Shown here: one piece after another, positions 1-64,000 of the stretch
Layout: each line of letters opens with the position of its first letter
How positions within the stretch are numbered: the first letter of the stretch is position 1
Origin: Amoebophrya sp. A120
Lineage: Eukaryota > Protista > Dinoflagellata
Assembly: GCA_905178155.1 (NCBI GenBank)
Contig: CAJINV010000003.1
Location: 9,059,979-9,123,978, forward strand
Length of the DNA stretch: 64,000 bases
Direction of reading: 5' to 3'
Program-made: the position numbers and the translations under genes
The notes under the pieces: model-generated
What the model was told of the DNA's origin: nothing
The model's database searches: none
The model's input: only the letters and a program-made list of their open reading frames with translations

Positions 1-178
1 TTTGCGCGCGTGGTCCATCCGCCCCAGTGTTTTGCGCGCGTGGTCCATCCGCCCCAGTGTTTTGCGCGCGTGGTCCATCCGCCCCAGTGTTTTGCGAGTG
101 AGGTCCATCCGCCCCAGTGTTTTGCGAGTGAGGTCCGTCCGCCCCAGCGTTTTGCGAGTGAGGTCCGTCCGCCCCAGT
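1..178. repeat. 30-bp GC-rich minisatellite, about 6 copies, truncated by window start
   Basis: Unit TTTGCGCGCGTGGTCCATCCGCCCCAGTGT repeats at 1, 31 and 61; variant units (CGAGTGAGG) at 91, 121 and 151. Confidence 0.95.
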
Positions 179-268
179 AAAGGGAGCACCGCGCTCAAGC
201 TTTAGACTCTGCGATGAGCGACCCCGCGCTCTACCCCGCGCGCCGTCGCCCCTCCTTCCCGTCCTCGC

Positions 269-1748
269 CTAGTTCTTCTCTTCCCCCCCCGCCCCTGCGA
301 CCGCACTATTTTCCCTAGAGATTCCTTCCCCCGAGCTAGTATTACTAGCCTCCGGGGAACAAGGAGGCGTTCGTCCGCCCTCCTGTCCTTTTTTCACGCC
401 GGCGGCCACGACCAAGTCGTCTGACTCTGAGCGCAGCTCCTCAAGGTAATGAATGCCCGGCGCCCCCCGACTATAACGTCCGTCCTCACAAAGGAAGATC
501 CGCAGCATTCGTTCCCTAGCAGCCTCATCGGCGGGAAGAGCAACCCGCTTACCAAGAACGTCTCCAAATTCGCGGTGTAGTAGAAGATGCAGATCATTCC
601 CCAAAAACCCGCGACACCACTATGCATTGCAAACGTGTCTGGGTCTGGAAACATGTAAACTTCTGATGCGCATTTTCGACCAGACAAAAATCTGTTATGC
701 ATGGACTGCAAAAGCTGCTCACTTCTTGTCCTCACTCAGAGAGGGAACTTGCCATGCGGATTAAGCATTGCGAAACAAGCTCAAAACCTGTGATGCTAGG
801 ACTTGCATGCCAGACATTCTCCGTCACGCATAAACAGCGCCACACTCTTCCAGACCCAGACATTTTTACATTTGATAACCACGGCTGTAACGCAATCTCA
901 AAAAGAACGTGTTGATCATGATCTTCACCTTCAGCTGCGGCTTCATCCCTGCTGACGGTCTTACGGTTGATGACCTCCTGCATGATCTGATCCAAGCTGC
1001 CAGCATCAGGTGGAGGTACAACATTCTGCGGTGAACCAGCACACGCGCCCTGCTCACTTCGAGATCTTCGGGTGGAGCATGATGGCAGCTGGTGGTGCAC
1101 CATCTGCAAGGAAAGAACATTTTTGCTGGCATCTGCACGGCGCGCCCTCGAGGACCACGTTCTTTCCCATGCCCTTCCTCGGGTCGTCCACCTACCAGGT
1201 GACAGAGCTTCGTCGGCAGGGCGCTCCTTGTTCGCAGTATCAGCTGTTGCCACAGCTGCACTTGTTGAACGAGGCTGTGTCTTTGCTTTCGAGAACGCCC
1301 ATTTTTCAGCCTCATCATCATCGCCTTCGTCTCGCAATATTAAAGCGCCAGTTCTCGCGTCGATGACTATGTAACCGTGTGCCCCCGTACTAGGTGAAGA
1401 CGTCTTACGTACTCTGAACGAATCCCGGTCGAGGCCGGTTCGTGTTTCTCCCAGACGAGAAAAGCTCCCGACCTCCACGACTTGGCCGCGTTGCTTCAGA
1501 CCCCGTATCAAAACCCCATCGCGAAAATGGCCTGTATGCACTTCCAACTGCGGAAACGTTTCCTCCTTGTTGGAGTAGTCCTGCTGTGCTTGGTCAAGAT
1601 GCACCGAGACGCCCTGACCAAGAGGCCCGAAAGACTGCGAAATGAAGTCCCCGGAGTGCATGCGGTAGAGGTCAGACGAAAAAACTACATCTCGTCCGTC
1701 TTTATCCAGCGTCATTGTCACTGTTACCTGCTCGGGACTTGAGCTCAA
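269..1748 (-). CDS. Hypothetical protein, at least 2 exons, 5' end uncertain
   Basis: ORF 732..1748 joins ORF 269..604 in frame (...EIALQPW-CRGFLGNDLHLLL...) after removing element 621-877 plus one ACCAC. No recognisable domain. Confidence 0.7.
621..877. mobile_element. Introner, TIR family A
   Basis: Left TATGCATTGCAAACGTGTCTGGGTCTGGAA pairs with right TTCCAGACCCAGACATTTTTACATTTGATA; perfect flanking repeat ACCAC (616-620, 878-882); interrupts an ORF. Confidence 0.92.
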
Positions 1749-2892
1749 TGACCGATGCTTCCCGGGGGCGAGGCAATGTTACTTCGTGGCGTCAACATCT
1801 TGCGCTGCGCGCTTCTTCAATGACGCCTCTGCGGCTCGTAGTAAGACGAATCATAGTTAGGTGGATGATGCTCATTTTTTTGCGAGCGAGTACTTTAACT
1901 TCTAAAGTTTCTCCTTGTTTTCTCACTGGGGCCGGCGCTTCCTTAGTTGTTCTGGATCGCAGCTTACTTAGAATGTATGGCCGCTGCGCTACGCTTCGGT
2001 CGTGGGAGACATGGTTGGCCTCTTCCCACGTGGCTCAATAGAACGGGGCAGGGAACGACGCATCGCTATGCACCACAGACAGCAGGCCTCCGCCGCGAGG
2101 ATCAGGACTACCAGATGGCGCCGCGGATCCTGCTCTGAAACGCAAGCATGCGCCCCACTACAAAATCATCACGCTCTTTGTCTTTGAGTAGAAGTTCTTG
2201 ACTTTCCTTTTATATCTAGTAAAAAAATACTGGTCAGGATCTGAAGGAACGACTACAAGGAGAAGGAGAGTGGTCGTTTTTCTTCTTCTTCAACAAAGCC
2301 GATGATGAAGATGATGATGTGGTGTCTTCTATTTGGCTATCCTAGCGCAAGTACTACAGATAGGCAAAAGTGTAGTTCCTCCGGCTAGAAAGGCAAAGGG
2401 TTACGATGCACTTTCATCATTTTCTTTCTCTGCCTCTATATCTATGAAGATCATGATCATGATGCAGATCTACTTATTGCTTGCGCTTTCGAAATCGAAT
2501 TATCGCAACGTTATATCTTCATTTCAGTGCTTCTTCAACTTCATGTAGCGAGCTTTCTGGACAAAGACAGAGAGGATCATGTTTGATAGGACAGAGGGCC
2601 TTCGTTAGATTATCTCTGGTGTGAAATTTTTGTAGTGCGGACCCAGAACAATTTCCTTGTTCAGAAAAGATTCAGTGAAATAAACTAAAGACCCGGACTA
2701 ATCAAACCAAACAAAAAAAACGTGCGGACCTCGTACGCGTACCGGCAGCACTAGCGCCAAAATCATGAAAGAGCTGAGCAGTCAATACGTGAACGAACTC
2801 CACCTATTGCGGTGCGACAGCGTGAGAAGTGGTCACTGGAGTGCTCGCTGCCCGCCAGCCCCTTTGGAAAGCTTTGCCTGCCCTCGGACGTC

Positions 2893-5118
2893 TCAGCTAC
2901 TATTGAGGTTTTCCACCAGTTCTCTGAGCCGAGCCTCCGGCAACGGGTTTACGGGCTCCTTTGCCATGAATTTCAGACATTCCTTGTTCAGCTTTTGGGA
3001 CCACTGTCGTGGAATGGAGGCTACCACTAGATTCACAGCGGCGCTGGGAATAGCGCCGCCAGGGTTGCTGTCGGTGATCACCCTCAAAAGCGTGGTGCCC
3101 GGCTTCGGGCCGGGCTCCAGAGTGTTGCCCGACATAAACACAGTCACGCGAACCTGTTTTCCCGTGGGAGGGTACGCGCAATCCCGACTGCTGGTGGAAC
3201 GCTCATAAGCGAGGTAGGGATACCTGGTTGCGTAAGCGTATACCACATTTTTTACTGCGTGTTTGCCAGAACACCTCAACAGTGGTTCGTTCAATTCAGT
3301 TGTACACGACTTAGCATTGATTTATTCATCAAAGGGTAACGATTAACGTATGAAAAGAATAAACATATCAAACGGGCGGCGCGTCTACCTCTACATATTA
3401 TATATAAATATACTGGAACGCCGGTGTGCATCTGGCCTCCCGAAACCGGATAATCTCACGATTGCTAAACCCAAACACCGGAGAGCGAATGACGACGCGT
3501 TCGATTCCTCGGTAGTAGTCACCTTCCAGCATTTCGTCCACCATAAAGTTGTCTTCCCAGGACATCCGCAGTTGGACGTTCTGAATGAGATGCATGACCA
3601 CTTCGGGAGGTGCGTGTATGATACTCTCCGCGAGGAAAAAAAGCACCTTCTGGACAGGTTGTTGCGTGTTGGTGGACGACGGCGGCGCCATGGAAGTAGA
3701 TGTAGACGACGAAGAGCCGCCGAGCTCGATGAACCGCTTCCACACTTTGCACTCTGCCTTGTCCAAAGCCAAGTTCCAGAGTCCTTGCCTTTCCTCTCTT
3801 CGAAATTTGTCCAAGAACTCCATAATGTAGCCGAGTTGCTACCGAAAGGAAAAACTCCCCCTCCCCATATTGACAAGGAACGTTTTCGAAAATTTGTGGT
3901 GCTGAAATGTGACCACGAACCGTCTCTGTGTTGCATGAAGGCGACTCCACAAGCTCCGCCGCACTCTACAGGCGGTTTGTCATGCTGTTGCACCTACAGC
4001 GTAGACGTCTGTCATGCAAAGCGCCTAGGCCAAAACCTGTCTACTCGTCGGGCTTAGTATGGTGCGCCTGCAGTCCTCGCCAGCAAGACAAATCTGATTT
4101 GTGTACGCAAATTGAGCATCAGAAACATTGTTTTGATATGGGGAGGGGGAATTTTTCCTTTTGATAGTTCCTCTTCCGCGTTCATGGGCGTCGCGAGCCG
4201 CTGGACCAATGGAGTTGCAATCATGTTTTCGAGGCTGCCGAAGCCCCCTCGGAAAGGGTGCAGTGGCAGCTTCGAAGGGAAGCCCTCCGCAGCTGTCGAA
4301 CATCCAATACCGCCGCTCCCTGCGAATATGGTGAAGAAAACGATATTTTTACGGGTAAGAGTTCAAAAAATGGACGGCAAGGCTAGGCAAATCGTAACTA
4401 ACCTACCAAGGGATACAAAATCTACAAAAATGCAATTTTCCCGGGCGAGACAGCTATCGGTCGGTTTGTTTTTTTGTTTAATAACTACCCGACTCCTCCA
4501 AAAAACTCGTAGATCCTCCAACCGCACTAAATAAATCTTGATCTACTTCCTATTGCGATTGCTGCAGAATTACCACAAACCGCCTGTAAATACTTCACAT
4601 TTTTGTTGCGCATGCGCATCGATATGATCACAATTATACTGCTGCACAACGCTGCTGCTGCGGGCCACTGCAGCAGTTGCAGTTGTCCGGTTTCGGTCGG
4701 CAGTAAATCTTCAAGTAGAACTAAAACTATGTCTAAGTATAAGTAGCTGAAGCGGTCAACATCAGTATACAGAAAAATATCGTCTACCAGACGAGCCAAC
4801 ATATTTACCGCCATCCTTTTCCGAATCCGAATCCTCTTCGCGCACCGAATAAAAAGGCTCCGACTCCTCGTCTTCCTCACGACGCACGCGTTGCCATGTA
4901 TCCACTGAAGATGAACCTGCCTGCGCGTACAGAGGACTATCTCGTCCTGCACTAGCATGTCGCCCTTGGAAAACCGACACTCCACCAGCACGGTGGCTTT
5001 TAGTTGCTACATACAACTGGTCCGCACCTCTATCGGGGCTACGACCTGGATCTGGTAGTGCAGACACCAATGCGGCCGAGTCGTAGGACTTTTTTGCGGT
5101 GCCGAAACAACACGGCAT
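2893..5118 (-). CDS. START-domain (StAR-related) lipid transfer protein, 4 exons
   Basis: START-like motifs: KVWKR, RMSWEDNF, SNREII, DSNPGGAIPSAAVN. Exons about 5118-4809, 4319-4167, 3834-3414 and 3223-2893; GT-AG introns at 4320-4808 and 3224-3413 plus introner 3840-4166, all joining in frame. Confidence 0.85.
3840..4166. mobile_element. Introner with its own TIR type (TAC...ATA ends)
   Basis: TACCGAAAGGAAAAACTCCCCCTCCCCATAT pairs with ATATGGGGAGGGGGAATTTTTCCTTTTGATA; flanks GTTGC/GTTCC; removal gives ...MNAEEE-LGYIMEFLDK. Confidence 0.88.
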
Positions 5119-5985
5119 CCCACATCTGTAATTGAAAAGCTAAAGCAGTCGAGCAACACTAGTGATCTACCCCTGTATCTGTTCGCGTGCCCAGGCTACT
5201 TGCCCTGCTTTTGGTTGAAGATATCTTCGCAGGCAAAGAAGTAGTGGCGGTCTTGGTTGTGTCAATATCGACGCCGTTGTTCTCGAGAACGCGAACCCGT
5301 ATCATGCCAAGGGGTTCCGACACGTCTATTTCATCTCTGGGATGTTGCGAGCGCAAAGTTCCCACCTGAGAAAGCGACTATACTGTCCAGGAGTGTTCTG
5401 AGAAATGAAACCGAGAAACAAACAATGCGACAAGCATTTTCAATTTCATCTTCATGCAGATGCGGAGGTAGAAAATAAACAGCAAAGCGCCACACGAGCA
5501 AGCCAATTAATTTAGATTTACGCGGATAGTCGGTCCTCCAATAATGGTGGATCTGGATACGGATAGTGGTCATGCTGTGTAATCACTCAAGGCTATCCTA
5601 TCCCTCATGAGGCGTTGATATCGTTTTACTCGTGTACGAAGTGCTCTCCTCGTGCGGACCGAATGGACCAGTATCCATGCCCGCAGTTGCGTTCGCTGGC
5701 CGAACATCACGAGTTACCCTTGCTGCACATCTTGCAGTTGTAGAATAAATTTACAGTCTCCCATAAAACGGCCATTGTCTTCGTTCTTCTTCTTCGTCTT
5801 CACTTTCACTTTCACCGCACGAAAACGGTTTCAAATTCAATTGGAATTGGTTAAAATCGGCTATCTCGCTAGTACAGGGTAGTCTTCTAAAAAATTCTGG
5901 GCTAGATTCCGGTCGTCTGACGGAACATCAAGACGGCCGGAAGCTTCATCGGTTCGAAGACGACAGCACCAACCAGTGCTAGCTG

Positions 5986-7777
5986 CTAAGTAGCATTGCT
6001 CGTGCTGCCACCTCGGGATGTGGAGCGCATTCGCTTGGTGGTTGCTTGGAGGTCGAGCTTCAGCCGCGGCAGCGGTCTTGGAGGCCCGGCTCGCGTCGAT
6101 GCCACCTTGGTGGCGTTTGTGCTACTGGTATGGAACGTCGAGGGCGGATCAGCTTGTGCTTCTGAAAAAGGCACAGGAACAGCAGTTGCCCTCCCTCCGC
6201 CCGAATATGACGTGCCTGCTGCCGCTACAGCCGCAGTTGTGTTTTGAGGTCCGTAGCTTCTCTTTTGCGGGCTAAATTTGTTTCTATCTGCTGTGCTTGT
6301 CGAGGACGCCAGCATTGCGTGTAGGACATCAAGAGACGGCAGTGCACGCCGCGGTGGTAGTAAAACTTGTTTTGTGTTCGACTCCTGAGAGCCCTCCGGG
6401 GCTTCATCACTTTCACGACAAGCAGACTGCTGCAGGTGGTCCTCATCTCCTCGCCCGAGTCGTGCTCCACCTCCTCGCGGCTTGATCTTCACGGTCGCGT
6501 CATCAAAAAGTTCGGCGTGCGCCGCTTTCTTGTTCCGTTCTGCGGCTGTTGCGCCCGAAGGAACTACGCCAGACAAGGCTGTCTCGTCGCCGAAACTACC
6601 GGAAATGGAGACGACCGCAGCCGCATCGTCGGAAAGCTCCTCAGAACGCACCAACTCGGGCGTTGGTTCGACCGAGTAAGGCGTGAAGCGAGTTTTTCCG
6701 GCTTTTGTACGTCGCTCGATCACAACGTCCAAATGCTTTGTCATCTTTTCCAAATCCAGAAATTGCTCCTGCTCGCACTGCTCTGGTGCCATCTTCTGCG
6801 CGCGAGGACCCTCTCTTTCCCATTCGCCAGACGTAGTTTTTCCGTTCTCTTTTTCCGCAGCGTTTTTCTTGTCGTCGATTCTTGACCTTGCAGACGAGTC
6901 GAATTGACTCTGTCCAGTTCCTAGGTCTGGTGGAGGTGCAGTCATCAATATTGGTTCCTCTGTAATTTTTGCCCCAATCTTCGTCGAGCTAGAGGAGGCG
7001 CTGAAAGCTCTTTTGAGTTCAACCGAGAGAAACCCCTGCTCCCGCACCACGTCACCTGCCACCTGCTGCGATGTGTCGTCTTTGTCATCTTCTGTGGTGT
7101 TTTCGCGTAGTGGAGGGCTGATGAATTGTTCACCAGTTCTTTTGCATTCCGAAGACACCGCGGCGGGCTGTCCTGTCGTGGTCGTGGTGCCTGTTGTATC
7201 TTCACTACAAGTACGGCCAAGGTCGAACGAAGGAAGCCTGTGCATTGTTGCGCGCCCCCCAGCTCTGCAATTACTCGCGCTCGGGTTGATTTGTCTCGAT
7301 TCGGACGACATTGCGCCGCCGCCAGTGCTTGTACTACTTCGTGGCAACACGGTTCCGGGCACGACGGTTTGTGCTGATGTGGAGAGGTGCAGCAGATTTT
7401 TCACTGTCGCTGGGTTCGGCGTCGAAAATGGCTCCGCGGCTGCAGCTCCGCGCAACATTGAGGCGACGCTCAAATTATGTGCCATTCCCGTACCATTCGC
7501 AGCGACAGGGAGTGGATGCGCGTGCGCGGCGGGATGGTACTGGTGCAGCGGCGTCCCACCGGCGCTCGGTACTCGCGGAGACCGTATCCAGGGGGTAGAC
7601 GCCTTCCGCTCCATCGTACTCATGGCGCAATGCTTTATCAAATCCTCCGACAAATTTTTCTGCCAGGCCGCATACTGGCGCAGGCCTCGTACCTCGTCCA
7701 ACACCTGCTGTGCCTTGCTGGACAGGTCATCAGGCAGTATCCCTGGTGGAAGGGCCGGCAAATTCGCCAGAGACGAC
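5986..7777 (-). CDS. Low-complexity exon, probably the C-terminal tail of the kinesin
   Basis: 591-aa ORF with no ATG start. A candidate GT-AG intron at 7778-8031 joins it in frame to the kinesin (SSDP-SSLANLPALP). It could instead be a separate gene. Confidence 0.55.
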
Positions 7778-7997
7778 CTGGAGTAATTGATGTACTAGCT
7801 GTACTGACCGTGAGAATTTCGCATCATTCAGGGGAAGGTCCAAGCAAATGGTGATGTGAAAAGCGAAATTGCAAAACTACGATAACAGCCTCATCTGCCA
7901 TCGATCATCTCAAGAACACATGGTTTTGATTGAGAAGCATATGCGTAGTGCCACACGAGGAAAAAAATGTACAGCTAGTCCATATGCAAAGGCATAT

Positions 7998-10771
7998 CTA
8001 AAGGCATAGGCAAAGGCTTCTACAGTAGTACGGGTCGCTACTGGTTGCAACTTCGACTGCGTCCAGAAACTGTGACACAAAGGCTTTGGGGTCGGATGGA
8101 CCCACGGACGAAGATGCAGCTGACGCCGAAGCCGTCGCAGTGGCCATCGCGGCTACCTCGACCTCCTTGAACTTGATGTAGTTGGGGGCGGCAGCAGTAG
8201 TAGTGGTAGAACTCGTTGTGCAACTGTGGCCTGCAAGAATCATTGTAGGCGCTGGACCCGAATTCGATCGCTCGGTTCGTGGCGAGGGCGGGCTCGTTAG
8301 AAAAAGAGCCGCCGACGATCCAGCAACATCGTCTTCCAGCAATGTCCGCTGATTTGGCGAGGAGAGAGGCGAAGGCTGCAGATGAGTCGGCATGCTAGAA
8401 GCGGGCTGCTCTTCTAACAGCAGCGTCTTTCCAACGTTGAGCTCAAGCGTTTTATTCAAGGTTGAGTTCGGGTTGGTGGCCTGCGTCGTCCTCGAAGTGT
8501 TCTGCTCTTCTTCCTTTTCATCGAGACCGGCGTCGGTCTCAGCAGGAGCGAGCCTCGCGACTTCAGCTCGGCGATTGGTGCTGGATCTCCGTATGTGACG
8601 AGCACGATTAGTCAGGATCTCCTCAGTAGAAATGCTGCCGGAAGTAGAAGATTCGCAAGGTTGTATTCGACGCAACATTTCTCCTGCCGCCTCTTCCTCG
8701 TTCGCTTGCGCCCTGCTGGTGCACCACCGTCCGCTTGCTGTACTGGACGTCGCTCCGCCGCCGGCTGCGGCTGCCCCTGGCTGTGGCTCCTGCTGATTAT
8801 TATAGAGAGCAAGGGACTCAACCATCTGCTGCAGTTGGCTTTTCTCTTCGCGCAGCTTGAATACCTCAGCGCGCAGCAGGTTTACCTCCTCCCCGCTTCC
8901 ACTGCCCCCCCCGGCGCGTCCATCCACCAAATTACCTACGCGGCTGGGTCGTCGCTGCACGATCTTTTTGCACCGACTCGCAAATCCAAGCGTGCTGACA
9001 GTCTCGGAGACTGCATGCTGTTCCCGCGCAACGGTGCACAAGATCTTCACGTGACTCGGATACCGGATCGCGTCCCAAAGTAATTTCGTCAGCTTGCTTT
9101 CCCGCCAAGGGATGTGCGCCTTTTTTGCTTGTGATAGACTGTTCACGACGTTGCCCAGCGCAGCGAGGCTTGCGTTGATGGATTTCGCTTCCGTCAGTTT
9201 TCGCTCGTGGTGCCGCTCGCCCAGCAGCCCCGCGCCTACGTTCGAACGCTCGGACCCAGCTAGGTCCACTAGAACCAAGCGTGACCATTTGGCAGGCGGC
9301 TCTTGCTTTCCCTTCCTGCTACGCATGTCGTGGTGGGTAGAAGTGTTGATGCCATTTTCCGTAGCGGCGTTTATTGCGTCTGTTGCAAGCGTGTTGTAGC
9401 CACTCGCGACGCTCCCGGTTTCCACCAGATGATCGTAGTTCTCCGGCTCAGTCGCAGCAAGATTGGCAGCATTGTCTTCGGCGCTCGTATCGTCACCAGC
9501 ACGGTGCCCGCTGGCGCTCGCCAGCGAAGCCCGCGAGGACGGCGGCTGACTCGGACAGCTTGTTGCCGACCCCATGTTCTTGACACTGCCCCCGGACGGC
9601 GGCGGCGCTGCCGACACATTTTGCTGGGTGTATCCGCCTCCGTCCTCCCACTTCGCAGCAGCAGGTGCGGCTCGCGGACGTACGTGTAGAGTCAGCAAAA
9701 CGTGGGAGCGGGAGGACATGTGCTTTGTCAACCCGAGCAGTGCCAGCTCATCTGCTTGCGCCAGTTGGGAGGAGTGCGTCTCTGGCTGCAGCAATTTCCC
9801 CGCATACTGTGCGAGAGGCGTGCCCGCACTAGTGCGCAGGTGCACCTCGCCCACGTAGCGGTTGCGCAGTGCCAGCTCCAGAATTTCGCTTGCATCTTCG
9901 TAGGAGTCGACCTCTACGAGGGTGCTGCCCTCCACCATCACACCCAGCTGGGGCACCTCTCGCAGCTGCAACTTCTTGCCGGCGCAAAAGAGGTCATAAA
10001 CCTGGTCGAGGTAGACCTGCAGAAATTCTAGTCGAACTTCCAATGCAGCTGCCCCTCGTGCGCCGCATCCCCGCAGATCTGAATGCGGGTCAGCACGCCG
10101 CAACAGCTCACTCAAGCAGTACGGCATTACGCCCTCCGCCTGTCCGCTCTCTAGTCCCATTGTATGCGTCTTCCCACTCCCCGTCTGCCCGTAGCATAGT
10201 ACCGCGCCTGTGTCGCCACTAGCTACCTGAAGCAGATACGCCAAGCCAAAGGTCGCGGATGGGAAGGAAGCGACGCATCACGAAATACTTCTCTCGAAAG
10301 AAAGCAATGTGTCACGAGCAATTTAGAACAAAAAAGAAAAACTTAAACTTTAACTTTTGGCTTTGACATGTACATGATACGTTGCATTATAACCGAGAAC
10401 AAGAGATGGTACTGAGACAGAATATTTATACGTACCTGCGTGACAAGCTGCCCGACAAACTGCTGGGCTACTTGTTCGTTGGTGCTTCCGGCGTCGAACA
10501 CGTAATCGAACGCGTAGTCCCGAAATTGCTGGCTTATCGGGGATTCCACACGTACGGCGCGCTCTTCGGCGAAAACGAAGGGAGTGCGGCTCGCGTCTGC
10601 GCATGGCTTCAATCTGACGCCGACCTGGACCGTCGTGGTCGTTGACGTGCTACTGGAGGCCCTGCCCGTGCCTGCCAAAACGGACGCCGTAGTCGAGGAC
10701 GCGATACTGGCGCTGCTCCCCGCGCGCTCGCGACCACCCCGCAAGGTGCTCGTGGAAGTGCTGCTTCTCAT
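7998..10771 (-). CDS. Kinesin motor-domain protein
   Basis: VQVGVRLKP, YAFDYVF, P-loop GQTGSGKT, switch I SSRSH, switch II DLAGSER, HIPWRESKLT, ETVSTLGFASR, then coiled coil. GT-AG intron at 10227-10435. Confidence 0.93.
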
Positions 10772-11200
10772 GATGTTTGATGGAGGACAACCCTTTATTT
10801 TGCGTCACGACCACCCGGAACGATAGCACTCTACGACAGCTCTTCTTCGAACGAAAAAACAATTTTTGCTGCAGAAGAACGATTGTCTGATTATATTAAG
10901 TACTTCTACTTTAATTTTTTCGCTCCTCGTGAGCAATCATGGTCGTGTAGTGCATTCCGATAGTACTTCTCAGGGTAGGGAGTAGATGAAACAACTACAA
11001 CGCCGGGAGAGATAAAACAAATAACAGCCAACGTAAAGCTTCAGTCACTTTCTCCACGACGCGAATGTCTGTACACATGGCACATCGCACTTGGGGCTAT
11101 CTGGTGAACAAGAAACCCACATTAATTCACTGTTGTCGACTCGAGTTGCGACGTACTTGGTTGCGTTCGCGGGCTCCGCAGCCTCCTGATGCCAAAAATG

Positions 11201-12895
11201 TCACTCGTTTGAAGCGGCGAAGTCGATAGCGTGTTTCGAATACCAACTCGCAAGCAAATCGGCCTCGACCCACTCCTTGTTTGTGTCGCGATTCTCAAAC
11301 ATGTGCAGTGTGCTGTCGGCCTCCGCGAGAGACATGACGACGAACTTGAGCGGTTCTTCATCAAACTCCTCGTCAAGTACTGACGTGCTGCTCTCAACAT
11401 CATAATTGTCAACATTCGGACTAGTAGAGGTAGTTGCACTTCTCGCTGTGCCACCAGTGTCTGGAGGTTCTTGCGTCGAAGCGGCTGCGGCTGCTGCGAG
11501 TCGACCACTAATAGTGCTGGCTATGGTCCTCGTGCTGGATCGCGTTCTCCTACTATTTGCCACCAACTGCACCGCAGCACGGATGGCATTTCTAACCTGC
11601 TCCACGTCTTTTTCCTCGACGGCCAGTATGGCGCGGATGTTCAAACGATTGGCCCACTTTTCGCAACGCATCAGCATGTGCAGTTCGGTGTGGAGAAGCC
11701 GTCGCTTGAAGCCCGCCCAGGTTGTCAATTTGAATCTCTCCTTGAAGAGCAAGCTCTGGTCGTCCGCAGCCCCATGCAAGTCCACCACATCGGCCAAGAC
11801 CATAACCGGCACACTGCCCGGACCTAGATTGCGAGACAGATTGGTCACGGCAGTCGCATTGGCCTCGCGCGCAACCCCACCGAACCGGTTCTGCCAGCCG
11901 TGGGCAGCGCGACCGGCGTTCTTCAATGCGTATTGTCTTGAAACGTCCCACATTTGTACGTTTTCGCCTTTCCCCGTGCACCGGGACATCTTAAAAGAGA
12001 GCGGCGCCGCTATCCTATAGTTAAAACGTGGCTCCCACCCCAGGAGAGTCAAGATCGATGAGAACTTTGCGAACACAAATCTTCCAGATGAAGTTTTAAA
12101 GCCTGTTCTTGCGCATGAGCATGACAAGTTGGGGCTCTACTCAGTATGCTGGTTGTGTTTGGCTAGTGCAGCCGCATCAAAAATCGATCATCTTATCTTC
12201 AGTAGAGCATCTTCACAAGTTCTCACATAGCATTAGATAATGGCCGTTATTATGTTGGGGATGCGCATGACAAACATTCTACTTACTAGATATGTTTCTT
12301 TAGCTTTTTAATGCATATATTGCAGTGCAAAACTAAAATAGCAGTTTAAGTAGGTCACTGCACCACGTAGCTGGAGCGAACTGCGAGAGGGTAAGATGCT
12401 TAGCCTGTAAATTTGATACAACTCTGGGGTGAAAAGGACGTTTGTGCACTACATGATAGAAGCGGCCACAACGAGCTCGCGGTTGTCGAAAGTCCTGCTG
12501 TGGCCCTTCCCCAAGTTGGACGCTCCGGACATCTGCGCCCGCTCACCACCAGCATAGTCAATCCCCTTTCGTTCGAGGAACAGGGTTCCGCTCAGCTGCG
12601 CGTTGGTAAAGAGAATCGCAGACACTACGTGGTAAATGGCTACCCCGGCAAGCGCCCAAGGCCGCGGAAAAGCCAGGTCCGCACTTTTGGGCCTGACCAG
12701 CTCCAGAGCCCGACTCGTAACCGGAGGGGAGTGCGCGAACATGTCGCTCTCATATTCAGTGTATAGGTCCACCACTCTTTGCACAGTAGCATTTATTATC
12801 CGGGAGTGCGCCAGAGGTGGAAGCCGGGAGTGCGCTTGCATGGTTGAGAACGCAAGTGAGTAGTATTTGTCGTCCAGGTATGGCGGACATCGCAC
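11201..12895 (-). CDS. Hypothetical protein (3' exons, probably the same gene as 14662-15941)
   Basis: ORFs 12449..12895 and 11201..12127 join in frame (ELVVAAS-PLSFKMSR) after removing element 12011-12458 plus 5 bp. Confidence 0.65.
12011..12458. mobile_element. Degenerate introner, family B-like
   Basis: TAT...ATA ends; decayed TIR (CCCACCCCAGGAGAGT / ACTCTGGGGTG); flanks GCCGC/GAAGC match 3 of 5; frame restored on removal. Confidence 0.65.
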
Positions 12896-12950
12896 AAAAA
12901 AAACATTTCTGCTTCACTGTAGTATGAAGGTCGCGCCCGGAGGGCGATAT

Positions 12951-14323
12951 TGGTAACCAAATGCGTGCGCGAAAATCTAACCAGCGCGAAAGCCTAACCA
13001 GCCGCGCGGCGAAAGCGCGGCCCTGCGGGCCGCGCTTTGGCGCTATTTATTTTTGATTACAGTCCCACTCCTTCGTCTTCAAGCCCCCCGCATGAGAAAC
13101 TGGCCCCCTGGCCAGGAAGGTTTCTGGGTCATCGGTGGCTTCCGGATTTCTATTCAAAGCGTATCGCAGGAGCCTGCGATACGCATTGAATGCAAAGTCC
13201 GGCTATGTGGCAGCGGGGCATCCTTTTTAGCCCCTGCATGACAAACTGGCCCCCTGGCCCGGGAGGTATGTTGCCGGGGGGAGGGCTTGAACGGGGCATC
13301 CTTTCTAGCCCCCTGCATGACAAACTGGCCCCTCGTCCCGAAAGGTATGCGGAAGGCCGAAAACCCGCGAACCCTTCCGGGCCACCAAAATCGGCCATTT
13401 CAGACCCGGGGAAGATGCAGAATTTCTGCCCACAACCCAGAGCAAATGCGGACTTTGTGACATGCCTCCGCCCGCTTCTAGTGCGATTTTTTTTCCCCAA
13501 TCGCGATGGTATGGCGCAAGCGCGCGCCCGCCGGACCGCCCTTGGTGGCCAGTTTCTAAGCCTGCCGGGGGTTCTCGATTTCTTTTAATTTTCGCGTTTT
13601 TTTCTGGTTTCTAAGTGGCCCGGGGGACCTGCACATTTTCACCGACCGCAGCTGACTGGCAGTTTTCAAGCCTGCGGAGGGATTGCGCTTTTGCGCAATT
13701 TTTCATCTTTTTATATTTTCCAAGTGGCCCGGGCGACCTGGACATTTTCACCGCCCCCACCTTGGTGGAAGTTTTGAAGCCTGCGGAGGGATTGCGCTTT
13801 TGCGCAATTTCTCATCTTTTCCCATTTTCCAAGTGGCCCGGGTGATCTGGACAAAATCCGACGATTGCCTCCACCCACGTTATGACGCATTTTTTTGCCA
13901 TTTTTTTCAAACTTTTTCCAGTTACGAAGCGGCCCAAGGCTTCCGGACAGGTCGCGGGCCTGCTGCTCCAACGCAGCTGGCCAGCGGGCGGAGCAAAAAA
14001 TAGTCCGTCTCTTTTTCAGATATCAAGTGGGCTAAACCGCAAAAATACTCTTTTTTCACCTTCTCCCGCTTGGTTTCTGCCGTTTTTGCGACATTTTTGA
14101 CCTCCTGGCCATTTTCCCATCTGGTCCGCTTTTTTTCCCTTCTCCCGCTTCATTTCTGGCCATTTCCCTGACCTTCACGCCTCCCGGCGGTTGCCCTATA
14201 TGGTAACGGCAACTGCCTTCGCGCTGCGTTTGCTAAGCAATATCGCAAGCGCGCAGAGCGCGCGCGCCGGCTTCGTGGGCCGGCGCGCGCTCTGCGCGCG
14301 CGCGCGCACGCATTTGGTTACCA
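12951..14323. mobile_element. 1.37-kb non-coding TIR element (probable non-autonomous DNA transposon)
   Basis: Perfect 21-bp TIR TGGTAACCAAATGCGTGCGCG (12951-12971 / 14303-14323); internal direct repeats; GC-rich hairpins near both ends; no convincing ORF; target-site duplication unclear (GATAT/GATCA). Confidence 0.8.
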
Positions 14324-14661
14324 GATCAGGGGTTTTGATGCAAGTTTTGCATGAGATCATATTCAACATCAACATTTAGTTTTAAATTAGGAACCTAGTA
14401 AAATACATCCTTTGTCGTCGTTTTGTATATTTAGCAACACAAACGCTCGCAGCCACTTTAGTGGAGTTTGGAGATTCTTTATTTAAGGCCAAGCATCGAG
14501 CTTGTGCTTGGCGTAGATCCTCGCGCCCAATCTAAGAGCTACTTTGAAGGGTTTGCGTATTTTTTCCCACGCGGCACACGCCGCGTGGATTGGTTCTTAG
14601 CAACTGCAACACAAACGCTCCGATGTTGTACTTGAGTAGTTCCCTTCTGTGCATCCAAGGC

Positions 14662-15941
14662 TTACAGTGAAGATGAAGCAGAAGATTTTTCGAAATACGA
14701 TAGCGGATCACGCGACTCATGCTGATAGTAGGAATGGTAAAGAACGCCGTAGTCTTCGTACCTCTCTCCATTAGTGGCAATTGGACTGCGCTTCAACACT
14801 TCCCAGTATTTCCGCGCCAGGTTCCGCGCCATCACCTCGTCCACGACAACAAAAAATTGCTCTTCCCTTTTGATGGTTTTCTCCAGGAGAGCTTCCTGGT
14901 CGTGGTCGAACACTCCCGCCGGCACGCACACGGGTCGCAAGACTTGGGCTTGACCGTTCTGGTGGCCGTCACTCCCCCCCCCTCTTTTTTCGCCCCATCG
15001 TCTGCATGATCATCTGCCTGGGATACAACAGTCGCCGAGCGCAAAATACCGGAGATGGAACCAGTTGAACAGAACTCCCGGCCTTTGCTGGTTGCATTTT
15101 TCATATCCTCGTCACCACCATTCTCACCACCGCCCCGTCCTTCCAGTGAGCATGGACAATCCAATTGCCACTGAAGGACCTGCAGGGTGATCTTCGAGGA
15201 TTTCGTCGCTGTCGCTGATGAACTACTGTTGAGATAATGATTGCGCGGAAGAAGGAGCTCTGCGTTAGCGACCCGGAGTTTCTCTGCGAGGGGATTTTTC
15301 TGTCTCACAAAATCGCAGATCTCGTTCTTGCATACGGACGAGGATGTTGTTGTCGCACCAATTACCGCCGACGTGGTCCCGCTTTTTACTGGCGTTCTGA
15401 GCCGAAAACTATGTTCGTACGCCCGTGGCTTGTAGTTCCCCTGATTCAGCCCTTCGTTGCTTGTTCTACTTGCCGTTGCTGTGGCTTCGTCTTCAGGGGA
15501 AAAGTAAGAGGACTGCTCCTCCTCGTCTTGATCGTGCTGCCCTTGGTCGATGTCCATATCTGTTTTAGTATTCGTCTCCTCACCTTGGACAGCACCATAC
15601 TGGTCCACGCCCACCTCCACAGACTGTAGTACGAAACTTTGTGGACGGGCAGAAGTAGGAATCTTCGCAGCGTGGGATCCCTGCTTCTGCCGCCTGCTTG
15701 CAGCCTCTACAAGCAGTGAGCAGCTCTTTACTCTGGCGCCTAAAAAGGGGAGTAGTACGAAGATGCCGCTCATCTTTTGGACGAGAGTCGTGGTGCACAG
15801 CAGGACGAGAGCGATGCAGGAACAAGAGAACGAAGTCGCTCGGTGTTCGTGACGAGGGGCCATCTTTAACGGGCGTGCTCTTCGTCCACAACCCGCTTGA
15901 AGGCTCGCGAGGACCCGGACGGCCGGCATCATCATGTTCAT
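14662..15941 (-). CDS. Hypothetical protein, 5' part, with a hydrophobic N-terminal segment
   Basis: ATG at 15941 lies 40 nt downstream of an SL relic. ORF 14832..16049 appears to continue into ORF 14662..14940 across a G9 run (about 14974-14982), probably a 1-nt homopolymer error. Confidence 0.6.
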
Positions 15942-15981
15942 GGATGCAGAAGCTGATTTTTTCCAGTTCTGGTTCTTTCGC

Positions 15982-16007
15982 CTTGAGTCAAAGAAAATGG
16001 CTACGGA
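15982..16007 (-). other. Dinoflagellate spliced-leader (DinoSL) relic in 5' UTR
   Basis: Minus strand reads TCCGTAGCCATTTT-cttt-GACTCAAG, against DinoSL DCCGTAGCCATTTTGGCTCAAG. Confidence 0.8.
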
Positions 16008-16553
16008 TAAATTAATCCTCGATATTAGCTCCATCTTCACCTCGATCAATTCACGTTTCGGCAGGGCAATACACCGTGGCCATCCACCTCGTCACTTCAT
16101 GCACTGCTTCACTCGCGGGAATCGATGAACACGAACCGAAACAGTAAGTAAAGGGCTTAATAAAGCTCATTCCTCGACATCTTCACCGACCAAAATTCAG
16201 GCTCTCCTCGCTCCTGATGTGAATATCGATTCATTGGTCGATTAAATTTAAAAGGAACGGAACGCATAAGCATAAGGAAGACGAATCCGCGCTCGCTTGC
16301 CTCAAGCACGAGGACGAGCACCTCCTGCTCCTCTGTGGGCGCATTACAACCTGACCACTCACAGCACCCGCCTCGCTTCAACCCAGAAAGAGAGGAGGTT
16401 TCTTTTGAGCAACATAAGCTGTAGGTAAAATCTTTTCTTGCTGTGCGTCAGTCTTGAGGACGTGCATCTTCTCGCGTTGAGGCTGCTGCTGCCATGTTTG
16501 GCTGTGAATCTTGTTGATGAAAACAAAATGAAGATGGAGATGAATAAATTGTA

Positions 16554-18740
16554 TCAATAAGGATCCTCCGGTGGCGCCCTGATGACGCGTTGCTCGATCG
16601 TCTCGAGGACAGAACACCACTCGATACTAGGAATTACTTCAGGTTCAGCTGTATTCTTGTTCTGCGATTCCGCGGAAAATCCTGAGCCGGCGCTTTTCCC
16701 GTCTATGGCAGCCTGTTTAACGACGGATTTTTCCTGCTCGATCATGTTCCGCAGCATCAGGTCAAGTAACGGCAGCTCGGGTTTTCCGTTCGCAAGATTC
16801 CGCTCCGTATCTGCCATCTGCAGCGTCCGCATCAGTCGCAAATCCTTCAGTGCAACCGACAGATCGGCCCCGATTGGCGGCGTACGAAACTCGCGCTTGA
16901 CTAGCTTGCCAGCGTACACGTCGGTAATTGCGCCAGGCAGCACCCCACCCTGCGTGAAATCCAGTAAACGGTCCCGCTCGATGCCAGCCGCGTCCAACAG
17001 ACACAGACATTCGCCGAGTAGCTCGCCCAGCCCATACACGAGAAAATTCGTACAGATTTTGTACTTGGCCGAGGCCTATCAACTGTAAAAATGTCTGGGT
17101 CTGGAAGATTCCGGGATTTGTGATGCATATTTTCCATGAGCCATGATGTCTGTGATGCATGCCGTAGCATCACAGATTTTTAGAGGGCTTTGTGATACCT
17201 CTACCGCATGAGAAATGCCCTCTCCGCGTAACACAAACTGGATTCCTGTTATTGGTTATGCAATACAGATTTCTTTGGAGGAATCCAAAGAGAGCATGAC
17301 AAGTTGCAATCTTCCAGACCCAGACATTTTTGCAATCCATAAGGCCGTCGCGTCCAAATCCGACACTACTCGGCTGAGCCGCGAAAAGCAGGGCGCGACC
17401 TTCTCCCGGACGTACGCAGCCGCGTCTGGTTCTTCGGACGAGATCCAGGAACAGAGCAGCCGTTTTGCAGCGTGCTCGGGCCGCCCGGTCACTGAACAGT
17501 TCACAAATTGTGCGTCCTTTGCCTTGGCGGTCCGGGACGTGATGCGCGCCACTGTCTCCGGTGAGACGGTTGCACAGTTGATAAGCAGCATGCTCACCAG
17601 CCTTTTTCTTCCTTCTTGCTCTGCTACTGCTGCTGCACCTACTCCTGGCGAAGCGGATGTTGACGAACTGCTTTTATTTGCGTTGTGTGCGTGATCGGCA
17701 GCGAGAGCGACATCATCATCTCCTGGGCTTCTACTATAATCCGCAGAACATAAATTCTCTACTTGATGTTCGGCGACCTTATCTGACCCGTCGTTCTCTT
17801 GTTGACTTCCGGTATAATTACGCTCAGAAGCAATTGATGAAGACGCTGCTCGATTTAAGCTTATTGCGTAGTCCTCGTCCTGCTCCTGCTCCTGCTTCAT
17901 TAAGGCATGCACCATCTTTGTTCGCCCATAATCATCCCAATTGTCGAGGGCACGGAACATCAACTCCTGCGTAGCTCCGTCTCCATGTAACATGAAGACA
18001 ACAACCTGGCACGCTCCGATGAGCTCGTCAAGCGTTTCGTGCGCAAAAATCCGGACGCGTCGGGACACTCGAGGTTCGCGGGATTATCAGAAGAAAAAAG
18101 TGTTACAGTTTTGACACACTTGCTGTCCGCCATCAGCAACACGGATTTTTTCTGCATATATAGAGAAAACTTTAAATGCAGAGATCATGAGGGAACTCAC
18201 GGATGAAACTAGGCTCCTTAGTCTATCCGGCATAAGAGACCTCGTTTGTCTTGCCTAATCTGCAATACCATGTGTAGCTGTAAACACTTTTTTCCTTGCA
18301 TAGGGATGCCAATTGGTCCAATAACTGCTTCAACTCCTGCGTCTTCGCACCGGTGCGGTTGTACAGGTGGACCTCCCTGAATGTGCCGTGCTCGAAGTAT
18401 CAAGTGTAAAAACGTCCCCACCCCAGAGTTGTGATGCAGATTTGCAATAACAGGAACATTTGTAATGCGCATCTCCATGAGAGGCGTTTCTAGTCGTGTT
18501 TTGGGATTTGTAATGCTGTAACCAGGATAAGCAGATGGATTTGTGATGCGCTTTTCCTTGCTAACCTGCACTACACTACGGACTGCAACTTGTGATGCGT
18601 GAGTCCCAAAACTTCTAGGTTTGTGTTGCAAAATCCCCAGGTTGACTCTGGGGTGGGGATGTTTTTACACAGGATACGAAGAGATTGCGGGCCATAGCAG
18701 AGCCCATCGCACCAAGACCCACAAACCCCAGGCTTGTCAT
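16554..18740 (-). CDS. NAD(P)-dependent beta-hydroxyacid dehydrogenase (3-hydroxyisobutyrate dehydrogenase / 6PGDH-like family), 4 exons
   Basis: After removing three introners: MTSLGFVGLGAMGSAMARNL...YNRT...LINCATVSP...CSVTGRP...AKYKICTN...ALKDLRL. These give the Rossmann GxGxMG, the catalytic Lys/Asn and the KDL motif. Confidence 0.92.
17077..17341. mobile_element. Introner, TIR family A (opposite orientation to 621-877)
   Basis: TATCAACTGTAAAAATGTCTGGGTCTGGAA ... TTCCAGACCCAGACATTTTTGCAATCCATA; perfect repeat AGGCC; removal gives DATA-SAKYKICTN. Confidence 0.95.
18085..18302. mobile_element. Introner with its own TIR type
   Basis: TATCAGAAGAAAAAAGTGTTACAG ... CTGTAAACACTTTTTTCCTTGCATA; perfect repeat GGGAT; removal gives DQLAS-REPRVSRRV. 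Confidence 0.9.
18398..18676. mobile_element. Introner, TIR family B
   Basis: TATCAAGTGTAAAAACGTCCCCACCCCAGAGT ... ACTCTGGGGTGGGGATGTTTTTACACAGGATA; perfect repeat CGAAG; removal gives MARNLF-EHGTFREVHLYNRT. Confidence 0.95.
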
Positions 18741-19444
18741 CCTTCCAGTTTATCGAAAAGTAGATCAAACTAAAAAAATCCAAACGCGAGCAGGGCACAG
18801 TGATTATATCTGGATCTGATTCTGAAGTGGGGACTCACTTAATTGCAACGACCACGGTGATGGTTCTCGCGCTCGAAGAAGTTGTTGGGCGTTACTAAGA
18901 TCCAGTCTCGGGGGGGGATGGGCGGCGCCAGCTTGACTGCTTTTCACAGAAGAAACCAAGGGAGGCGGAGCGGGTCACCTAACTCCTACGCCCTCACCCG
19001 GGTCGGGGGGGCTTTTCGATTCCAGATGTTGGAGCCCCCCCGAACCAAAAAGCCAAAGCGTTAAGGCGGCCCGCAAATAGCACACTGACAATTTTTTCGG
19101 AGCGGAGGGGCATGAAGATATTCCCTTGCTGGCTTGGTGCTGTCATACGTCACAAACCACCCCGGCCTCGGAGCTCCTGCTCGGCCGGGTTGCTCGATGA
19201 AAATGCGCATAAATCTTGTTGTATACAGATCTGGCCGTCACGGGTGCAAGGAACACTTAACGCAGTCGGCGCCGACGCTGAGCTGCTGGCGTCGTAAAGC
19301 CTGTGCGTCACGGACACTGTGGCGCTCTCACTTGATATGAGATGATCTTCGCAGCATTGCGATATAGTAAGTAAGTAAGTAATAAATGAAAATGCGCGTC
19401 GTCTTCCTTGTTCCGATCGAATAAATACAAATAGCTGCGTCGTT

Positions 19445-22020
19445 TCATCTGGGAGGTTCTTCATTCGGTATTTCATCTTCTGCATCTTCTGCTGACAACG
19501 AGGTCAGAGTTGCTTGTGATCTCGATGCTCCTGTCCGAGCTCGTTCAATCCCTGAAAGGTACTCTTTTGCATGGGAAGCTAGCAAGGTATGCACATCGGT
19601 TTGACTGATGGCGTAAAGGAGCGCCTCCGCCGCCCTGTTTGGCGTGACCGAGGACCCAATCGCCGACGCTAAGGCGGAGACTTCCTCCTCTGCGCGGCGG
19701 CCGAACGGGCCCTGGCCTTCGGCCTCGTCCGTGGATTGTTCTAGAGACCACCAGTGGGATTCGTCCTCGTCCAGTTCTTCGCTTGTTACGCCTACCCCGC
19801 GTGCAGCTGCGGGGGGAGCGCCCTCCTCGAACCTACACGTGGTAGAGAAATCACATTCAGATGTTGAAAGCATCTCCTCGTCGCGGAGATTCGATGTACA
19901 TGTAGTTTGAAGATCCCCTCGCTGAAAAAATTGTTGCCGCAACTCTTGGAGGGGCTGGTCATACCGTGTTGCAACAGAGCCGACGAGGCACCGCGAAATT
20001 TGTTCCCCCAGTTGCGCGTCTGCATCGCTCTGGTGCTGCAGCCATTGATTGATGCTGACGCAATTCGGGGAGAGCGCTACTGTGGAGTGCCACCAACGGT
20101 GCGGCACAAATAGCAAGTCGCCTGGTTCTAGCGTAGCCATGTAAGCATTTGGAGTTTCAGCACCGCGGCAAGCGTTATTTGCCGCACTCACGTACTCCTC
20201 AAAGCAGTTTCCAGACCGGGGGTGAGCAAATACAGTACTTTCCTCGAAAGGCAGTCGCGTTTCGAACACGTTTTTACATGAAGATCTGAGCACAGAACAT
20301 GTTCCACCCAGAGCCGTGCTGCTCCTCCTCTTCTTGCTCCCGACGGCGACAGGGGGCAAGAGGAGCCACTTCTTCTGACCACAAACCTGCAGCACAAAGT
20401 TCACACCGTAAATGTCCTGACGTATGAGAGGACACAGTGATCATACTTACTTAGTTGTCTGCGGTCTTTTCAAAAAAGCGCATTCAATATGCGCATAGTT
20501 ATATCGAAAAGCAGGGACCGGCAAAACAGCTGCGCGACCTGTTCAACTTAGCTTGTTATCATTGACGTTGAAGTAGATATTACGTGTACAACAACCATAT
20601 CGATATCATATTCATGCTGCACACTATCATCTAAGTAATACACGACTACAAAAAAAGATGAGCATGAACTAGGATGGCACTCTTCTCCTTTCATACGATG
20701 CAGACGCGTACTGCTGCCACGATCCCCGCACCACAGGACCGGCAACGATTCAGGAGCCGGAACCTTCGTGAGAGCGGCCGCTTCTCGCTGGGCAAAAATA
20801 TGCTTGAATAAGCTCAACTGAAAATCTTGAAGGCGGTTTCTGAGCGTACTATCCCTCCGGGCGGTCGTCCTCGTCGCATCACCCTCCAAGCACGTCTCGA
20901 GGTGGACGTAGTCCATATATGAAAACGATACCACCGGAGCAGTATCAGGATCCCTCTCGCGGTTGTTCCCATTGGCAATCTTATCTGGATCACCTCCGTC
21001 CGATGCGCCGATCTCCTGGTCAGTTGCGACGCTCGCGCCGTCTACTTCATCGTGATAAGGCATACCCCGTTCTGGAAGTCCCAATTTTTCATCATCGCAA
21101 CTGCAACATCGGCTGGAGTCTGAGACATGTCGTGTTCGATTATCGCATGTAGTTGTAGCCCCCGCCGCGTAGGTTGTAGAGCTGACAACAGTGGCACCAT
21201 GTTGAGAATCCAACTTCATCATCAACTTTCGGCTTCTAGTAGAGTCATGCAACAAGCTGCTGCCCAAGTAGCTTTTCACCTTTACCTTCGAACGCTTATC
21301 GCACATATGCTCCCATGGCTGATATTGACGCCAGGAGAAACACATGTCGTGAGGTCGCACGCAATTATGCGCCTCATTCCGTCGTGGCCCCTCAGCATTT
21401 TTGCCTTCGCAGGCAAGAGCACCGCCAGCGCCCGGGTGCGGACACTTAGTTCCTCCTCGTCCGGGATCATCGGGAGCTAGCGCTAAACCTATAATTTGTT
21501 CCCGTGTGACCGGGGCGGAGACCGTCCTACGTGAGCGCGGCGTGTCGGCAAATTGTCCCGCATCCGTTTCCGTTGCGTGACGACGGCGGTCCATGTCGCA
21601 CGCTTCGCTGGAACATCCTTCTCTCCTCTGGCGCTTTCGGCATGGTCCGCTATTGCTTTCATGTTGATGATCTTCTTCTTGTCGAGTGCTTTTTGGTTTT
21701 TCACACGTAGGCGCGCAACTGCTGCACCTTGTGACAGAATCAGAAATACAACCTCTTGGAGCATTATTATGTTGGTAGCCTGCTTCTTTATTTCTCAACA
21801 TCTTATCATCGTTTCTTACAACGTTCGAACTCCACTTTCGACAGGAGGCTTCTGCGTCCGCAGGGAGCAACGCATGGAGAGCCCACGCAGCTGACTCTGG
21901 GTCGCGTCGATATCCACGAATCACAAAAGGAGTTGCAGCATCAGCGAGCCCCGAATCTTCCTGGCCACCCCCGGCTTCTTGCGTCCATTTCCGAGAGGGG
22001 ACATCGATCACACTCATCAT
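19445..22020 (-). CDS. JmjC-domain (cupin_8) 2-oxoglutarate/Fe(II) oxygenase, HSPBAP1-like
   Basis: LWCGDRGSSTRLH-x-DIYGVNFVLQVCGQKKWLLLPP, TRLPFEESTVF, LEPGDLLFVPHRWWHSTVAL. The HxD motif is split by element 20423-20695. Confidence 0.88.
20423..20695. mobile_element. Old introner inside the JmjC HxD codons
   Basis: Short IR TATGAGAGG / CCTTTCATA; flanks TGACG/CGATG match 3 of 5; removing the element plus 5 bp restores His-x-Asp in frame. Confidence 0.8.
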
Positions 22021-22873
22021 GGTCAACATACACAGGAGAAGCAGGGGATAGAATCGAAATGGCGCGATGTGGTCCAGCTACTTGCTGTCGCATTACATCT
22101 TTCTAGACACTGTGATCACTTGAAAAATCCGAAAGGGAACGGGAAGTCTAAGTTCGAGCATTTCACTTCGTCGACCCAGTACACTTTTCATTTCCGGCAG
22201 GAGTGCTCCTGGTGAAGTACGCAGGGAGGCACACGACCAACGCAAGCCTGAAGCTGAACGTAAATAATGATCTAAAAAACAGTTGTACCCAAATCACAAA
22301 AAGGACGCTGAAACAACCACAATGTGAAGGCTATTATAGATGTAGTTGTTCTGAGTGAGGTGTGAGGCATACAAAACTAACAAGTCGATATGTTTCACCC
22401 AAATAAGTATAATATCATGATCGGGGCGGCTTAACCCGGCAGCTTGAATTCCTCATCACAAAAAAAAAACCACAACCATGAGTAAAGCCAAGGATGAAGA
22501 GATCGACCTCTAGCTTCTCCTCTCCATGTATCTACCTATGCCATGATTGTTTTCGTTGAAGATACCGATCGCACGACAACGCAAGAACTGAGAGCTTTAG
22601 AATCTAAATGCAACTACGCGTGGGGGGTCTGGATTTATGATCATGTGCTCTGCTATCGTAGGATCGAATTGCCTGTTTTGGAGATCCTATAGTCTTTCTA
22701 GTAAGAGCTTCTGATCTCGGCCTTGCCCTCCATCCTGGCTCCCACTGACTATCCGGTCGCGGCGTTGTTACGCCACACATTGAAGAGGGAGCTTGCTCGG
22801 AGGCGTGATCGTCAAATTAAAAGTGGATCCTCGACCACATTGACAATTAGCAACTCTGGTGGTGGTGGTGGTA

Positions 22874-22979
22874 TTAGGTGGTGATTGGCGTTGCCTCTTA
22901 CCTCAACCCTCGATAGACTCTGGGATGGGATGGGAGTTAGGTGGTGATTGGCGTTGCCTCTTACTCAATTCCTCGATAG
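22874..22979. repeat. Two-copy direct repeat of about 43 bp (period 63)
   Basis: TTAGGTGGTGATTGGCGTTGCCTCTTAC...CCTCGATAG at 22874-22916 and 22937-22979. Confidence 0.85.
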
Positions 22980-24498
22980 CCCACAATACAACTCTGCTTC
23001 GCTATTTTTCAAAACGCCCACAATACAACCTAAGTGTGAACATCTCGCTACAGCTTTCACGAAGTGTCACCCCGTGAACAACTCCGAAACGGGCGGCGTA
23101 CTCCAAAACTTTCTTTGATGGCGGACAGACAAAGCAAGGTGGACAAGACAAGAGTGGTCAAAATCAAAATGAATCTGCGTAAAAATCATACAATAAACAA
23201 GGTAAGAAAGGGAAACGCTGGTGCTAGTGCGCGACATCAGACTCCTCGATATTAACTGAATATTTAGATTTACTCTTATTCTCCATTTCATTAGGTAGTC
23301 CATAATCTTCGTGTCGTTAGAGTTCTTGTTCTTCATAGTAGTTATCGTTTCTATAGTTCTTTCGTAGCTCTTGAATTGTACTTGTAGCTGAAAAAGGTAA
23401 AAGAAGAAAATGCACATCTACATAAGCGTCGTGTAAACGAAAACTACAGGCAGGAGAAACTGGAGAGAGCACCGCAGCACCCGAGAGGCTGTGCAGCAAC
23501 GCTGCAGATGCAGTGCTAGCGCTTTGTAAAAAACGAGAAGTCGATTTCTACATCGTCGCGGCTCTCACCCGAGTGCGGGTGCTGCTCGACGCTCAAGCTA
23601 TCATTGAAGATCATGTATTCAATATGACATAGTTATCGTAATAGAGATACGCAGCCATGTTGTAACTCGAACTCCCTGACATGGTAGCTGTATGCAAACA
23701 CTCTCGTCTTCATCTTGTATACAAACTATGACATATCATAACAATGACCATACACATCTTTATTTAGCGCAGGAAGGGCCGCTTAGTGATAGAGTGTTCA
23801 GTATAACCTAAAGCAATCCTTCCTCTTCATTTACCAAAAATGCGTCAAAAAGAAATGCTGATGCTTGTGCTTCTCCTTTGTTTTTTTCTTCAGTAGGGAC
23901 ACTAGTCAACACAATCAGGCCATAAGGAGCTTGCGCCTCGAGGCGCTGCGCTGTCCTTTTAATATTTCTGCCTAACCGTGAGAGTCACTCGGCGTCGACT
24001 GCGACACCTAGAGTGATCCTATATTGCCCGTGTTTGCGAATACGATGTAATAGAAGTGCAAGTAGTTGGAGATATTTATAACCTGAACAGAAGCAACAGC
24101 AAGGATGAATACAAAGGGAAAAGTTTTAAGGTCAAACTACAGTTGATGTGAAAAGACATAATACATTGGGGGTAAAAATCAAGTAGAAAGATGACAAACA
24201 AGGGCGTTAGGTTGTAAAAATGAAAGCGAATAAAAAGAAGCTCAAGAAGTAAAAGTGAAGGATCGATATTATCGGCCGGTTCAGTGATAAGATGCACAAT
24301 CAGAACAAATCTAACTGCAAATCGGAATGGTAGTAAAAGTAAATAATTGTACATTTACTGGTCCGGGAGGACGAAATTAGTCCCGGGGGGCTGTGAGCGA
24401 TGTGACCCAGTCGACACGGACAACGGCATGAACGACGACGCAACAAGAAGTACAACCTGCTATACGAATGCGATACGAATGTGCACAAATTGTAATTG

Positions 24499-27400
24499 TT
24501 AGTGCGACGCCATGTCGTATGCATTATAGATCTGCTGTCCAGGTCGGGCCTTCTCGAGCAGCGTCACATGGTACCGACGCGGCGATTCGTCCAACTGGTA
24601 CGGCAAATACTTTGGCTGCGGCTCGCTCTCTGACAATTGTTTGTGGTCTCGTGACACGCCCGCGAAGGCGTTCGGTCGCCAGTCGCCGCCGGACGGTTTG
24701 CTTTTGCCTTCCCTGTCCAATGCCGTTGTTATGAAATTGGAAAATTCTTCTTCTTATCTTTGCAGTATCTATTCCTCTACATATTCATTTCAAACAATAA
24801 CAGCAAAACGTTGACGTTGGCAGGCTTCACCAGCTGCCGGCGGAGGTGCCTAGGCCTTTCTTTGCATCTACTTACTACTGTAGTCTCGCGTCATCATCAT
24901 CATCATCATGCCCGGCATTTATTTTGTCTAAAAAAAACATCATGCCCCATCTACGGCCATCATGACTTGAGCCGCTGCAACCGATACAGATACTGGTGAA
25001 GTAAGAAGGTGAAGGGGATGTTCTCCCTTTGATACATATGGTCGCACTGCTATCGGCCGAGAGTTCGTGGCTCGCGTGCGACGACCAATCATCCATGTCC
25101 GAGTCGGAGCCGAAGGCCTGTTGTTGCTCGGCTGTTTGCAGCAGCGATGTGGTGCCACGACCCGAATGGTCCGAACGCGGTGTAGTAGAGGTTCGAGCCC
25201 TGCTGGGTTCATCTTCGCGGCTCTCTTGTGGAACTACGTGCGAAGCCAGCTGTTCGCTTTGGCTCAATTCGAAAGCCGCGCGATTTTCTGCGTTGTTCGG
25301 GCTGGTGGTGGGCGAGCTCAGCGAGGACCACAACATCGACGACCAGTCGCTAAAGCTTCCGGGCAGAAAGTCAAAGTATCGGTCCTGCTGCCTCTGCCAG
25401 TAATACTGCACGACAGTGATCACCGAGCTGGAGGGGGAAGGTTCCGCGAGCAGCTGGGTAGTACTAGCCGCAGTCGATGTCAAGGGAGCCTCGGCACCCG
25501 AAGGGTTCTTTTCCGCCCCGGTCGAATTTGTTACCCTTGTCCCGTCTTCCGCTCCACTTCGCGTGCGCAGCATGGCTTGCGGTTTACTTCCCTGGTGGAG
25601 TTGTGCAGCTTCCTGCTCTTGTGCGGCCCCCACCTCTGCTAGTGCCAGTCTTCCGGAATTCTCCTCCCAAGTGAAAAGTGGGCGATTCAGGGCGTCATAC
25701 GGAAACCGGTAGTCGGCCTTTCCGAACAACAGCTGGAAGATCCAGGGGGGCAGCATTTCGCGCAGCCACGATTCCGCTTGCTCCAGCAAAGCGTGCTTAC
25801 CGCCTTTATTTTTTCTGTCGTAGTTTGACAGCAGTGCATCACTTTTGCCTCCCGAGCCGGCGATACCACGGTCGTGGTCGCCTTCAGCGTCTTCGTCAGA
25901 AGCAGCGGCATGGTCCAGCACTTCATCCGCGTCCTCGTCCGGTCCAGCTGTCGCTGAAGATTGCATCTGCTCTGCCTTTGCTTCGTCCTCCCGATCTTGT
26001 TCCTCCATCGCAGCCCGCCAGTACTCGAAAAGGTCCGGCTCCTCCCGAAACGTGTCGTACGATTCAGTCTCGTCAAGCCATTCGCGCCACTCCGACAAGA
26101 TGTCATCCTGAACGTGCAGACTCGCGGACAGGCCCTGGAGCTTTAGTGCGCGGGTTTGCGCGGCCAGCAATGGGTCCGCATTTGGATTCAGATCGGAAGC
26201 GAGAACCATCATCGTGTCGCCCGCACTTTGATGTTCTTCGCGGCTCTGCGGCGTCGCTGTGCTGCTGCGCTCGTCACCACGGGAACGGGTCGGCGCGCCG
26301 CCCGCGGGGTCGACAGCCCGGTCTGGGGCCGCCCCAAGTGTGGCGGTCTGGAGAAAGCTTGAACCCTGTTCAACATCACCAGATGAAGAAAAAACCGATG
26401 CTCCAGCGAAAGGGTTCAGATCGAAAATACTGCTAGACACGTTCATCGCAGTGGTCGTTCCTTTCATCATATTACGCGCATCTTGCTCCCGATGTTGAAC
26501 ATGATACGGCGCAACGTCTACTTCGAGCTTCAAGTAGTGCTTGTCGCGCAGGACGCGGCGCCGGTAGAGCCGGGTTAGCAAGAGCAGCTCATACTCCGGG
26601 TCATCATTCAGCAGCCCTGGGGGGAGCACTTGCGACGCAACGTCCACCGTCAGGTGAGACCTGCGCGTTTCAGTGTTGGCAGGTGCGAACGACGAGGAGG
26701 AAGTAGATGACATCGATCCGCGCACCTGCGTTTTGTGGTCCGCCGTTTTACGATTCTTGGGCCGCTGCCGATCCGGATCTGGGGTGGTACTAAAGATGGA
26801 AGCAAACTGCAATGGCCCCTGACTGGAGTCGAAGATCTGCTTGCGATTTTTTCGGCGCCGGTGCCGCACGTCGCCGCGTCGCTGAAAGAGCTTTGCCGCA
26901 GTTGGTCTCACGGCCTCGTAGTCCTCGTCCGACCAGGGCCCCGACGCCGAGGCTCCAGCATCTGACGAGTCAGAGGAGACCACTTGATGCCTCGCAGATG
27001 AGTAGCGCATCATCTCGTCGGTGGTCACAGGTCGCGCATCAGCTGTACTGCTGGTGGTTCCTCGGGGCGGGGGCCTCGTCATGGTTCTGCCAGCTGCCGC
27101 CGCGGACGAATCAGAGTTGTTGTCAACGATCACGACGTCGTCGTGCTCCTTCCGGACGACTTCCATCATTGCATTTGCACCCCCATAATGTCGCTCCTCT
27201 GTCATAGGTGGAGCTGCTCCTGCTACAAGCTGTGACTTGTTGACAAACGCGACGTCGGCTTTGCCATCATCCTGCATCTTCCTCGCTGTACCAGCATCGC
27301 GGCGGGCTTTGTCGACGCCCTGAGGCCGGGTTGTCGCGGCTCCTGGTCGTGCTGCTCCTGCCTCGTGCGCAATATGCTTCTGCGCTGCGACTTCGTGTGG

Positions 27401-27829
27401 TGCCGCACTGAGCGTCGTATCAGACAGGTCCGAGGCTGCAACATTTCTCGTTCTTCTGGAAGATCCACTGTGACTGTCCCAGCTAGATGATGAGTTCACT
27501 GCTGCAGCCGGTGCCAAGCCTGCTGCTGCTGGTGCGCTCAACAAGTAGTTCGTTGTGTCGTTTAGTATCGGTGTCATCAACGTGCCGTCCCCTCGGACGG
27601 CAGGATCCGGCGCCAAACCCATTGCGGGGAATGCAAACAGGAAGAAACTCACACCGTAGGTAACCGCAACTCGTGGAAGGATCGAGGAATGTGACAACAA
27701 TTTGATTTCAGGTCGCGTGGCCACAAGTTGCGGTCCTGCTTCCTCGCGCCCACGGTACTTTGCGCAGGAAGGGCGAGGACTCGCAGCTGACAACATAGTG
27801 ATATTGGAAGCTGCAATTCTCATGTCCAT
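24499..27829 (-). CDS. Large hypothetical protein with an N-terminal hydrophobic segment
   Basis: 984-aa ORF with hydrophobic VAVTYGVSFFLFAFPAMGLA; probably continues into ORF 24499..24720 across degenerate element 24730-25034. Confidence 0.75.
24730..25034. mobile_element. Highly degenerate introner candidate
   Basis: TAT...ATA ends; TIR matches about 15 of 24; direct repeat lost; removing the element plus 5 bp joins SSATI to ALDREGKSK in frame. Confidence 0.5.
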
Positions 27830-29511
27830 GAAGATCGATGAACAAAGACAAACAGGTCACTGGCACTTCTGCTCAATAAAGTTACAACTCACTCTTCGCC
27901 CATTCCGGAGCCGGACCGAATCATCTATCAAACACTATAAGACTTCAATTGCTCTGATACAAATTAAAGATGAAATTACAACTAGGTATATGGGTGTAGT
28001 CCGTTTGGCTGTGGAATACAAAAATGAACGTCTCGAAAAATGTATAAAGTAAATAGGCACAAAAATCAGAAATAGGAGAATGGTGGTCGATGATAAAAGA
28101 GAAAACTGAAAAAGAAATTCAAATTTTGGGTCAGCAGTCAAAATAAAAAAATAAAAAACTATGATCGATTATAAAAGGTAAAGAAAGTAAAAATGAAAAA
28201 TGTAAATGAAAAAGAAAATAAAGAGTATAGGTGAAGGCTTTCGCTTTAGTCGTTTTTTTTGAAGGGGTCAGCAATAACGATGAAAAAAAGGATGCAACAA
28301 AAAATAATCTGAAGGGCTTAAATCACGGGGACGGACCTGTCGTCGGGGTAACAGGGCAATGTTAGTCAACATGCAAAATGATCACTTGCATACGCGTCCG
28401 CATGTCACCAATTTGGACTTCCTTCATAATAACTGTTTCGCTCAATCGTTCAATCGATATTATCACCTCCACACAGAACGAATACGAAACCGATTTGCAA
28501 ATTATGCATCGCGACGCAACCGACAACACATCAGCCCTACCCTCTCTATTTTGCCAACCGATTGCGATTTCAACTCAATTGTACATTTTCGCCGATTTTC
28601 AACAGTCCGAAATACGCTCGCACTCTACTGTTTAACGACAATATACTGCAGATTATCGAGGTTTATTCGAACGAAACTTGCTTCTCTTGTCAGGAGGAGG
28701 CCTCTTTGCAGTTTGTACCGAAAATCTAGTGTATGCGACTTGTTGATGACATACCGAACATTTTTCCTGTAATTTGCTAAAGACACGACCGACGACGAGT
28801 GCTACGCTATGAAGAAGGTAGACCCACTGGATGAAGATGGGTTACAATCGCCTTGTGATTACCTTCGCTGCGTAGCAGCGGTTTCGAGTGACATATTATG
28901 ACGCCGTTCCTCTTCACCGGGGTAGAGATCGAGAAAGGAATCCAGATGCCAAACATTGATAAATTTAGTCATCCTATGGATGATCCTCTGTGGCTTCGCC
29001 TTCGCGGCCAGATGAACATCACGAGGCGATAATTAGGGACAACAAGTAAGGCTTGCAAACTAACGCTAACCTGGGCGGTGGTGGTGGAGCATATGAACAA
29101 ATAAATTGTGGAATCAATACAGAGGATCCAGGCCGCGCAACTCATTCTCATTGTTGCGCACAACATTACAAAAGCTGCTTTTCTCTACAAACATAAATAC
29201 AGTATCGAGTGGTCATTCAGGATTGACCTTCTGCATTTCGTGTCTCAACAAAAAAAAAAACGCTGCCCGAATTTCAATGACTGCAGCGCTTTTGACAAAT
29301 TGCAAAATGACAAATACATGTAAAGGTGTAGCACTACTTCGACGTTACAAAAAATCACGGTTGGTTGGGTCTCTCATGAACATTAGTGGAAACGACCAAG
29401 AAACTACAGCGTTGCTTTTTTATACATGTTGATTTTTCATCGGTGTATATGAATTTACTGAGGTAGATACAATCATACTTTTCGTCGATCTGCTCGCGCA
29501 AAAAACTACGC

Positions 29512-32500
29512 CTACGTAGTTTCCACAACATTTGCAAGGAGTGCTAGCTGCGCTACCATCCCCTCCAAGGACCGCTTGGAGCTCGACGACGCAGAGACGT
29601 TGTTGATCGTGTCTTTCTGCTCCACCTCCTCCATGTCTTCGGGATCGACGTGCTGTCTGCGATTTCCATGCGTCACAGCCGTGCGATTTTCAGGCACCGA
29701 CGTGATTGTGTGTAGGTTTTCGCAGCCTTTCTGTTCTTCTGCTGGTACACATACGTGAACAAAAGTCTGGTCCTGTAGAGGGGATGGCTCCTGCACGCAT
29801 TTCGTTACTTTTTGCCTTCGTTTATTGCACTTCTTGCATGCAAACGCGGACTGGCAAACCCAGTCGCACACGCTCTTCGGCAACAAATTAATAAAAACAA
29901 ATACATAGTGCGCTCGCTTCTTGGGATGACCGAATTGTCACTGTTTGCCAAACGTACCATCTAAGTTCCAGGGTTGACCTAGCTGCTGACTACTCGGTAA
30001 TTTCAGCTGAGCGTGCTAGTCAGTGATCACATGATGTGTGTCGATCCTCGACAGAGGTACCGCTCAAATCTCGAAACCCTCCGGGCGCACCATTACCAGG
30101 ACGCACGCCTACAACCTCTATGTCTATTCATGCTTATCGACATCTTCGTTTCGACAGTGACAGAGACTATTCATGCTGCTGCCGTCCGACAGTGACAGAG
30201 GATGCCCTAATGCCAATTATTTTGTTCTTTTTCTGCATGAAACACAAACAAAATAGTTGAAACAGGAACAGCAACAGCTATAGCTCAAATAAACAAACGT
30301 AGTAAAAAGTACCTGCATCGGTGAATCGTCTTCCAACTCGTCCGGATCCACCAATTGAGCCGGAAGATGTTCGTCTATTTCTATGCTACCGGGAGCGCCA
30401 AAACTGTTGCGCGACTCGACAAACTCAGACTCCGCGTGTCTGGTAGAAGTCTCGTCGGCAGCTTGTAGTACTCGTGGCGTGAACAAGTTTGTTGGTCGAA
30501 AATTCACCTCGTCTGTTCGTGTCGGTATCGTCTTTTCCGCATCAAGAACATCATGCCTAGTGGCCGAATCATTGTCCGCGGTGTTGGAGGAGCTCAGAAT
30601 GTCCAGCAACATTTCGAACGGGGCATCGTGAACAACGACTGCTTTTTTTTCTGAAGCGGGAGATAAACTGCCACCCCCAGCGCTGTGTAGTGCACGATCC
30701 ACTCCAGAAGTCGAACAAGTCGTGAAAGGTTCAGATTCTGCGACCACGACCCTCCGTGGCACTGGGGCCTGCGCTCCTTGCCGCAACATCTCATTGAGTT
30801 GCGATATGCTCTTATCATTTAGAAAAGTCATGCCCCCCAAACCAGAACACGAAATGCAATTTTGATTTTCTTGGAATCAATGCGCTTTACCCTATGTGCC
30901 AAAGTCAGTAAAGCCATAAAAACGCAGATCCGGGATTAGAAAAGAGCGCAACAGTTTGCAACGGTGATGCAGCGAACTCCGAAGAGTAAACTGAAGAAAC
31001 TTTTTGTGTCTAAGCATAAGCTGCAACTTGCACAAATAAATTTCTGATAACTTTCTGGACTTTTGCGTAGTACCACTCTCTCGCTGCTTTCAGCTGGATA
31101 GGAAGGAGTCGGTCATGTACAACCCCTCCTTATCCGCACAAGGTCGGCTATGCAGCTACGGAATCTCATTTTACCTCGCTGTTACTTTTCTGAAAAGTAT
31201 TAAGTCGGTTCCAGTGGGTGCAGTTTTCTGTAGAATAACTCTGTTGGAGCTCGGCAACCTCTTCAAGAGGACAAACATCACCCAGGTCGTTTGGTCGCAA
31301 ACGGCGAGGAGGATCACACGGAGCGTCGTGGTCGTGCTGCTGCGGTTCATTTCTACGGAGGTGCCGGTGTTGCCACTGCGATTCGCCAGACGTGGGCGGA
31401 GAAACATGGCTGTAAACACAGCCCTTGCTGCCATCATGCTTTTGCTTGGCGTCCTTGTTGTGTGCCGCGGGTTCGCGTTCCTCACCAAGATCTGCCTTTG
31501 GACGATTACGCTCCTTCGCATCCGCTGGGGCTCTGGTAAAAACAAAAAGCCCAATAGCACTGTCGTTACCTCTGCACGGTCGAAATGATGTCTCTGTTCC
31601 TCGTTGGACGGCGACGGGGGGTCGGAATTCGGTGTGCAGCACTTGAGGACGTCGACGGGGCACTACAACCACCTGCAACACAAACATATCAAATCAGTAT
31701 GCCTGTACTCGTGCATGCACTTATGCACATTCCATAGGGAAATCGATCTGACGTTAAACCTTTTATACTAATTTGAAAAAAATGAAATATCTAAATCATG
31801 CTGTCTGAATCTGATTTCAGAAGAGTACCCTATCCGCTTCCTGCTCGTTCATCGTATCACACGTAGGCTCTTCGTTTCCTGGCGCGCTTCCTGGAACAGA
31901 AAGCAGGAGTGCCGATGAACAGGCGGATTTTCGCAGCCCAGGAGAATAGATGACGGCATTTTTCCTTGAGGGCGAGGGGGATCTGTTCCAGTATCCAGTT
32001 CCAGGGGCGTGGTAGGGTCCCTCTCGCATAGCGAGCGTGTGCGTCGTTTTCAAGGAAATGTGTGGCGACGAGAGCATCATCTGCAGTCGAGGAGTGAGAC
32101 GCCCCGTTGAATTCACGGTGCCCGTTCTTGCGCGCTCCACTTCTGAGTGCAAGTGCCGCGGCTTGAGGTGTAATAAAGTATGGACAACATTGTCCTCGAC
32201 TTTTTGTTTAGTTTCTCGATCGCGCATCTGCTCCTCTGCCTGTCCCTGGCCGTCATCGTTAGTCCTCCTGAACACGGGACCTATCGTATGTAAAAACGTC
32301 CCCACCCCATAGTTGTAATGCAAATCTGCATGCTGAAAATGTTTCTCATTCGGAGCCCTATGAGAAGCATTCTCTAGTCGTGTTTTGCAATTTGTCATGC
32401 TCCGATCAGCATTATCTACTAGATCTGTGATGCTGCTGAGCTAGCTCAAACAGCACTACACTACGAGTCCAAATTTGTCATGCAAAACAGCCAAAACTTG

Positions 32501-35500
32501 TGAATTTGTCTAGCCGAGTCCCCATCTTGACTATGGTGTGGGGACGTTTTTATTCACGATAGGACCGCACAACTCGTCATGTTCTTGTTCTAAAGCCTCC
32601 GTGGAGAAGTGTGCCTGACTTGCTTCCTCCACGTGTCGTGTGGTTCCCACGACTTGCTGGTCCTCGTCAAGAAGGTGCGGAAACGTCGCATGAAGATAGA
32701 CCTCCGCTTCTGCTCGGTTCTGAGCCTCGTCCGCGAGCCAGCTGGCAGAATCGCAGTTGGCAAATCGGGACCTGTTTGGAGGACTCACCGAAAACGGGTT
32801 TTCGCTCCACTTCGACGCGGGCGAAGAAGCCAACGAAATGGAAATCTGCGACTTGCAATTATTCCACTCGTGTAGCATATTTTTATTTTTTGAAACTGCC
32901 ATAATGTTGGCACTAGTACTCGAAATAACCTGATGTTGTACAACATCATCTGTGCGAAGCACGTTCCCGCTTCTCTTCTCTCTGGCTGCTGCTTCCTCCA
33001 GAGGGGACGAAGGACCTTGTTGCTTCTCGTTCTCCTGTAGCGCGTCTTCATGATCTTGTTCCACAACTTGTCCATCAGAATAGGTTCGCACGCGCACTTG
33101 TTCTGACGCCTCTTGACGAGCTCCAGCTCCTCCATGCCCCGCAGATCCGCTCTTCTTGGCAGCAGCTACATCACCGCCGAAAGAAGTTCTTGTAGGTAGA
33201 CGACCACAAGAACTCGCACTGCTTGTTCTACAAGTCGCCGTTGTTCTTGAAGCAGTGCTGTATTCTCGAAACAGTGTCTCCACCCCTTCCTGTATTCGCG
33301 AAACCATTGCACTTTCCTGCCGCTCCTCCGCTCCCACCACCGCCTCTCCTTCTTCCGGAACTGGAAGCAGAGGAAAACTGCACAACGGCGAACTGCTGTC
33401 GTCGACTTCATCGTCGATGTGAATGCGTGCTCCAAAAGTGCAAGAAGATCGTACCGGACGAGCATGGAGCGAGTCATCGCGATTATATCTGGTGCGCTTT
33501 TTACCACGGCACGAATCTTCCCTATCTCCGCTCGTTCTCCCAGCTCTTTTCGCTGAATCTTCTTGAGACAGGTGTGCTTCTCCTGGAGGGTGAAAAGTCG
33601 CCGGAGACGACGACGAAAAGTCGTCTTGAGACTCGTCTTCTGAAAGATCGTGGCTGCTTCGATGTGGCGTTTTTCCATTATATGTAGTAGCAGTGGTAGA
33701 GTCGGTGAAGGCGCGGCTGCTCCTGCTCCCAGATGCTTTTACAAAATCGTGGTTGTATTTGTCCGACTCTCCAATTATAGACGCTTTAGTAGAGTAGGCT
33801 CCTTTTCCTTTCCCTTTCGTATTTGTTGTACTGGTGTGCTTATTATACTCCTGACACCACCTCAGCAGCTCCTCCCGGAGTCTCGCGTTTTCACGTTCCA
33901 GTGCTGCGGTATGCACGCTGTCGCAGGTATTGGCGTCCGCATTTAGCGCAGCGGTATGCACCAGGCCGTCGCAGGTACTATTGGCTTCTCCTGCAAGACG
34001 TGGAGCGTGGTCAGCGTCACGATGCTCGTCCAGGCCATGCCTATCGCATGCGGGAGATGAACTATTGATCAAAATCGCAGCTATGCTTTCTTCAATCTCC
34101 CCTCTTCTGCCTCCGGCGACGATGCCCTCTGGGACCATTTCCTCTGTACGACGAGAGGGGTGAGAAGGATCATTGGGCCAACCAGTGTCACAGCTCGCAG
34201 CTCGACAGTGATTGTAAACAGGGTGGTCGTGGTCCCGGAAATCTTCACTGTTTTCGCTGCTTTCTGTGAAAGGCGCGGCATCAGCCTCGCACGGCGGGAT
34301 CTTTTTGCGCACGAACACTTTTTGTTCCTTTCCCGAGGAGCTCGACGCTGTAGTCGACGGCGTGGCGTCCGCGCTCTGATTGCGTTCAAGGGGGCGATCT
34401 TCTTCATCTGCATCGTCTTCAGCCCGACTTACCCGGTTTGAAGTAGAGGCACTAGCGAAATTTTTCGCAGTGGTGTCATTCTCTCCGTTCTCCACTACCT
34501 GCAGTTGGTGTTGGACATGTTGCTGCTGGTCATGCCTGCCAAATCTACTTTCGATCTCGGCAATTTGCTGCTTCAATACTTCGCGCTGCGCCTGGAGCAG
34601 CCGCATCGCCGCAGAAACTTCTTTCGCTGGGGCGGCGCCAAGCCCGTCACTACTTGCAGGAGAAAAATTACTCGTGGCAGTAACCGACGTCGCTGCAACG
34701 GAAGGCGCCGCTCCTCGGGGTGTTGCAAACAAATTTCCCTGAAAGCTCGAGGGTGAAGTCGATCCGGGAGTCGAAGCCAGCATGGTGGCAGGGGCAGGCG
34801 CAGGCTTGGAGGAACCCTTCGCAAATGAACGACCATTGTCGTCGATCCGACCCAGAAGATCGGTGATGGCACACAGACAACCCTTCCTGTCCAAGACCAG
34901 AACTCGCTTATTCTTATGATCAATAACGCGCTGCAACTCTTCGTCAGCTTCGTTCTCGACTCTGTTACTGTGCTGCAGATCATGTTCCCCGGAAACTGGG
35001 GCCTGCTCGCCCATCTTCAGGTGATCCTCAACCTCATGCCGAAGCCTCCTGTTGAAAATCAAAATATCAAGAGTCAGCAGACCAGTACAATTTCTTGTTA
35101 CAGAATCAAGCAGGTGGCGCAAGTTGATGAGAGTGGAAAGAACATACAAAGCGCAGCAAGCTTGTTGAGCGAAAAAACTTAAATTATCAGGCGAGCCAGG
35201 ATGTGCAACTGGCAACGTGCACGTGTTGTGCGCTGTCCACTAGGTTGAAAAACATAAAAGCAGCAAGGAAATTTTCTCTTTGTACAGCGTCATCAAGGTC
35301 AACCTCAACACATCGTATATGTTGCAGCTACTTTCGATAGATACTTTTGCTCTACCTTCCATCTCCTCTGCTTCTGCTGGTGCTCGCGCGTGGCCTGGAG
35401 CACTCAGCAGCTAGACTGCCGTCTTGGACGAACGTTCCCGAGGTAGCTGCACCTACCGGCGCAGTCTGAAGCTGAAGACCTTCTGCGTCCTCCGAGGGAA

Positions 35501-36560
35501 CAAGACCAAGCAGTCTTGGCTTTCCATCAGCTGTCTTTGATGCAACGTGCCTGGCATCACCTCCCCCGCCGACTGGAACTTCTCCACGAAGGTTGTTCTG
35601 CTTCATCATCCACTCGAGTCCTCGTCCGGGAGTCGCACCTCCATCCTGGTGGCTGCGTGATCCATGTTGATCGTAGTAGAGCAGAGGTGTCTGTTGTCCC
35701 GGGGGATTGTAGGGCAAGTCCTGGCGAGATGTTGACTCGCTGCAGTAGACGATCGCGTGGTGGGGGGACTCCACCTCCAAGGCAGATGTACTGGGACTAG
35801 CTCCCCTGGCAGCTTGTTGTACAAATTCAAATAGTAGCGACTGCTGCAACGCAGGGGAGCTGGAACGGCCCGCCGCCGCGCTAGTGCGCCAAGTATGATC
35901 CTGAATAGACGCACAGCTGTGCGGCGTCAATGGGTTGTCGCGTCCTGCTGCGGAAAAGCGGCCGTCGGATGGATGCGCCGCGGCGACCCCGCCTAGCGTT
36001 AGCGGCGACGGTGCCGCGGAAGACATCGGAGTCGCAGCCGCAATCCCCCCGACGCGGTACTGCTCGCGTTGCCGGGACCGCTTGGACTTGCTCAAGTTTG
36101 GCCTGAAGGTGCACTCCTTTTTGTCAACAAGTCGTGACTCCCGTACCTCCTTCGCGCGCTCCATCTTGGCGCGCTTCTTCGCGGCCCATTCGTTGACTTG
36201 TTGCGAGTTTCGCGCCGCGAAATCGTGAATGTGGGCATTTTTGGTCGTCATGCAGCTGCTCTGTAGAAGTACTTCTCCGACCCCTCGCCCCTCGACGGGC
36301 GTCAATATTAATCCATCTGCTCCTGTACTAACAGCAGCCGAGGTTCGCGATCCCAAGCCTCGTCCGGTCGTACCGGGTTGGAGGTTCAAGCGCCTTCCTG
36401 GGCTTTGATTTTGTGTTGCCATTGGATCAGGAACTGCTTTTCGCAGTCCTTTTCTCCGAACATATCTCGTTGCAGGTGATGTCGTTGTCGTGACAACAGA
36501 CGAAATTGTTCTTCTTGTGGACAACGACAACGACGACGATGAGGATGACGACGAGACCAT
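29512..36560 (-). CDS. Very large multi-exon low-complexity / coiled-coil hypothetical protein (3' end uncertain)
   Basis: ORFs join in frame through GT-AG introns 35049-35355, 31673-31828 and probably 30811-31174, plus introner 32282-32561; donor at 30312; contains EWAAKKRAKMERAKE...ECTFRPNL. Exons below about 30300 are unresolved. Confidence 0.65.
32282..32561. mobile_element. Introner, TIR family B
   Basis: TATCGTATGTAAAAACGTCCCCACCCCATAGT ... ACTATGGTGTGGGGACGTTTTTATTCACGATA; perfect repeat GGACC; body homologous to 18398-18676; removal gives ELCGP-VFRRTN. Confidence 0.95.
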
Positions 36561-37484
36561 TCTCTTCAACGACGAGCGAATTAGAAATCGAAATGTACCA
36601 ATCCGTTGCACCACTCCATCTATGATATATACAACTACAACACCGGTTTCATCTACATCAAGATCAACAAGACCAATGAAATTGAAAGGCAACTCATAAT
36701 GCAAACTGAAAATTCATCAAAAACCCGCAGAGCCTCATGCTGCTCGTCTTCGAATCATTTCATTACGATATAGGAAATTCTGCTCTATATCAAGGCATTT
36801 CTTCATCATCATCTTCGCGTCCCACCCAACCCAAAGTGCCCACCCCCAACCGATACCGGAACCGATCAGTACTCACACTGATACTACTGATTTTGATTTG
36901 TAAAACCAAGTTGAAATTCAAATATCTGCGTTGACATAATATCAATAGTGATCAGGAAGCAGCCACATCATACCCCTTGAAAGCAACACTCAAGTCCAAA
37001 TGAGCCCACGACTACAACGAACCGCTCGAGATGAGGATGACACCCGCGCCCGCCCGAAGAACGATCCGACCTTCAACATCATCAACATTCTGTTCACAAG
37101 CGCCAACATGTTTTTTATCATTTTATTGTCGATTACGATCTGAATTTCCGCAGTATTTTCAGATCTAGTGAAGCTGCGCTGTTCCTGATCTTCTATAAAC
37201 ATACACGCAAATTGCGACACCAACACAAGCCTGAGAGGACAGGGCGCTGTCCTCCGGACCAAGCAGAGGCTGCCGGCAGCAGTTGAGCAATTTTATCGAT
37301 GGTTTCTTTGTTTGAGCATTGAAGGAGTGAGATACCATTGAACATTTGACGCCATTCCCATACAATTGAATACAAAATCTAAACTACGCAGGAGCTGGGA
37401 TGGTCTTCTTCGAGTACCAAAGAAGTTGAAGACGCAACAACGTGATTTGCGTTCATTTTCGGTGGATTCCAACTCCGTGCCACG

Positions 37485-40400
37485 TCACTTTTTTTTGCGT
37501 CCGCCGAAACGCAAACGGGACCCTTGCAGCGGACGAAGTCGTGTATTATGTCCAGCGAGGATGAAGGACGCGGCTCCTGCTGCCGCTGCGGTTTTCTGAG
37601 CCGCTACATCAATTTTCCTCCCTTCTTCCCCTTGTTGCAAGCGTCGGCGCGCTTGTTCACGCCCCATCCCCCTCGTACGAGGATCAGTCGGCAAGGCGCG
37701 ACGACCTGTATAAATCTCCGGCGGGACGGCCTTAACCACTATGCGCGTCTTCTGTCCTGTGGCGAACGGAACGCCTATGTAGCCTCGCGCTGCAAAACAT
37801 GTTGGAGTTCCTTGTCCAGAAGCCTTTTCGCTGACGGGAGAATCGCTCGCGGACGAATCGAGTGCCCTTTTCCGTTATCGTCTTCGATGGAGCAGTTCGC
37901 GCCCAACAAATACCTCAGGTTATGAATCTGCATCTTGTCTCACCAGGAATGAAACATACTAGGACGCCGAAAATGACAACGCAAGCACTAGTGCTAGCGC
38001 ACCAAATTTCTCATAAGAGCTTCAGTACATCGTAGACTACGATACTCTACTCCTGATTCTTGTGATTCAATTCTGATGTCCGCCTCAGATATTATGACGA
38101 GTATTCTTAGTACAGAATGCTGTAAGTATTACACACAAAACGGAACGGAAACAGAAAACGTACCCGCAGACGAAGCGCACCTTGTCGCCGTACCTGTTCG
38201 TGACAAGGTCGTAAGCCTCATCGTCGACTATCCTCCACTTGCCGCAGACGTCGCATTGCACCTCACTGATTGAACATGCGCCTCGAACAGACTCGCTGGA
38301 GCTACTCTGCGGGGTGGGATAGAAGAGCTTCGGCTGCTGCGTGTAAAAGCTAAGCTGCGCCGGGTGTAGTTGAGATCCACCTGCGCGCGGATGCTGGTGC
38401 AGCTGCTGCAGCGTAAGCTGACCAGGCCCCAAATCGCTTGCAACTTTCGATGGTTTCGAGGAGGCGGCAATACTCCTTCCGTCACCGTCGCCGAGGCCTC
38501 CACGTGAAATACGAACAGGACCAGCTCCAACAGTGGGAGTTCCAGTAGTACTAGGTTGGAACACCACCTGCTCTTGCTGGGCTGTACTCGCAGCAGCTTC
38601 CCGTGCTCTTCTTACCACGGCTCTTGTTACATATCTTTTTTCTGTAGCTACTACTTTCGCGTTGGAGGTCCGGTGCGCAAGAGAGGCAGCAAAACTGCGA
38701 CTTTTGCTTTTGCCTTTAGGTGCGACGGCTCCCCCTTCCTGTATTGTTTCGACGCCATTTCTGGGAAGGACAGGCGCTCTTGGTGCGGGCGCAAAGAACG
38801 AGGGTGGCGCTCGAAGAGAGCCAGCCCCAGGCCCAGCCGGTAGTCGCATATAATCCTGCGTCTGGACAGGGATCAGTTGGCGCTGCTGCTGGAGATTGCT
38901 CGAGCTTCGCGTCGATGCCGATGTCGAATCAGCCGGCACAAGAGCGGGCACCTTCGTGTTGTTTGTGCCGTGTGGTATGAGCATGCTGTTGGCTTTATTG
39001 CTGGCTTCATTGCGTCGAACTGGCTTCTGATTCTTTTTGGCCGCTCTGGAACTCGATTTCGTTGTGGCAGCGACCGCCGCAGGTCGGTATAGAAAGTTCG
39101 GGGGCGGGCTCGAGTCCGGCTTCTGGGCCGCATGATGATCCAGGTCAGAAGATTCTCCCGCCGGGATCGCTACAGGGGATTCTCCACTATTTTTTTTGCT
39201 GGTGCCCTCGACGTCTTCGTCCTCATCCGCAACAGAAAAATCGTCATCTTCAGATTGCAAAGACGCGGCTTGTGCTATCTGTGGCTGTTCTTCCTCCTCT
39301 TTTTTACTCTTGCTGTCCCTCATCTGATTTTCTACTGTCGCCAAGATCAGGGCAGGTCCTGAACCTCGGTGCGCGAGCAACGCGCCAGTTTGAGCAGGTG
39401 TGCGCTTTGCGTCCGATGGTGGCTCGACCCTAGACCGTTGACGATGCGGGTCAAGAAGGAGGGAAGAAGATCCAACACCGGGAGGCGTCTGCTCGTGCAG
39501 ATGTTGCACATCAAGCTGCAATTTCTGAAACGGACTGTTCTTTGCGAATGCGTTCCCGCCGAGTGGCCGCCGGCGCTTCGCGCTTTGCTGTGGCTGGAGG
39601 CCGTTCATCTGCATGTCTGCGTTGCCAAGTAGAAGAGTCCTCTTGTTCTTCTTTGAGTGGCTTTCGGGAAACTGCTTTGCTCCCCCGATGAGATCTGCGC
39701 CGTACCGCTGCGCCATGTCTGCGTAATAAAGGGGATCCATCTCGCGATAGTACTGCTTCGCAGCCTGTCGCAACGGTCGTCTTGCCCGGGTTGGCGCGTT
39801 CTGTTTCGACGTGGTGGCACTGGTCGCCGCAAACCGGGGTGCGCCCGTGTTGTCATTTTCATTTCCGCCACGAGAAGGAGCCAACACACTGCTAGTACTA
39901 GCCGTTGCTGTGGCAGCACCTCCGATATTCAGATTGATATTGGTTGCGGGTAAAGCTGCGTCCGGCGGGTCCGCGACGCCGTGACCGCTTGCTCCTGCAT
40001 TCTTGGATGCCATCGGCGGTTGTACGAGATTCTGATTGCCACAACGTCCTCCCTGCTGTTGCTCAGTCGCTTTATTTTCATTTGGATGTACTGCAAGAGA
40101 GCCTTTATTCTCCCTCGCGGTTGACCCACTAGCATCCTCACGACGGTATAATCCCAAGGGTGGGGGCGGTAGCACGGCGCCACGAGGCGAATTCACACCA
40201 ATGTACTTCCAGTCAAAATCGTTATCCTCACTATCAATCTTTTCATCTTTACCAAGGCCGTTATTGTCTGGCTGCTCCGTGCGCTTGTAGGCAGCTTGTG
40301 TAGCAGAGTTTTTATTCCTTTTATTTTGGCCCTCATCGTCACCGTCAAGATTCAAGTTTGCCGGTGAAGGCCGTCTATCGCTGCGTAGCAATCGCTCGTC

Positions 40401-40502
40401 CGAATTTCTGCGAATATAGCTCTTCGGCGCAGAAATCCGACCGCGGCGCGAGGAGGCCCCGCCGCTCTTCTGCAGCGGAGATGCCGCCGGGGTTCGCCGC
40501 AT
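37485..40502 (-). CDS. Low-complexity protein with a C-terminal CW-type zinc finger
   Basis: VQCDVCGKWRIV...FVCG, then intron 37914-38163, then YLLGANCSIEDD, giving four Cys with zf-CW spacing. Stop at 37775 as assembled, or at 37485 if the A-run near 37868 lacks one base. Confidence 0.72.
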
Positions 40503-41448
40503 TTTCTTCACAACAACTCTGTTAACGAGGAAGATGTGCTCCTCGATGACGAAGAGGATGCATTGAAATGATAAGAATTATGAGTAAGCCTAAGCCTAAA
40601 ATTGAAGTACTTACTATCAGGCAGAGATGACTTCTAAAACCAGTATAACATAACCATCATCATCTAACCTGCACGAGATCTTCTTCTACGTGGCAAGCCG
40701 CAAGCAGGAGAGTAATGTATGACTACAATCAAATTATCACTTCATCGCCTTCGCCGGCTTGACGGCGGGGTTCCTCACAAGCACTCGGCCGGCCGCGCGG
40801 CCTCCTCTGTCTCTAACTCTATACGCGATCCGATTCCACCACCCACTCAGATTCAACCTCTGTGCGATTCCGATTCGGTCTTGTTCGTTTTTTCTTTTTG
40901 CTGGTTCAAAGTCAAAGCGTTTGCCTTTATGTGTATCTCACAGATGGAAACTCGCTAAAAGAGTGAATCCCGACGATGAGGCACCACAGATGTAGTTGAG
41001 CCTCCGCTTTGAAGCTGTTGTCCCCATTACTAGCCGTAGCCAAGCAGCTATCATGATTGTCATAGACATTGCTTTCAATTATATGAGTTGTGGATTTTTT
41101 TCACTTTCACTTTCTATGAAATTATTTTCAACTTTTTGATGTACATCACGGCGAAGGAACGCGCGTAGCTGTAATCGACTAGAAAAATCGTCGCTGTTGT
41201 GGATACTGCCAGCGGGCAGCCATGACCCGTCGAAGTGGTGTATGAGAATCAGAATGGCCCACTCCCCCGACCCATCATTCACATCACCAGTAGACACAGT
41301 CTATTGGATTCAATAGTACAGCTGCTGCTGCAAACAAGTTTGATATGTTTCTAAGTCCTGCGGCTCCGTTTTGCAGTGATGTTCCCTGACCAGTCGGAAC
41401 ACCGCTGCACCAGCCGAGACGTGAAAATTAATACTTCTACTGCATCTG

Positions 41449-44400
41449 CTAGCAGAGACAAGCAGCTTCTTGATGGCACACAAATGAGGGGGAGGTGGCG
41501 CTGTCTTGCTTCGTATGGTGAACGGCATAGACACGATCTCGCATGGCCGCGGCGGTGCCATACGTTACTGCCTCCCCGAGAGAATCTCGTGCAAGAGCAT
41601 ACAGACAGGCAGCGCCGCTCTTTCTTGTCCTACTCCTGCTTGCTTCGCTTTTTGCTTTTCTCGCTCCACTGCTTTCGCCTATATCGTCATGCCGAGGAGA
41701 TGCGTCCCCAGGGCGGCGTGCTGGAGCTTCTCCTTGTACTTTCTCCTTGCTCTCACACATGTAATACAGGTCGCGGACTGGATCTGCATCAGTTTGATAC
41801 TGTCTTTGATTCGTTGCATCTTCGGGATTCCAAGAAAGGGCTCCGACCTCGTCTTTATGCGACTGTGTAGACATGGACTGTGCGTGATGGATCGGAACGC
41901 TCGAACTCTTTCGCCGAAGCATATCACGTAGCAAAGCACACCAATAGCTCAAATCGTAAAAAATCAGAAGCAAGTATGATCTTCTCCAGCTAAGTTCAGA
42001 ATTTGCGCTGTTGTTTTCCGTTGTCACTACTTCATGCCGCTCGATAATGCTTCCCGACCCAGAAAACTGGCCCGCCTTTTCGTCAAAGTGGCCCATCAAA
42101 CGGTAACGGATATCATAAATTTTACGTATCTTGACATGCAAAATGTAAATGATACTTTTCGTCACATTCAAAATGCGCCGCAACGGCGTTGCGGCAACGC
42201 GAGTCCTTGCTTCTAGATGGACTACGGATATTGGTAAAACTATGGAAGTGGATGGACTTCCCGGTAGCATAAAGCACCAATTCCACAAAGCTGAGTTCTG
42301 CTCTACGCCGCTGAGGTAGCTCGTCTACGTCGAGCCCGGGGTCCTGAAGAAGCACGCTCCCCGCGGGCGCGGCGGGAGCACGACTGATATTATGCCCATT
42401 TTCAGAAAATCCTTCGGCAAATTGATGAACGGCTACTGGTTCCGTAGCCGCCCGCTCTGAAACTAGAGTGGTCGTGGTCCTTGTTTTTCTTTTTGACACG
42501 CCGACTTGAACCTGATTCGCTGTAGCGTTTGAGTTCATCTCGTTCATCGTGCTGCCCCGCCCAGCATCGTTGTTCTCCGTGTCCGTACTCTCCTTCAAGT
42601 TGTAGTGCGACCAATAGTTTTGTCGCCGCCCCCGAATGCCGTAGTACTTGAGAAAACCTGCGGGTTGGTCTTCTTGAAGCCAAGCACCGCGGTCGTAAGC
42701 AGCAATGGCCCAACACTGATCTTCGTACCTCCCCGCACAGGAACCGCCGTAGCAGTCATGATGTGAAAACAAGTATTCACTCATGCCCACATAGTCGGTC
42801 CGCAACAGCAGCTGTAATTTGGGCCGGGGAAGCCACGCCCGATGCAGGTCCGGCAAATCGATCTCCGTATCTTGATCTTTTTTGTCCTGAAGTGACCGAC
42901 GAGAAGCATCAGCTCCACTTTGCTCTTGCTGCAAATTGAAATTTGCAAAGGCCCCGGACGAGAAAGATGAAGCTGCGGAGGTGCCTCTACTGCTGACGGA
43001 GGCGGTACCCTTGCTGCTGCTCTTCCTCTTGAAAGTGCTACTGTACAACAGGCGCTGCTGCTCGGCTTCCTTCCTGTCCAAATGTCTGTCAACGTCTACC
43101 GCGATCTTCCAAATCGAGGGCGACCAGCCTAACTGGCTGGCGCACGAGAAGGGGCGTGATTTCCTACTTGCACGAATCGAGGAAGGACTGTCGTCATCTT
43201 CTCGCGCCCTAATTGATGTCATTGCCGCACGCTGTGACGCAATCGCATTCTGGCGATGGATCTCGTCTCGCAGCGTGCGGTTTTGACGCAGCACCGCCGT
43301 GCGCCGGAGCTCCGCCTGCAATCGAAAAGCCGCGCTCTTCCACAGGTTAAACTGCAGTTGCAGTGGGTTGAAATTGTGCCAGGGAAGAAAGAAAATGGCA
43401 TTCCCGGAAAATTTACCATGATCCCCATCCATCTTTTGCGGTAGATGTTGACTACAAACACAGAGTTCAGAGTCGAGAGTCCTCCACGAAACGATTTGTA
43501 ATATATGCATGCTTTGCCTTTGCGTGACAAATTGGATCTTCATGGGGTTGGTTAATTTTCAGGGAATAAATGTCATCGGAACCGTACACACCAAACACCG
43601 AGCGCTCGTAGGCGTGCCACAGAGTCCGGGGCGAAAACTGGTAGTACTTTGGGCAGTAATGGATGCTTCGCCGAGAGCTGATTGAGATATTGCGACCGCC
43701 GTGGTCGACACCCTCCCTCCGGTCCGTCGTCGTACAAACATGCTGCACCGCAGCCGAATCATCCCTGCTGCTGTTCGAGGACGAATTGGTACCATTGCAG
43801 TAGTGGTTTTGGCTTTTTGACAATTTTTCAAACATATCCGACACAACGTTTTTCCGCAAACAAACCCCCGCAGGCAGCGTTTGTTCGCACAAGTAGAGGT
43901 CGACATAGGCCGTGTTCATGGCATGAATCATGCTGGCATCCATGATTTGCGCGCCGTTTGCGTTGGTCTTGACGGCAAACGCAGGCTCCTGTTTCTGCAC
44001 CTCACTGTAGATCGTAGCATCGATGTGGTACATCATTTCGATCCAGAAAGGGTGGCGCGGTTCGCTGTAGATCACGGCAGTCGTGTCGTCCATAATAATG
44101 CTCTTTCCTCTTGTCCCAGTCGTAGGCATAGGAACAGCTGCGGTCGTCGTACTCGGCAGGACCGCGCGAGTGGAGGTGGAGCTTGAGGGCGATGTAGCAG
44201 TACTAGTAGTTGTACTAGATCTAGAAGGAGATGAAGTAGCTGCGCTTAAACGCATAAAAAGCTCCGTGGGGTCGTGCAGCAGCTCAATATCTGCGTCAAG
44301 AAAAATACCGCCGTAGAAGTACAGTATCAAGTACTTGGCCAAGTCTCGAAACTTCACGGTGTCGCTGATCCGGAAATCGCTAAACATGTGCTCCACGAGC

Positions 44401-47310
44401 CATTGCGGACGGGCTGGTAAGAAGCGCTGCGTCAGATTGGTATACTGTGTGAAAACATCGTCCCGCCCACGCCCACCTTGGATTATTTCTCAAGAAGAAG
44501 CTGCCTACTTTTTTACTTTCTGTCTGAGCTTGTGCAGGTAAAATTCGTATCTGCACGCACAACGATCGTGACGTGCCTCCCCAGACAACAAAGCGTTTTT
44601 TGATGTCGCTTTGGAAACAAGTTAGCAGCTCTAGTAACCACGATTAGCAAACGGCTGTTCCAGAATATTCAAGAGGTAAAAATTACCAAGATGAGTTATT
44701 TGAATTGAATGAATAAGAAAATTTGCAAACAGAGGGCGCAGCGTGGCGCCGACAACAATGATCAGCAGATATGTTGGACGGGATCAATTCGCCGAGAAGT
44801 AGTCAGCGAGCGGACGCGTCTCCGACATACATTTGCTTGTGCGCCGGATCTCCAGCTGAGTTTTTTACTGGGCGCGAGCGCCGAGTAGGGGAGGTCGCTT
44901 CTTTCGCTTTCACACAAGAATGCGGCTCGGCGAGAAAAGCCGCAAGCCAATGGCCCAAACAGAATTAATTCGGGCCTGAATTAAATCCGCCACCACAGGC
45001 CTCACCCCGGGCCCGGGGCCCACGGGGAGGGAAAAATAAAAAAATCTCACTGGGCGGGAAAAAAATTCGTTTTTCCCGCCCGGAAAAAAACGAATTAAAC
45101 GAATTAATCGAAAAAAAACGCGCCCAAAAAATTTGACAGGGAAATCACACATGAAATCCTGACCCAGCCCGCGGGGCCGGACCCGGAAATTAATTATTTT
45201 TAATTCCCCCTCCTGGGAGATTTTTTTTTCGATTTAATTCGAATTGATTCCGCCCCTGCTGGGCCAAAATTAAATCCGACTCAAGGGCCAGGTTTGAATC
45301 AGGCCAAATTTTACTCGGTGCGTGGGGCCCTGTTTTTCCGGGGATGGTTTTCGTCTGGAGAAAACGCGAGTCTCCGTCGCGTCAGCATGCAGCTCCAGCA
45401 GCCATCACATCATCTGCGAGGGAGCTTGTGCAGGCCGGGCAAAACACCAACAGAAGCAAAGGACCACAACCCCAAACAATGATGTCAACCGCTGAGCATA
45501 TCAAGTCGCGCCTCCAGGTTCTGCAGCTGCAAAAAAAAAATAATTCATTTAAATGGATTAACTCATCTTGGTATTTGGACCACATAAGAATATCAATGCG
45601 GTTGCGGCCGTGCTTCTATACCTAATAATTACTTACTTTGTTGCGGGCCCAGGCGAATTTATATCTGTCATCCACATCCTTGTCGGGCGCACCTCTCACG
45701 AAATTTCCATTTGTTGCACAGCAGGACAAGCATCTTGAATATGGGAAAGGGACGTTTGTACAAGTGATAATTGGCGCGCTCAACGTAATAACGGCGAAAC
45801 CGTTCGGCTGCCAAAGAAAAGGTCGTGGTCCCGGGAGTTGTTTTGCTTCCCGACCTCGCAGCGGGATCAGCGCTTATCGAAATGAAAAGCGCCCCATCTC
45901 GAAAGTGAGCGTGTAAGTGGCGTAGTACAAGTAAGTTCCTGCATTCAACTAAGCCTTCTTCTAGTCTTGTAATTTATCACGTTAGCAATCACAGCACACG
46001 AAGGCGGCACCTGAGGCGCCTTCCCGTCCTCGTTTTTTCAGTGCTGAACGATTGGAATGCAACCCGGCGCTTTTGAGTTTGATGCTAAGTCTGTTGAGCG
46101 ACCAAACGGAATTTTTACCGATCTTTGTGTTCAAGCACAAAAATGCTGGTTTATTGAGTTCTTATTGGAAATCGGCGGCTATTTCCGAGATGCGGCTGCT
46201 GGGGCGGGTGCCTTGATAGCGTCCACCGCGGGTTTTTCGTCTTTTCGCGATTGGTGGATTAAGAGCTGTCCCTCGATATCTTCTGGTAGGAAAACGTCAG
46301 CCCAGAACGCAGGACTCCTCGACCAGCGCACCAGCTCGCTGATGCCCACATCGTCCCACAAAAAGTATACGATAGTGGACAACTCCCCCTGCCCCTTCGT
46401 CGAACATCAGCATAATCTGCTTATTGAAGCATAGAAAATGGAGCTTGTCGTGTGTGAGGAACTTCTCATGCCGGGACTGACACTCCATGTAAGTGGAAGT
46501 AGTACCTACTCTAACTCTTTGCGCTTTATTCGGTGCGGCCTAGGAGTACGAGTAGGAGCTGCTTGCATTTTACATCTCACAAAACTGAAAGGAAGAGGGA
46601 GCTGTCTGTCTTTCTCTTCATAGAGTATTCATACCTTTGCGAATGCGATCGAGTACCTGAAGCGGCAAGAGGCAAATCAGTGAACAACTTTGATGTATCG
46701 AGATCGACAATCAATACAGCGAGCAAAGGGGGCGTCAAAAAAAAATAGCAATAGCTCAATACTCGGAAAGGTGGTTCTTTACGCTCTTGTGGTAATCATG
46801 TAGATAGCTTGGAAGAGTCTTTTCTGGATCTGCAGTGCCAAGAAGCCCACAAAGCACACCGCGCTCGGTCGTGTGCTCCGTCGAAGTTGCCCCCCCTGCA
46901 GGCAACCGCACGTGCGAACGCCGCTCGCTTGATATTTCTTTTTCATGATGAATGGCAACGTTTGCATCTGACGATCCGGGAGTCTTTAATGAAGCCATGC
47001 GATTTCGTAGCGTTTGCATAGGCCTTTCGTGCAGAAGTCCTGGAACGTCAAAGTTTTTTCCCGGTCGGAGCAATTTGCGGCTTCCCAAGCCCTCGCTCCA
47101 GATCTGGTGCACCCGTTTCACGAATTTGCGGTCTGGAGGCGGGTCGGTGCGGATGTCGCCTTCAGCTACAGAACGAACACGGCCCATCGGTAGAAAGTCG
47201 CATCGGCTGCGACTTGTTTCCACTTTGTACTCATCGCTTGCGAAGGTGCCTGTTGCTTCGAAGGAATGCAGAAGCCCAAAGAACAGCAGAAAACTCCAAC
47301 AATGCAACAT
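41449..47310 (-). CDS. DXD-motif glycosyltransferase, GT32 / Gly_transf_sug family, multi-exon
   Basis: Signal-like N-terminus; KRVHQIW; YFLWDD; FRDLAKYLILYFYGGIFLDADI; EPRHPFW; IFFLPWHNFNP (restored by removing 43399-43568). Exon structure between 44500 and 46760 is unresolved. Confidence 0.8.
43399..43568. mobile_element. Short introner (CAT...ATA ends)
   Basis: CATTCCCGGAAAATTTACCA...CCCCAT pairs with ATGGGGTTGGTTAATTTTCAGGGAATA; flanks AATGG/AATGT; removal gives YGSDD-IFFLPWHNF. Confidence 0.85.
44960..45318. repeat. Homopolymer-rich segment with degenerate inverted ends (possible MITE)
   Basis: GAATTAATTCGGGCCTGAATTAAATC matches the reverse complement of GGTTTGAATCAGGCCAAATTTTACTC at about 17 of 26; abrupt change in composition; no target-site duplication seen. 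Confidence 0.4.
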
Positions 47311-47723
47311 GTTGCTCGTGCTTCACCAACAAGCATACGTAATCGAAATTTGTTCCGTACAAATAAACAAAGTGGAATTTAACTGCCCGACTGTAATCAC
47401 GAATATGCAGCACTAAGTAAATACTACTAGCTCATGATCTTCTTGACCGTGCAGCACCACACGCAAAACCGGTACAACTGGGGGCGTCGGAAGAAAGGAA
47501 AACGCGAACTACCGACAGGACGACTACGTACAAGCATTCTCTCTTTCAGAAACATGGCCGGTCGCGTTTGATTTTCATTTGTATTGTTTTCTTTTTCGAA
47601 TAAGGAGCGGACGCAGAAATGTCGTGGAGGACTTTGCAATTTCATTTCAATAATGGTGCGCATTGTTTGCAGTAAGGAAGAATGTCCACTACTTACAGCA
47701 GCTGGTGCAACATTTGGCTCTAC

Positions 47724-50700
47724 TTATGTATCGTGAGGCTTTTTGTTCTCTTTCCCCCCTGTGCCTGTACTCGCTGCTTCGCTACGCGGCGCACTTTTTT
47801 TCTTGGAGGCAAGAAAGTCGTCCGCGTGCAACTTGGAGGCAACGGCGACGAAGTGTTCCGCAACTGCGGGCACATGCTGCGCAGCTTGGTGCAACTGCGT
47901 TTTCCACGTTTGGTGCACACGGTTTGCGTGTCGACGGTGGTAATCTACCTCCTTTTCGTAGTTACGTAGAACCTGGTCCTTGTGTGACTCCTGTAACTCG
48001 AACACCTGTTCGGCTCGTTGATGAGCTTCGCGAAGCTCCTCCCGCAGCGACTTAATTTTTGTCCGAAGGTCTTCGTGGTCTTCGCTAGTCTTGTCTTGGA
48101 GGTCTTCCCCCTCGTCGACTCCTCCTTTAAGGTTTTTCTTCAGAGCGCCGGCTTGTGGTTCTTGCGATACCTGTGAACTGCATGCCTTTATTGCCTCCTT
48201 CTGCATCTCTTCCTCACACGCGCCTGGCACAACAACCGCAGAGGACGTCTTGATGATTTTCCCGTCGCTATCATTCGGGTCGGCGGTCGAGCTTTGTGAG
48301 GCCTGCGTCTCGCGGTGCAGCCATCGGGTGATTGCAGAAAGTCGCCCGGTGGATGTAGGGTCGCTCGTGTCGACTTTTTGCACCAGAGGCGTAAGCAGAG
48401 GCTGCAGCCGCTGTACGAGTTCAATTGTACCGTTCGCATTTTTCGAGGAGCTGGCGGCAGCTGTCATGTGCTTCTGCAGCCGTGGCACCACAGGATGCTT
48501 TGTCTGCGACTGGGTCTTCCTCGTCTTGATGAGCATCGTGTTCTGATTTTTGGCACGGTCGTTCACATAGTCGTCCTTGCGATGTCCATCAAACGCATCT
48601 TGCCGTCCTCCACCTGTCGTGCTCATTCGGCGCATGAGAGGCCCGCGGCTGGGTTTGTGCGGGCTCGGTTCTCCACGACCGGGCGTGAGAGTGGTCCCCA
48701 ATTGTGCCTTCGTGCCTCCATCTTCTCGTCCCCGACCAGAGACGGCGAAGCTCGCTGACGAGTTGTAGGAATCATTCAAATTACTCATGTAATCTGTGAC
48801 GTGATCCAATACATGGCGCATGTCTGCAACGGCTTCCACAACAGCGTCCTCACCCGCCGTTTCAGGAACGCGCAGAAGTGTCGCCAAATCTGTAGGTATG
48901 CGTGACGACGATGAACTGCAACTCCCGCGAGCCCCAGCTAAGGTAGCCTCGGTTGACGGTGATCGCCCGCTGGAGGCACTCCCCGACGTTTTCATTTCAC
49001 CAGGCACTATAATAGAAGGAGGAATTTCCAACGTCGCAGTCGGCGTTTGCGACACAAGGCGGCCTCTAGACTGAAAGCTGTTGCTTGTAGTGATCCTGCC
49101 TCGTCCAGCGGGGTCCCCCGTTTGCAAACTCGTTGTATTTGACCCGAATTTTCTCAACTGCACTTCCAGCTGAGCTTTCTCGCGCTCCAGCCGAACCAGA
49201 GCAGCCGATCTGTGTGCTCCGCTCACTGCGGAGTGGTCCGTGAGAGCAGCCTCGATGTCGTCGGCACTAGAGTTCGAAACGGCACCTGCTGCCGCGTCTC
49301 CTGCCCATAAAACGCCGGACAGAGGCTCGTCCGTTTCGCGCTGGTCAGGGTGAGGATCGCCCCGCACCAGCAAACCGGACGAGCTGCTCGCCGAAGAGGA
49401 CATTAGCCGTTCTCTCTGGTGTGCCGCCTCTGCATTTTTTGGTTCCGGAAGCGCAGTCGGCGATGTCCTGGTGGTGTTCTTTTCCACTACATCCTCATGA
49501 TCCATTACGACTGAGGTAGAAGACGAGGACTCAGGGTCTAAAACTCGTGCTTGCTCGAGGACATGATCTGGTAGCAACGGTCGACGTGTGCTGCCCATTT
49601 GTTCTTGGAAACGACCGCTGGCGCTTGCAAATGTCGTGTTGCGACTGCTCGTGCCACGACCTTGTCGGTTGCTCGTCCGACGTCTCTCGTGCTGCTGCCG
49701 CAAAAGGTGCCGCTGTTGCTCCTCGATCATATGCCGTTGTTCTTCCAAAGCATAGCGCAGATCCTCGCGGTGTTTTGCTTCGACTTCCCGCAGTGCCGTC
49801 TCCATCTCGTAGCGCGTGCGTGTTATCTCCGACTCTAGCTGGTGCCTTAACAGGTCGCTGTCTTGTTGTCTCGATCTGGTCGTGCTCTCCAAGTTGCGGA
49901 GCTGTTCTTGTTCCGAGCGATTCTGTTCTTCATTTCGGTGGTACTCGCGTCCGGTCTGCTCCAATTGCGAAACAGCAGCTTCGGATCGCTCTAGTAGCCA
50001 GCTTCGTTTCTCTTCTTCATGCTTGCGGTTCGACTCTTCGATCTGTTTAAGTATTTTCTTCATTTCTACATTGAAACAAATTGCAACAGTGGTAGAAAAT
50101 GCAACATGAGCTGTCGGCTGCGCTGCTGGCATCTTGCAGGTGCAGGGGCGTTCGAGTAACAATAAACTGTCTCTGTCTAAATACATGTGCTGCTAATGAG
50201 TGGAGCCTTGGAATCGGCCCTCTACTTCTGCAAAGCGTAAGCGCCGCTCCTACGCAAACGAAAGTCCGACGCCCGTGGTTATCGCCATAACGATATCAAA
50301 AAAGTAGGAATAGTAGGACGACTGAGCTTATCGTAATACGGACTAGGAAAACTTTAATTATGCCAGCATGAGACCGTAACGGAAACGCAAAAAGAATGAA
50401 GCCCAAAACTTTACGAACATTATATATAATTTCATCAGACCTCCTTCTTCCAGCGCGCCTCCGTCTCCGCGTGCAAGCTAGCATGCACCCGTGCCTGTTT
50501 CTCCAGGTCCTCGGAATGTGTTTTTTGCTGCTCTTTCTGTTGGGCTTGCACTTCTTGAATGGCGTTTTTAAGCTGGGCTATCTCTTGGTCGCGCTCGCGG
50601 TCGTCCGTAACTGACCCCCCTCCCCCGTCGCTGCCGGTTACGAAAGGAGCTTTCGGTGCTGGTGCGCGCAAAACACCCGCGCTTCGTATGCCCTCGCGCA

Positions 50701-52249
50701 GCGCCACATGGTTACTCTGGCGCCAGAGTCCGTGAAGCAACTTTGGGTCCATGGCCGCCTTCGCAAGGCACTGATTCGTTTTTTTCATTTGTTCCAGCTC
50801 CTCCAGCAGGTGACGTTCTCGTACCCCGTAGTGCGACTTTTGTTCCTGGAGCTCCTCTTGAAACAGGTACGCCCGCTCCGCCATCTGTTCACGCAGACGC
50901 CAACTGCGCTCTTCGTTGCGTGTCGGAACAGCCGAAGGCGCGCTACGGTCACGGACCCGTGGTCTTGCCCTTCCGTGGCTGCTCTCGTCGAACCCGGAGA
51001 ACTCTGTCAGGTGCCGGCGATTTTCTGCTATCAAACGCGCACAGTCACGCTCAAACCTCTCGCGCTTTTCACGCACCCGCGAGAGTCGCTCCCCCACCAG
51101 GTCCTTGCGTGTGCGCAAAAGCGGCGACGACACAGACTCAAAACTTCGTGCGGGCATATTCGGCAGCGACCCTGCGCCCCCTGATGGCGGTCCATCCTCA
51201 ACATGCCGACGCACTGCAGAACTATCCGACATTCTTGTGGGCGAAACAAAGGCCGGGCCAGCCGAATTCGACCGTAGAAACTTTCGCGTTCGCGAATGAA
51301 TGCGGCTGCCAGAGGCGCCCAGCATAGGAGATGAAGACCAACTACGAGCCGGCGATCGCGGCTGGTGGAAACTCGAGTTTGGGGAGGGCGATCGATACCG
51401 CTTCGAAAACGGAGATTGCGATGGGCTCGGCCTGCGGTTTGTCCTCTGGGACGGTGGATGATCTTCCAATACTCGACTTCGGCTCCGAGACAAGGCTCCC
51501 GTGGGAGATGCCGGCGAAGTCATCTGCACCCGACCGCCGGCGGGTGACCACGGCTTGGGATGCTGGGGACGGGAGTACTGCGAGGTAGCGTTCTTCGCAA
51601 CTGTAACGTCTTCGACCTTGTTTGCCTCAATGGAACGATTGTGCAGTCGCTCACTCAAAGTCAACTTTCCCGCTCGGCCTGACCGGGAGGCCGCTTGTCC
51701 ACTTTCATGCCCCTGTTGAGCTGGGCCCAGACCCACCTGTGAATCCCTGTAGCTGATGGGGATCTCGGAGAGTTGGCTCGCAGACGCGTCGGTTACGTGC
51801 AGCCTCGCAGACACACTATTTTCAACGGAGCTGCGCGGCTCATAAGCATCGCGCTCTTGTGGATGCTCCTGATTGCCAAAATTAGGACTATTTTTACTCT
51901 CTCCCCGAGCAGCCTGAAGCAGGCTCTGATAATGCTCCTCGCTATCATTCAACATTCGGACGCTTGCTGAAATTGCGTTTGCCCTTGATGTTGCATCCCA
52001 AGCAGTGGTAGAAGTAGACCCTGATGCACTACCAACTTCTCGCTGTACCGCCTTGTGCGACGCAGTACTATGAGTTCCCGCGTTCCCTGGTTGTGGAGAA
52101 GTAGCTGCGGCAGGGTCAAATGGGTTTGCCGTGCTCCCGACTTCACTGAAGAACCGTTGTTTCGCCCGTAAAATCTCCTCAGACTTTTGCCGAGCCAAAA
52201 TCTTAAGCTCCTCGATTTCATGCTCAAGTTGTCGTGGCGCCGGCTCCAT
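47724..52249 (-). CDS. Large coiled-coil hypothetical protein, 2 exons
   Basis: ORFs 50435..52366 and 47724..50186 join via a candidate GT-AG intron at 50043-50440 (ARWKKE-IEESNRK); several E/Q/R/K-rich heptad segments. Confidence 0.75.
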
Positions 52250-53681
52250 TTTTTCATTTAGATATCGGGGTCGAATTGGATATAGAGACAAAACCCAAAA
52301 CGCATTTCTATCTTTGTACTTTGGTTTATTAATTATCGGTACGCCCCATATAAGGGAAAGTCGCACGTCGATATTTTGAAGCTAAACCTAAAGGTGAAAA
52401 ATATTTTTAAATCATGCATCTCACCTCGGCCTGATGAGTAGATTTTTTGATTTGGCCAAGCCCTCTATTTGCATGTACTGTTTGGTTTGGGCGCATGGGC
52501 TTGGCATTCCACAGCCTTTTGTATCCAAGTGCTCGGCCGTATTTTTCTACTTGAGCTAAAAAAACATACATAGATGTGAAAAGAAAAGGATCCCGCCATT
52601 CACAGTGAGTGGCGGAACGACCTGCGCCATTTTTTCATGGACGACCACGACTGTAGAAATTCACTCGCTGTCATCTATCGACACACGCACATCAACTACC
52701 ACCGAGCGAAAACAACCGAGCGGTCGCTCCTGCCACGACGAATAAACTTTGGCAAAGCAAGTTAAATTCACTTCCGAGGCTGCACAATGAAGATCAACGC
52801 ACGAGAGTTCTCGAAACACGATCACACAATTGATCTTACCTAGCGAAAAAGAGATTGAAAACACGAACGTTGCTGTTCCCAATGAAAAAGATGAAGCGCT
52901 GACTGCACTTCTTCATCACTGCCAACGGCTAGACAAGGGGATCGGGCCAGCATTGTGTGGAAATAGAATTAGAATTAGAATTAGAAGCGCCTGACGAGCT
53001 GTCCAGGAGTAGTGGTAAGTCCCCAAAAAGCTCCAAATTCCACCCCGCTTTCTCGAAAACCAAAATCGTCGGGAGACGAAGAAGTACGTCTGACCCAAGC
53101 CTACGCCTAGCAGCACTGACGACGTTGTATTGTATGTAAAAAAGACAAGTGAGAAAAAAAGGAGAGATGAAAAAAGAAACACGATAAGCAAATCCTCTCC
53201 CTTCGCTTTTTCAGCAGTTGCACTTTGATTTCGCCTTTCATGACTTGCTACATCTGGACGTGCGCTTTCTATACTATGCTGGTATGCTGGAGATTTATCA
53301 CAAAAGACGCGAGGCCTAGGAGGGCGTCCTGTCGTTTCCCCGTCGTGTCTCGCCCAGCAATAGATCATGTTGCTAGTTTCGCTATGTATAGATACTACTG
53401 TCTTACTCGGATGCGGTCTTGGTCTTCACTCTTCACCACATTTTTATGAATGTATTAAATTATGACTAGAAACTCAGTTACTCGTACGTGCTTACTACAG
53501 TCAGCGTGCCTTAGGAGCTGCGTTGATGCGTTGTGGTAGTGATCAACATCATCGAATAAAACCGGCACGTCCCGGTCCCGGAGGGAGCAAATGTAATAAA
53601 AGCAAGCCCTGATCGGTTAGTTTTCAATACTACACTACGACTACTGATTAATCATTCTGTGAACTCAAAATGCTTACTAAA

Positions 53682-56600
53682 CTATCGGAGAGCATTTTCT
53701 AGCACCACACGCACGCCCCAGGCCTTCTTTGTAACATCTCGTGCAAAGGCTACAACCTTTGACGACAAGTCGAGTGCCGTTAATGCACTTTTCGTTGTGG
53801 AATGGTCGCCGAACGCCCTTGCGTGAACCTCCATGAGCATGCGCAACTGCAAAGAACCCTCCCCCGGTCTGGCGGGAAAAGCTAAGCTATTCTTTTCCGA
53901 CCACTCCTGGAAGGAACAGAAAAGTGGGTCTCTTCTGTTATGCGAAAAATCATTCTGCTGCCCTGGCTGGATACTGCGTCCTGCAGACGTTGCATTGTTG
54001 AGAAGTGACCCTTTCAAAAAGGTTGGCGCTTGTTGACTTAACACCTCCATCTCTTTGTCCGGCAAAGCCCAGCTCGTCCAATCGTCGTACCTACCGCATC
54101 CGCTCTCATCCGTCCGTACAAACACCTGAACGGTGTCTCGCAGCGCTTTGCGCCAGCATTCCGTCACGACAGGCGTGGTATCATTCTTCAAGTAGCTGTG
54201 GTCAGCATCAGGTGCATGAACAAGAACATCAGCAGCAGGTGCACAACCCCGTGTCGACGGCGAGCTAGTCTCGGTTGGCAGGGTACCATCCGCTGGCCGG
54301 TGAGGAGCCGTCTGGAAAGGTTCCGCGGAACCAGGACGCTCGTCTTGGTCAACCAACAGAAGCGCCATAAAAGTGGAGAGATCCACTAAGGCAAGGGTAG
54401 CGTATCGATCCGCTTCCACGCGGCTCGTTGGCACTCCACCCCAAATCGCGTCCTGTGCGTCGAGGTGCAGTACGTTGGGCAGCCGCATCAGAGTCGTATG
54501 GAAGCGTCAGGTTTGAAATCGTCAAAGTTGAAATAATTTGTAATGCATAAAATGCATGCCCCGAGGTGCGTGCGTTGCAGAGCAGGCAAGTGAGGCCGAT
54601 TGTAAGCCTGTTTGGGGTTACAGCTCGAGCTGCTAAAGTAGCATGAGAAAATCACTCTTCTTTGCCTAGACAGCACGACAAACTGGATTTAGGGACCGCC
54701 GAAATTTGTCATGCGCCACTTGGAAAATGGGTTCCAACTGGCATCCATTTTATGCATGACAAATTATTTCAACTTTGTCGATTTCAACTCTGACACATCC
54801 ATAAGTCGGATTCGACACGTGTTCTTGCCAGCGCAGGTTATTGATCGTATTACAATGAAAAATGCCCCCACCCCCGAACTTGAAAGCATTTGTATTGCAA
54901 ACCTTTCCAAATGAAAAATTCGCCCTCTTGCATGTATCAGCATCACAGATTTCCGATCGCGAATAGCAAAAATTTGTATTGCAAAAGATCCCAGCAAGAG
55001 CGGTGCTTGTCATGAAAGCGATGCGAAACACGACTAGAATCTGCATCAGAAAGATTCATACTCCTTTCATGCATGACAAAAAGTTTTCATTTGGAAACTT
55101 CGCATCACAAATTTTTGCAACTTTGGGGTGGAAAGCACTTTTCACTGTAATAGATCGCGGGATAGATTTCTCTGCAGCAGTGGTGAACATCCACCTCCAC
55201 TTCAGCACCGCCACTGCACATGCCCATATGGTCCTTTTCCGGGCGAAAAAAAACGAAGAAACTTCGCAAACTGTAGCCTTCGTTGTCCTGTGCGCACTCC
55301 CAAATTTCCCGTCCAAGCTCTTCTTTGAACGCCAGGGAGGCAAACAGAACCTGCTTTGCACCCTCAACAATGCTGCTTGCATCACACAGATTCAGGTAAC
55401 ACAACAACGGCGCCGATGATGCTTCGTCTGCTCTCGTTGTTTTTGCTAACGAGAGCTCTCGTCGTCCCAGGAGAGGTCTACTAGTACTTCTCTCGAAAAG
55501 TGAAAGGGGAGACCACCTAGTTCCAACACGAAGAAGATCTTGTCCTTCCAGACCAGGAACAGTGTCGTCCATGTCGTCCCTCTTGGGAACATGTGTTGTT
55601 CGCGCTGGTACCGCGAGCGACCGTGACGATCCCACAAGGCGGGTCCGCACTTCCTCACGAATATATCAAGTGTAAAAATGTCTGGGTCTGGAAGAATGCA
55701 ACTTGTCATGCTGATTTTGGATTATAAAAAAATCTGTTAATTGCATGAGCAGCAAAGAGAGTCCAAGTTTTGCTACACGCAAAGAGCATTTGTCATGCGG
55801 TATAGGCATCAGGAAGCCCTCACAAAATCTGTGATGCTAGGGCATGCATCACAGACATCAGGAGTCATGCAAAATGTGCATGACAAACCTGGCAATCTTC
55901 CAGACCCAGACATTTTTACATTTGATAGAATAACGGCAGGATCGACGTCCACGTCCGCGCGAGTGCAGAATATCAAATGCAAAAATGTCTGGGTCTGGAA
56001 GATTCTGAGATTTGTCCTGCATGTTTTACATGACCCAGGATGTCTGTAATGCACGGCCGCGCGTCACAGATTTTGAGAGGGCTTCCTGATGCCTACTCCG
56101 CATGACAAACGCCCTCCCCGCGTAGCACAAACTAGACTCCTCTTGCTGGTCATGCAATACAGATTTTTCTAGAGTTCAAAGTTAGCGTCACAAGTTCCAA
56201 TCTTCAAGACCCAGACATTTTTACATTTGATACAGAAGGCAAAGAAACGAAACAGGGCAGCAAGGAACCCCGTGTCCGGGAGGAACCGGTCGGCTGCGCG
56301 ACGCCAAAATTCCCCCGTCACAGGAATTGCAAAGTTTATCCCGACCGTGTTATACCACCACGACATCGCCAGACCCGGGTCCGGTCGCTTCACTCGACTC
56401 GGAGAGACGAGCATCTCTACTTCGCTTCTTGAAGTAGCCTCCGCTGCGACATCTTGTTCACTCTCGACGTCGACGTCAAAAGGGCTGCCAGAAGGCGGCC
56501 GACTCGTTGTGGACGTTGTCGTAGAAGCGGAAACAGTGCCGCGCCGCCCCCAGTGCCTTGAAGTGCGCGCGTTCTGTATTTCCCAGTACACCATCCAGGT

Positions 56601-59234
56601 ATGGTAGGGCGTGACGGCTTTCGCAGTCCCTAGAGGTGCGTCTGGATCAGAACAGTGACTTGCTGGGCGGCACTGGAAATAGCGTTTGTTCCCATAAGGG
56701 GCTAACACCGTAGTAGTGGTTGTGCTGTTGTCTATTGTGTCGCTCACGTTCGTCTTTTTGTTCACCGACTGCATCATTTTTCGCCGCCATTCCGCCGACT
56801 TCACCTTGCGCATGTGCATGCGGTACACCAATAATCCCATCGAAGCCAACCGCGCCGGAAAGTACCGCTCCGGCTCCCGTACGGCCAGTGTGGGAAAGAA
56901 AAGCGACGCTCCCACGTAGTTGCAGGCTCCGCCAACAGCGTATTGCACCCAGGCAGAGTAGAAGCTGTTGAACTCCGGGGACGCGCGCACTCGCCAGAAG
57001 CAGTCCGGCTCGTCAACGCGGCAGTTATACATGTCGAACGGATCGGTAGTAGCGAGGCGCTTCATCACCATCTCGCCCGCGAATGCGTTCCGCCTGCAGG
57101 AACGGAAACGGTCCGCGAAAACCATTTCGGCCACGTTGACCATCATCATCAAAGGCGCGGCGCGAAGTTTACGTTCCCAGTGTTGTGACAGCTTTACGCC
57201 TGCTGACACATCATCTGTAGCACTCGAGGGATTCATGATTGAAAAAAATTGCTCAGCGTCTGCGCAGGAACTGCTTTTGACACTACCTGAAACGAGAGCT
57301 CCACAGTCCGTCGTGTCGTCTAGTTCTGCTAGCTCGTGTTTTGTTGCATGTCGTGTCCACAAATCAGCGTCCACAGGTAAATGATCTGCGAGGGAGGCAA
57401 TTCCTGGCGTCGCAGTCGAACTCAGACCAGAGTATTTTTTGCCTAACGCAGGGGCGGGGACAGGCCCTCGTACAACCGCCACGAGGCGATCAGCCGAGGA
57501 GGAGACAAGGCCCCAAAACGCCTCACGGAGATTCGTCGTGAAGCTTGTTGTGTCTTCACCCGGTTCATGAGATGCTGTTGCTGATGCACGGTAATTATGT
57601 CGCTCCGTGTTCTTCGTCGTGGTGTTACCAGGAGACAGTGCGGAAACAGCTGCGATCGTTGGATCACTAGGCGTACTAGAGCCACTACTTCTGTCAAGAA
57701 CTACATCAGCTGACATCCCGTTGCCAGGGCGCTTCTCGGGAGATGTTGACGAGGACACTTCTGCGTTGATTTCTGGTGCCGCAGGAGCGGCAGAATACAC
57801 CGCAGTAGAGTTCTTGGCCTGCCGCTGCTTTATCCAGGCTTTCCGTAGGTGCGAGAAGCCGTCCATCGCAGAAGGCACGGTCATCCACTTCAAGACCATG
57901 ACTACAAAAGTCAGCGAGTTCACCACCGCGTTCTTCTCAAGCATGTTCCAGGAGAACAAAGGCGGCACCTGAAAGCCAGCCATTGTCTCTTCTAGTACAG
58001 GCAGAAAGCAGCCAGAAAACCAGTCCCAGTCAGAGTCGAGTGAAGCGACCAACTTCTCATGCAAATGCGACTCCAGCAGAAACCGCAGCCCAAATTCCTG
58101 AACACTCGTCTGCTGCGGAAAAAGGTCCGCCTCGTCATTCTGCATCGCGACGAAAGATTCCGCCAGGGAGGTGGAGGATGAAGATCCGTCTCCTTTCGCT
58201 GCACGGTTGCGGTGTTTTGATGTTGGAAACCGCAAAATTGGTGCGATCCAGGGCTGCGCGGTAGCAAGTCTCGGGATCATCTCTTCCACAAGATCTAGCA
58301 GCTCCTCCTTCAAACTGTCTTCAGAACCTGATTCATCGTCCGCCTGGGGCGTTGCTCTCCCTCCGACCCTTGCTTTTTCTTCTTGCCCTATCTGCTCCAG
58401 GAGCGTCGTGCACTCCCGCTTCCTAAATTCGTTTTCCAAGAGAGGGTCATCAAGGTGCGTGTCGGAAAAACTGTGTCGTTGCACACCACGCAATGTGCCA
58501 TAGTCCGTACGGTTCGCGACCGATAACAGTGCGTTCCCGAGGGTGATGCGCCACGCAGCGCTTCGGGGCACGGCGGCCTCGCTTTCGCTATAGATCAGCG
58601 GCCTCGTAGTGCCGAAAACTTGAGCCAAGAAGTCCAGCGCAACCTGAGCATCCGACCTCGCATCGATTCCGCTCATCGTCCACAAGTCTGTGAGCATGAG
58701 ACCCGCATACCGCTTTGCCTGCAATTTCGTCTTGATCACTGTCCCCCAAATTTCGTCGTTTTCAAGGTAAACCTGATTTGGAACCTGCCGAATCAAAGTC
58801 GGCTTCGACACGAAGTCTACCCAAAGCTCAGGTCTAAAACTATCTGGGAAAAAACTTGCAGCGCAGGCTTCCCGCACCGGGATCCGGAAGAAGACGAAAA
58901 AGGACCGCAAAGACCTGTGGCCGTCGTGCTCTGGGTTGTTCCTCTTTACCCGGGCGCATTGCCAAATGACCTCGCTCAGTGCGGTCTCGAAAGAGGAAGA
59001 GTACTCGAGTGGTCTTGCGCCCTGCTTCAATTCTTTGACAAGACAAACATTCACGTAACAGAGCTGCTCTGGTTCCTTTGCTTCTTCTCGCCGTCGCCAC
59101 ATTTGGCCGGTCTTGTAAAAGCGTGTCGCGCGAACCTCGAAGGTTATCAACCTATCGTACCCGAGGTGGACCACCCAACGCAATAGGACACCGTAGAAGT
59201 GGAACAACCGCGGCGACGGGCCAAAACGCGACAT
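53682..59234 (-). CDS. Large hypothetical protein with a twice-repeated uncharacterised domain; 5 exons, 4 introners
   Basis: Continuous frame after removing 55971-56232, 55664-55927, 54848-55152 and 54497-54803. The motif LCYxNxC..IWxCA..SLRSFFVFFR..VSxPTLxR.PN..IWG occurs near both ends. Start codon uncertain. Confidence 0.85.
54497..54803. mobile_element. Introner, family C (long TIR of about 64 bp)
   Basis: TATGGAAGCGTCAGGTTTGAAATCGTCAAAGTTGAAATAATTTGTAATGCATAAAATGCATGCC has an inverted copy ending at 54803; perfect repeat AGTCG; removal gives HVSNPT-LMRLPN. Confidence 0.95.
54848..55152. mobile_element. Introner, family B-like
   Basis: TATTACAATGAAAAATGCCCCCACCCC ... GGGGTGGAAAGCACTTTTCACTGTAATA; perfect repeat GATCG; removal gives IYPAI-NNLRW. 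Confidence 0.93.
55664..55927. mobile_element. Introner, TIR family A
   Basis: TATCAAGTGTAAAAATGTCTGGGTCTGGAAGA ... TCTTCCAGACCCAGACATTTTTACATTTGATA; perfect repeat GAATA; removal gives DPAVI-REEVRTRL. Confidence 0.96.
55971..56232. mobile_element. Introner, TIR family A, inverted relative to 55664-55927
   Basis: TATCAAATGCAAAAATGTCTGGGTCTGGAAGA ... TCTTCAAGACCCAGACATTTTTACATTTGATA; perfect repeat CAGAA; removal gives FFAFC-TRADVDV. Confidence 0.96.
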
Positions 59235-60005
59235 CTTGTTCAGAGAGGCAACGTGTCGGAGCGAATGTGTACTTGCACCACCTCCGAGGTTCTCCTTTTC
59301 TCGACAAGCCACCTACGACGCCTGACGAAGAGTCCTCCAGAGCCGATTATTTCTTACTGGTGTAGGTACGAGTTGTATCTCTCTATCTTTTCTGCGAGCG
59401 CTCAAAAAAAAAACCGAGGCAGGCACACTCGGAGACCCAAAGCGCAAAAAACGGCAAGAGTGTGGCGCGTAACCAGGCTCTTCTTGGTTTCGCTTTTGCT
59501 TTTGGTCAACACCAACAGAAAATTTTGCATGACAACGAGCGACACGACCTAGTACAAGGAGATCGGATGATGTAACAAATATCTTGTACTTGAGTTGGCG
59601 CAGCTCCGTCTCGCTCTCGCAGCCGTCACGGGAACAAAAGAATTGCAGCCTACAAGGAGTTGAACTTGAACATCCAATGAACCACCAAGAGGTAGACGCA
59701 GACCTGCGACTGTGAAAGCAAAAACAAATAAACATCGACTCGCGTCGCTCTCTCCGACCGGAACGGCAAGATTCCCATCTTTCTAGATGATAAAGAAGAA
59801 TGAATGCTTTAAATTTGAAGAGCTTCATACATGTCATCGAACCTGTGAAATCGAACAGAAATCGTACAGAAGTGTCAACAACGTCCGTGAACGGATCCGT
59901 CCGCCAGGGCCCATCGGAATATCGAGTTGTGGTGCCGCTGTCTTTCCTCGGCGTTCAGGTTCAGCTGGGGAATAAATGCTTTTACAACAAGCAACAAGTC
60001 AGTGT

Positions 60006-63000
60006 TCAGCTGGGGAAATACTCGACGTGGTCGAACTTATCGCTGCCGACACGCATCCACCACACGTAATCACTGTCAACGTAGATGGTAGAATTAGCGT
60101 ACCGATGGCCAAACGCGTTATAGGGTGGGGTTCCGGGTGTGCGGCTGTGTAACAGGGAGAGCCCGATTCCCGGAAAATTTGCCAAATTGAAGTCGTGCCC
60201 CGAGGCGTAGTATTGGGTTTTCGCGGCGTATGCGTACATATCCTGCAGGAAGCCCTGCAAGGAATGATCTCCGTCGAGAAACACCACATCTAGGTCTTCC
60301 AAGTTGTGGGTGGCTCTCATGCTATTGCGGCGATGAACGAATAGCCCTACGCTGTCACGGCCGACGCGCTGGTTCTCCTCGACGATGAAAGGCCCCGGGA
60401 TCTGTGTCCGGTACCGTTGGCGGGCACGCCTCAGCAGAATTTGCGGAGTGACTACCGGTTCCGCTGGCTTGACCACTTCTGATGGCGCGGCTTCTCGGCT
60501 CGCGATGCTGCTTGTCGATGCTGTTCTTGCAGTGCTCGTAGATGAGATTGCAGATGTAGATGAAGTGCTAGTGCTTCTGCTGTCTTCAAGTAGAACATCA
60601 TCCTCTACAACGTGCTCTTGTTCTTGCTTGTGATTTTCACGTTGAGCAGCGGCTACGAGTTCTTTTTCAGGATGATCTCCTCGCGATCGTTCATCTTCAG
60701 GATGATCCTCGGCTTCAGGGTCGTTGGTCATGGTGGCGAAGTGCGTGAGATTCCTTATCACCGATTCGTAGACCGTGTCGGCCGATTCGGAAACGTCCGT
60801 CACTTCGGCCATCAGTCGAAACTCGTCCATTTCCTGCAGCCAGGGGTCCACCAGATGGTACTGAATCAGGATCCAGCCCGGTAGTTGGCATCGCGCGAGA
60901 ACGTCCATTGTCGTTTTCCCTTGGAAGATGCCGATCTCCGCGACGCGCAGCAAGTACGCATCTTGCATCAGCTTCTTGCGCAGAAACAAAAAGACCTCCT
61001 GTCGCAGTTTCTCCATCAGTGCGAAATTCACAGACTCGGCAAGATGTATCGCGACCGGCGTAATCTCGTCCTCTACTCTACTCCGCTCGTCAATGCTGCT
61101 CTGCTCCGCCTTGGAAGGAGGTAGAGAATCACCAACATCTTCGTCTTCGTTAGTACCGCCTCTTCCTGTTCGACTGCGTGCGTCCGGATCATTTTTTCCG
61201 TCGTCGTCGTCGTCCGGTTCACGTGCGGCGCCCTTGTTCTCTTGTTTAGACAAGAAGGTTTGCAACTGGTTGAGGCGGTGCGCCACGTTGCGCGCTTCCT
61301 GGCCAAATTGCTCGAGAATTGGCCTCGCCGAGTACCAGTGCTCAATCGGAACATACTCCAGCGGGGCCCCGCCTTGCTGGTTCTCCCGCCCCTGGTCCTG
61401 CTGCTTCGCAAAAAACCGGAGTCCAGCTAACACGGCGTCCATCGCGGTGTCTAGGCTGAATTCTCCATCTTCGTTTGTACTGATCTGAAAATCTCCCTCG
61501 AAGATGCCACCTTGGTCGGCGGAGCGCGTGCGCTCACTCAGCAATGTGAAGTCTTTCGGTGTGGGGTACAAAATCCACTGTCGGGTCTTCTCGAGGAGAC
61601 GACCGAACAGGATCCGCTTTTCTGTGACCGCCTTCTGGAGCAGGGTGCAAAGGACCTCAGAGGCCTTTGTTACGCGTCGGTCCGCCGCGCCCCGTGTGCG
61701 CTCGCGCGGAAGATCAAACATGTTGAAGCCGGACCGCAGGTTTTTGCCGGTCGGCAGTAGAAGATCATGCCCCGATCTTCTCGCATGATCCGGCGGCTGC
61801 GCAAAACGAACGCTGCCGTAAGCCGCCAAATCAGTTTTAATTACGGACACAGCTGGCGGTGCCGCTGCACTTGTTTTATCCGCTTCGGCTTCGCTTGCTG
61901 CCGATGCCGCGGGCGACAGGTAACCGAACGTTTCCTCTGCGTAGTGTCGTAATTCCAGAGTTTCAATCAGCGTGTCCCAGTGCGAAAGGAAGTTGGCCGT
62001 CCATGCATGCCACACGTCGGCGACTGTGTAGATTCCGGTGCGGGGGAATCCCGACATTTCCACCAGTAATCGGTCTTCCCCACTGGCCTCCAGAGCGGCT
62101 AGCGTTTGCACACGGCTCCCAATCACGCTGCCACGAACAGCCTCCTCCTCGTCCCGTCGCAGGTCCATCAGAACGTGCCGAACCTCTTGAAACGTCTCGC
62201 CGCCCGCAAGCACCTCGCGATAATCGGCGGCTAGGGGAGCTGAGTGGTGCTGTTGTAATTTCAATTCTACGTCGCTTTTTAGCCTGGACGTGACATCAGA
62301 AACGAACGCTCCTGTGGCCTCCCCGTTGCGCCGAGCTTCCTCGCTAGTAACTGTGCGATCTCGGACCGGATTCGTACCAGCTCCAGCGCCGCCCGCGGCT
62401 ATACTTCTCGTCCTCGAGAATGCAGAGCGCGGCCACCGTTCGCGAGGCAGCAAACTCAAAGAGGGCGGAGGGCGCCTGCCTTGTGGAGATTTTCTAGTGC
62501 CCGTACGTTGTACATTATCATTTCCAAAGTTACTGCGTTCCGCATCTTCGCTCAGGTCCTCTGAGGACGGCGAAGCAAATTCGGAGTCTGCTTCGTCGTC
62601 GTGCCCTAAAAGCTTTTTCCTAAAGCCCGGTCCGTTGCGGTCGTCGCTGTGTTCCTCCGCATACCCGAAATTATGCACCACTTCGCGAACAACGTCATTC
62701 TCTTCGTCAACCAGAAGCGTGCCTGTCCCCCCGTAGACGGCGTCACGTGGTGCTATGGAGCTCTCAACAAGCGTTACATTGATCCCTGTTGCATGCCTTG
62801 TGTATGTGCAAGAATACTAGCAAAACTGCAAGGGAAAGCTTGCCGCGGGTCTTGCATTTAAGTATTTACAGATTATTTGACATTGGCAAAAATTTCGGTG
62901 CTATGTGGTGCGTGGAGAACAAACTTGTCGTGCGAAGTAGCTTGATCGACGTGTCGTGAAGGGTTAACGTCAGTGAAGACTCTGACTCTGCACGACATCA

Positions 63001-64000
63001 AATCATGTAACAGCGATCGATGTCGCGTTTGAGAGTTCCATAGGTGCCGACACTTCGCCTCGGGCTTCCTCCAACTGCTTCTCGATGTCGCGGTCTTCGC
63101 GCCACTCCTCCCACGCTTTCAAGTGCTCACTCACCCAGAACAGTGGCGCCTGGCGCTCGATTGACTCGTGCATCGCGTAGGTGCAATTTCTTGGCAGAAA
63201 AACCGGCTGCGGCAGCACGTGGGTGATGTTCTGCGTAGACGACAAAATTCGGTGCTCCCACAGATAATGCCAGGGATCCCGCTGCAGAATGTCGCGCATG
63301 CTCCCTTCAAAGCTCTCCTCTTCCTCTTTCTCCTCGTTGTTGCTTTGTTCCACCCCGTTGTGGTCCCCTCCACCTCCTTGGTTGCTTTCTGAACTTGCCT
63401 GTTGCGCAGGCTCCACTTCAGCATCTCTTGCTGCTCTACTAAAACTGGGTCCACCGTCTTCCCGCAGGTGGTGTTCGTCTGGACTTGTCATTTGCGTGGA
63501 AGAACTGGAGGTGGCTCCAGCGTCTGCAGCGGCTCTTTCTGGTGCAACTTCTACCTGCGCCACTCGAAGTACGGAAGCTGGCTTCATCCACCCTTTGGGT
63601 TCGAGGAGCACTCCCATGTTTCCCAGAAACGTGTCGTCCCCACGAGATTCCGTCCATAGGCGCGTCCAGAGCTGCTCGGCACTGCACCGACTTCGCCCAG
63701 CACCGAAGGCTGGGTGGAACTTCGGCTCGCAACGGTCGTGCAGTGCCTGAAGATCCGTAAAAATGATACGATGCATGCGCTCGCAAAGGCTTTTCAACGC
63801 CAGGGCTTCCTGCATAACGCAATGCGGAAAACTTCTGCCATCCCGAACCCACTTCGGAGATAGCTCCAGGTCTGCGCTCCAAAACTTTTGGTGCGTGCGT
63901 AACCAGAAACGATAAGACGAAAGCACTTCCTCACACTGTGGGATTACGAAGTCGTAATCATGGTTCCTCGGCTTTCCACCGCCCTGCTTAGCGGAATTTC
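60006..64000 (-). CDS. Protein with a C-terminal class I SAM-dependent methyltransferase (Methyltransf_24-like) domain; 5' end outside window
   Basis: VAEIGIFQGKT, LVDPW, DVVFLDGDHS..G...D, GHDF. The upstream exon is open to base 64000 and joins in frame across 62754-63042. Confidence 0.85.
62754..63042. mobile_element. Introner, family D
   Basis: TATGGAGCTCTCAA...ACATTGATC pairs with GATCGATGT...TTGAGAGTTCCATA; perfect repeat GGTGC; removal gives EVSAP-RDAVYGG. Confidence 0.92.

Follow-up and report, generated by a model that had tools for sequence, protein, structure and literature searches.

Transposon-like introners in Amoebophrya sp. A120 genes: shared terminal architecture, insertion in both orientations and a probable cut just outside the element ends

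Introduction

More than 60% of the introns of Amoebophrya sp. A120 are non-canonical (Farhat et al. 2021; PMC7789003), and other Amoebophrya strains use canonical introns (PMC12005148). The A120 study describes introners whose ends are inverted repeats made of TAT, seven variable bases and at least three A, and which are flanked by direct repeats of 3 to 5 nt, given as 5 bp in the legend of Fig. S19 (PMC7789003). In the available text of that paper these introners carry no transposase, and the position of their splice sites with respect to the hairpin is given as variable or unknown. Introners of A120 flanked by terminal inverted repeats (TIRs) have also been reported together with Copia/Gypsy-like, integrase-like ORFs, which are a candidate mobilizer (PMC12130899). 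This and the other papers cited here are used from the portions of their text that were available.

Four further systems come close. Introns of Fritillaria borealis resemble the A120 elements in being MITE-derived, in bearing inverted repeats and duplications and in lying outside the GT-AG rule, and they are handled by a modified spliceosome; however, they prefer AG-AC/AG-AT ends, whereas the A120 elements have no fixed end dinucleotide except for U at +2 (PMC13326754, PMC11282704). The nonconventional introns of euglenids have a terminal stem, as is predicted for most of the A120 elements, and share with these a repeat at the junction and non-canonical ends a few bases outside the stem, but they leave as full-length circles through an unknown machine, and their terminal consensus differs (PMC11282704). 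In Micromonas and Aureococcus, introners are likewise non-autonomous DNA transposons turned introns whose target duplication is used in splicing; there, G(T/C)-AG sites are employed, one carried and one co-opted, whereas the A120 elements appear to need no AG (PMC9860276, PMC11282704). Finally, IS3EU/GingerRoot transposons have TA..TA termini, as here, but possess an integrase-like transposase, of which there is none in our window, and their duplications are usually 6 bp long instead of 5 bp (PMC10045372).

We analyzed a window of 64,000 nucleotides of A120 DNA, in which a sequence-only reading had noted at least 15 transposon-like introns. Like the introners published for this same strain, the inserts combine TAT inverted repeats, direct repeats and non-canonical junctions with no transposase; in contrast to the variable splice sites described there, we found a uniform 5-bp repeat and two junctions that lead to one register (PMC7789003). 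That introners with inverted and direct repeats had already been described in Amoebophrya is thus confirmed, including the TAT rule, and since the class is published for A120, its finding here is a rediscovery. Beyond this, the analysis contributes a register rule that can be tested, together with orientation independence.

Results

All 15 inserts claimed by the sequence-only reading were present at their expected starts, with lengths of 170 to 448 bp. They lie on the minus strand at 621 to 877, 3840 to 4166, 12011 to 12458, 17077 to 17341, 18085 to 18302, 18398 to 18676, 20423 to 20695, 24730 to 25034 (an end that ranked second among the candidates), 32282 to 32561, 43399 to 43568, 54497 to 54803, 54848 to 55152, 55664 to 55927, 55971 to 56232 and 62754 to 63042; below, we refer to them by their starts. 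Thirteen start with TAT, one with TAC and one with CAT, and ATA closes all of them, as had been stated. Read on the transcribed strand, TAT opens all 15, and both variant ends fall on the 3' side (GTA in 3840, ATG in 43399). A 16th minus-strand element of 1329 bp, with consensus ends and a perfect 5-bp repeat, had been overlooked at 44441 to 45769. Once it is taken out, a 68-codon frame upstream runs on into the ORF of a DXD glycosyltransferase gene, the same gene that harbors the short element 43399. Nested in it, at 44686 to 45571, is an inverted-repeat element with 34-nt arms and TA on either side, whose contig, 914 bp long, has a depth of 158 versus 43 and which we take to be Tc1/mariner-MITE-like.

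A perfect 5-bp direct repeat was found at ten of the 15 inserts, in line with the earlier claim, among them 621, 18085, 54497, 54848 and 62754; element 54497 also has long inverted repeats and is separated from 54848 by an exon of only 39 to 44 nt. The two copies agree at four of five positions at 3840 and 43399, at three of five at 12011 and 20423, and at two of five at 24730, the last three being older elements. Perfect repeats of 3, 4 or 6 to 9 bp flank none of the 15. Membership in IS3EU/GingerRoot was rejected because of the duplication length (perfect 6-bp repeat, 0/15; 5-bp repeat, 10/15).

We scanned the window with a strict rule, i.e., a 5-bp repeat, TAT..ATA ends and at least 13 of 20 inverted-repeat matches over 100 to 500 bp, and obtained 10 matches, whereas 200 shuffles gave 0.01 on average and never more than 1. 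A scan that ignored the direct repeat recovered 13 of the 15 inserts, missing 12011 and 24730 and scoring 20423 no better than background; its remaining hits with a score of at least 13 just paired the same ends in other ways. Taken over 82 ends, the consensus (T80 A82 T80, with A at positions 11 to 14 in 66 to 76 of the ends) reproduces the published A120 pattern of TAT, seven variable bases and at least three A, and the 5-bp repeat at the exon/intron boundary falls within the published 3 to 5 nt. As in MITEs, the inserts are short and non-coding, have inverted repeats and a target duplication of constant length, and occur in either orientation. In-frame stops are present in all 15, and 16 of 16 elements interrupt an ORF, compared to a window that is about 62% coding. 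No transposase family was found among the 30 window ORFs scanned against Pfam, and an Rfam search gave no match. We conclude that the inserts are real miniature-transposon insertions in A120 genes, and we have little doubt that they belong to the non-canonical introner class published for this strain.

The claim that all bodies differ did not hold. Elements 621, 17077, 55664 and 55971 are 66 to 82% identical and form one family (family A), and 18398 and 32282, 72% identical, form another (family B); the grouping into families known from A120 introners is therefore seen in the window, with four and two members. Element 3840 belongs to a third family (family C), with relatives at L002 and L005, two loci of a second assembly. 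Summed contig depth over four elements was 10^4 to 10^5 versus 44 in the flanks, a value that is not a copy number.

The families are found in either orientation. With respect to the direction of transcription, copies of family A are divided 3 versus 8 (5 of the 8 being clear): element 17077 is opposite to 621 and 55664, and 55971 is opposite to its neighbor 55664, with which it shares an ORF and 81% identity. Orientations are mixed in families C and D as well. Family B has a single orientation in three of three copies, which we count against orientation independence.

A pattern scan in another assembly yielded six loci (L001 to L006, contigs JACKZZ01...) with 31 element calls, one of them doubtful, at a density above that of the window. 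The window families recur there at 68 to 80% identity; families were reported to be strain-specific between A25 and A120 (PMC7789003), whereas here they are common to a second assembly. L002 is the L006 locus over 1384 bp and was counted once. A perfect 5-bp repeat was present at 17 of 22 elements, the finder itself having required at least three of five matches. The exons, of 40 to 80 nt, chain into ORFs: a removal length of 2 modulo 3 gave the longest spliced ORF in five of the six loci, and L005 and L006 both open only with a +5 removal. At L003 no ORF was gained, and at L004 the unspliced ORF (197 aa) exceeds the spliced one (151 aa).

In the window, removing each insert with five additional nucleotides opened the frame through 15 of 15, and the ten host genes claimed were recovered as 10 minus-strand ORFs. 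These ORFs of 394 to 1464 aa are open across up to four inserts and show no other lesion. Three database proteins are identical to window genes. The 3-hydroxyisobutyrate/6-phosphogluconate dehydrogenase-like gene at 16554 to 18740 (minus strand) becomes P0001 (Amoebophrya sp. A120, 469 aa) after three length+5 removals; elements 17077, 18085 and 18398 are missing in this protein, and only one of 64 length combinations fits, namely +5 at all three. The JmjC/cupin-8 gene at 19445 to 22029 (minus strand) corresponds to P0002 (Amoebophrya sp. A120, 768 aa), and the junction of 24730 is covered by P0003, presumably a protein of the A120 annotation. The predicted gap of element length plus 5 was borne out at five of five junctions in these proteins, and the elements are accordingly likely to be absent from mature mRNA.

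That the host genes keep their catalytic motifs, as had been claimed, can be checked in only three of the ten, those with a Pfam match, because the other seven ORFs have none. The lack of Pfam matches in seven ORFs is what one might see if ordinary MITEs had killed the genes and the database proteins were annotation artifacts, and removal is known here from database proteins, with protein searches by single exons returning only the gene's own protein (a search with a 1047-aa exon gave no match). Dead genes would hardly stay open and otherwise free of lesions over 394 to 1464 aa, however, and in the JmjC gene the HxD motif, which spans the junction, is intact only if the cut falls inside the repeats. 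The A120 gene models are, moreover, transcript-based, from a pipeline that used EST2GENOME and BLAT (PMC7789003), and the 40- to 80-nt exons of the second assembly also chain into ORFs. We consider inactivated genes a very improbable explanation.

Where the repeat is perfect, the mRNA is identical in six registers, and only elements with mismatched copies are therefore informative on where the cut lies. The window holds five of these, two of which have a database protein. At 20423, P0002 fits 3 of 961 length/register pairs, permitting only cuts 1 to 3 nt before TAT, and at 24730, P0003 fits a single pair of 961, with an intron from 24726 to 25035. The sole solution common to both is +5 with the cut at −1, so that the deduced intron takes in one base at the end of the first repeat, then the element, then four bases at the start of the second repeat. 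These two informative junctions suggest that the cut is probably fixed at 1 nt upstream of TAT and 4 nt downstream of ATA (−1/+4), and the introns predicted on this basis would run, for example, from 617 to 878 (element 621), from 3836 to 4167 (3840) and from 12007 to 12459 (12011). The sequence-only reading had deleted the element plus one repeat, which is correct in length but, where the copies differ, wrong in register: neither P0002 nor P0003 is reproduced in this way. Both informative junctions start with GT, and a GT preference of annotation aligners may therefore bias the register.

We tabulated the −1/+4 register over 36 elements, i.e., the 16 of the window and 20 in-ORF elements of the second-assembly loci, after dropping L003, duplicates of L006 and out-of-ORF calls. 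The introns so predicted start with N-T-A-T, the first base being G in 12, C in 12, T in 8 and A in 4; their 3' ends have no fixed terminal dinucleotide but carry a T-run at −19 to −15. A is found at −7 in 35 of 36, the exception being 3840 with G at this proposed branch position, and U at +4 in 35 of 36. The invariance of +2, +3 and +4 is partly by construction, because elements were picked by TAT. On the RNA strand, TAT is preceded by A in 0 of 16 window elements versus 4 of 20 in the second assembly, probably small-sample noise. In Table S4 of the A120 study, all nine predominant splice motifs have T as the second base, after G, C, A or T (PMC7789003), which agrees with the prediction of the −1/+4 register. 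The register explains only weakly that eight of these nine motifs have A at −2 versus 14 of 36 here.

None of the 36 has GT-AG in this register, and the GT/GC-AG ends of canonical U2 introns are absent. Over registers −7 to +2, GT-AG could be written for one of the 15 elements (32282) and GC-AG for one, which rules out hidden GT-AG sites in shifted registers for 14 of 15. A removal of length+2, leaving a 3-nt footprint as the NT-AN motifs of Table S4 might suggest, was ruled out at the five tested junctions and at L006.

A 1612-nt contig of a presumed-RNA set (X3) breaks off, with 355 letters left, at 54491, precisely where the repeat of element 54497 lies; this is as splicing would give and is suggestive only. 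The raw RNA runs X11 and X12 had just 12 and 3 reads matching the window and speak neither for nor against splicing. In DNA, long X1 contigs (about 43x) cross elements 43399 and 62754 without a gap, and this DNA therefore carries them, X1 possibly being the window's own source.

These contigs bear on whether the elements might leave the DNA itself at a certain stage or in a certain nucleus, with expression from a cleaned copy. Internal eliminated sequences of ciliates are the model for such a process, and the A120 elements do look like symmetric transposase substrates that work in both orientations. The gap-free X1 contigs speak against it, as far as a possible source of the window itself can, and a DNA machine would be blind to the direction of transcription, yet two of two informative junctions are cut 1+4 in that direction. 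The published introns were furthermore called from RNA-seq against this DNA (PMC7789003), and excision from DNA appears highly improbable to us. Judged from the junctions, the elements are likely removed from pre-mRNA at a fixed spot. Non-autonomous DNA-transposon-like elements removed from RNA, as proposed by the earlier reading and published for A120 (PMC7789003), remain the best reading.

Discussion

On balance, we favor the explanation that these are TIR introners with a 5-bp duplication, removed by a relaxed spliceosome that cuts at −1/+4, and we regard spliceosomal chemistry as the somewhat better candidate for the removal itself. A DDE transposase supplied in trans would have inserted the elements, making the 5-bp duplication. 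The spliceosome may then take both its donor and its branch signal from the symmetric inverted repeat and measure to the 3' cut. At the 5' end, U at +2 would act as in GU, G at +1 not being needed; as the inverted repeat is symmetric, either orientation should give an N-U-A-U-C/G 5' end and, at the other side, a U-run followed by a UGAU-like motif. The A that opens ATA, lying 7 nt away from the 3' cut, might serve as branch point, and distance, not an AG, might determine where the 3' cut falls. What would stay in the exon is four bases from the first copy of the repeat plus the final base of the second copy. With these bases retained, the mRNA that existed before insertion would be restored, and inserting into an exon would cost almost nothing.

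Several published observations are compatible with such a spliceosome. Nearly all spliceosomal proteins and the U2, U4, U5 and U6 snRNAs are present in A120 (PMC7789003), and in yeasts the loss of SNRNP27K goes with +4U donors (PMC10581693), snRNP27 being undetected in A120 in the available text (PMC7789003). Short, fixed distances from branch to 3' end are known from Yarrowia, Trichomonas and Giardia (PMC2483917), and in tunicates spliceosomes can adapt to transposon-derived ends (PMC13326754). Two points count against the spliceosome: U1 snRNA is likewise undetected in A120 (PMC7789003), and donor and branch would be masked if the inverted repeats pair, as they are predicted to do in 13 of 15 elements.

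The same two points would suit RNA-level removal by a spliceosome-independent, stem-guided nuclease/ligase that reads the terminal hairpin, as in euglenids, with the same transposon origin. The terminal stems are predicted in both orientations, orientation independence would follow naturally, and neither G at +1 nor AG would be needed; in euglenids, introns with inverted repeats and duplications indeed leave as full-length circles (PMC11282704). However, the oldest informative elements, 20423 and 24730, are missing in the proteins, yet no sense-strand terminal stem is predicted for them: folded with 20-nt flanks, 0.7 and 0.2 nt of 25 are paired, respectively, and with shorter flanks the terminal stem of 20423 is present in the centroid. 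The register also gives U+2, A+3 and U+4, resembling a GUAU donor. Overall, a stem-guided machine seems unlikely, if by no means far-fetched. As for the idea that the shared terminal rule defines the splicing signal, it is supported and unproven, and the cut would lie at −1/+4, not at the element ends.

If the relaxed spliceosome is taken further, one rule might account for the apparently motif-less introns of A120, with a U1-less and SNRNP27K-less spliceosome that makes −1/+4 cuts around a palindromic transposon end. One trinucleotide would then serve as an N-U-A-U donor at one end and, at the opposite end, as a branch point lying 7 nt away from a 3' site that lacks AG, and any copy, in any orientation and at any exonic site, would be a perfect intron. 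We put this forward tentatively, as a possibility toward which we do not yet lean.

The register and the orientation result were not found in the available portions of the literature, although Figures 3 and S19 to S25 of the A120 study (PMC7789003) and the datasets of PMC12130899 may contain them. A fixed −1/+4 register together with orientation independence would turn "variable splice sites" into a single genome-wide prediction and would name a candidate branch nucleotide. If true, it implies a spliceosome, or a new machine, with no need for G+1 or AG, and it would account for coding sequence being filled by a transposon at low cost.

Some features of the window were observed alongside the elements. 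Its long ORFs all lie on the minus strand, which fits the co-oriented gene blocks reported for Amoebophrya (PMC7789003), and a kinesin motor gene at 7998 to 10277 contains no element. The intergenic region from 12900 to 14300 is repeat-rich, with a 109-bp tandem unit at 13608 to 13853, and positions 1 to 178 consist of a 30-bp tandem repeat in 5.9 copies.

What the first reader, a model, noticed from the sequence alone, without database searches (positions are those of the whole stretch)
55664..56232. The same introner family sits in both orientations, even within one gene
Seen in sequence: the body of 55664-55927 (GGCATCAGGAAGCCCTCACAAAATCTGTGATGC) is close to the reverse complement of the body of 55971-56232 (GCGTCACAGATTTTGAGAGGGCTTCCTGATGCC). 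Copy 621-877 is oriented like the first and 17077-17341 like the second, yet all host genes are on the minus strand. Established: spliceosomal and group I/II introns need strand-specific signals such as a branch point, polypyrimidine tract or ribozyme core. Inference: only symmetric features can specify removal here (TIR stem, TAT/ATA ends, direct repeat, motifs present on both strands), suggesting structure-guided splicing or an unusual spliceosome or nuclease-ligase route.
Basis: partly seen in the sequence, partly recalled or inferred. Interest (0 to 1): 0.88.

Follow-up and report, generated by a model that had tools for sequence, protein, structure and literature searches.

The report
Introns that work either way round
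These are the already described jumping-gene introns of the marine parasite Amoebophrya; copies of one family sit in genes in both directions about equally often and carry no standard splice ends, so they are likely recognised only by their identical, mirror-image ends, by machinery that is still untested.

Summary
Observation confirmed. 55664-55927 and 55971-56232 are 81% identical reverse complements; 621-877 lies like the first, 17077-17341 like the second; all hosts are on the minus strand. The host protein is identical to a deposited Amoebophrya sp. A120 protein, and the elements match the published A120 introners (TAT-N7-AAA ends, direct repeats). Each has a 5-nt target duplication; only removal of element+5 nt reproduces deposited proteins (6 of 6). 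In a second, related genome the family is 33:33 by orientation to the host strand, 15:14 among neighbours, and restores frame both ways (13/14, 12/16), also in RPB1 and KIN17. GT-AG-type ends occur only at chance level. Here the two copies would pair with each other rather than with their own ends, which argues against a simple equilibrium hairpin. No RNA junction was seen directly. Best guess: a U1-less spliceosome reading the terminal repeat (0.45); rival: euglenid-like nuclease-ligase (0.33). Known elements; unbiased orientation not found in print. The scan noted similar introns in other protists.

The parts
55664..55927 (-). Family A introner, 264 nt, TAT...ATA ends; body runs opposite to the host transcript's direction as defined against 55971-56232 (type T1)
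   Evidence: stops in all three minus-strand frames; skipped in P0001
55971..56232 (-). Family A introner, 262 nt, reverse orientation (type T2)
55664..55699 (.). Terminal inverted repeat arm, pairs with 55892-55927 (36 nt, 94%)
   Evidence: (I7)
55892..55927 (.). Terminal inverted repeat arm of the first copy
   Evidence: I7
55971..56004 (.). Terminal inverted repeat arm, pairs with 56199-56232 (34 nt, 94%)
   Evidence: (I11)
56199..56232 (.). Terminal inverted repeat arm of the second copy
   Evidence: I11
55659..55663 (+). 5-nt target-site duplication GAATA, repeated at 55928-55932
55966..55970 (+). 5-nt target-site duplication CAGAA, repeated at 56233-56237
55928..55970 (-). 43-nt spacer between the copies: a small exon with one duplication copy at each end; kept in the deposited protein; forms the loop of the predicted copy-to-copy duplex
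53682..59312 (-). Host gene: a 1490-codon stop-free frame once four introners (+5 nt each) are removed; deposited model P0001 covers 57236 to 53685; no Pfam family
54848..55152 (-). Third introner in the same gene (other family, TAT...ATA, duplication GATCG)
54497..54803 (-). Fourth introner in the same gene (other family, TAT...ATA, duplication AGTCG)
621..877 (-). Family A introner oriented like 55664-55927, duplication ACCAC
   Evidence: skipped with +5 nt in P0008
17077..17341 (-). Family A introner oriented like 55971-56232, duplication AGGCC, in a NAD-binding dehydrogenase-like gene

Best explanation
These are MITE-like introners of Amoebophrya, with TAT...ATA inverted-repeat ends and a 5-nt target duplication, that sit in exons in both orientations about equally often and are likely cut out of the pre-mRNA, together with one duplication's worth of sequence, by a likely modified, U1-less spliceosome that would read only the terminal repeat. 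Shown: anatomy, 5-nt duplication of free sequence, unbiased orientation, the need to lose element+5 nt in both orientations, absence of ordinary splice ends. Inferred: (1) a transposase or integrase making a 5-bp staggered cut inserts copies without regard to transcription; (2) because the two ends are mirror images, the transcript starts with UAU(C/G)...AAAA and ends with UUUU...(G/C)AUA whichever way the copy lies, so end signals need no orientation; (3) the 5' cut lies at or up to 3 nt before UAU and the 3' cut 2-5 nt after AUA, set by distance and not by AG (two informative imperfect duplications); (4) ends are paired up co-transcriptionally, one copy at a time, since at equilibrium opposite neighbours would pair with each other. 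That the catalyst is the U2/U6 spliceosome is the least supported step.
For: Anatomy: 89 of 104 complete copies have a perfect 5-nt direct repeat, against 2, 1, 0, 0 for lengths 3, 4, 6, 7; 87 different 5-mers among the 89; 257 of 261 elements end TAT..ATA, 0 found in two shuffles. Orientation: 33:33 among 66 copies whose flanks agree on strand, 49:48 among all 97 analysed; 15 same, 14 opposite among 29 neighbour pairs, needing no strand call; families B, C, D also both ways (4:5, 3:4, 1:4). Removal: 6 of 6 window elements with a deposited protein are reproduced only by +5; frame restored in 13 of 14 and 12 of 16 confidently called copies, P 2e-8 overall; RPB1 join is exactly collinear with yeast Rpb1 830-833; KIN17 carries both orientations and all three joins match the A120 orthologue without gaps only at +5. 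Register: at 3840-4166 only the upstream duplication copy fits P0004, and orthologues P0005 and P0006 have the same residue; at L031:1770 the upstream copy matches P0003. For a spliceosome: 83 of 89 spliceosomal proteins and U2, U4, U5, U6 found in A120, U1 not (PMC7789003 section 10); tolerance of odd ends by the spliceosome is reported in Fritillaria and Polarella (review PMC11282704 section 6); either-orientation spliceosomal introners exist.
Against: The deposited proteins are gene models whose derivation I did not establish. No GU or AG at the ends: 17 of 89 copies allow GT/GC/GA..AG on either strand, against 17.9 expected by chance. A ~35-bp stem would bury the ends that snRNAs must pair with. 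Euglenid introns of the same build are reported to give circles and no lariats (review). Five of 30 confident calls did not restore frame, and the KIN17 T1 join has one residue more than human KIN17. The register rests on two cases.
Confidence: 0.45

Rival explanations
1. Same elements, but removed by a spliceosome-independent endonuclease-ligase that recognises the paired ends or terminal motif and makes a 5-nt staggered cut in the RNA, like the nonconventional introns of euglenids.
For: No ordinary splice ends; each copy alone folds into a long terminal stem, z -11.6 and -7.5; U1 not detected; euglenid nonconventional introns share TIRs, TSD-like repeats and non-canonical ends, and are excised as circles without lariats (PMC11282704 section 6; PMC6221363 passages).
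Against: No G-U over A-C bias in the stem in transcript sense, 45:43 over 62 copies (weak test, as mismatches sit at a few polymorphic positions); neighbours in opposite orientation would misfold at equilibrium, -371.6 against -238 kcal/mol; no Rfam ribozyme or tRNA-like match, only sub-threshold hairpin hits; no candidate enzyme was sought or found.
Confidence: 0.33
2. The elements are removed from DNA (somatic excision or empty alleles), so no unusual RNA splicing is needed.
For: TIR plus duplication is a DNA-transposon anatomy; exact loss of element plus one duplication restores the original DNA.
Against: In the DNA-like run X5, contigs at single-copy depth (42.8-43.9) run from exons into the elements at 54520, 55102, 55690 and 56210, and none of the 15 joints shown is an empty site (179 more not shown). 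The A120 non-canonical introns were defined by transcript-to-genome alignment.
Confidence: 0.06
3. One orientation is spliced properly and the other poorly or not at all; the mixed copies are tolerated damage.
For: No per-orientation splicing efficiency was measured; in Polarella classes 6, 8 and 10 one orientation is favoured.
Against: 33:33 (95% interval 0.37-0.63); both types restore frame; both occur in KIN17, and one type each in RPB1 and an SNF2 helicase; all 12 window elements have stops in all three frames.
Confidence: 0.05
4. The elements stay in the mRNA; ribosomes hop between matching codons in the two duplications, and the reported junctions are reverse-transcriptase template switches across hairpin and direct repeat.
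For: Hairpin plus direct repeat is the known substrate for false junctions (PMC4176328 passages); 'template switch', 'RT-PCR' and 'direct RNA' do not occur in the main text of PMC7789003; a 5-nt repeat always holds one in-frame codon.
Against: In 9 of 19 imperfect duplications the mismatch falls at position 1 or 2 of the only full in-frame codon, as it does at 3840-4166. In the RNA-like run X1 the element bins are far less over-represented than in X5 (616 against a background near 3; 489,000 against 44), and a 1612-nt contig stops at 54491, next to the duplication (suggestive only).
Confidence: 0.03

Closest known systems
Introner elements (IEs) of Amoebophrya sp. A120 (Farhat et al. 2021, PMC7789003; sections 10, 11, 12, 16, 25 read, supplement text searched, figures not seen)
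   Same: Same organism by protein identity; IR motif starting TAT, seven variable bases, then at least three A; direct repeats of 3-5 nt; hairpin; non-canonical ends; mean length near 240 nt.
   Different: Nothing in kind. The orientation of elements relative to the host transcript is not treated in the passages and supplement text seen; the strict 5-nt duplication, the 50:50 split and the neighbour misfolding are additions.
Either-orientation introners of Polarella glacialis (classes 2, 3, 6, 7, 8, 10) and Aureococcus anophagefferens (bioRxiv 10.1101/2020.10.14.339549, passages)
   Same: Transposon-derived introns with TSDs that create introns on either strand.
   Different: Those use GT/GC/GA and AG sites from the element or a constrained TSD, and classes 6, 8, 10 are biased to one orientation; here the TSD is unconstrained, such sites are at chance level and no bias was detected.
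Nonconventional introns of euglenids (PMC6221363 passages; PMC11282704 section 6)
   Same: TIRs bring ends together, TSD-like repeats, non-canonical junctions, coexistence with ordinary introns, mechanism unknown.
   Different: Different end consensus (CAG/CTG, Y|R); circular products reported there, untested here; orientation data for euglenids not found.
Non-canonical MITE-derived introns of Fritillaria borealis (seen only through the review PMC11282704)
   Same: TIR and TSD, removal despite non-GT-AG ends, attributed to an adapted spliceosome.
   Different: Preferred AG-AC/AG-AT ends and a preferred exonic TAC; no such preference found here.
Ginger-like integrase DNA transposons; A120 introner family 38 (PMC12130899 section 6)
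   Same: TIR elements in the same genome with Copia/Gypsy-related ORFs are a candidate mobiliser; a 5-bp duplication is typical of such integrases (recalled).
   Different: No ORF in family A; no link between family A ends and family 38 was tested.

Membership tests
Amoebophrya A120 introner elements | Terminal inverted repeat starting TAT, seven variable bases, then three or more A | tested here: met
   Consensus of both ends in both orientations; definition
Amoebophrya A120 introner elements | Direct repeat of 3-5 nt at the exon/intron boundary | tested here: met
   5 nt in 4 of 4 window copies and 89 of 104 others
Amoebophrya A120 introner elements | Repeated family in the genome | tested here: met
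   Four copies in the window; 71 and 94 contigs with unrelated flanks at the exact ends 55664 and 55971 in run X5
Amoebophrya A120 introner elements | Removed from transcripts (RNA-seq junction) | tested here: inconclusive
   No junction read seen; deposited proteins skip them
MITE / non-autonomous TIR DNA transposon | TIRs, fixed-length TSD, no coding capacity, dispersed copies | tested here: met
MITE / non-autonomous TIR DNA transposon | Cognate autonomous element or transposase | not testable with these tools
   No whole genome held
Canonical U2-type intron | GT/GC...AG ends | tested here: not met
   17 of 89 allow GT/GC/GA..AG on either strand, 17.9 expected; none at 55664 or 55971
Canonical U2-type intron | Branch point and lariat intermediate | not testable with these tools
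   Needs lariat sequencing
Euglenid-type nonconventional intron | Terminal stem joining both ends | tested here: inconclusive
   Predicted for each copy alone but displaced by the neighbour at equilibrium
Euglenid-type nonconventional intron | Circular, non-lariat excised RNA | not testable with these tools
   No RNA ends available
Group I/II or tRNA-type intron | Ribozyme core or tRNA-like fold | tested here: not met
   Rfam scan of 54300-56400 to E 1 gave four sub-threshold hits, none a ribozyme

The most novel reading that the evidence does not exclude
Amoebophrya has a second, spliceosome-independent and orientation-blind splicing pathway for nuclear pre-mRNA that recognises transposon ends, cuts 5 nt staggered as the integrase did in DNA, and so makes tens of thousands of insertions harmless on either strand, convergently with euglenids.
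Probability: 0.3. Interest if true: 0.9.

Novelty: already known. Interest (0 to 1): 0.52.

Why it matters
How Amoebophrya removes its non-canonical introns (over 60% of all its introns) is an open question raised in 2021. Unbiased orientation narrows it: every needed signal must lie in the ~35-nt terminal repeat or be present on both strands, and no signal can come from the target duplication. It also halves the cost of insertion, since no copy lands 'the wrong way', which would help explain the invasion. The locus is a ready test substrate: two opposite copies 43 nt apart are predicted to pair with each other, so correct inclusion of the small exon would discriminate co-transcriptional, end-by-end recognition from an equilibrium hairpin.

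Tried and rejected
Sequencing runs: no listed holder is on record as RNA, which is no evidence either way. Lay of X1, X5, X9, X10: joints swamped by repeats, raw RNA runs nearly empty; no junction read was obtained, so splicing at RNA level stays unobserved. The coding model behind strand calls was trained on this window, so its window check (11 of 12 minus) is not held out; independent checks were Pfam (5 of 72 ORF pieces hit, 3 above cut-off, 5 of 5 agreeing) and the neighbour test. Rows dropped: 18 of 122 copies lacked one or both TAT/ATA ends, 2 more had under 4 of 5 duplication matches, 5 had short flanks. The ORF-join metric was clear for 9 of 12 window elements and ambiguous for 3840, 18085, 18398. 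A purine difference at the duplication between orientations (P 0.03, post hoc) vanished in the element frame over 102 copies: not claimed. G-U versus A-C test: null. PDB search with the 17349-18080 exon: no hit. Rfam: nothing. Huff 2016 not held; Henriet 2019, Guminska 2021 and the journal version of Roy 2023 seen only through a review or the preprint. Supplements of PMC12130899 and PMC9860276 were not read and that of the preprint is closed; they could contain orientation counts for A120 families. Searches behind 'not found in print'.

Full report
Observation. The two elements are there as described. 55664-55927 and the reverse complement of 55971-56232 are 81.4% identical over 264 columns (E 6e-70); 621-877 is oriented like the first and 17077-17341 like the second. 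Each starts TAT, ends ATA, has a terminal inverted repeat of about 35 nt and is flanked by an exact 5-nt direct repeat. The same scan gave 12 candidates with a perfect repeat against 1-3 in five shuffles; I kept 11 of them plus 3840-4166 (4 of 5) as the window's 12 elements. All 12 have stops in all three minus-strand frames.

Identity. The exon upstream of 55971 matches one protein in the database, 100% identical and named Amoebophrya sp. A120 by its source. The published A120 introner elements have inverted repeats starting TAT, seven variable bases and at least three A, with 3-5-nt direct repeats (PMC7789003 section 11). That is this anatomy. The paper reports over 60% non-canonical introns, 83 of 89 spliceosomal proteins, no U1 snRNA detected, and leaves the splicing mechanism open.

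Both orientations must be removed. Taking out each element plus 5 nt gives a 1490-codon frame through four elements. Of removals of 0-11 extra bases, only 5 reproduces the deposited proteins at 6 of 6 elements that have one: 55971, 55664, 54848, 54497 (P0001), 3840 (P0004), 621 (P0008). These are gene models; published A120 models were transcript-guided, but I did not establish how these records were made. Independent support comes from orthologues: P0005 and P0006 are collinear across the 3840 site.

A second genome. An exact 20-nt piece of the repeat retrieved 145 loci from metagenome contigs; the 80 listed share one accession prefix, and its KIN17 is 92% identical to A120's. Of 122 distinct copies, 104 had both ends; 89 had a perfect 5-nt repeat and 13 had 4 of 5. 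With a coding model trained on the window, 66 of 97 analysed copies had both flanks on one strand: 33 in each orientation. Among 30 with clear margins the split was 14:16 and +5 restored frame in 13 of 14 and 12 of 16 (P 2e-8 against one third); five did not, and some copies lie in ordinary introns (one in RPB1). Without any strand call, neighbouring copies were 15 same and 14 opposite, which is informative because 98.5% of A120 genes lie in co-oriented blocks. Pfam agreed with the strand call in 5 of 5 hits among 72 pieces, three above cut-off. In RPB1 the left exon ends at yeast residue 830 and the right resumes at 832-833, with +5 supplying exactly the gap. KIN17 holds one copy one way and two the other; all three joins match the A120 orthologue without gaps only at +5, though the first has one residue more than human KIN17. 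Other families behave alike (B 4:5, C 3:4, D 1:4; H 4:0 and G 0:1 on few copies), and a shared internal 8-mer shows no strand preference, 43:41 with 24 ties.

What can specify removal. The duplication is free sequence (87 different 5-mers in 89 copies), and GT/GC/GA..AG placements on either strand occur in 17 of 89, against 17.9 expected. In transcript sense both orientations present the same first and last 32 nt. This does not exclude a spliceosome: either-orientation introners are reported in Polarella and Aureococcus, there with ordinary splice sites and, for classes 6, 8 and 10, a bias to one orientation. Two results weigh against a plain equilibrium hairpin. The arms show no excess of G-U over A-C in the transcript sense (45:43 in 62 copies; a weak test). 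And although each copy alone folds into a terminal stem, the two together are predicted to form one duplex of about 230 bp with the 43-nt exon as loop, -371.6 against -238 kcal/mol; the first copy's own stem is favoured only until the second copy's first repeat is transcribed. Two imperfect duplications keep the upstream copy at positions 1-2, which places the 3' cut at least 2 nt beyond the element's end.

Mechanism. Most likely (0.45): random-orientation insertion by a transposase with a 5-bp stagger, then co-transcriptional removal by a U1-less U2/U6 spliceosome that reads the terminal repeat and sets the 3' cut by distance. A close rival (0.33) is a spliceosome-independent nuclease-ligase as suspected in euglenids, whose similar introns give circles. 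DNA-level loss is unlikely, since contigs of run X5 enter the elements at single-copy depth. Ribosome hopping is unlikely, since 9 of 19 imperfect duplications break the only in-frame codon at position 1 or 2. Reverse-transcriptase switching remains a caveat for cDNA junction counts, but cannot explain why RPB1 and KIN17 stay intact around the elements. No RNA junction, lariat or circle was seen here.

Novelty. The elements are already known, and so is intron creation in either orientation. I found no statement that A120 introners are unbiased in orientation (searches; text and supplement look-ups); unread supplements and subscription papers may hold one. The value lies in the constraint this puts on an open mechanism and in the test substrate the locus offers. 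Interest 0.52.

Noticed in passing
window 44441-45769 with 44681-45576 inside: A 1329-nt TAT...ATA element with a perfect 5-nt repeat contains an 896-nt stretch bounded by a different 34-nt inverted repeat: probably a second transposon nested in an introner, in a glycosyltransferase-like gene. Longest stop-free run 125 codons.
   Followed up: partly
window, all 12 elements: The 8-mer TGT[CGA]ATGC occurs 20 of 20 times on the plus strand inside elements, which cover 6.8% of the window (9 of 17 for its reverse complement). It is shared by otherwise unrelated families: a candidate sub-terminal protein-binding site.
   Followed up: partly
L001-L066 neighbour pairs: At gaps under 150 nt, 6 pairs are same-orientation and 1 opposite; at longer gaps 9 and 13. 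A hint, not significant, that close inverted pairs are disfavoured; this window's pair is such a case.
   Followed up: no
loci L001-L145: The duplication starts at codon position 3 in 53 of 113 confidently framed insertions (31 and 29 for the others; P 0.009). Target preference or a bias of the frame caller.
   Followed up: no
L066:1060-2031 and 2576-2815: RPB1 carries a 972-nt family A copy with perfect 24-nt end repeats, and another element that appears to sit just inside an ordinary GT intron.
   Followed up: partly
window 57236-59312: The host frame is open about 690 codons upstream of the deposited model's start, and 58665-59093 is 34% identical to residues 423-573 of the same protein: the model may be 5'-truncated and the protein has an internal repeat.
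   Followed up: no
window 12100-14050: Non-coding-looking region with 109-nt and 79-146-nt spaced repeats that also carry the GCATGACA motif, without TAT...ATA ends found.
   Followed up: no
window 1-208: 30-nt tandem repeat, five to six copies, at the window start.
   Followed up: no
window 16300-18720 (minus): A NAD-binding dehydrogenase-like gene holds three introners of three families (17077, 18085, 18398) within a 472-codon frame.
   Followed up: partly

Follow-up and report, generated by a model that had tools for sequence, protein, structure and literature searches.

The window, a 64,000-nucleotide (nt) stretch of Amoebophrya sp. A120 DNA, contains a minus-strand gene that is interrupted by four short elements, here designated E1 to E4. 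Each element has terminal inverted repeats (TIRs) and is flanked by a direct repeat (DR), and the numbers of nucleotides skipped are those of the contig joints described below. The features are as follows.

53682 to 59312, minus strand: host reading frame, stop-free from 59312 to 53685 (1490 codons) with all four elements removed; product function unassigned.
54497 to 54803, no strand assigned: E1, 307 bp; 64-bp TIR (89%); DR AGTCG at 54492 to 54496 and 54804 to 54808; 312 nt skipped.
54804 to 54847, minus strand: micro-exon 1, a 44-bp spacer that contributes 39 nt when joined.
54848 to 55152, no strand assigned: E2, 305 bp; TIR of ~73 bp (75%); DR GATCG at 54843 to 54847 and 55153 to 55157; 310 nt skipped.
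55153 to 55663, minus strand: ordinary exon between both pairs of elements.
55664 to 55927, no strand assigned: E3, family A, 264 bp; 36-bp TIR (94%); DR GAATA at 55659 to 55663 and 55928 to 55932; 269 nt skipped.
55928 to 55970, minus strand: micro-exon 2, a 43-bp spacer that contributes 38 nt when joined and falls within the loop predicted for the E3:E4 hairpin.
55971 to 56232, no strand assigned: E4, family A, inverted relative to E3 and transcribed first, 262 bp; 34-bp TIR (94%); DR CAGAA at 55966 to 55970 and 56233 to 56237; 267 nt skipped.

All four elements start with TAT and end with ATA, have sizes of 262 to 307 bp, and are bounded by exact 5-bp DRs, a single one of which has a probability of about 1 in 1000 of matching at five of five positions by chance. 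E3 and E4 are mutually inverted and identical at 215 of 264 aligned columns (81%); E1 shows no relationship to E2. The TIRs, the exact DRs, and this alignment bear out a sequence-only reading of the region with respect to the element coordinates, the inversion of the family A pair, and the identification of the elements as introners. Measured spacers of 44 and 43 bp likewise agree with that reading, which had predicted micro-exons of about 38 to 39 nt; since one DR copy goes with each element, the spacers yield exons of 39 and 38 nt in the joined frame. None of the 24 equivalent cut registers of E1 to E4 provides GT-AG, GC-AG, or AT-AC ends. The inverted repeat begins with TAT, 7 nt, and at least three A residues in E2, E3, and E4 but not in E1. 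As in MITEs, the elements are short, with TIRs, target site duplications of constant length, and many copies, an exact 5-bp DR being present in 224 of 276 elements found at 140 loci of another assembly.

These properties correspond to those of the introner elements of Amoebophrya sp. A120 in the available text of Farhat et al. 2021 (PMC7789003), which have the same non-canonical ends, TIRs, hairpin, and repeated families, as well as 3- to 5-nt boundary DRs and a TAT + 7 nt + A-run start, the latter matched by E2 to E4. The TIRs given there are 8 to 20 nt in length, whereas those of E1 to E4 are longer (34 to 73 bp), and E1 lacks the A run, but neither is a difference in kind. E1 to E4 are Amoebophrya introner elements, a further case of a known kind within a gene that was already annotated. 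The same text reports no cognate autonomous transposase in A120 and leaves open how Amoebophrya splices out its tens of thousands of introns, which lack GT-AG sites, with U1 apparently missing as well. Spliceosomal TIR introners of Aureococcus, Micromonas, Symbiodinium, and Polarella, as described in the available parts of PMC9860276 and 10.1101/2020.10.14.339549, are also MITE-like, with TIRs and a target duplication of which one copy is lost on splicing, and some classes occur in both orientations. They recruit GT, GC, or GA and AG from the duplication or the element end, whereas the registers of E1 to E4 are non-canonical and the base composition of the DR is unconstrained among 102 oriented elements. 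Euglenid nonconventional introns, according to the accessible portion of PMC12501133, are also non-GT-AG, with ends joined by base pairing and cut by spacing from a motif, but they have a CAG/CTG-type signature and short pairing, belong to a different lineage, and are not presented in that portion as elements with TIRs and 5-bp duplications.

Five further TAT...ATA elements with exact 5-bp DRs were present in the window (621 to 877, 17077 to 17341, 18398 to 18676, 32282 to 32561, and 62754 to 63042), the first two being family A copies. On the minus strand, one register of 32282 to 32561 reads GT..AG and one of 17077 to 17341 reads GC..AG, and some introners can therefore pass as canonical introns.

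Of the 16 subsets in which E1 to E4 can be removed, only the complete set, taken out with one DR copy per element, opens the 1490-codon frame; the unspliced host frame meets a stop at codon 1048. The sole match of a protein search was a public protein, P0001, with the source label “unnamed protein product [Amoebophrya sp. A120].” Codons 693 to 1490 of the joined frame are identical to it (798/798), with both micro-exons inside. The host gene model with both micro-exons is thus already public, as are the elements as a kind. P0001 was probably built from similar RNA data and lends no independent support. Its gene model begins at 57236 and may lack ~666 upstream codons; the frame from 59234 to 53685 resembles a complete member of the family, with domains A-B-C in the arrangement of P0002, and then another copy of domain A. 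A Pfam search with three exon pieces gave nothing at the curated cutoff and only a subthreshold match. The conserved downstream domain of the host gene remains in frame over E2 and E1. A W-x-x-x-V-x-x-P-T-L motif is partly encoded by micro-exon 1, and since this motif is kept in the outside homologues P0002 and P0003 and recurs in a duplicate domain that is free of elements and lies upstream in the host frame, micro-exon 1 is ancestral coding sequence. Micro-exon 2 encodes part of an unaligned linker. As the sequence-only reading expected, skipping of the 38-nt exon shifts the frame (stop at codon 1028); skipping of the 39-nt exon would stay in frame.

Eleven sequencing runs were listed, none recorded as RNA; X1 to X4, which have one common sample code, were guessed to be RNA. 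Seven of the runs (X1 to X5, X9, and X10) were compared with the window. In X1, contig joints skip 312, 310, 269, and 267 letters, and 39 and 38 letters separate neighboring joints, so that both micro-exons are kept. Each joint has 5 ambiguous letters, and the position of the cut inside the DR cannot be read from the contigs. The joints come from one contig apiece at depths of 8.2 (E1/E2) and 4.7 (E3/E4), values that cannot rank parts of the gene. Inclusion of the 39 letters was repeated in X3, while the paired 38-nt junctions were listed in X1 only; an X4 contig continues for 53 letters past 55658, which is consistent with micro-exon 2, the identity of these letters being unproven. Both micro-exons are therefore present in probable-RNA contigs, which speaks against their absence from mature mRNA, the refuting outcome that the sequence-only reading had considered. 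No joint that skips a micro-exon was found among the X1 joints listed; contigs drop rare variants, so rare skipping may occur. X2 had none of the four joints, and its exon contigs end near the elements. An X2 “opposite strands” joint at 55786/56122 was considered as a fold-back and rejected; at a depth of 43.7, tenfold that of the gene, it was read as another family copy. Two raw RNA runs, X9 and X10, were uninformative: no more than 10 and 3 of their partial reads, respectively, fell inside E3/E4, and the gene was uncovered.

X5 was DNA-like, with a depth of 43 to 55 in all bins without E1 to E4. Its contigs (46001 to 54520, 55102 to 55690, and 56210 to 64000) span all four outer element boundaries unbroken and also run through the element at 62754 to 63042. 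In contrast, coverage by X1, X3, and X4 was patchy, with empty bins. The contig joints described for X5, X1, X3, and X4 are among those listed, 89 further rows being unlisted. An X4 contig ends at 62748, immediately outside the left DR of the 62754-to-63042 element, and continues for 81 letters, as fits a spliced element. Two single-copy X5 DNA contigs, at 54785/55663 and 55913/55664, derive from other loci and apparently contain an element end, only ~5 further bases, and then the start of another element, possibly reflecting reinsertion at the same target or nesting.

The sequence-only reading had proposed that the family A pair could form a single large competing hairpin. The computed fold of the sense strand from 55650 to 56250 was indeed one E3:E4 hairpin (−368.5 kcal/mol; z of −30 versus 20 shuffles), with 230 cross pairs, zero own-stem pairs, and micro-exon 2 in the loop; at 81% identity, the two copies pair well and are not too diverged to do so, a concern in that reading. 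In this equilibrium prediction, the cross hairpin beats two separate stems by about 130 kcal/mol. E1/E2, in comparison, was predicted to fold into two separate stems, with a cross/own gain of 1 to 3 kcal/mol. Because the cross hairpin of E3 and E4 is favored so strongly, the correct product cannot arise from the equilibrium structure of naked RNA. On a growing transcript, the own stem of E4 was predicted to be the best fold until ~37 nt of E3 had been made, which is ~80 nt after completion of E4. Cross-folding on at least one strand was predicted for 12 of 71 pairs within 130 bp, E3/E4 being the most extreme and locus L072 the next. The L072 pair (1447 to 1944), a second inverted same-family pair whose members are 62 bp apart, favors the cross hairpin by 102 to 119 kcal/mol and offers a replicate locus.

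We hypothesize, with slightly better than even confidence, that each element is recognized and committed on its own terminal stem during transcription, before the more stable E3:E4 hairpin forms. An unknown machinery would read the emerging own stem together with symmetric subterminal motifs and would cut at a fixed offset from the base of the TIR stem, with a net loss of 5 flanking bases. In the nonconventional introns of Euglena, the cut is placed at a constant distance from a paired motif (PMC12501133, accessible portion), although this is an analogy only. The DR would then be a target duplication that gives a seamless join rather than a password that is read, and E4, complete ~80 nt before its competitor becomes favorable, would have a head start. 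Besides the limits of the contig evidence, two findings count against commitment on the own stem. The inner E3:E4 cross duplex (−55.6) is more stable than the own terminal stem of E4 (−49.0), so stem invasion would be downhill, and the perfect DRs of 224/276 elements also fit DR matching.

Alternatively, ends could be paired by identity of the DR, and the cross-paired GAATA and CAGAA ends would be rejected even if the large hairpin forms. Such matching would account for a correct product despite a bias of 130 kcal/mol and for perfect DRs in elements whose family copies are only ~77% alike. Direct repeats cannot pair with each other, though, and the element presumably provides no guide to an arbitrary 5-mer; nor does the full cross hairpin bring the correct ends together. 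Moreover, 34 of 276 elements have DRs that match at four of five positions, including 13 oriented elements in open frames of at least 120 codons, and the positions of the mismatches (6, 3, 2, 2, and 4) show no clear pattern. (An apparent 5′ skew of these mismatches vanished with locus-level orientation.) Inclusion of the micro-exons cannot be credited to DR matching specifically: folding order during transcription, or decay of frameshifted skip products, would lead to the same contigs. We consider it unlikely that DR identity selects the ends.

Decay of frameshifted products would imply that the cross hairpin often forms, that skipped or circular products are made, and that the correct form alone is assembled once frameshifted RNA has been degraded. 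The equilibrium fold and the stop at codon 1028 after a 38-nt skip are in keeping with this scenario, as is the lower depth of the E3/E4 joint (4.7 versus 8.2 for E1/E2), although contig depth cannot rank gene parts. Against it, the X1 joints listed include no skip joint, and inverted same-family neighbors are not depleted in the 140 loci (9 direct versus 9 inverted, a small sample). On balance, this scenario appears quite improbable.

Template switching by reverse transcriptase is a known source of false introns (PMC4176328, in the part available), and a hairpin flanked by direct repeats is its classic signature. That the four junctions are artifacts of this type is nonetheless very unlikely: the unspliced frame stops at codon 1048, the conserved downstream domain is in frame across E2 and E1, all four junctions are present as the assembled form, and E3 and E4 are skipped separately even though refolded unspliced RNA lacks the own stems of both. 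It is still less probable that the elements are removed from DNA, in the manner of ciliate IESs or as empty alleles, and that X1, X3, and X4 are DNA; the kind of X1 to X4 was guessed and the contig joints are only those listed, but no break occurs in the X5 contigs at the boundaries or within 62754 to 63042, whereas coverage by X1, X3, and X4 is patchy and leaves bins empty. Finally, the composite transposon of the sequence-only reading, in which the outer TIRs of a pair would carry host exon sequence, appears the least probable of these alternatives, as the outer TIRs of E3/E4 can pair (−44.7) but the outer flanks differ within each pair (GAATA/CAGAA and AGTCG/GATCG) and thus provide no common target duplication, a five-of-five outer match occurs in 0 of 161 adjacent pairs at the 140 loci, the three longer-range matches, no more than chance predicts, have elements with DRs of their own inside them, and the micro-exons were not found elsewhere in the window or in these loci.

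The 140 loci (L001 to L140) were found by a scan for the family A TIR motif; all are from one other assembly, 80 have 2-kb flanks, and they are part of ~410 stretches estimated in the collection. They contain 276 distinct candidate elements, with a DR matching at five of five positions in 224 and at four of five in 34. Over at least 200 nt, 103 elements align to E3, 11 to E1, and 2 to E2. Family A has no preferred orientation to the gene (21:20, with an orientation assigned for 41 of 103 copies). At L016, the element finder also caught a tandem array of palindromic repeats of ~17 bp each (2745 to 2985). A 10-bp subterminal motif is present in 264 of the 276 elements, several times per element, in both arms and across families, at a density of 9.4 per kb in elements versus 1.3 per kb outside them. 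This motif is a candidate binding site of a mobilizing or splicing protein.

Exons this short are very frequent between the introners of these loci, and the arrangement of E1 to E4 is not special in this respect. When distances were measured from a fixed anchor element, 29 of 74 neighbors lay 34 to 101 bp away, compared to 7.3 ± 2.5 expected (53 loci; 0 of 5000 shuffles), a fourfold enrichment over the shuffled null. Five loci that overlapped, and any with fewer than two elements, were excluded from this analysis, the null was uniform per locus, and the assembly breaks at repeats. In an end-to-start scan that included the window, 127 of 259 gaps were 34 to 101 bp, 6 were 33 bp or less, and 29 were 102 to 200 bp. 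A hard floor of 34 bp was rejected on account of gaps of 17, 25, 27, 28, and 29 bp and a doubtful gap of 6 bp; under the anchored null, neither the lack of gaps below 34 bp (P = 0.10 to 0.36) nor the dip at 102 to 200 bp (P = 0.14) was significant. Clustering was independent of family, and we saw no sign of same-family local hopping in these loci (TIR type common to 10/66 close versus 13/84 distant pairs; P = 1.0). Nucleosome-type periodicity (43 gaps; P = 0.4 to 0.5) and 10-bp periodicity (P = 0.14) of the gaps were insignificant, and micro-exon length modulo 3 (62/41/48) showed no clear bias.

Micro-exons such as those described here would be ancestral coding sequence isolated by two independent insertions, and they would be common if new elements tend to land 35 to 100 bp from an existing one. 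We put forward, tentatively and with less than even confidence, a broader proposal: introners are targeted to sites ~35 to 100 bp away from an introner already in place, whatever its family, and thereby mass-produce micro-exons, all introners have a 10-bp subterminal motif that one protein could bind, and a non-canonical splicing machinery captures each own stem during transcription although the wrong hairpin is favored by 130 kcal/mol. Earlier work by Huff in 2016 is reported to have covered spliceosomal TIR introners and insertion biased toward linkers. Insertion with a linker bias has been described for other introners (PMC9860276, available parts), so a spacing bias would have a precedent. 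The available main text of PMC7789003 does not treat neighboring elements, cross-pairing, or spacing and lacks the terms “nucleosome” and “exon skipping,” and “exon length,” “distance between,” and “micro-exon” are absent from its supplementary text as available. A literature search on introner spacing or micro-exons in Amoebophrya, which covered few subscription papers, found nothing relevant.

The E3/E4 locus shows that an equilibrium hairpin cannot alone define intron ends, and the separate skipping of E3 and E4 argues against a template-switch artifact. Together, E3/E4 and E1/E2 form a built-in natural test pair for the choice of partner ends. The spacing bias between neighbors, which was not found in the literature searched, is the most novel lead here, and its shape hinges on a genome-wide check. 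If confirmed genome-wide, it would reveal the target choice of the mobilizing enzyme and why genes fragment into tiny exons.
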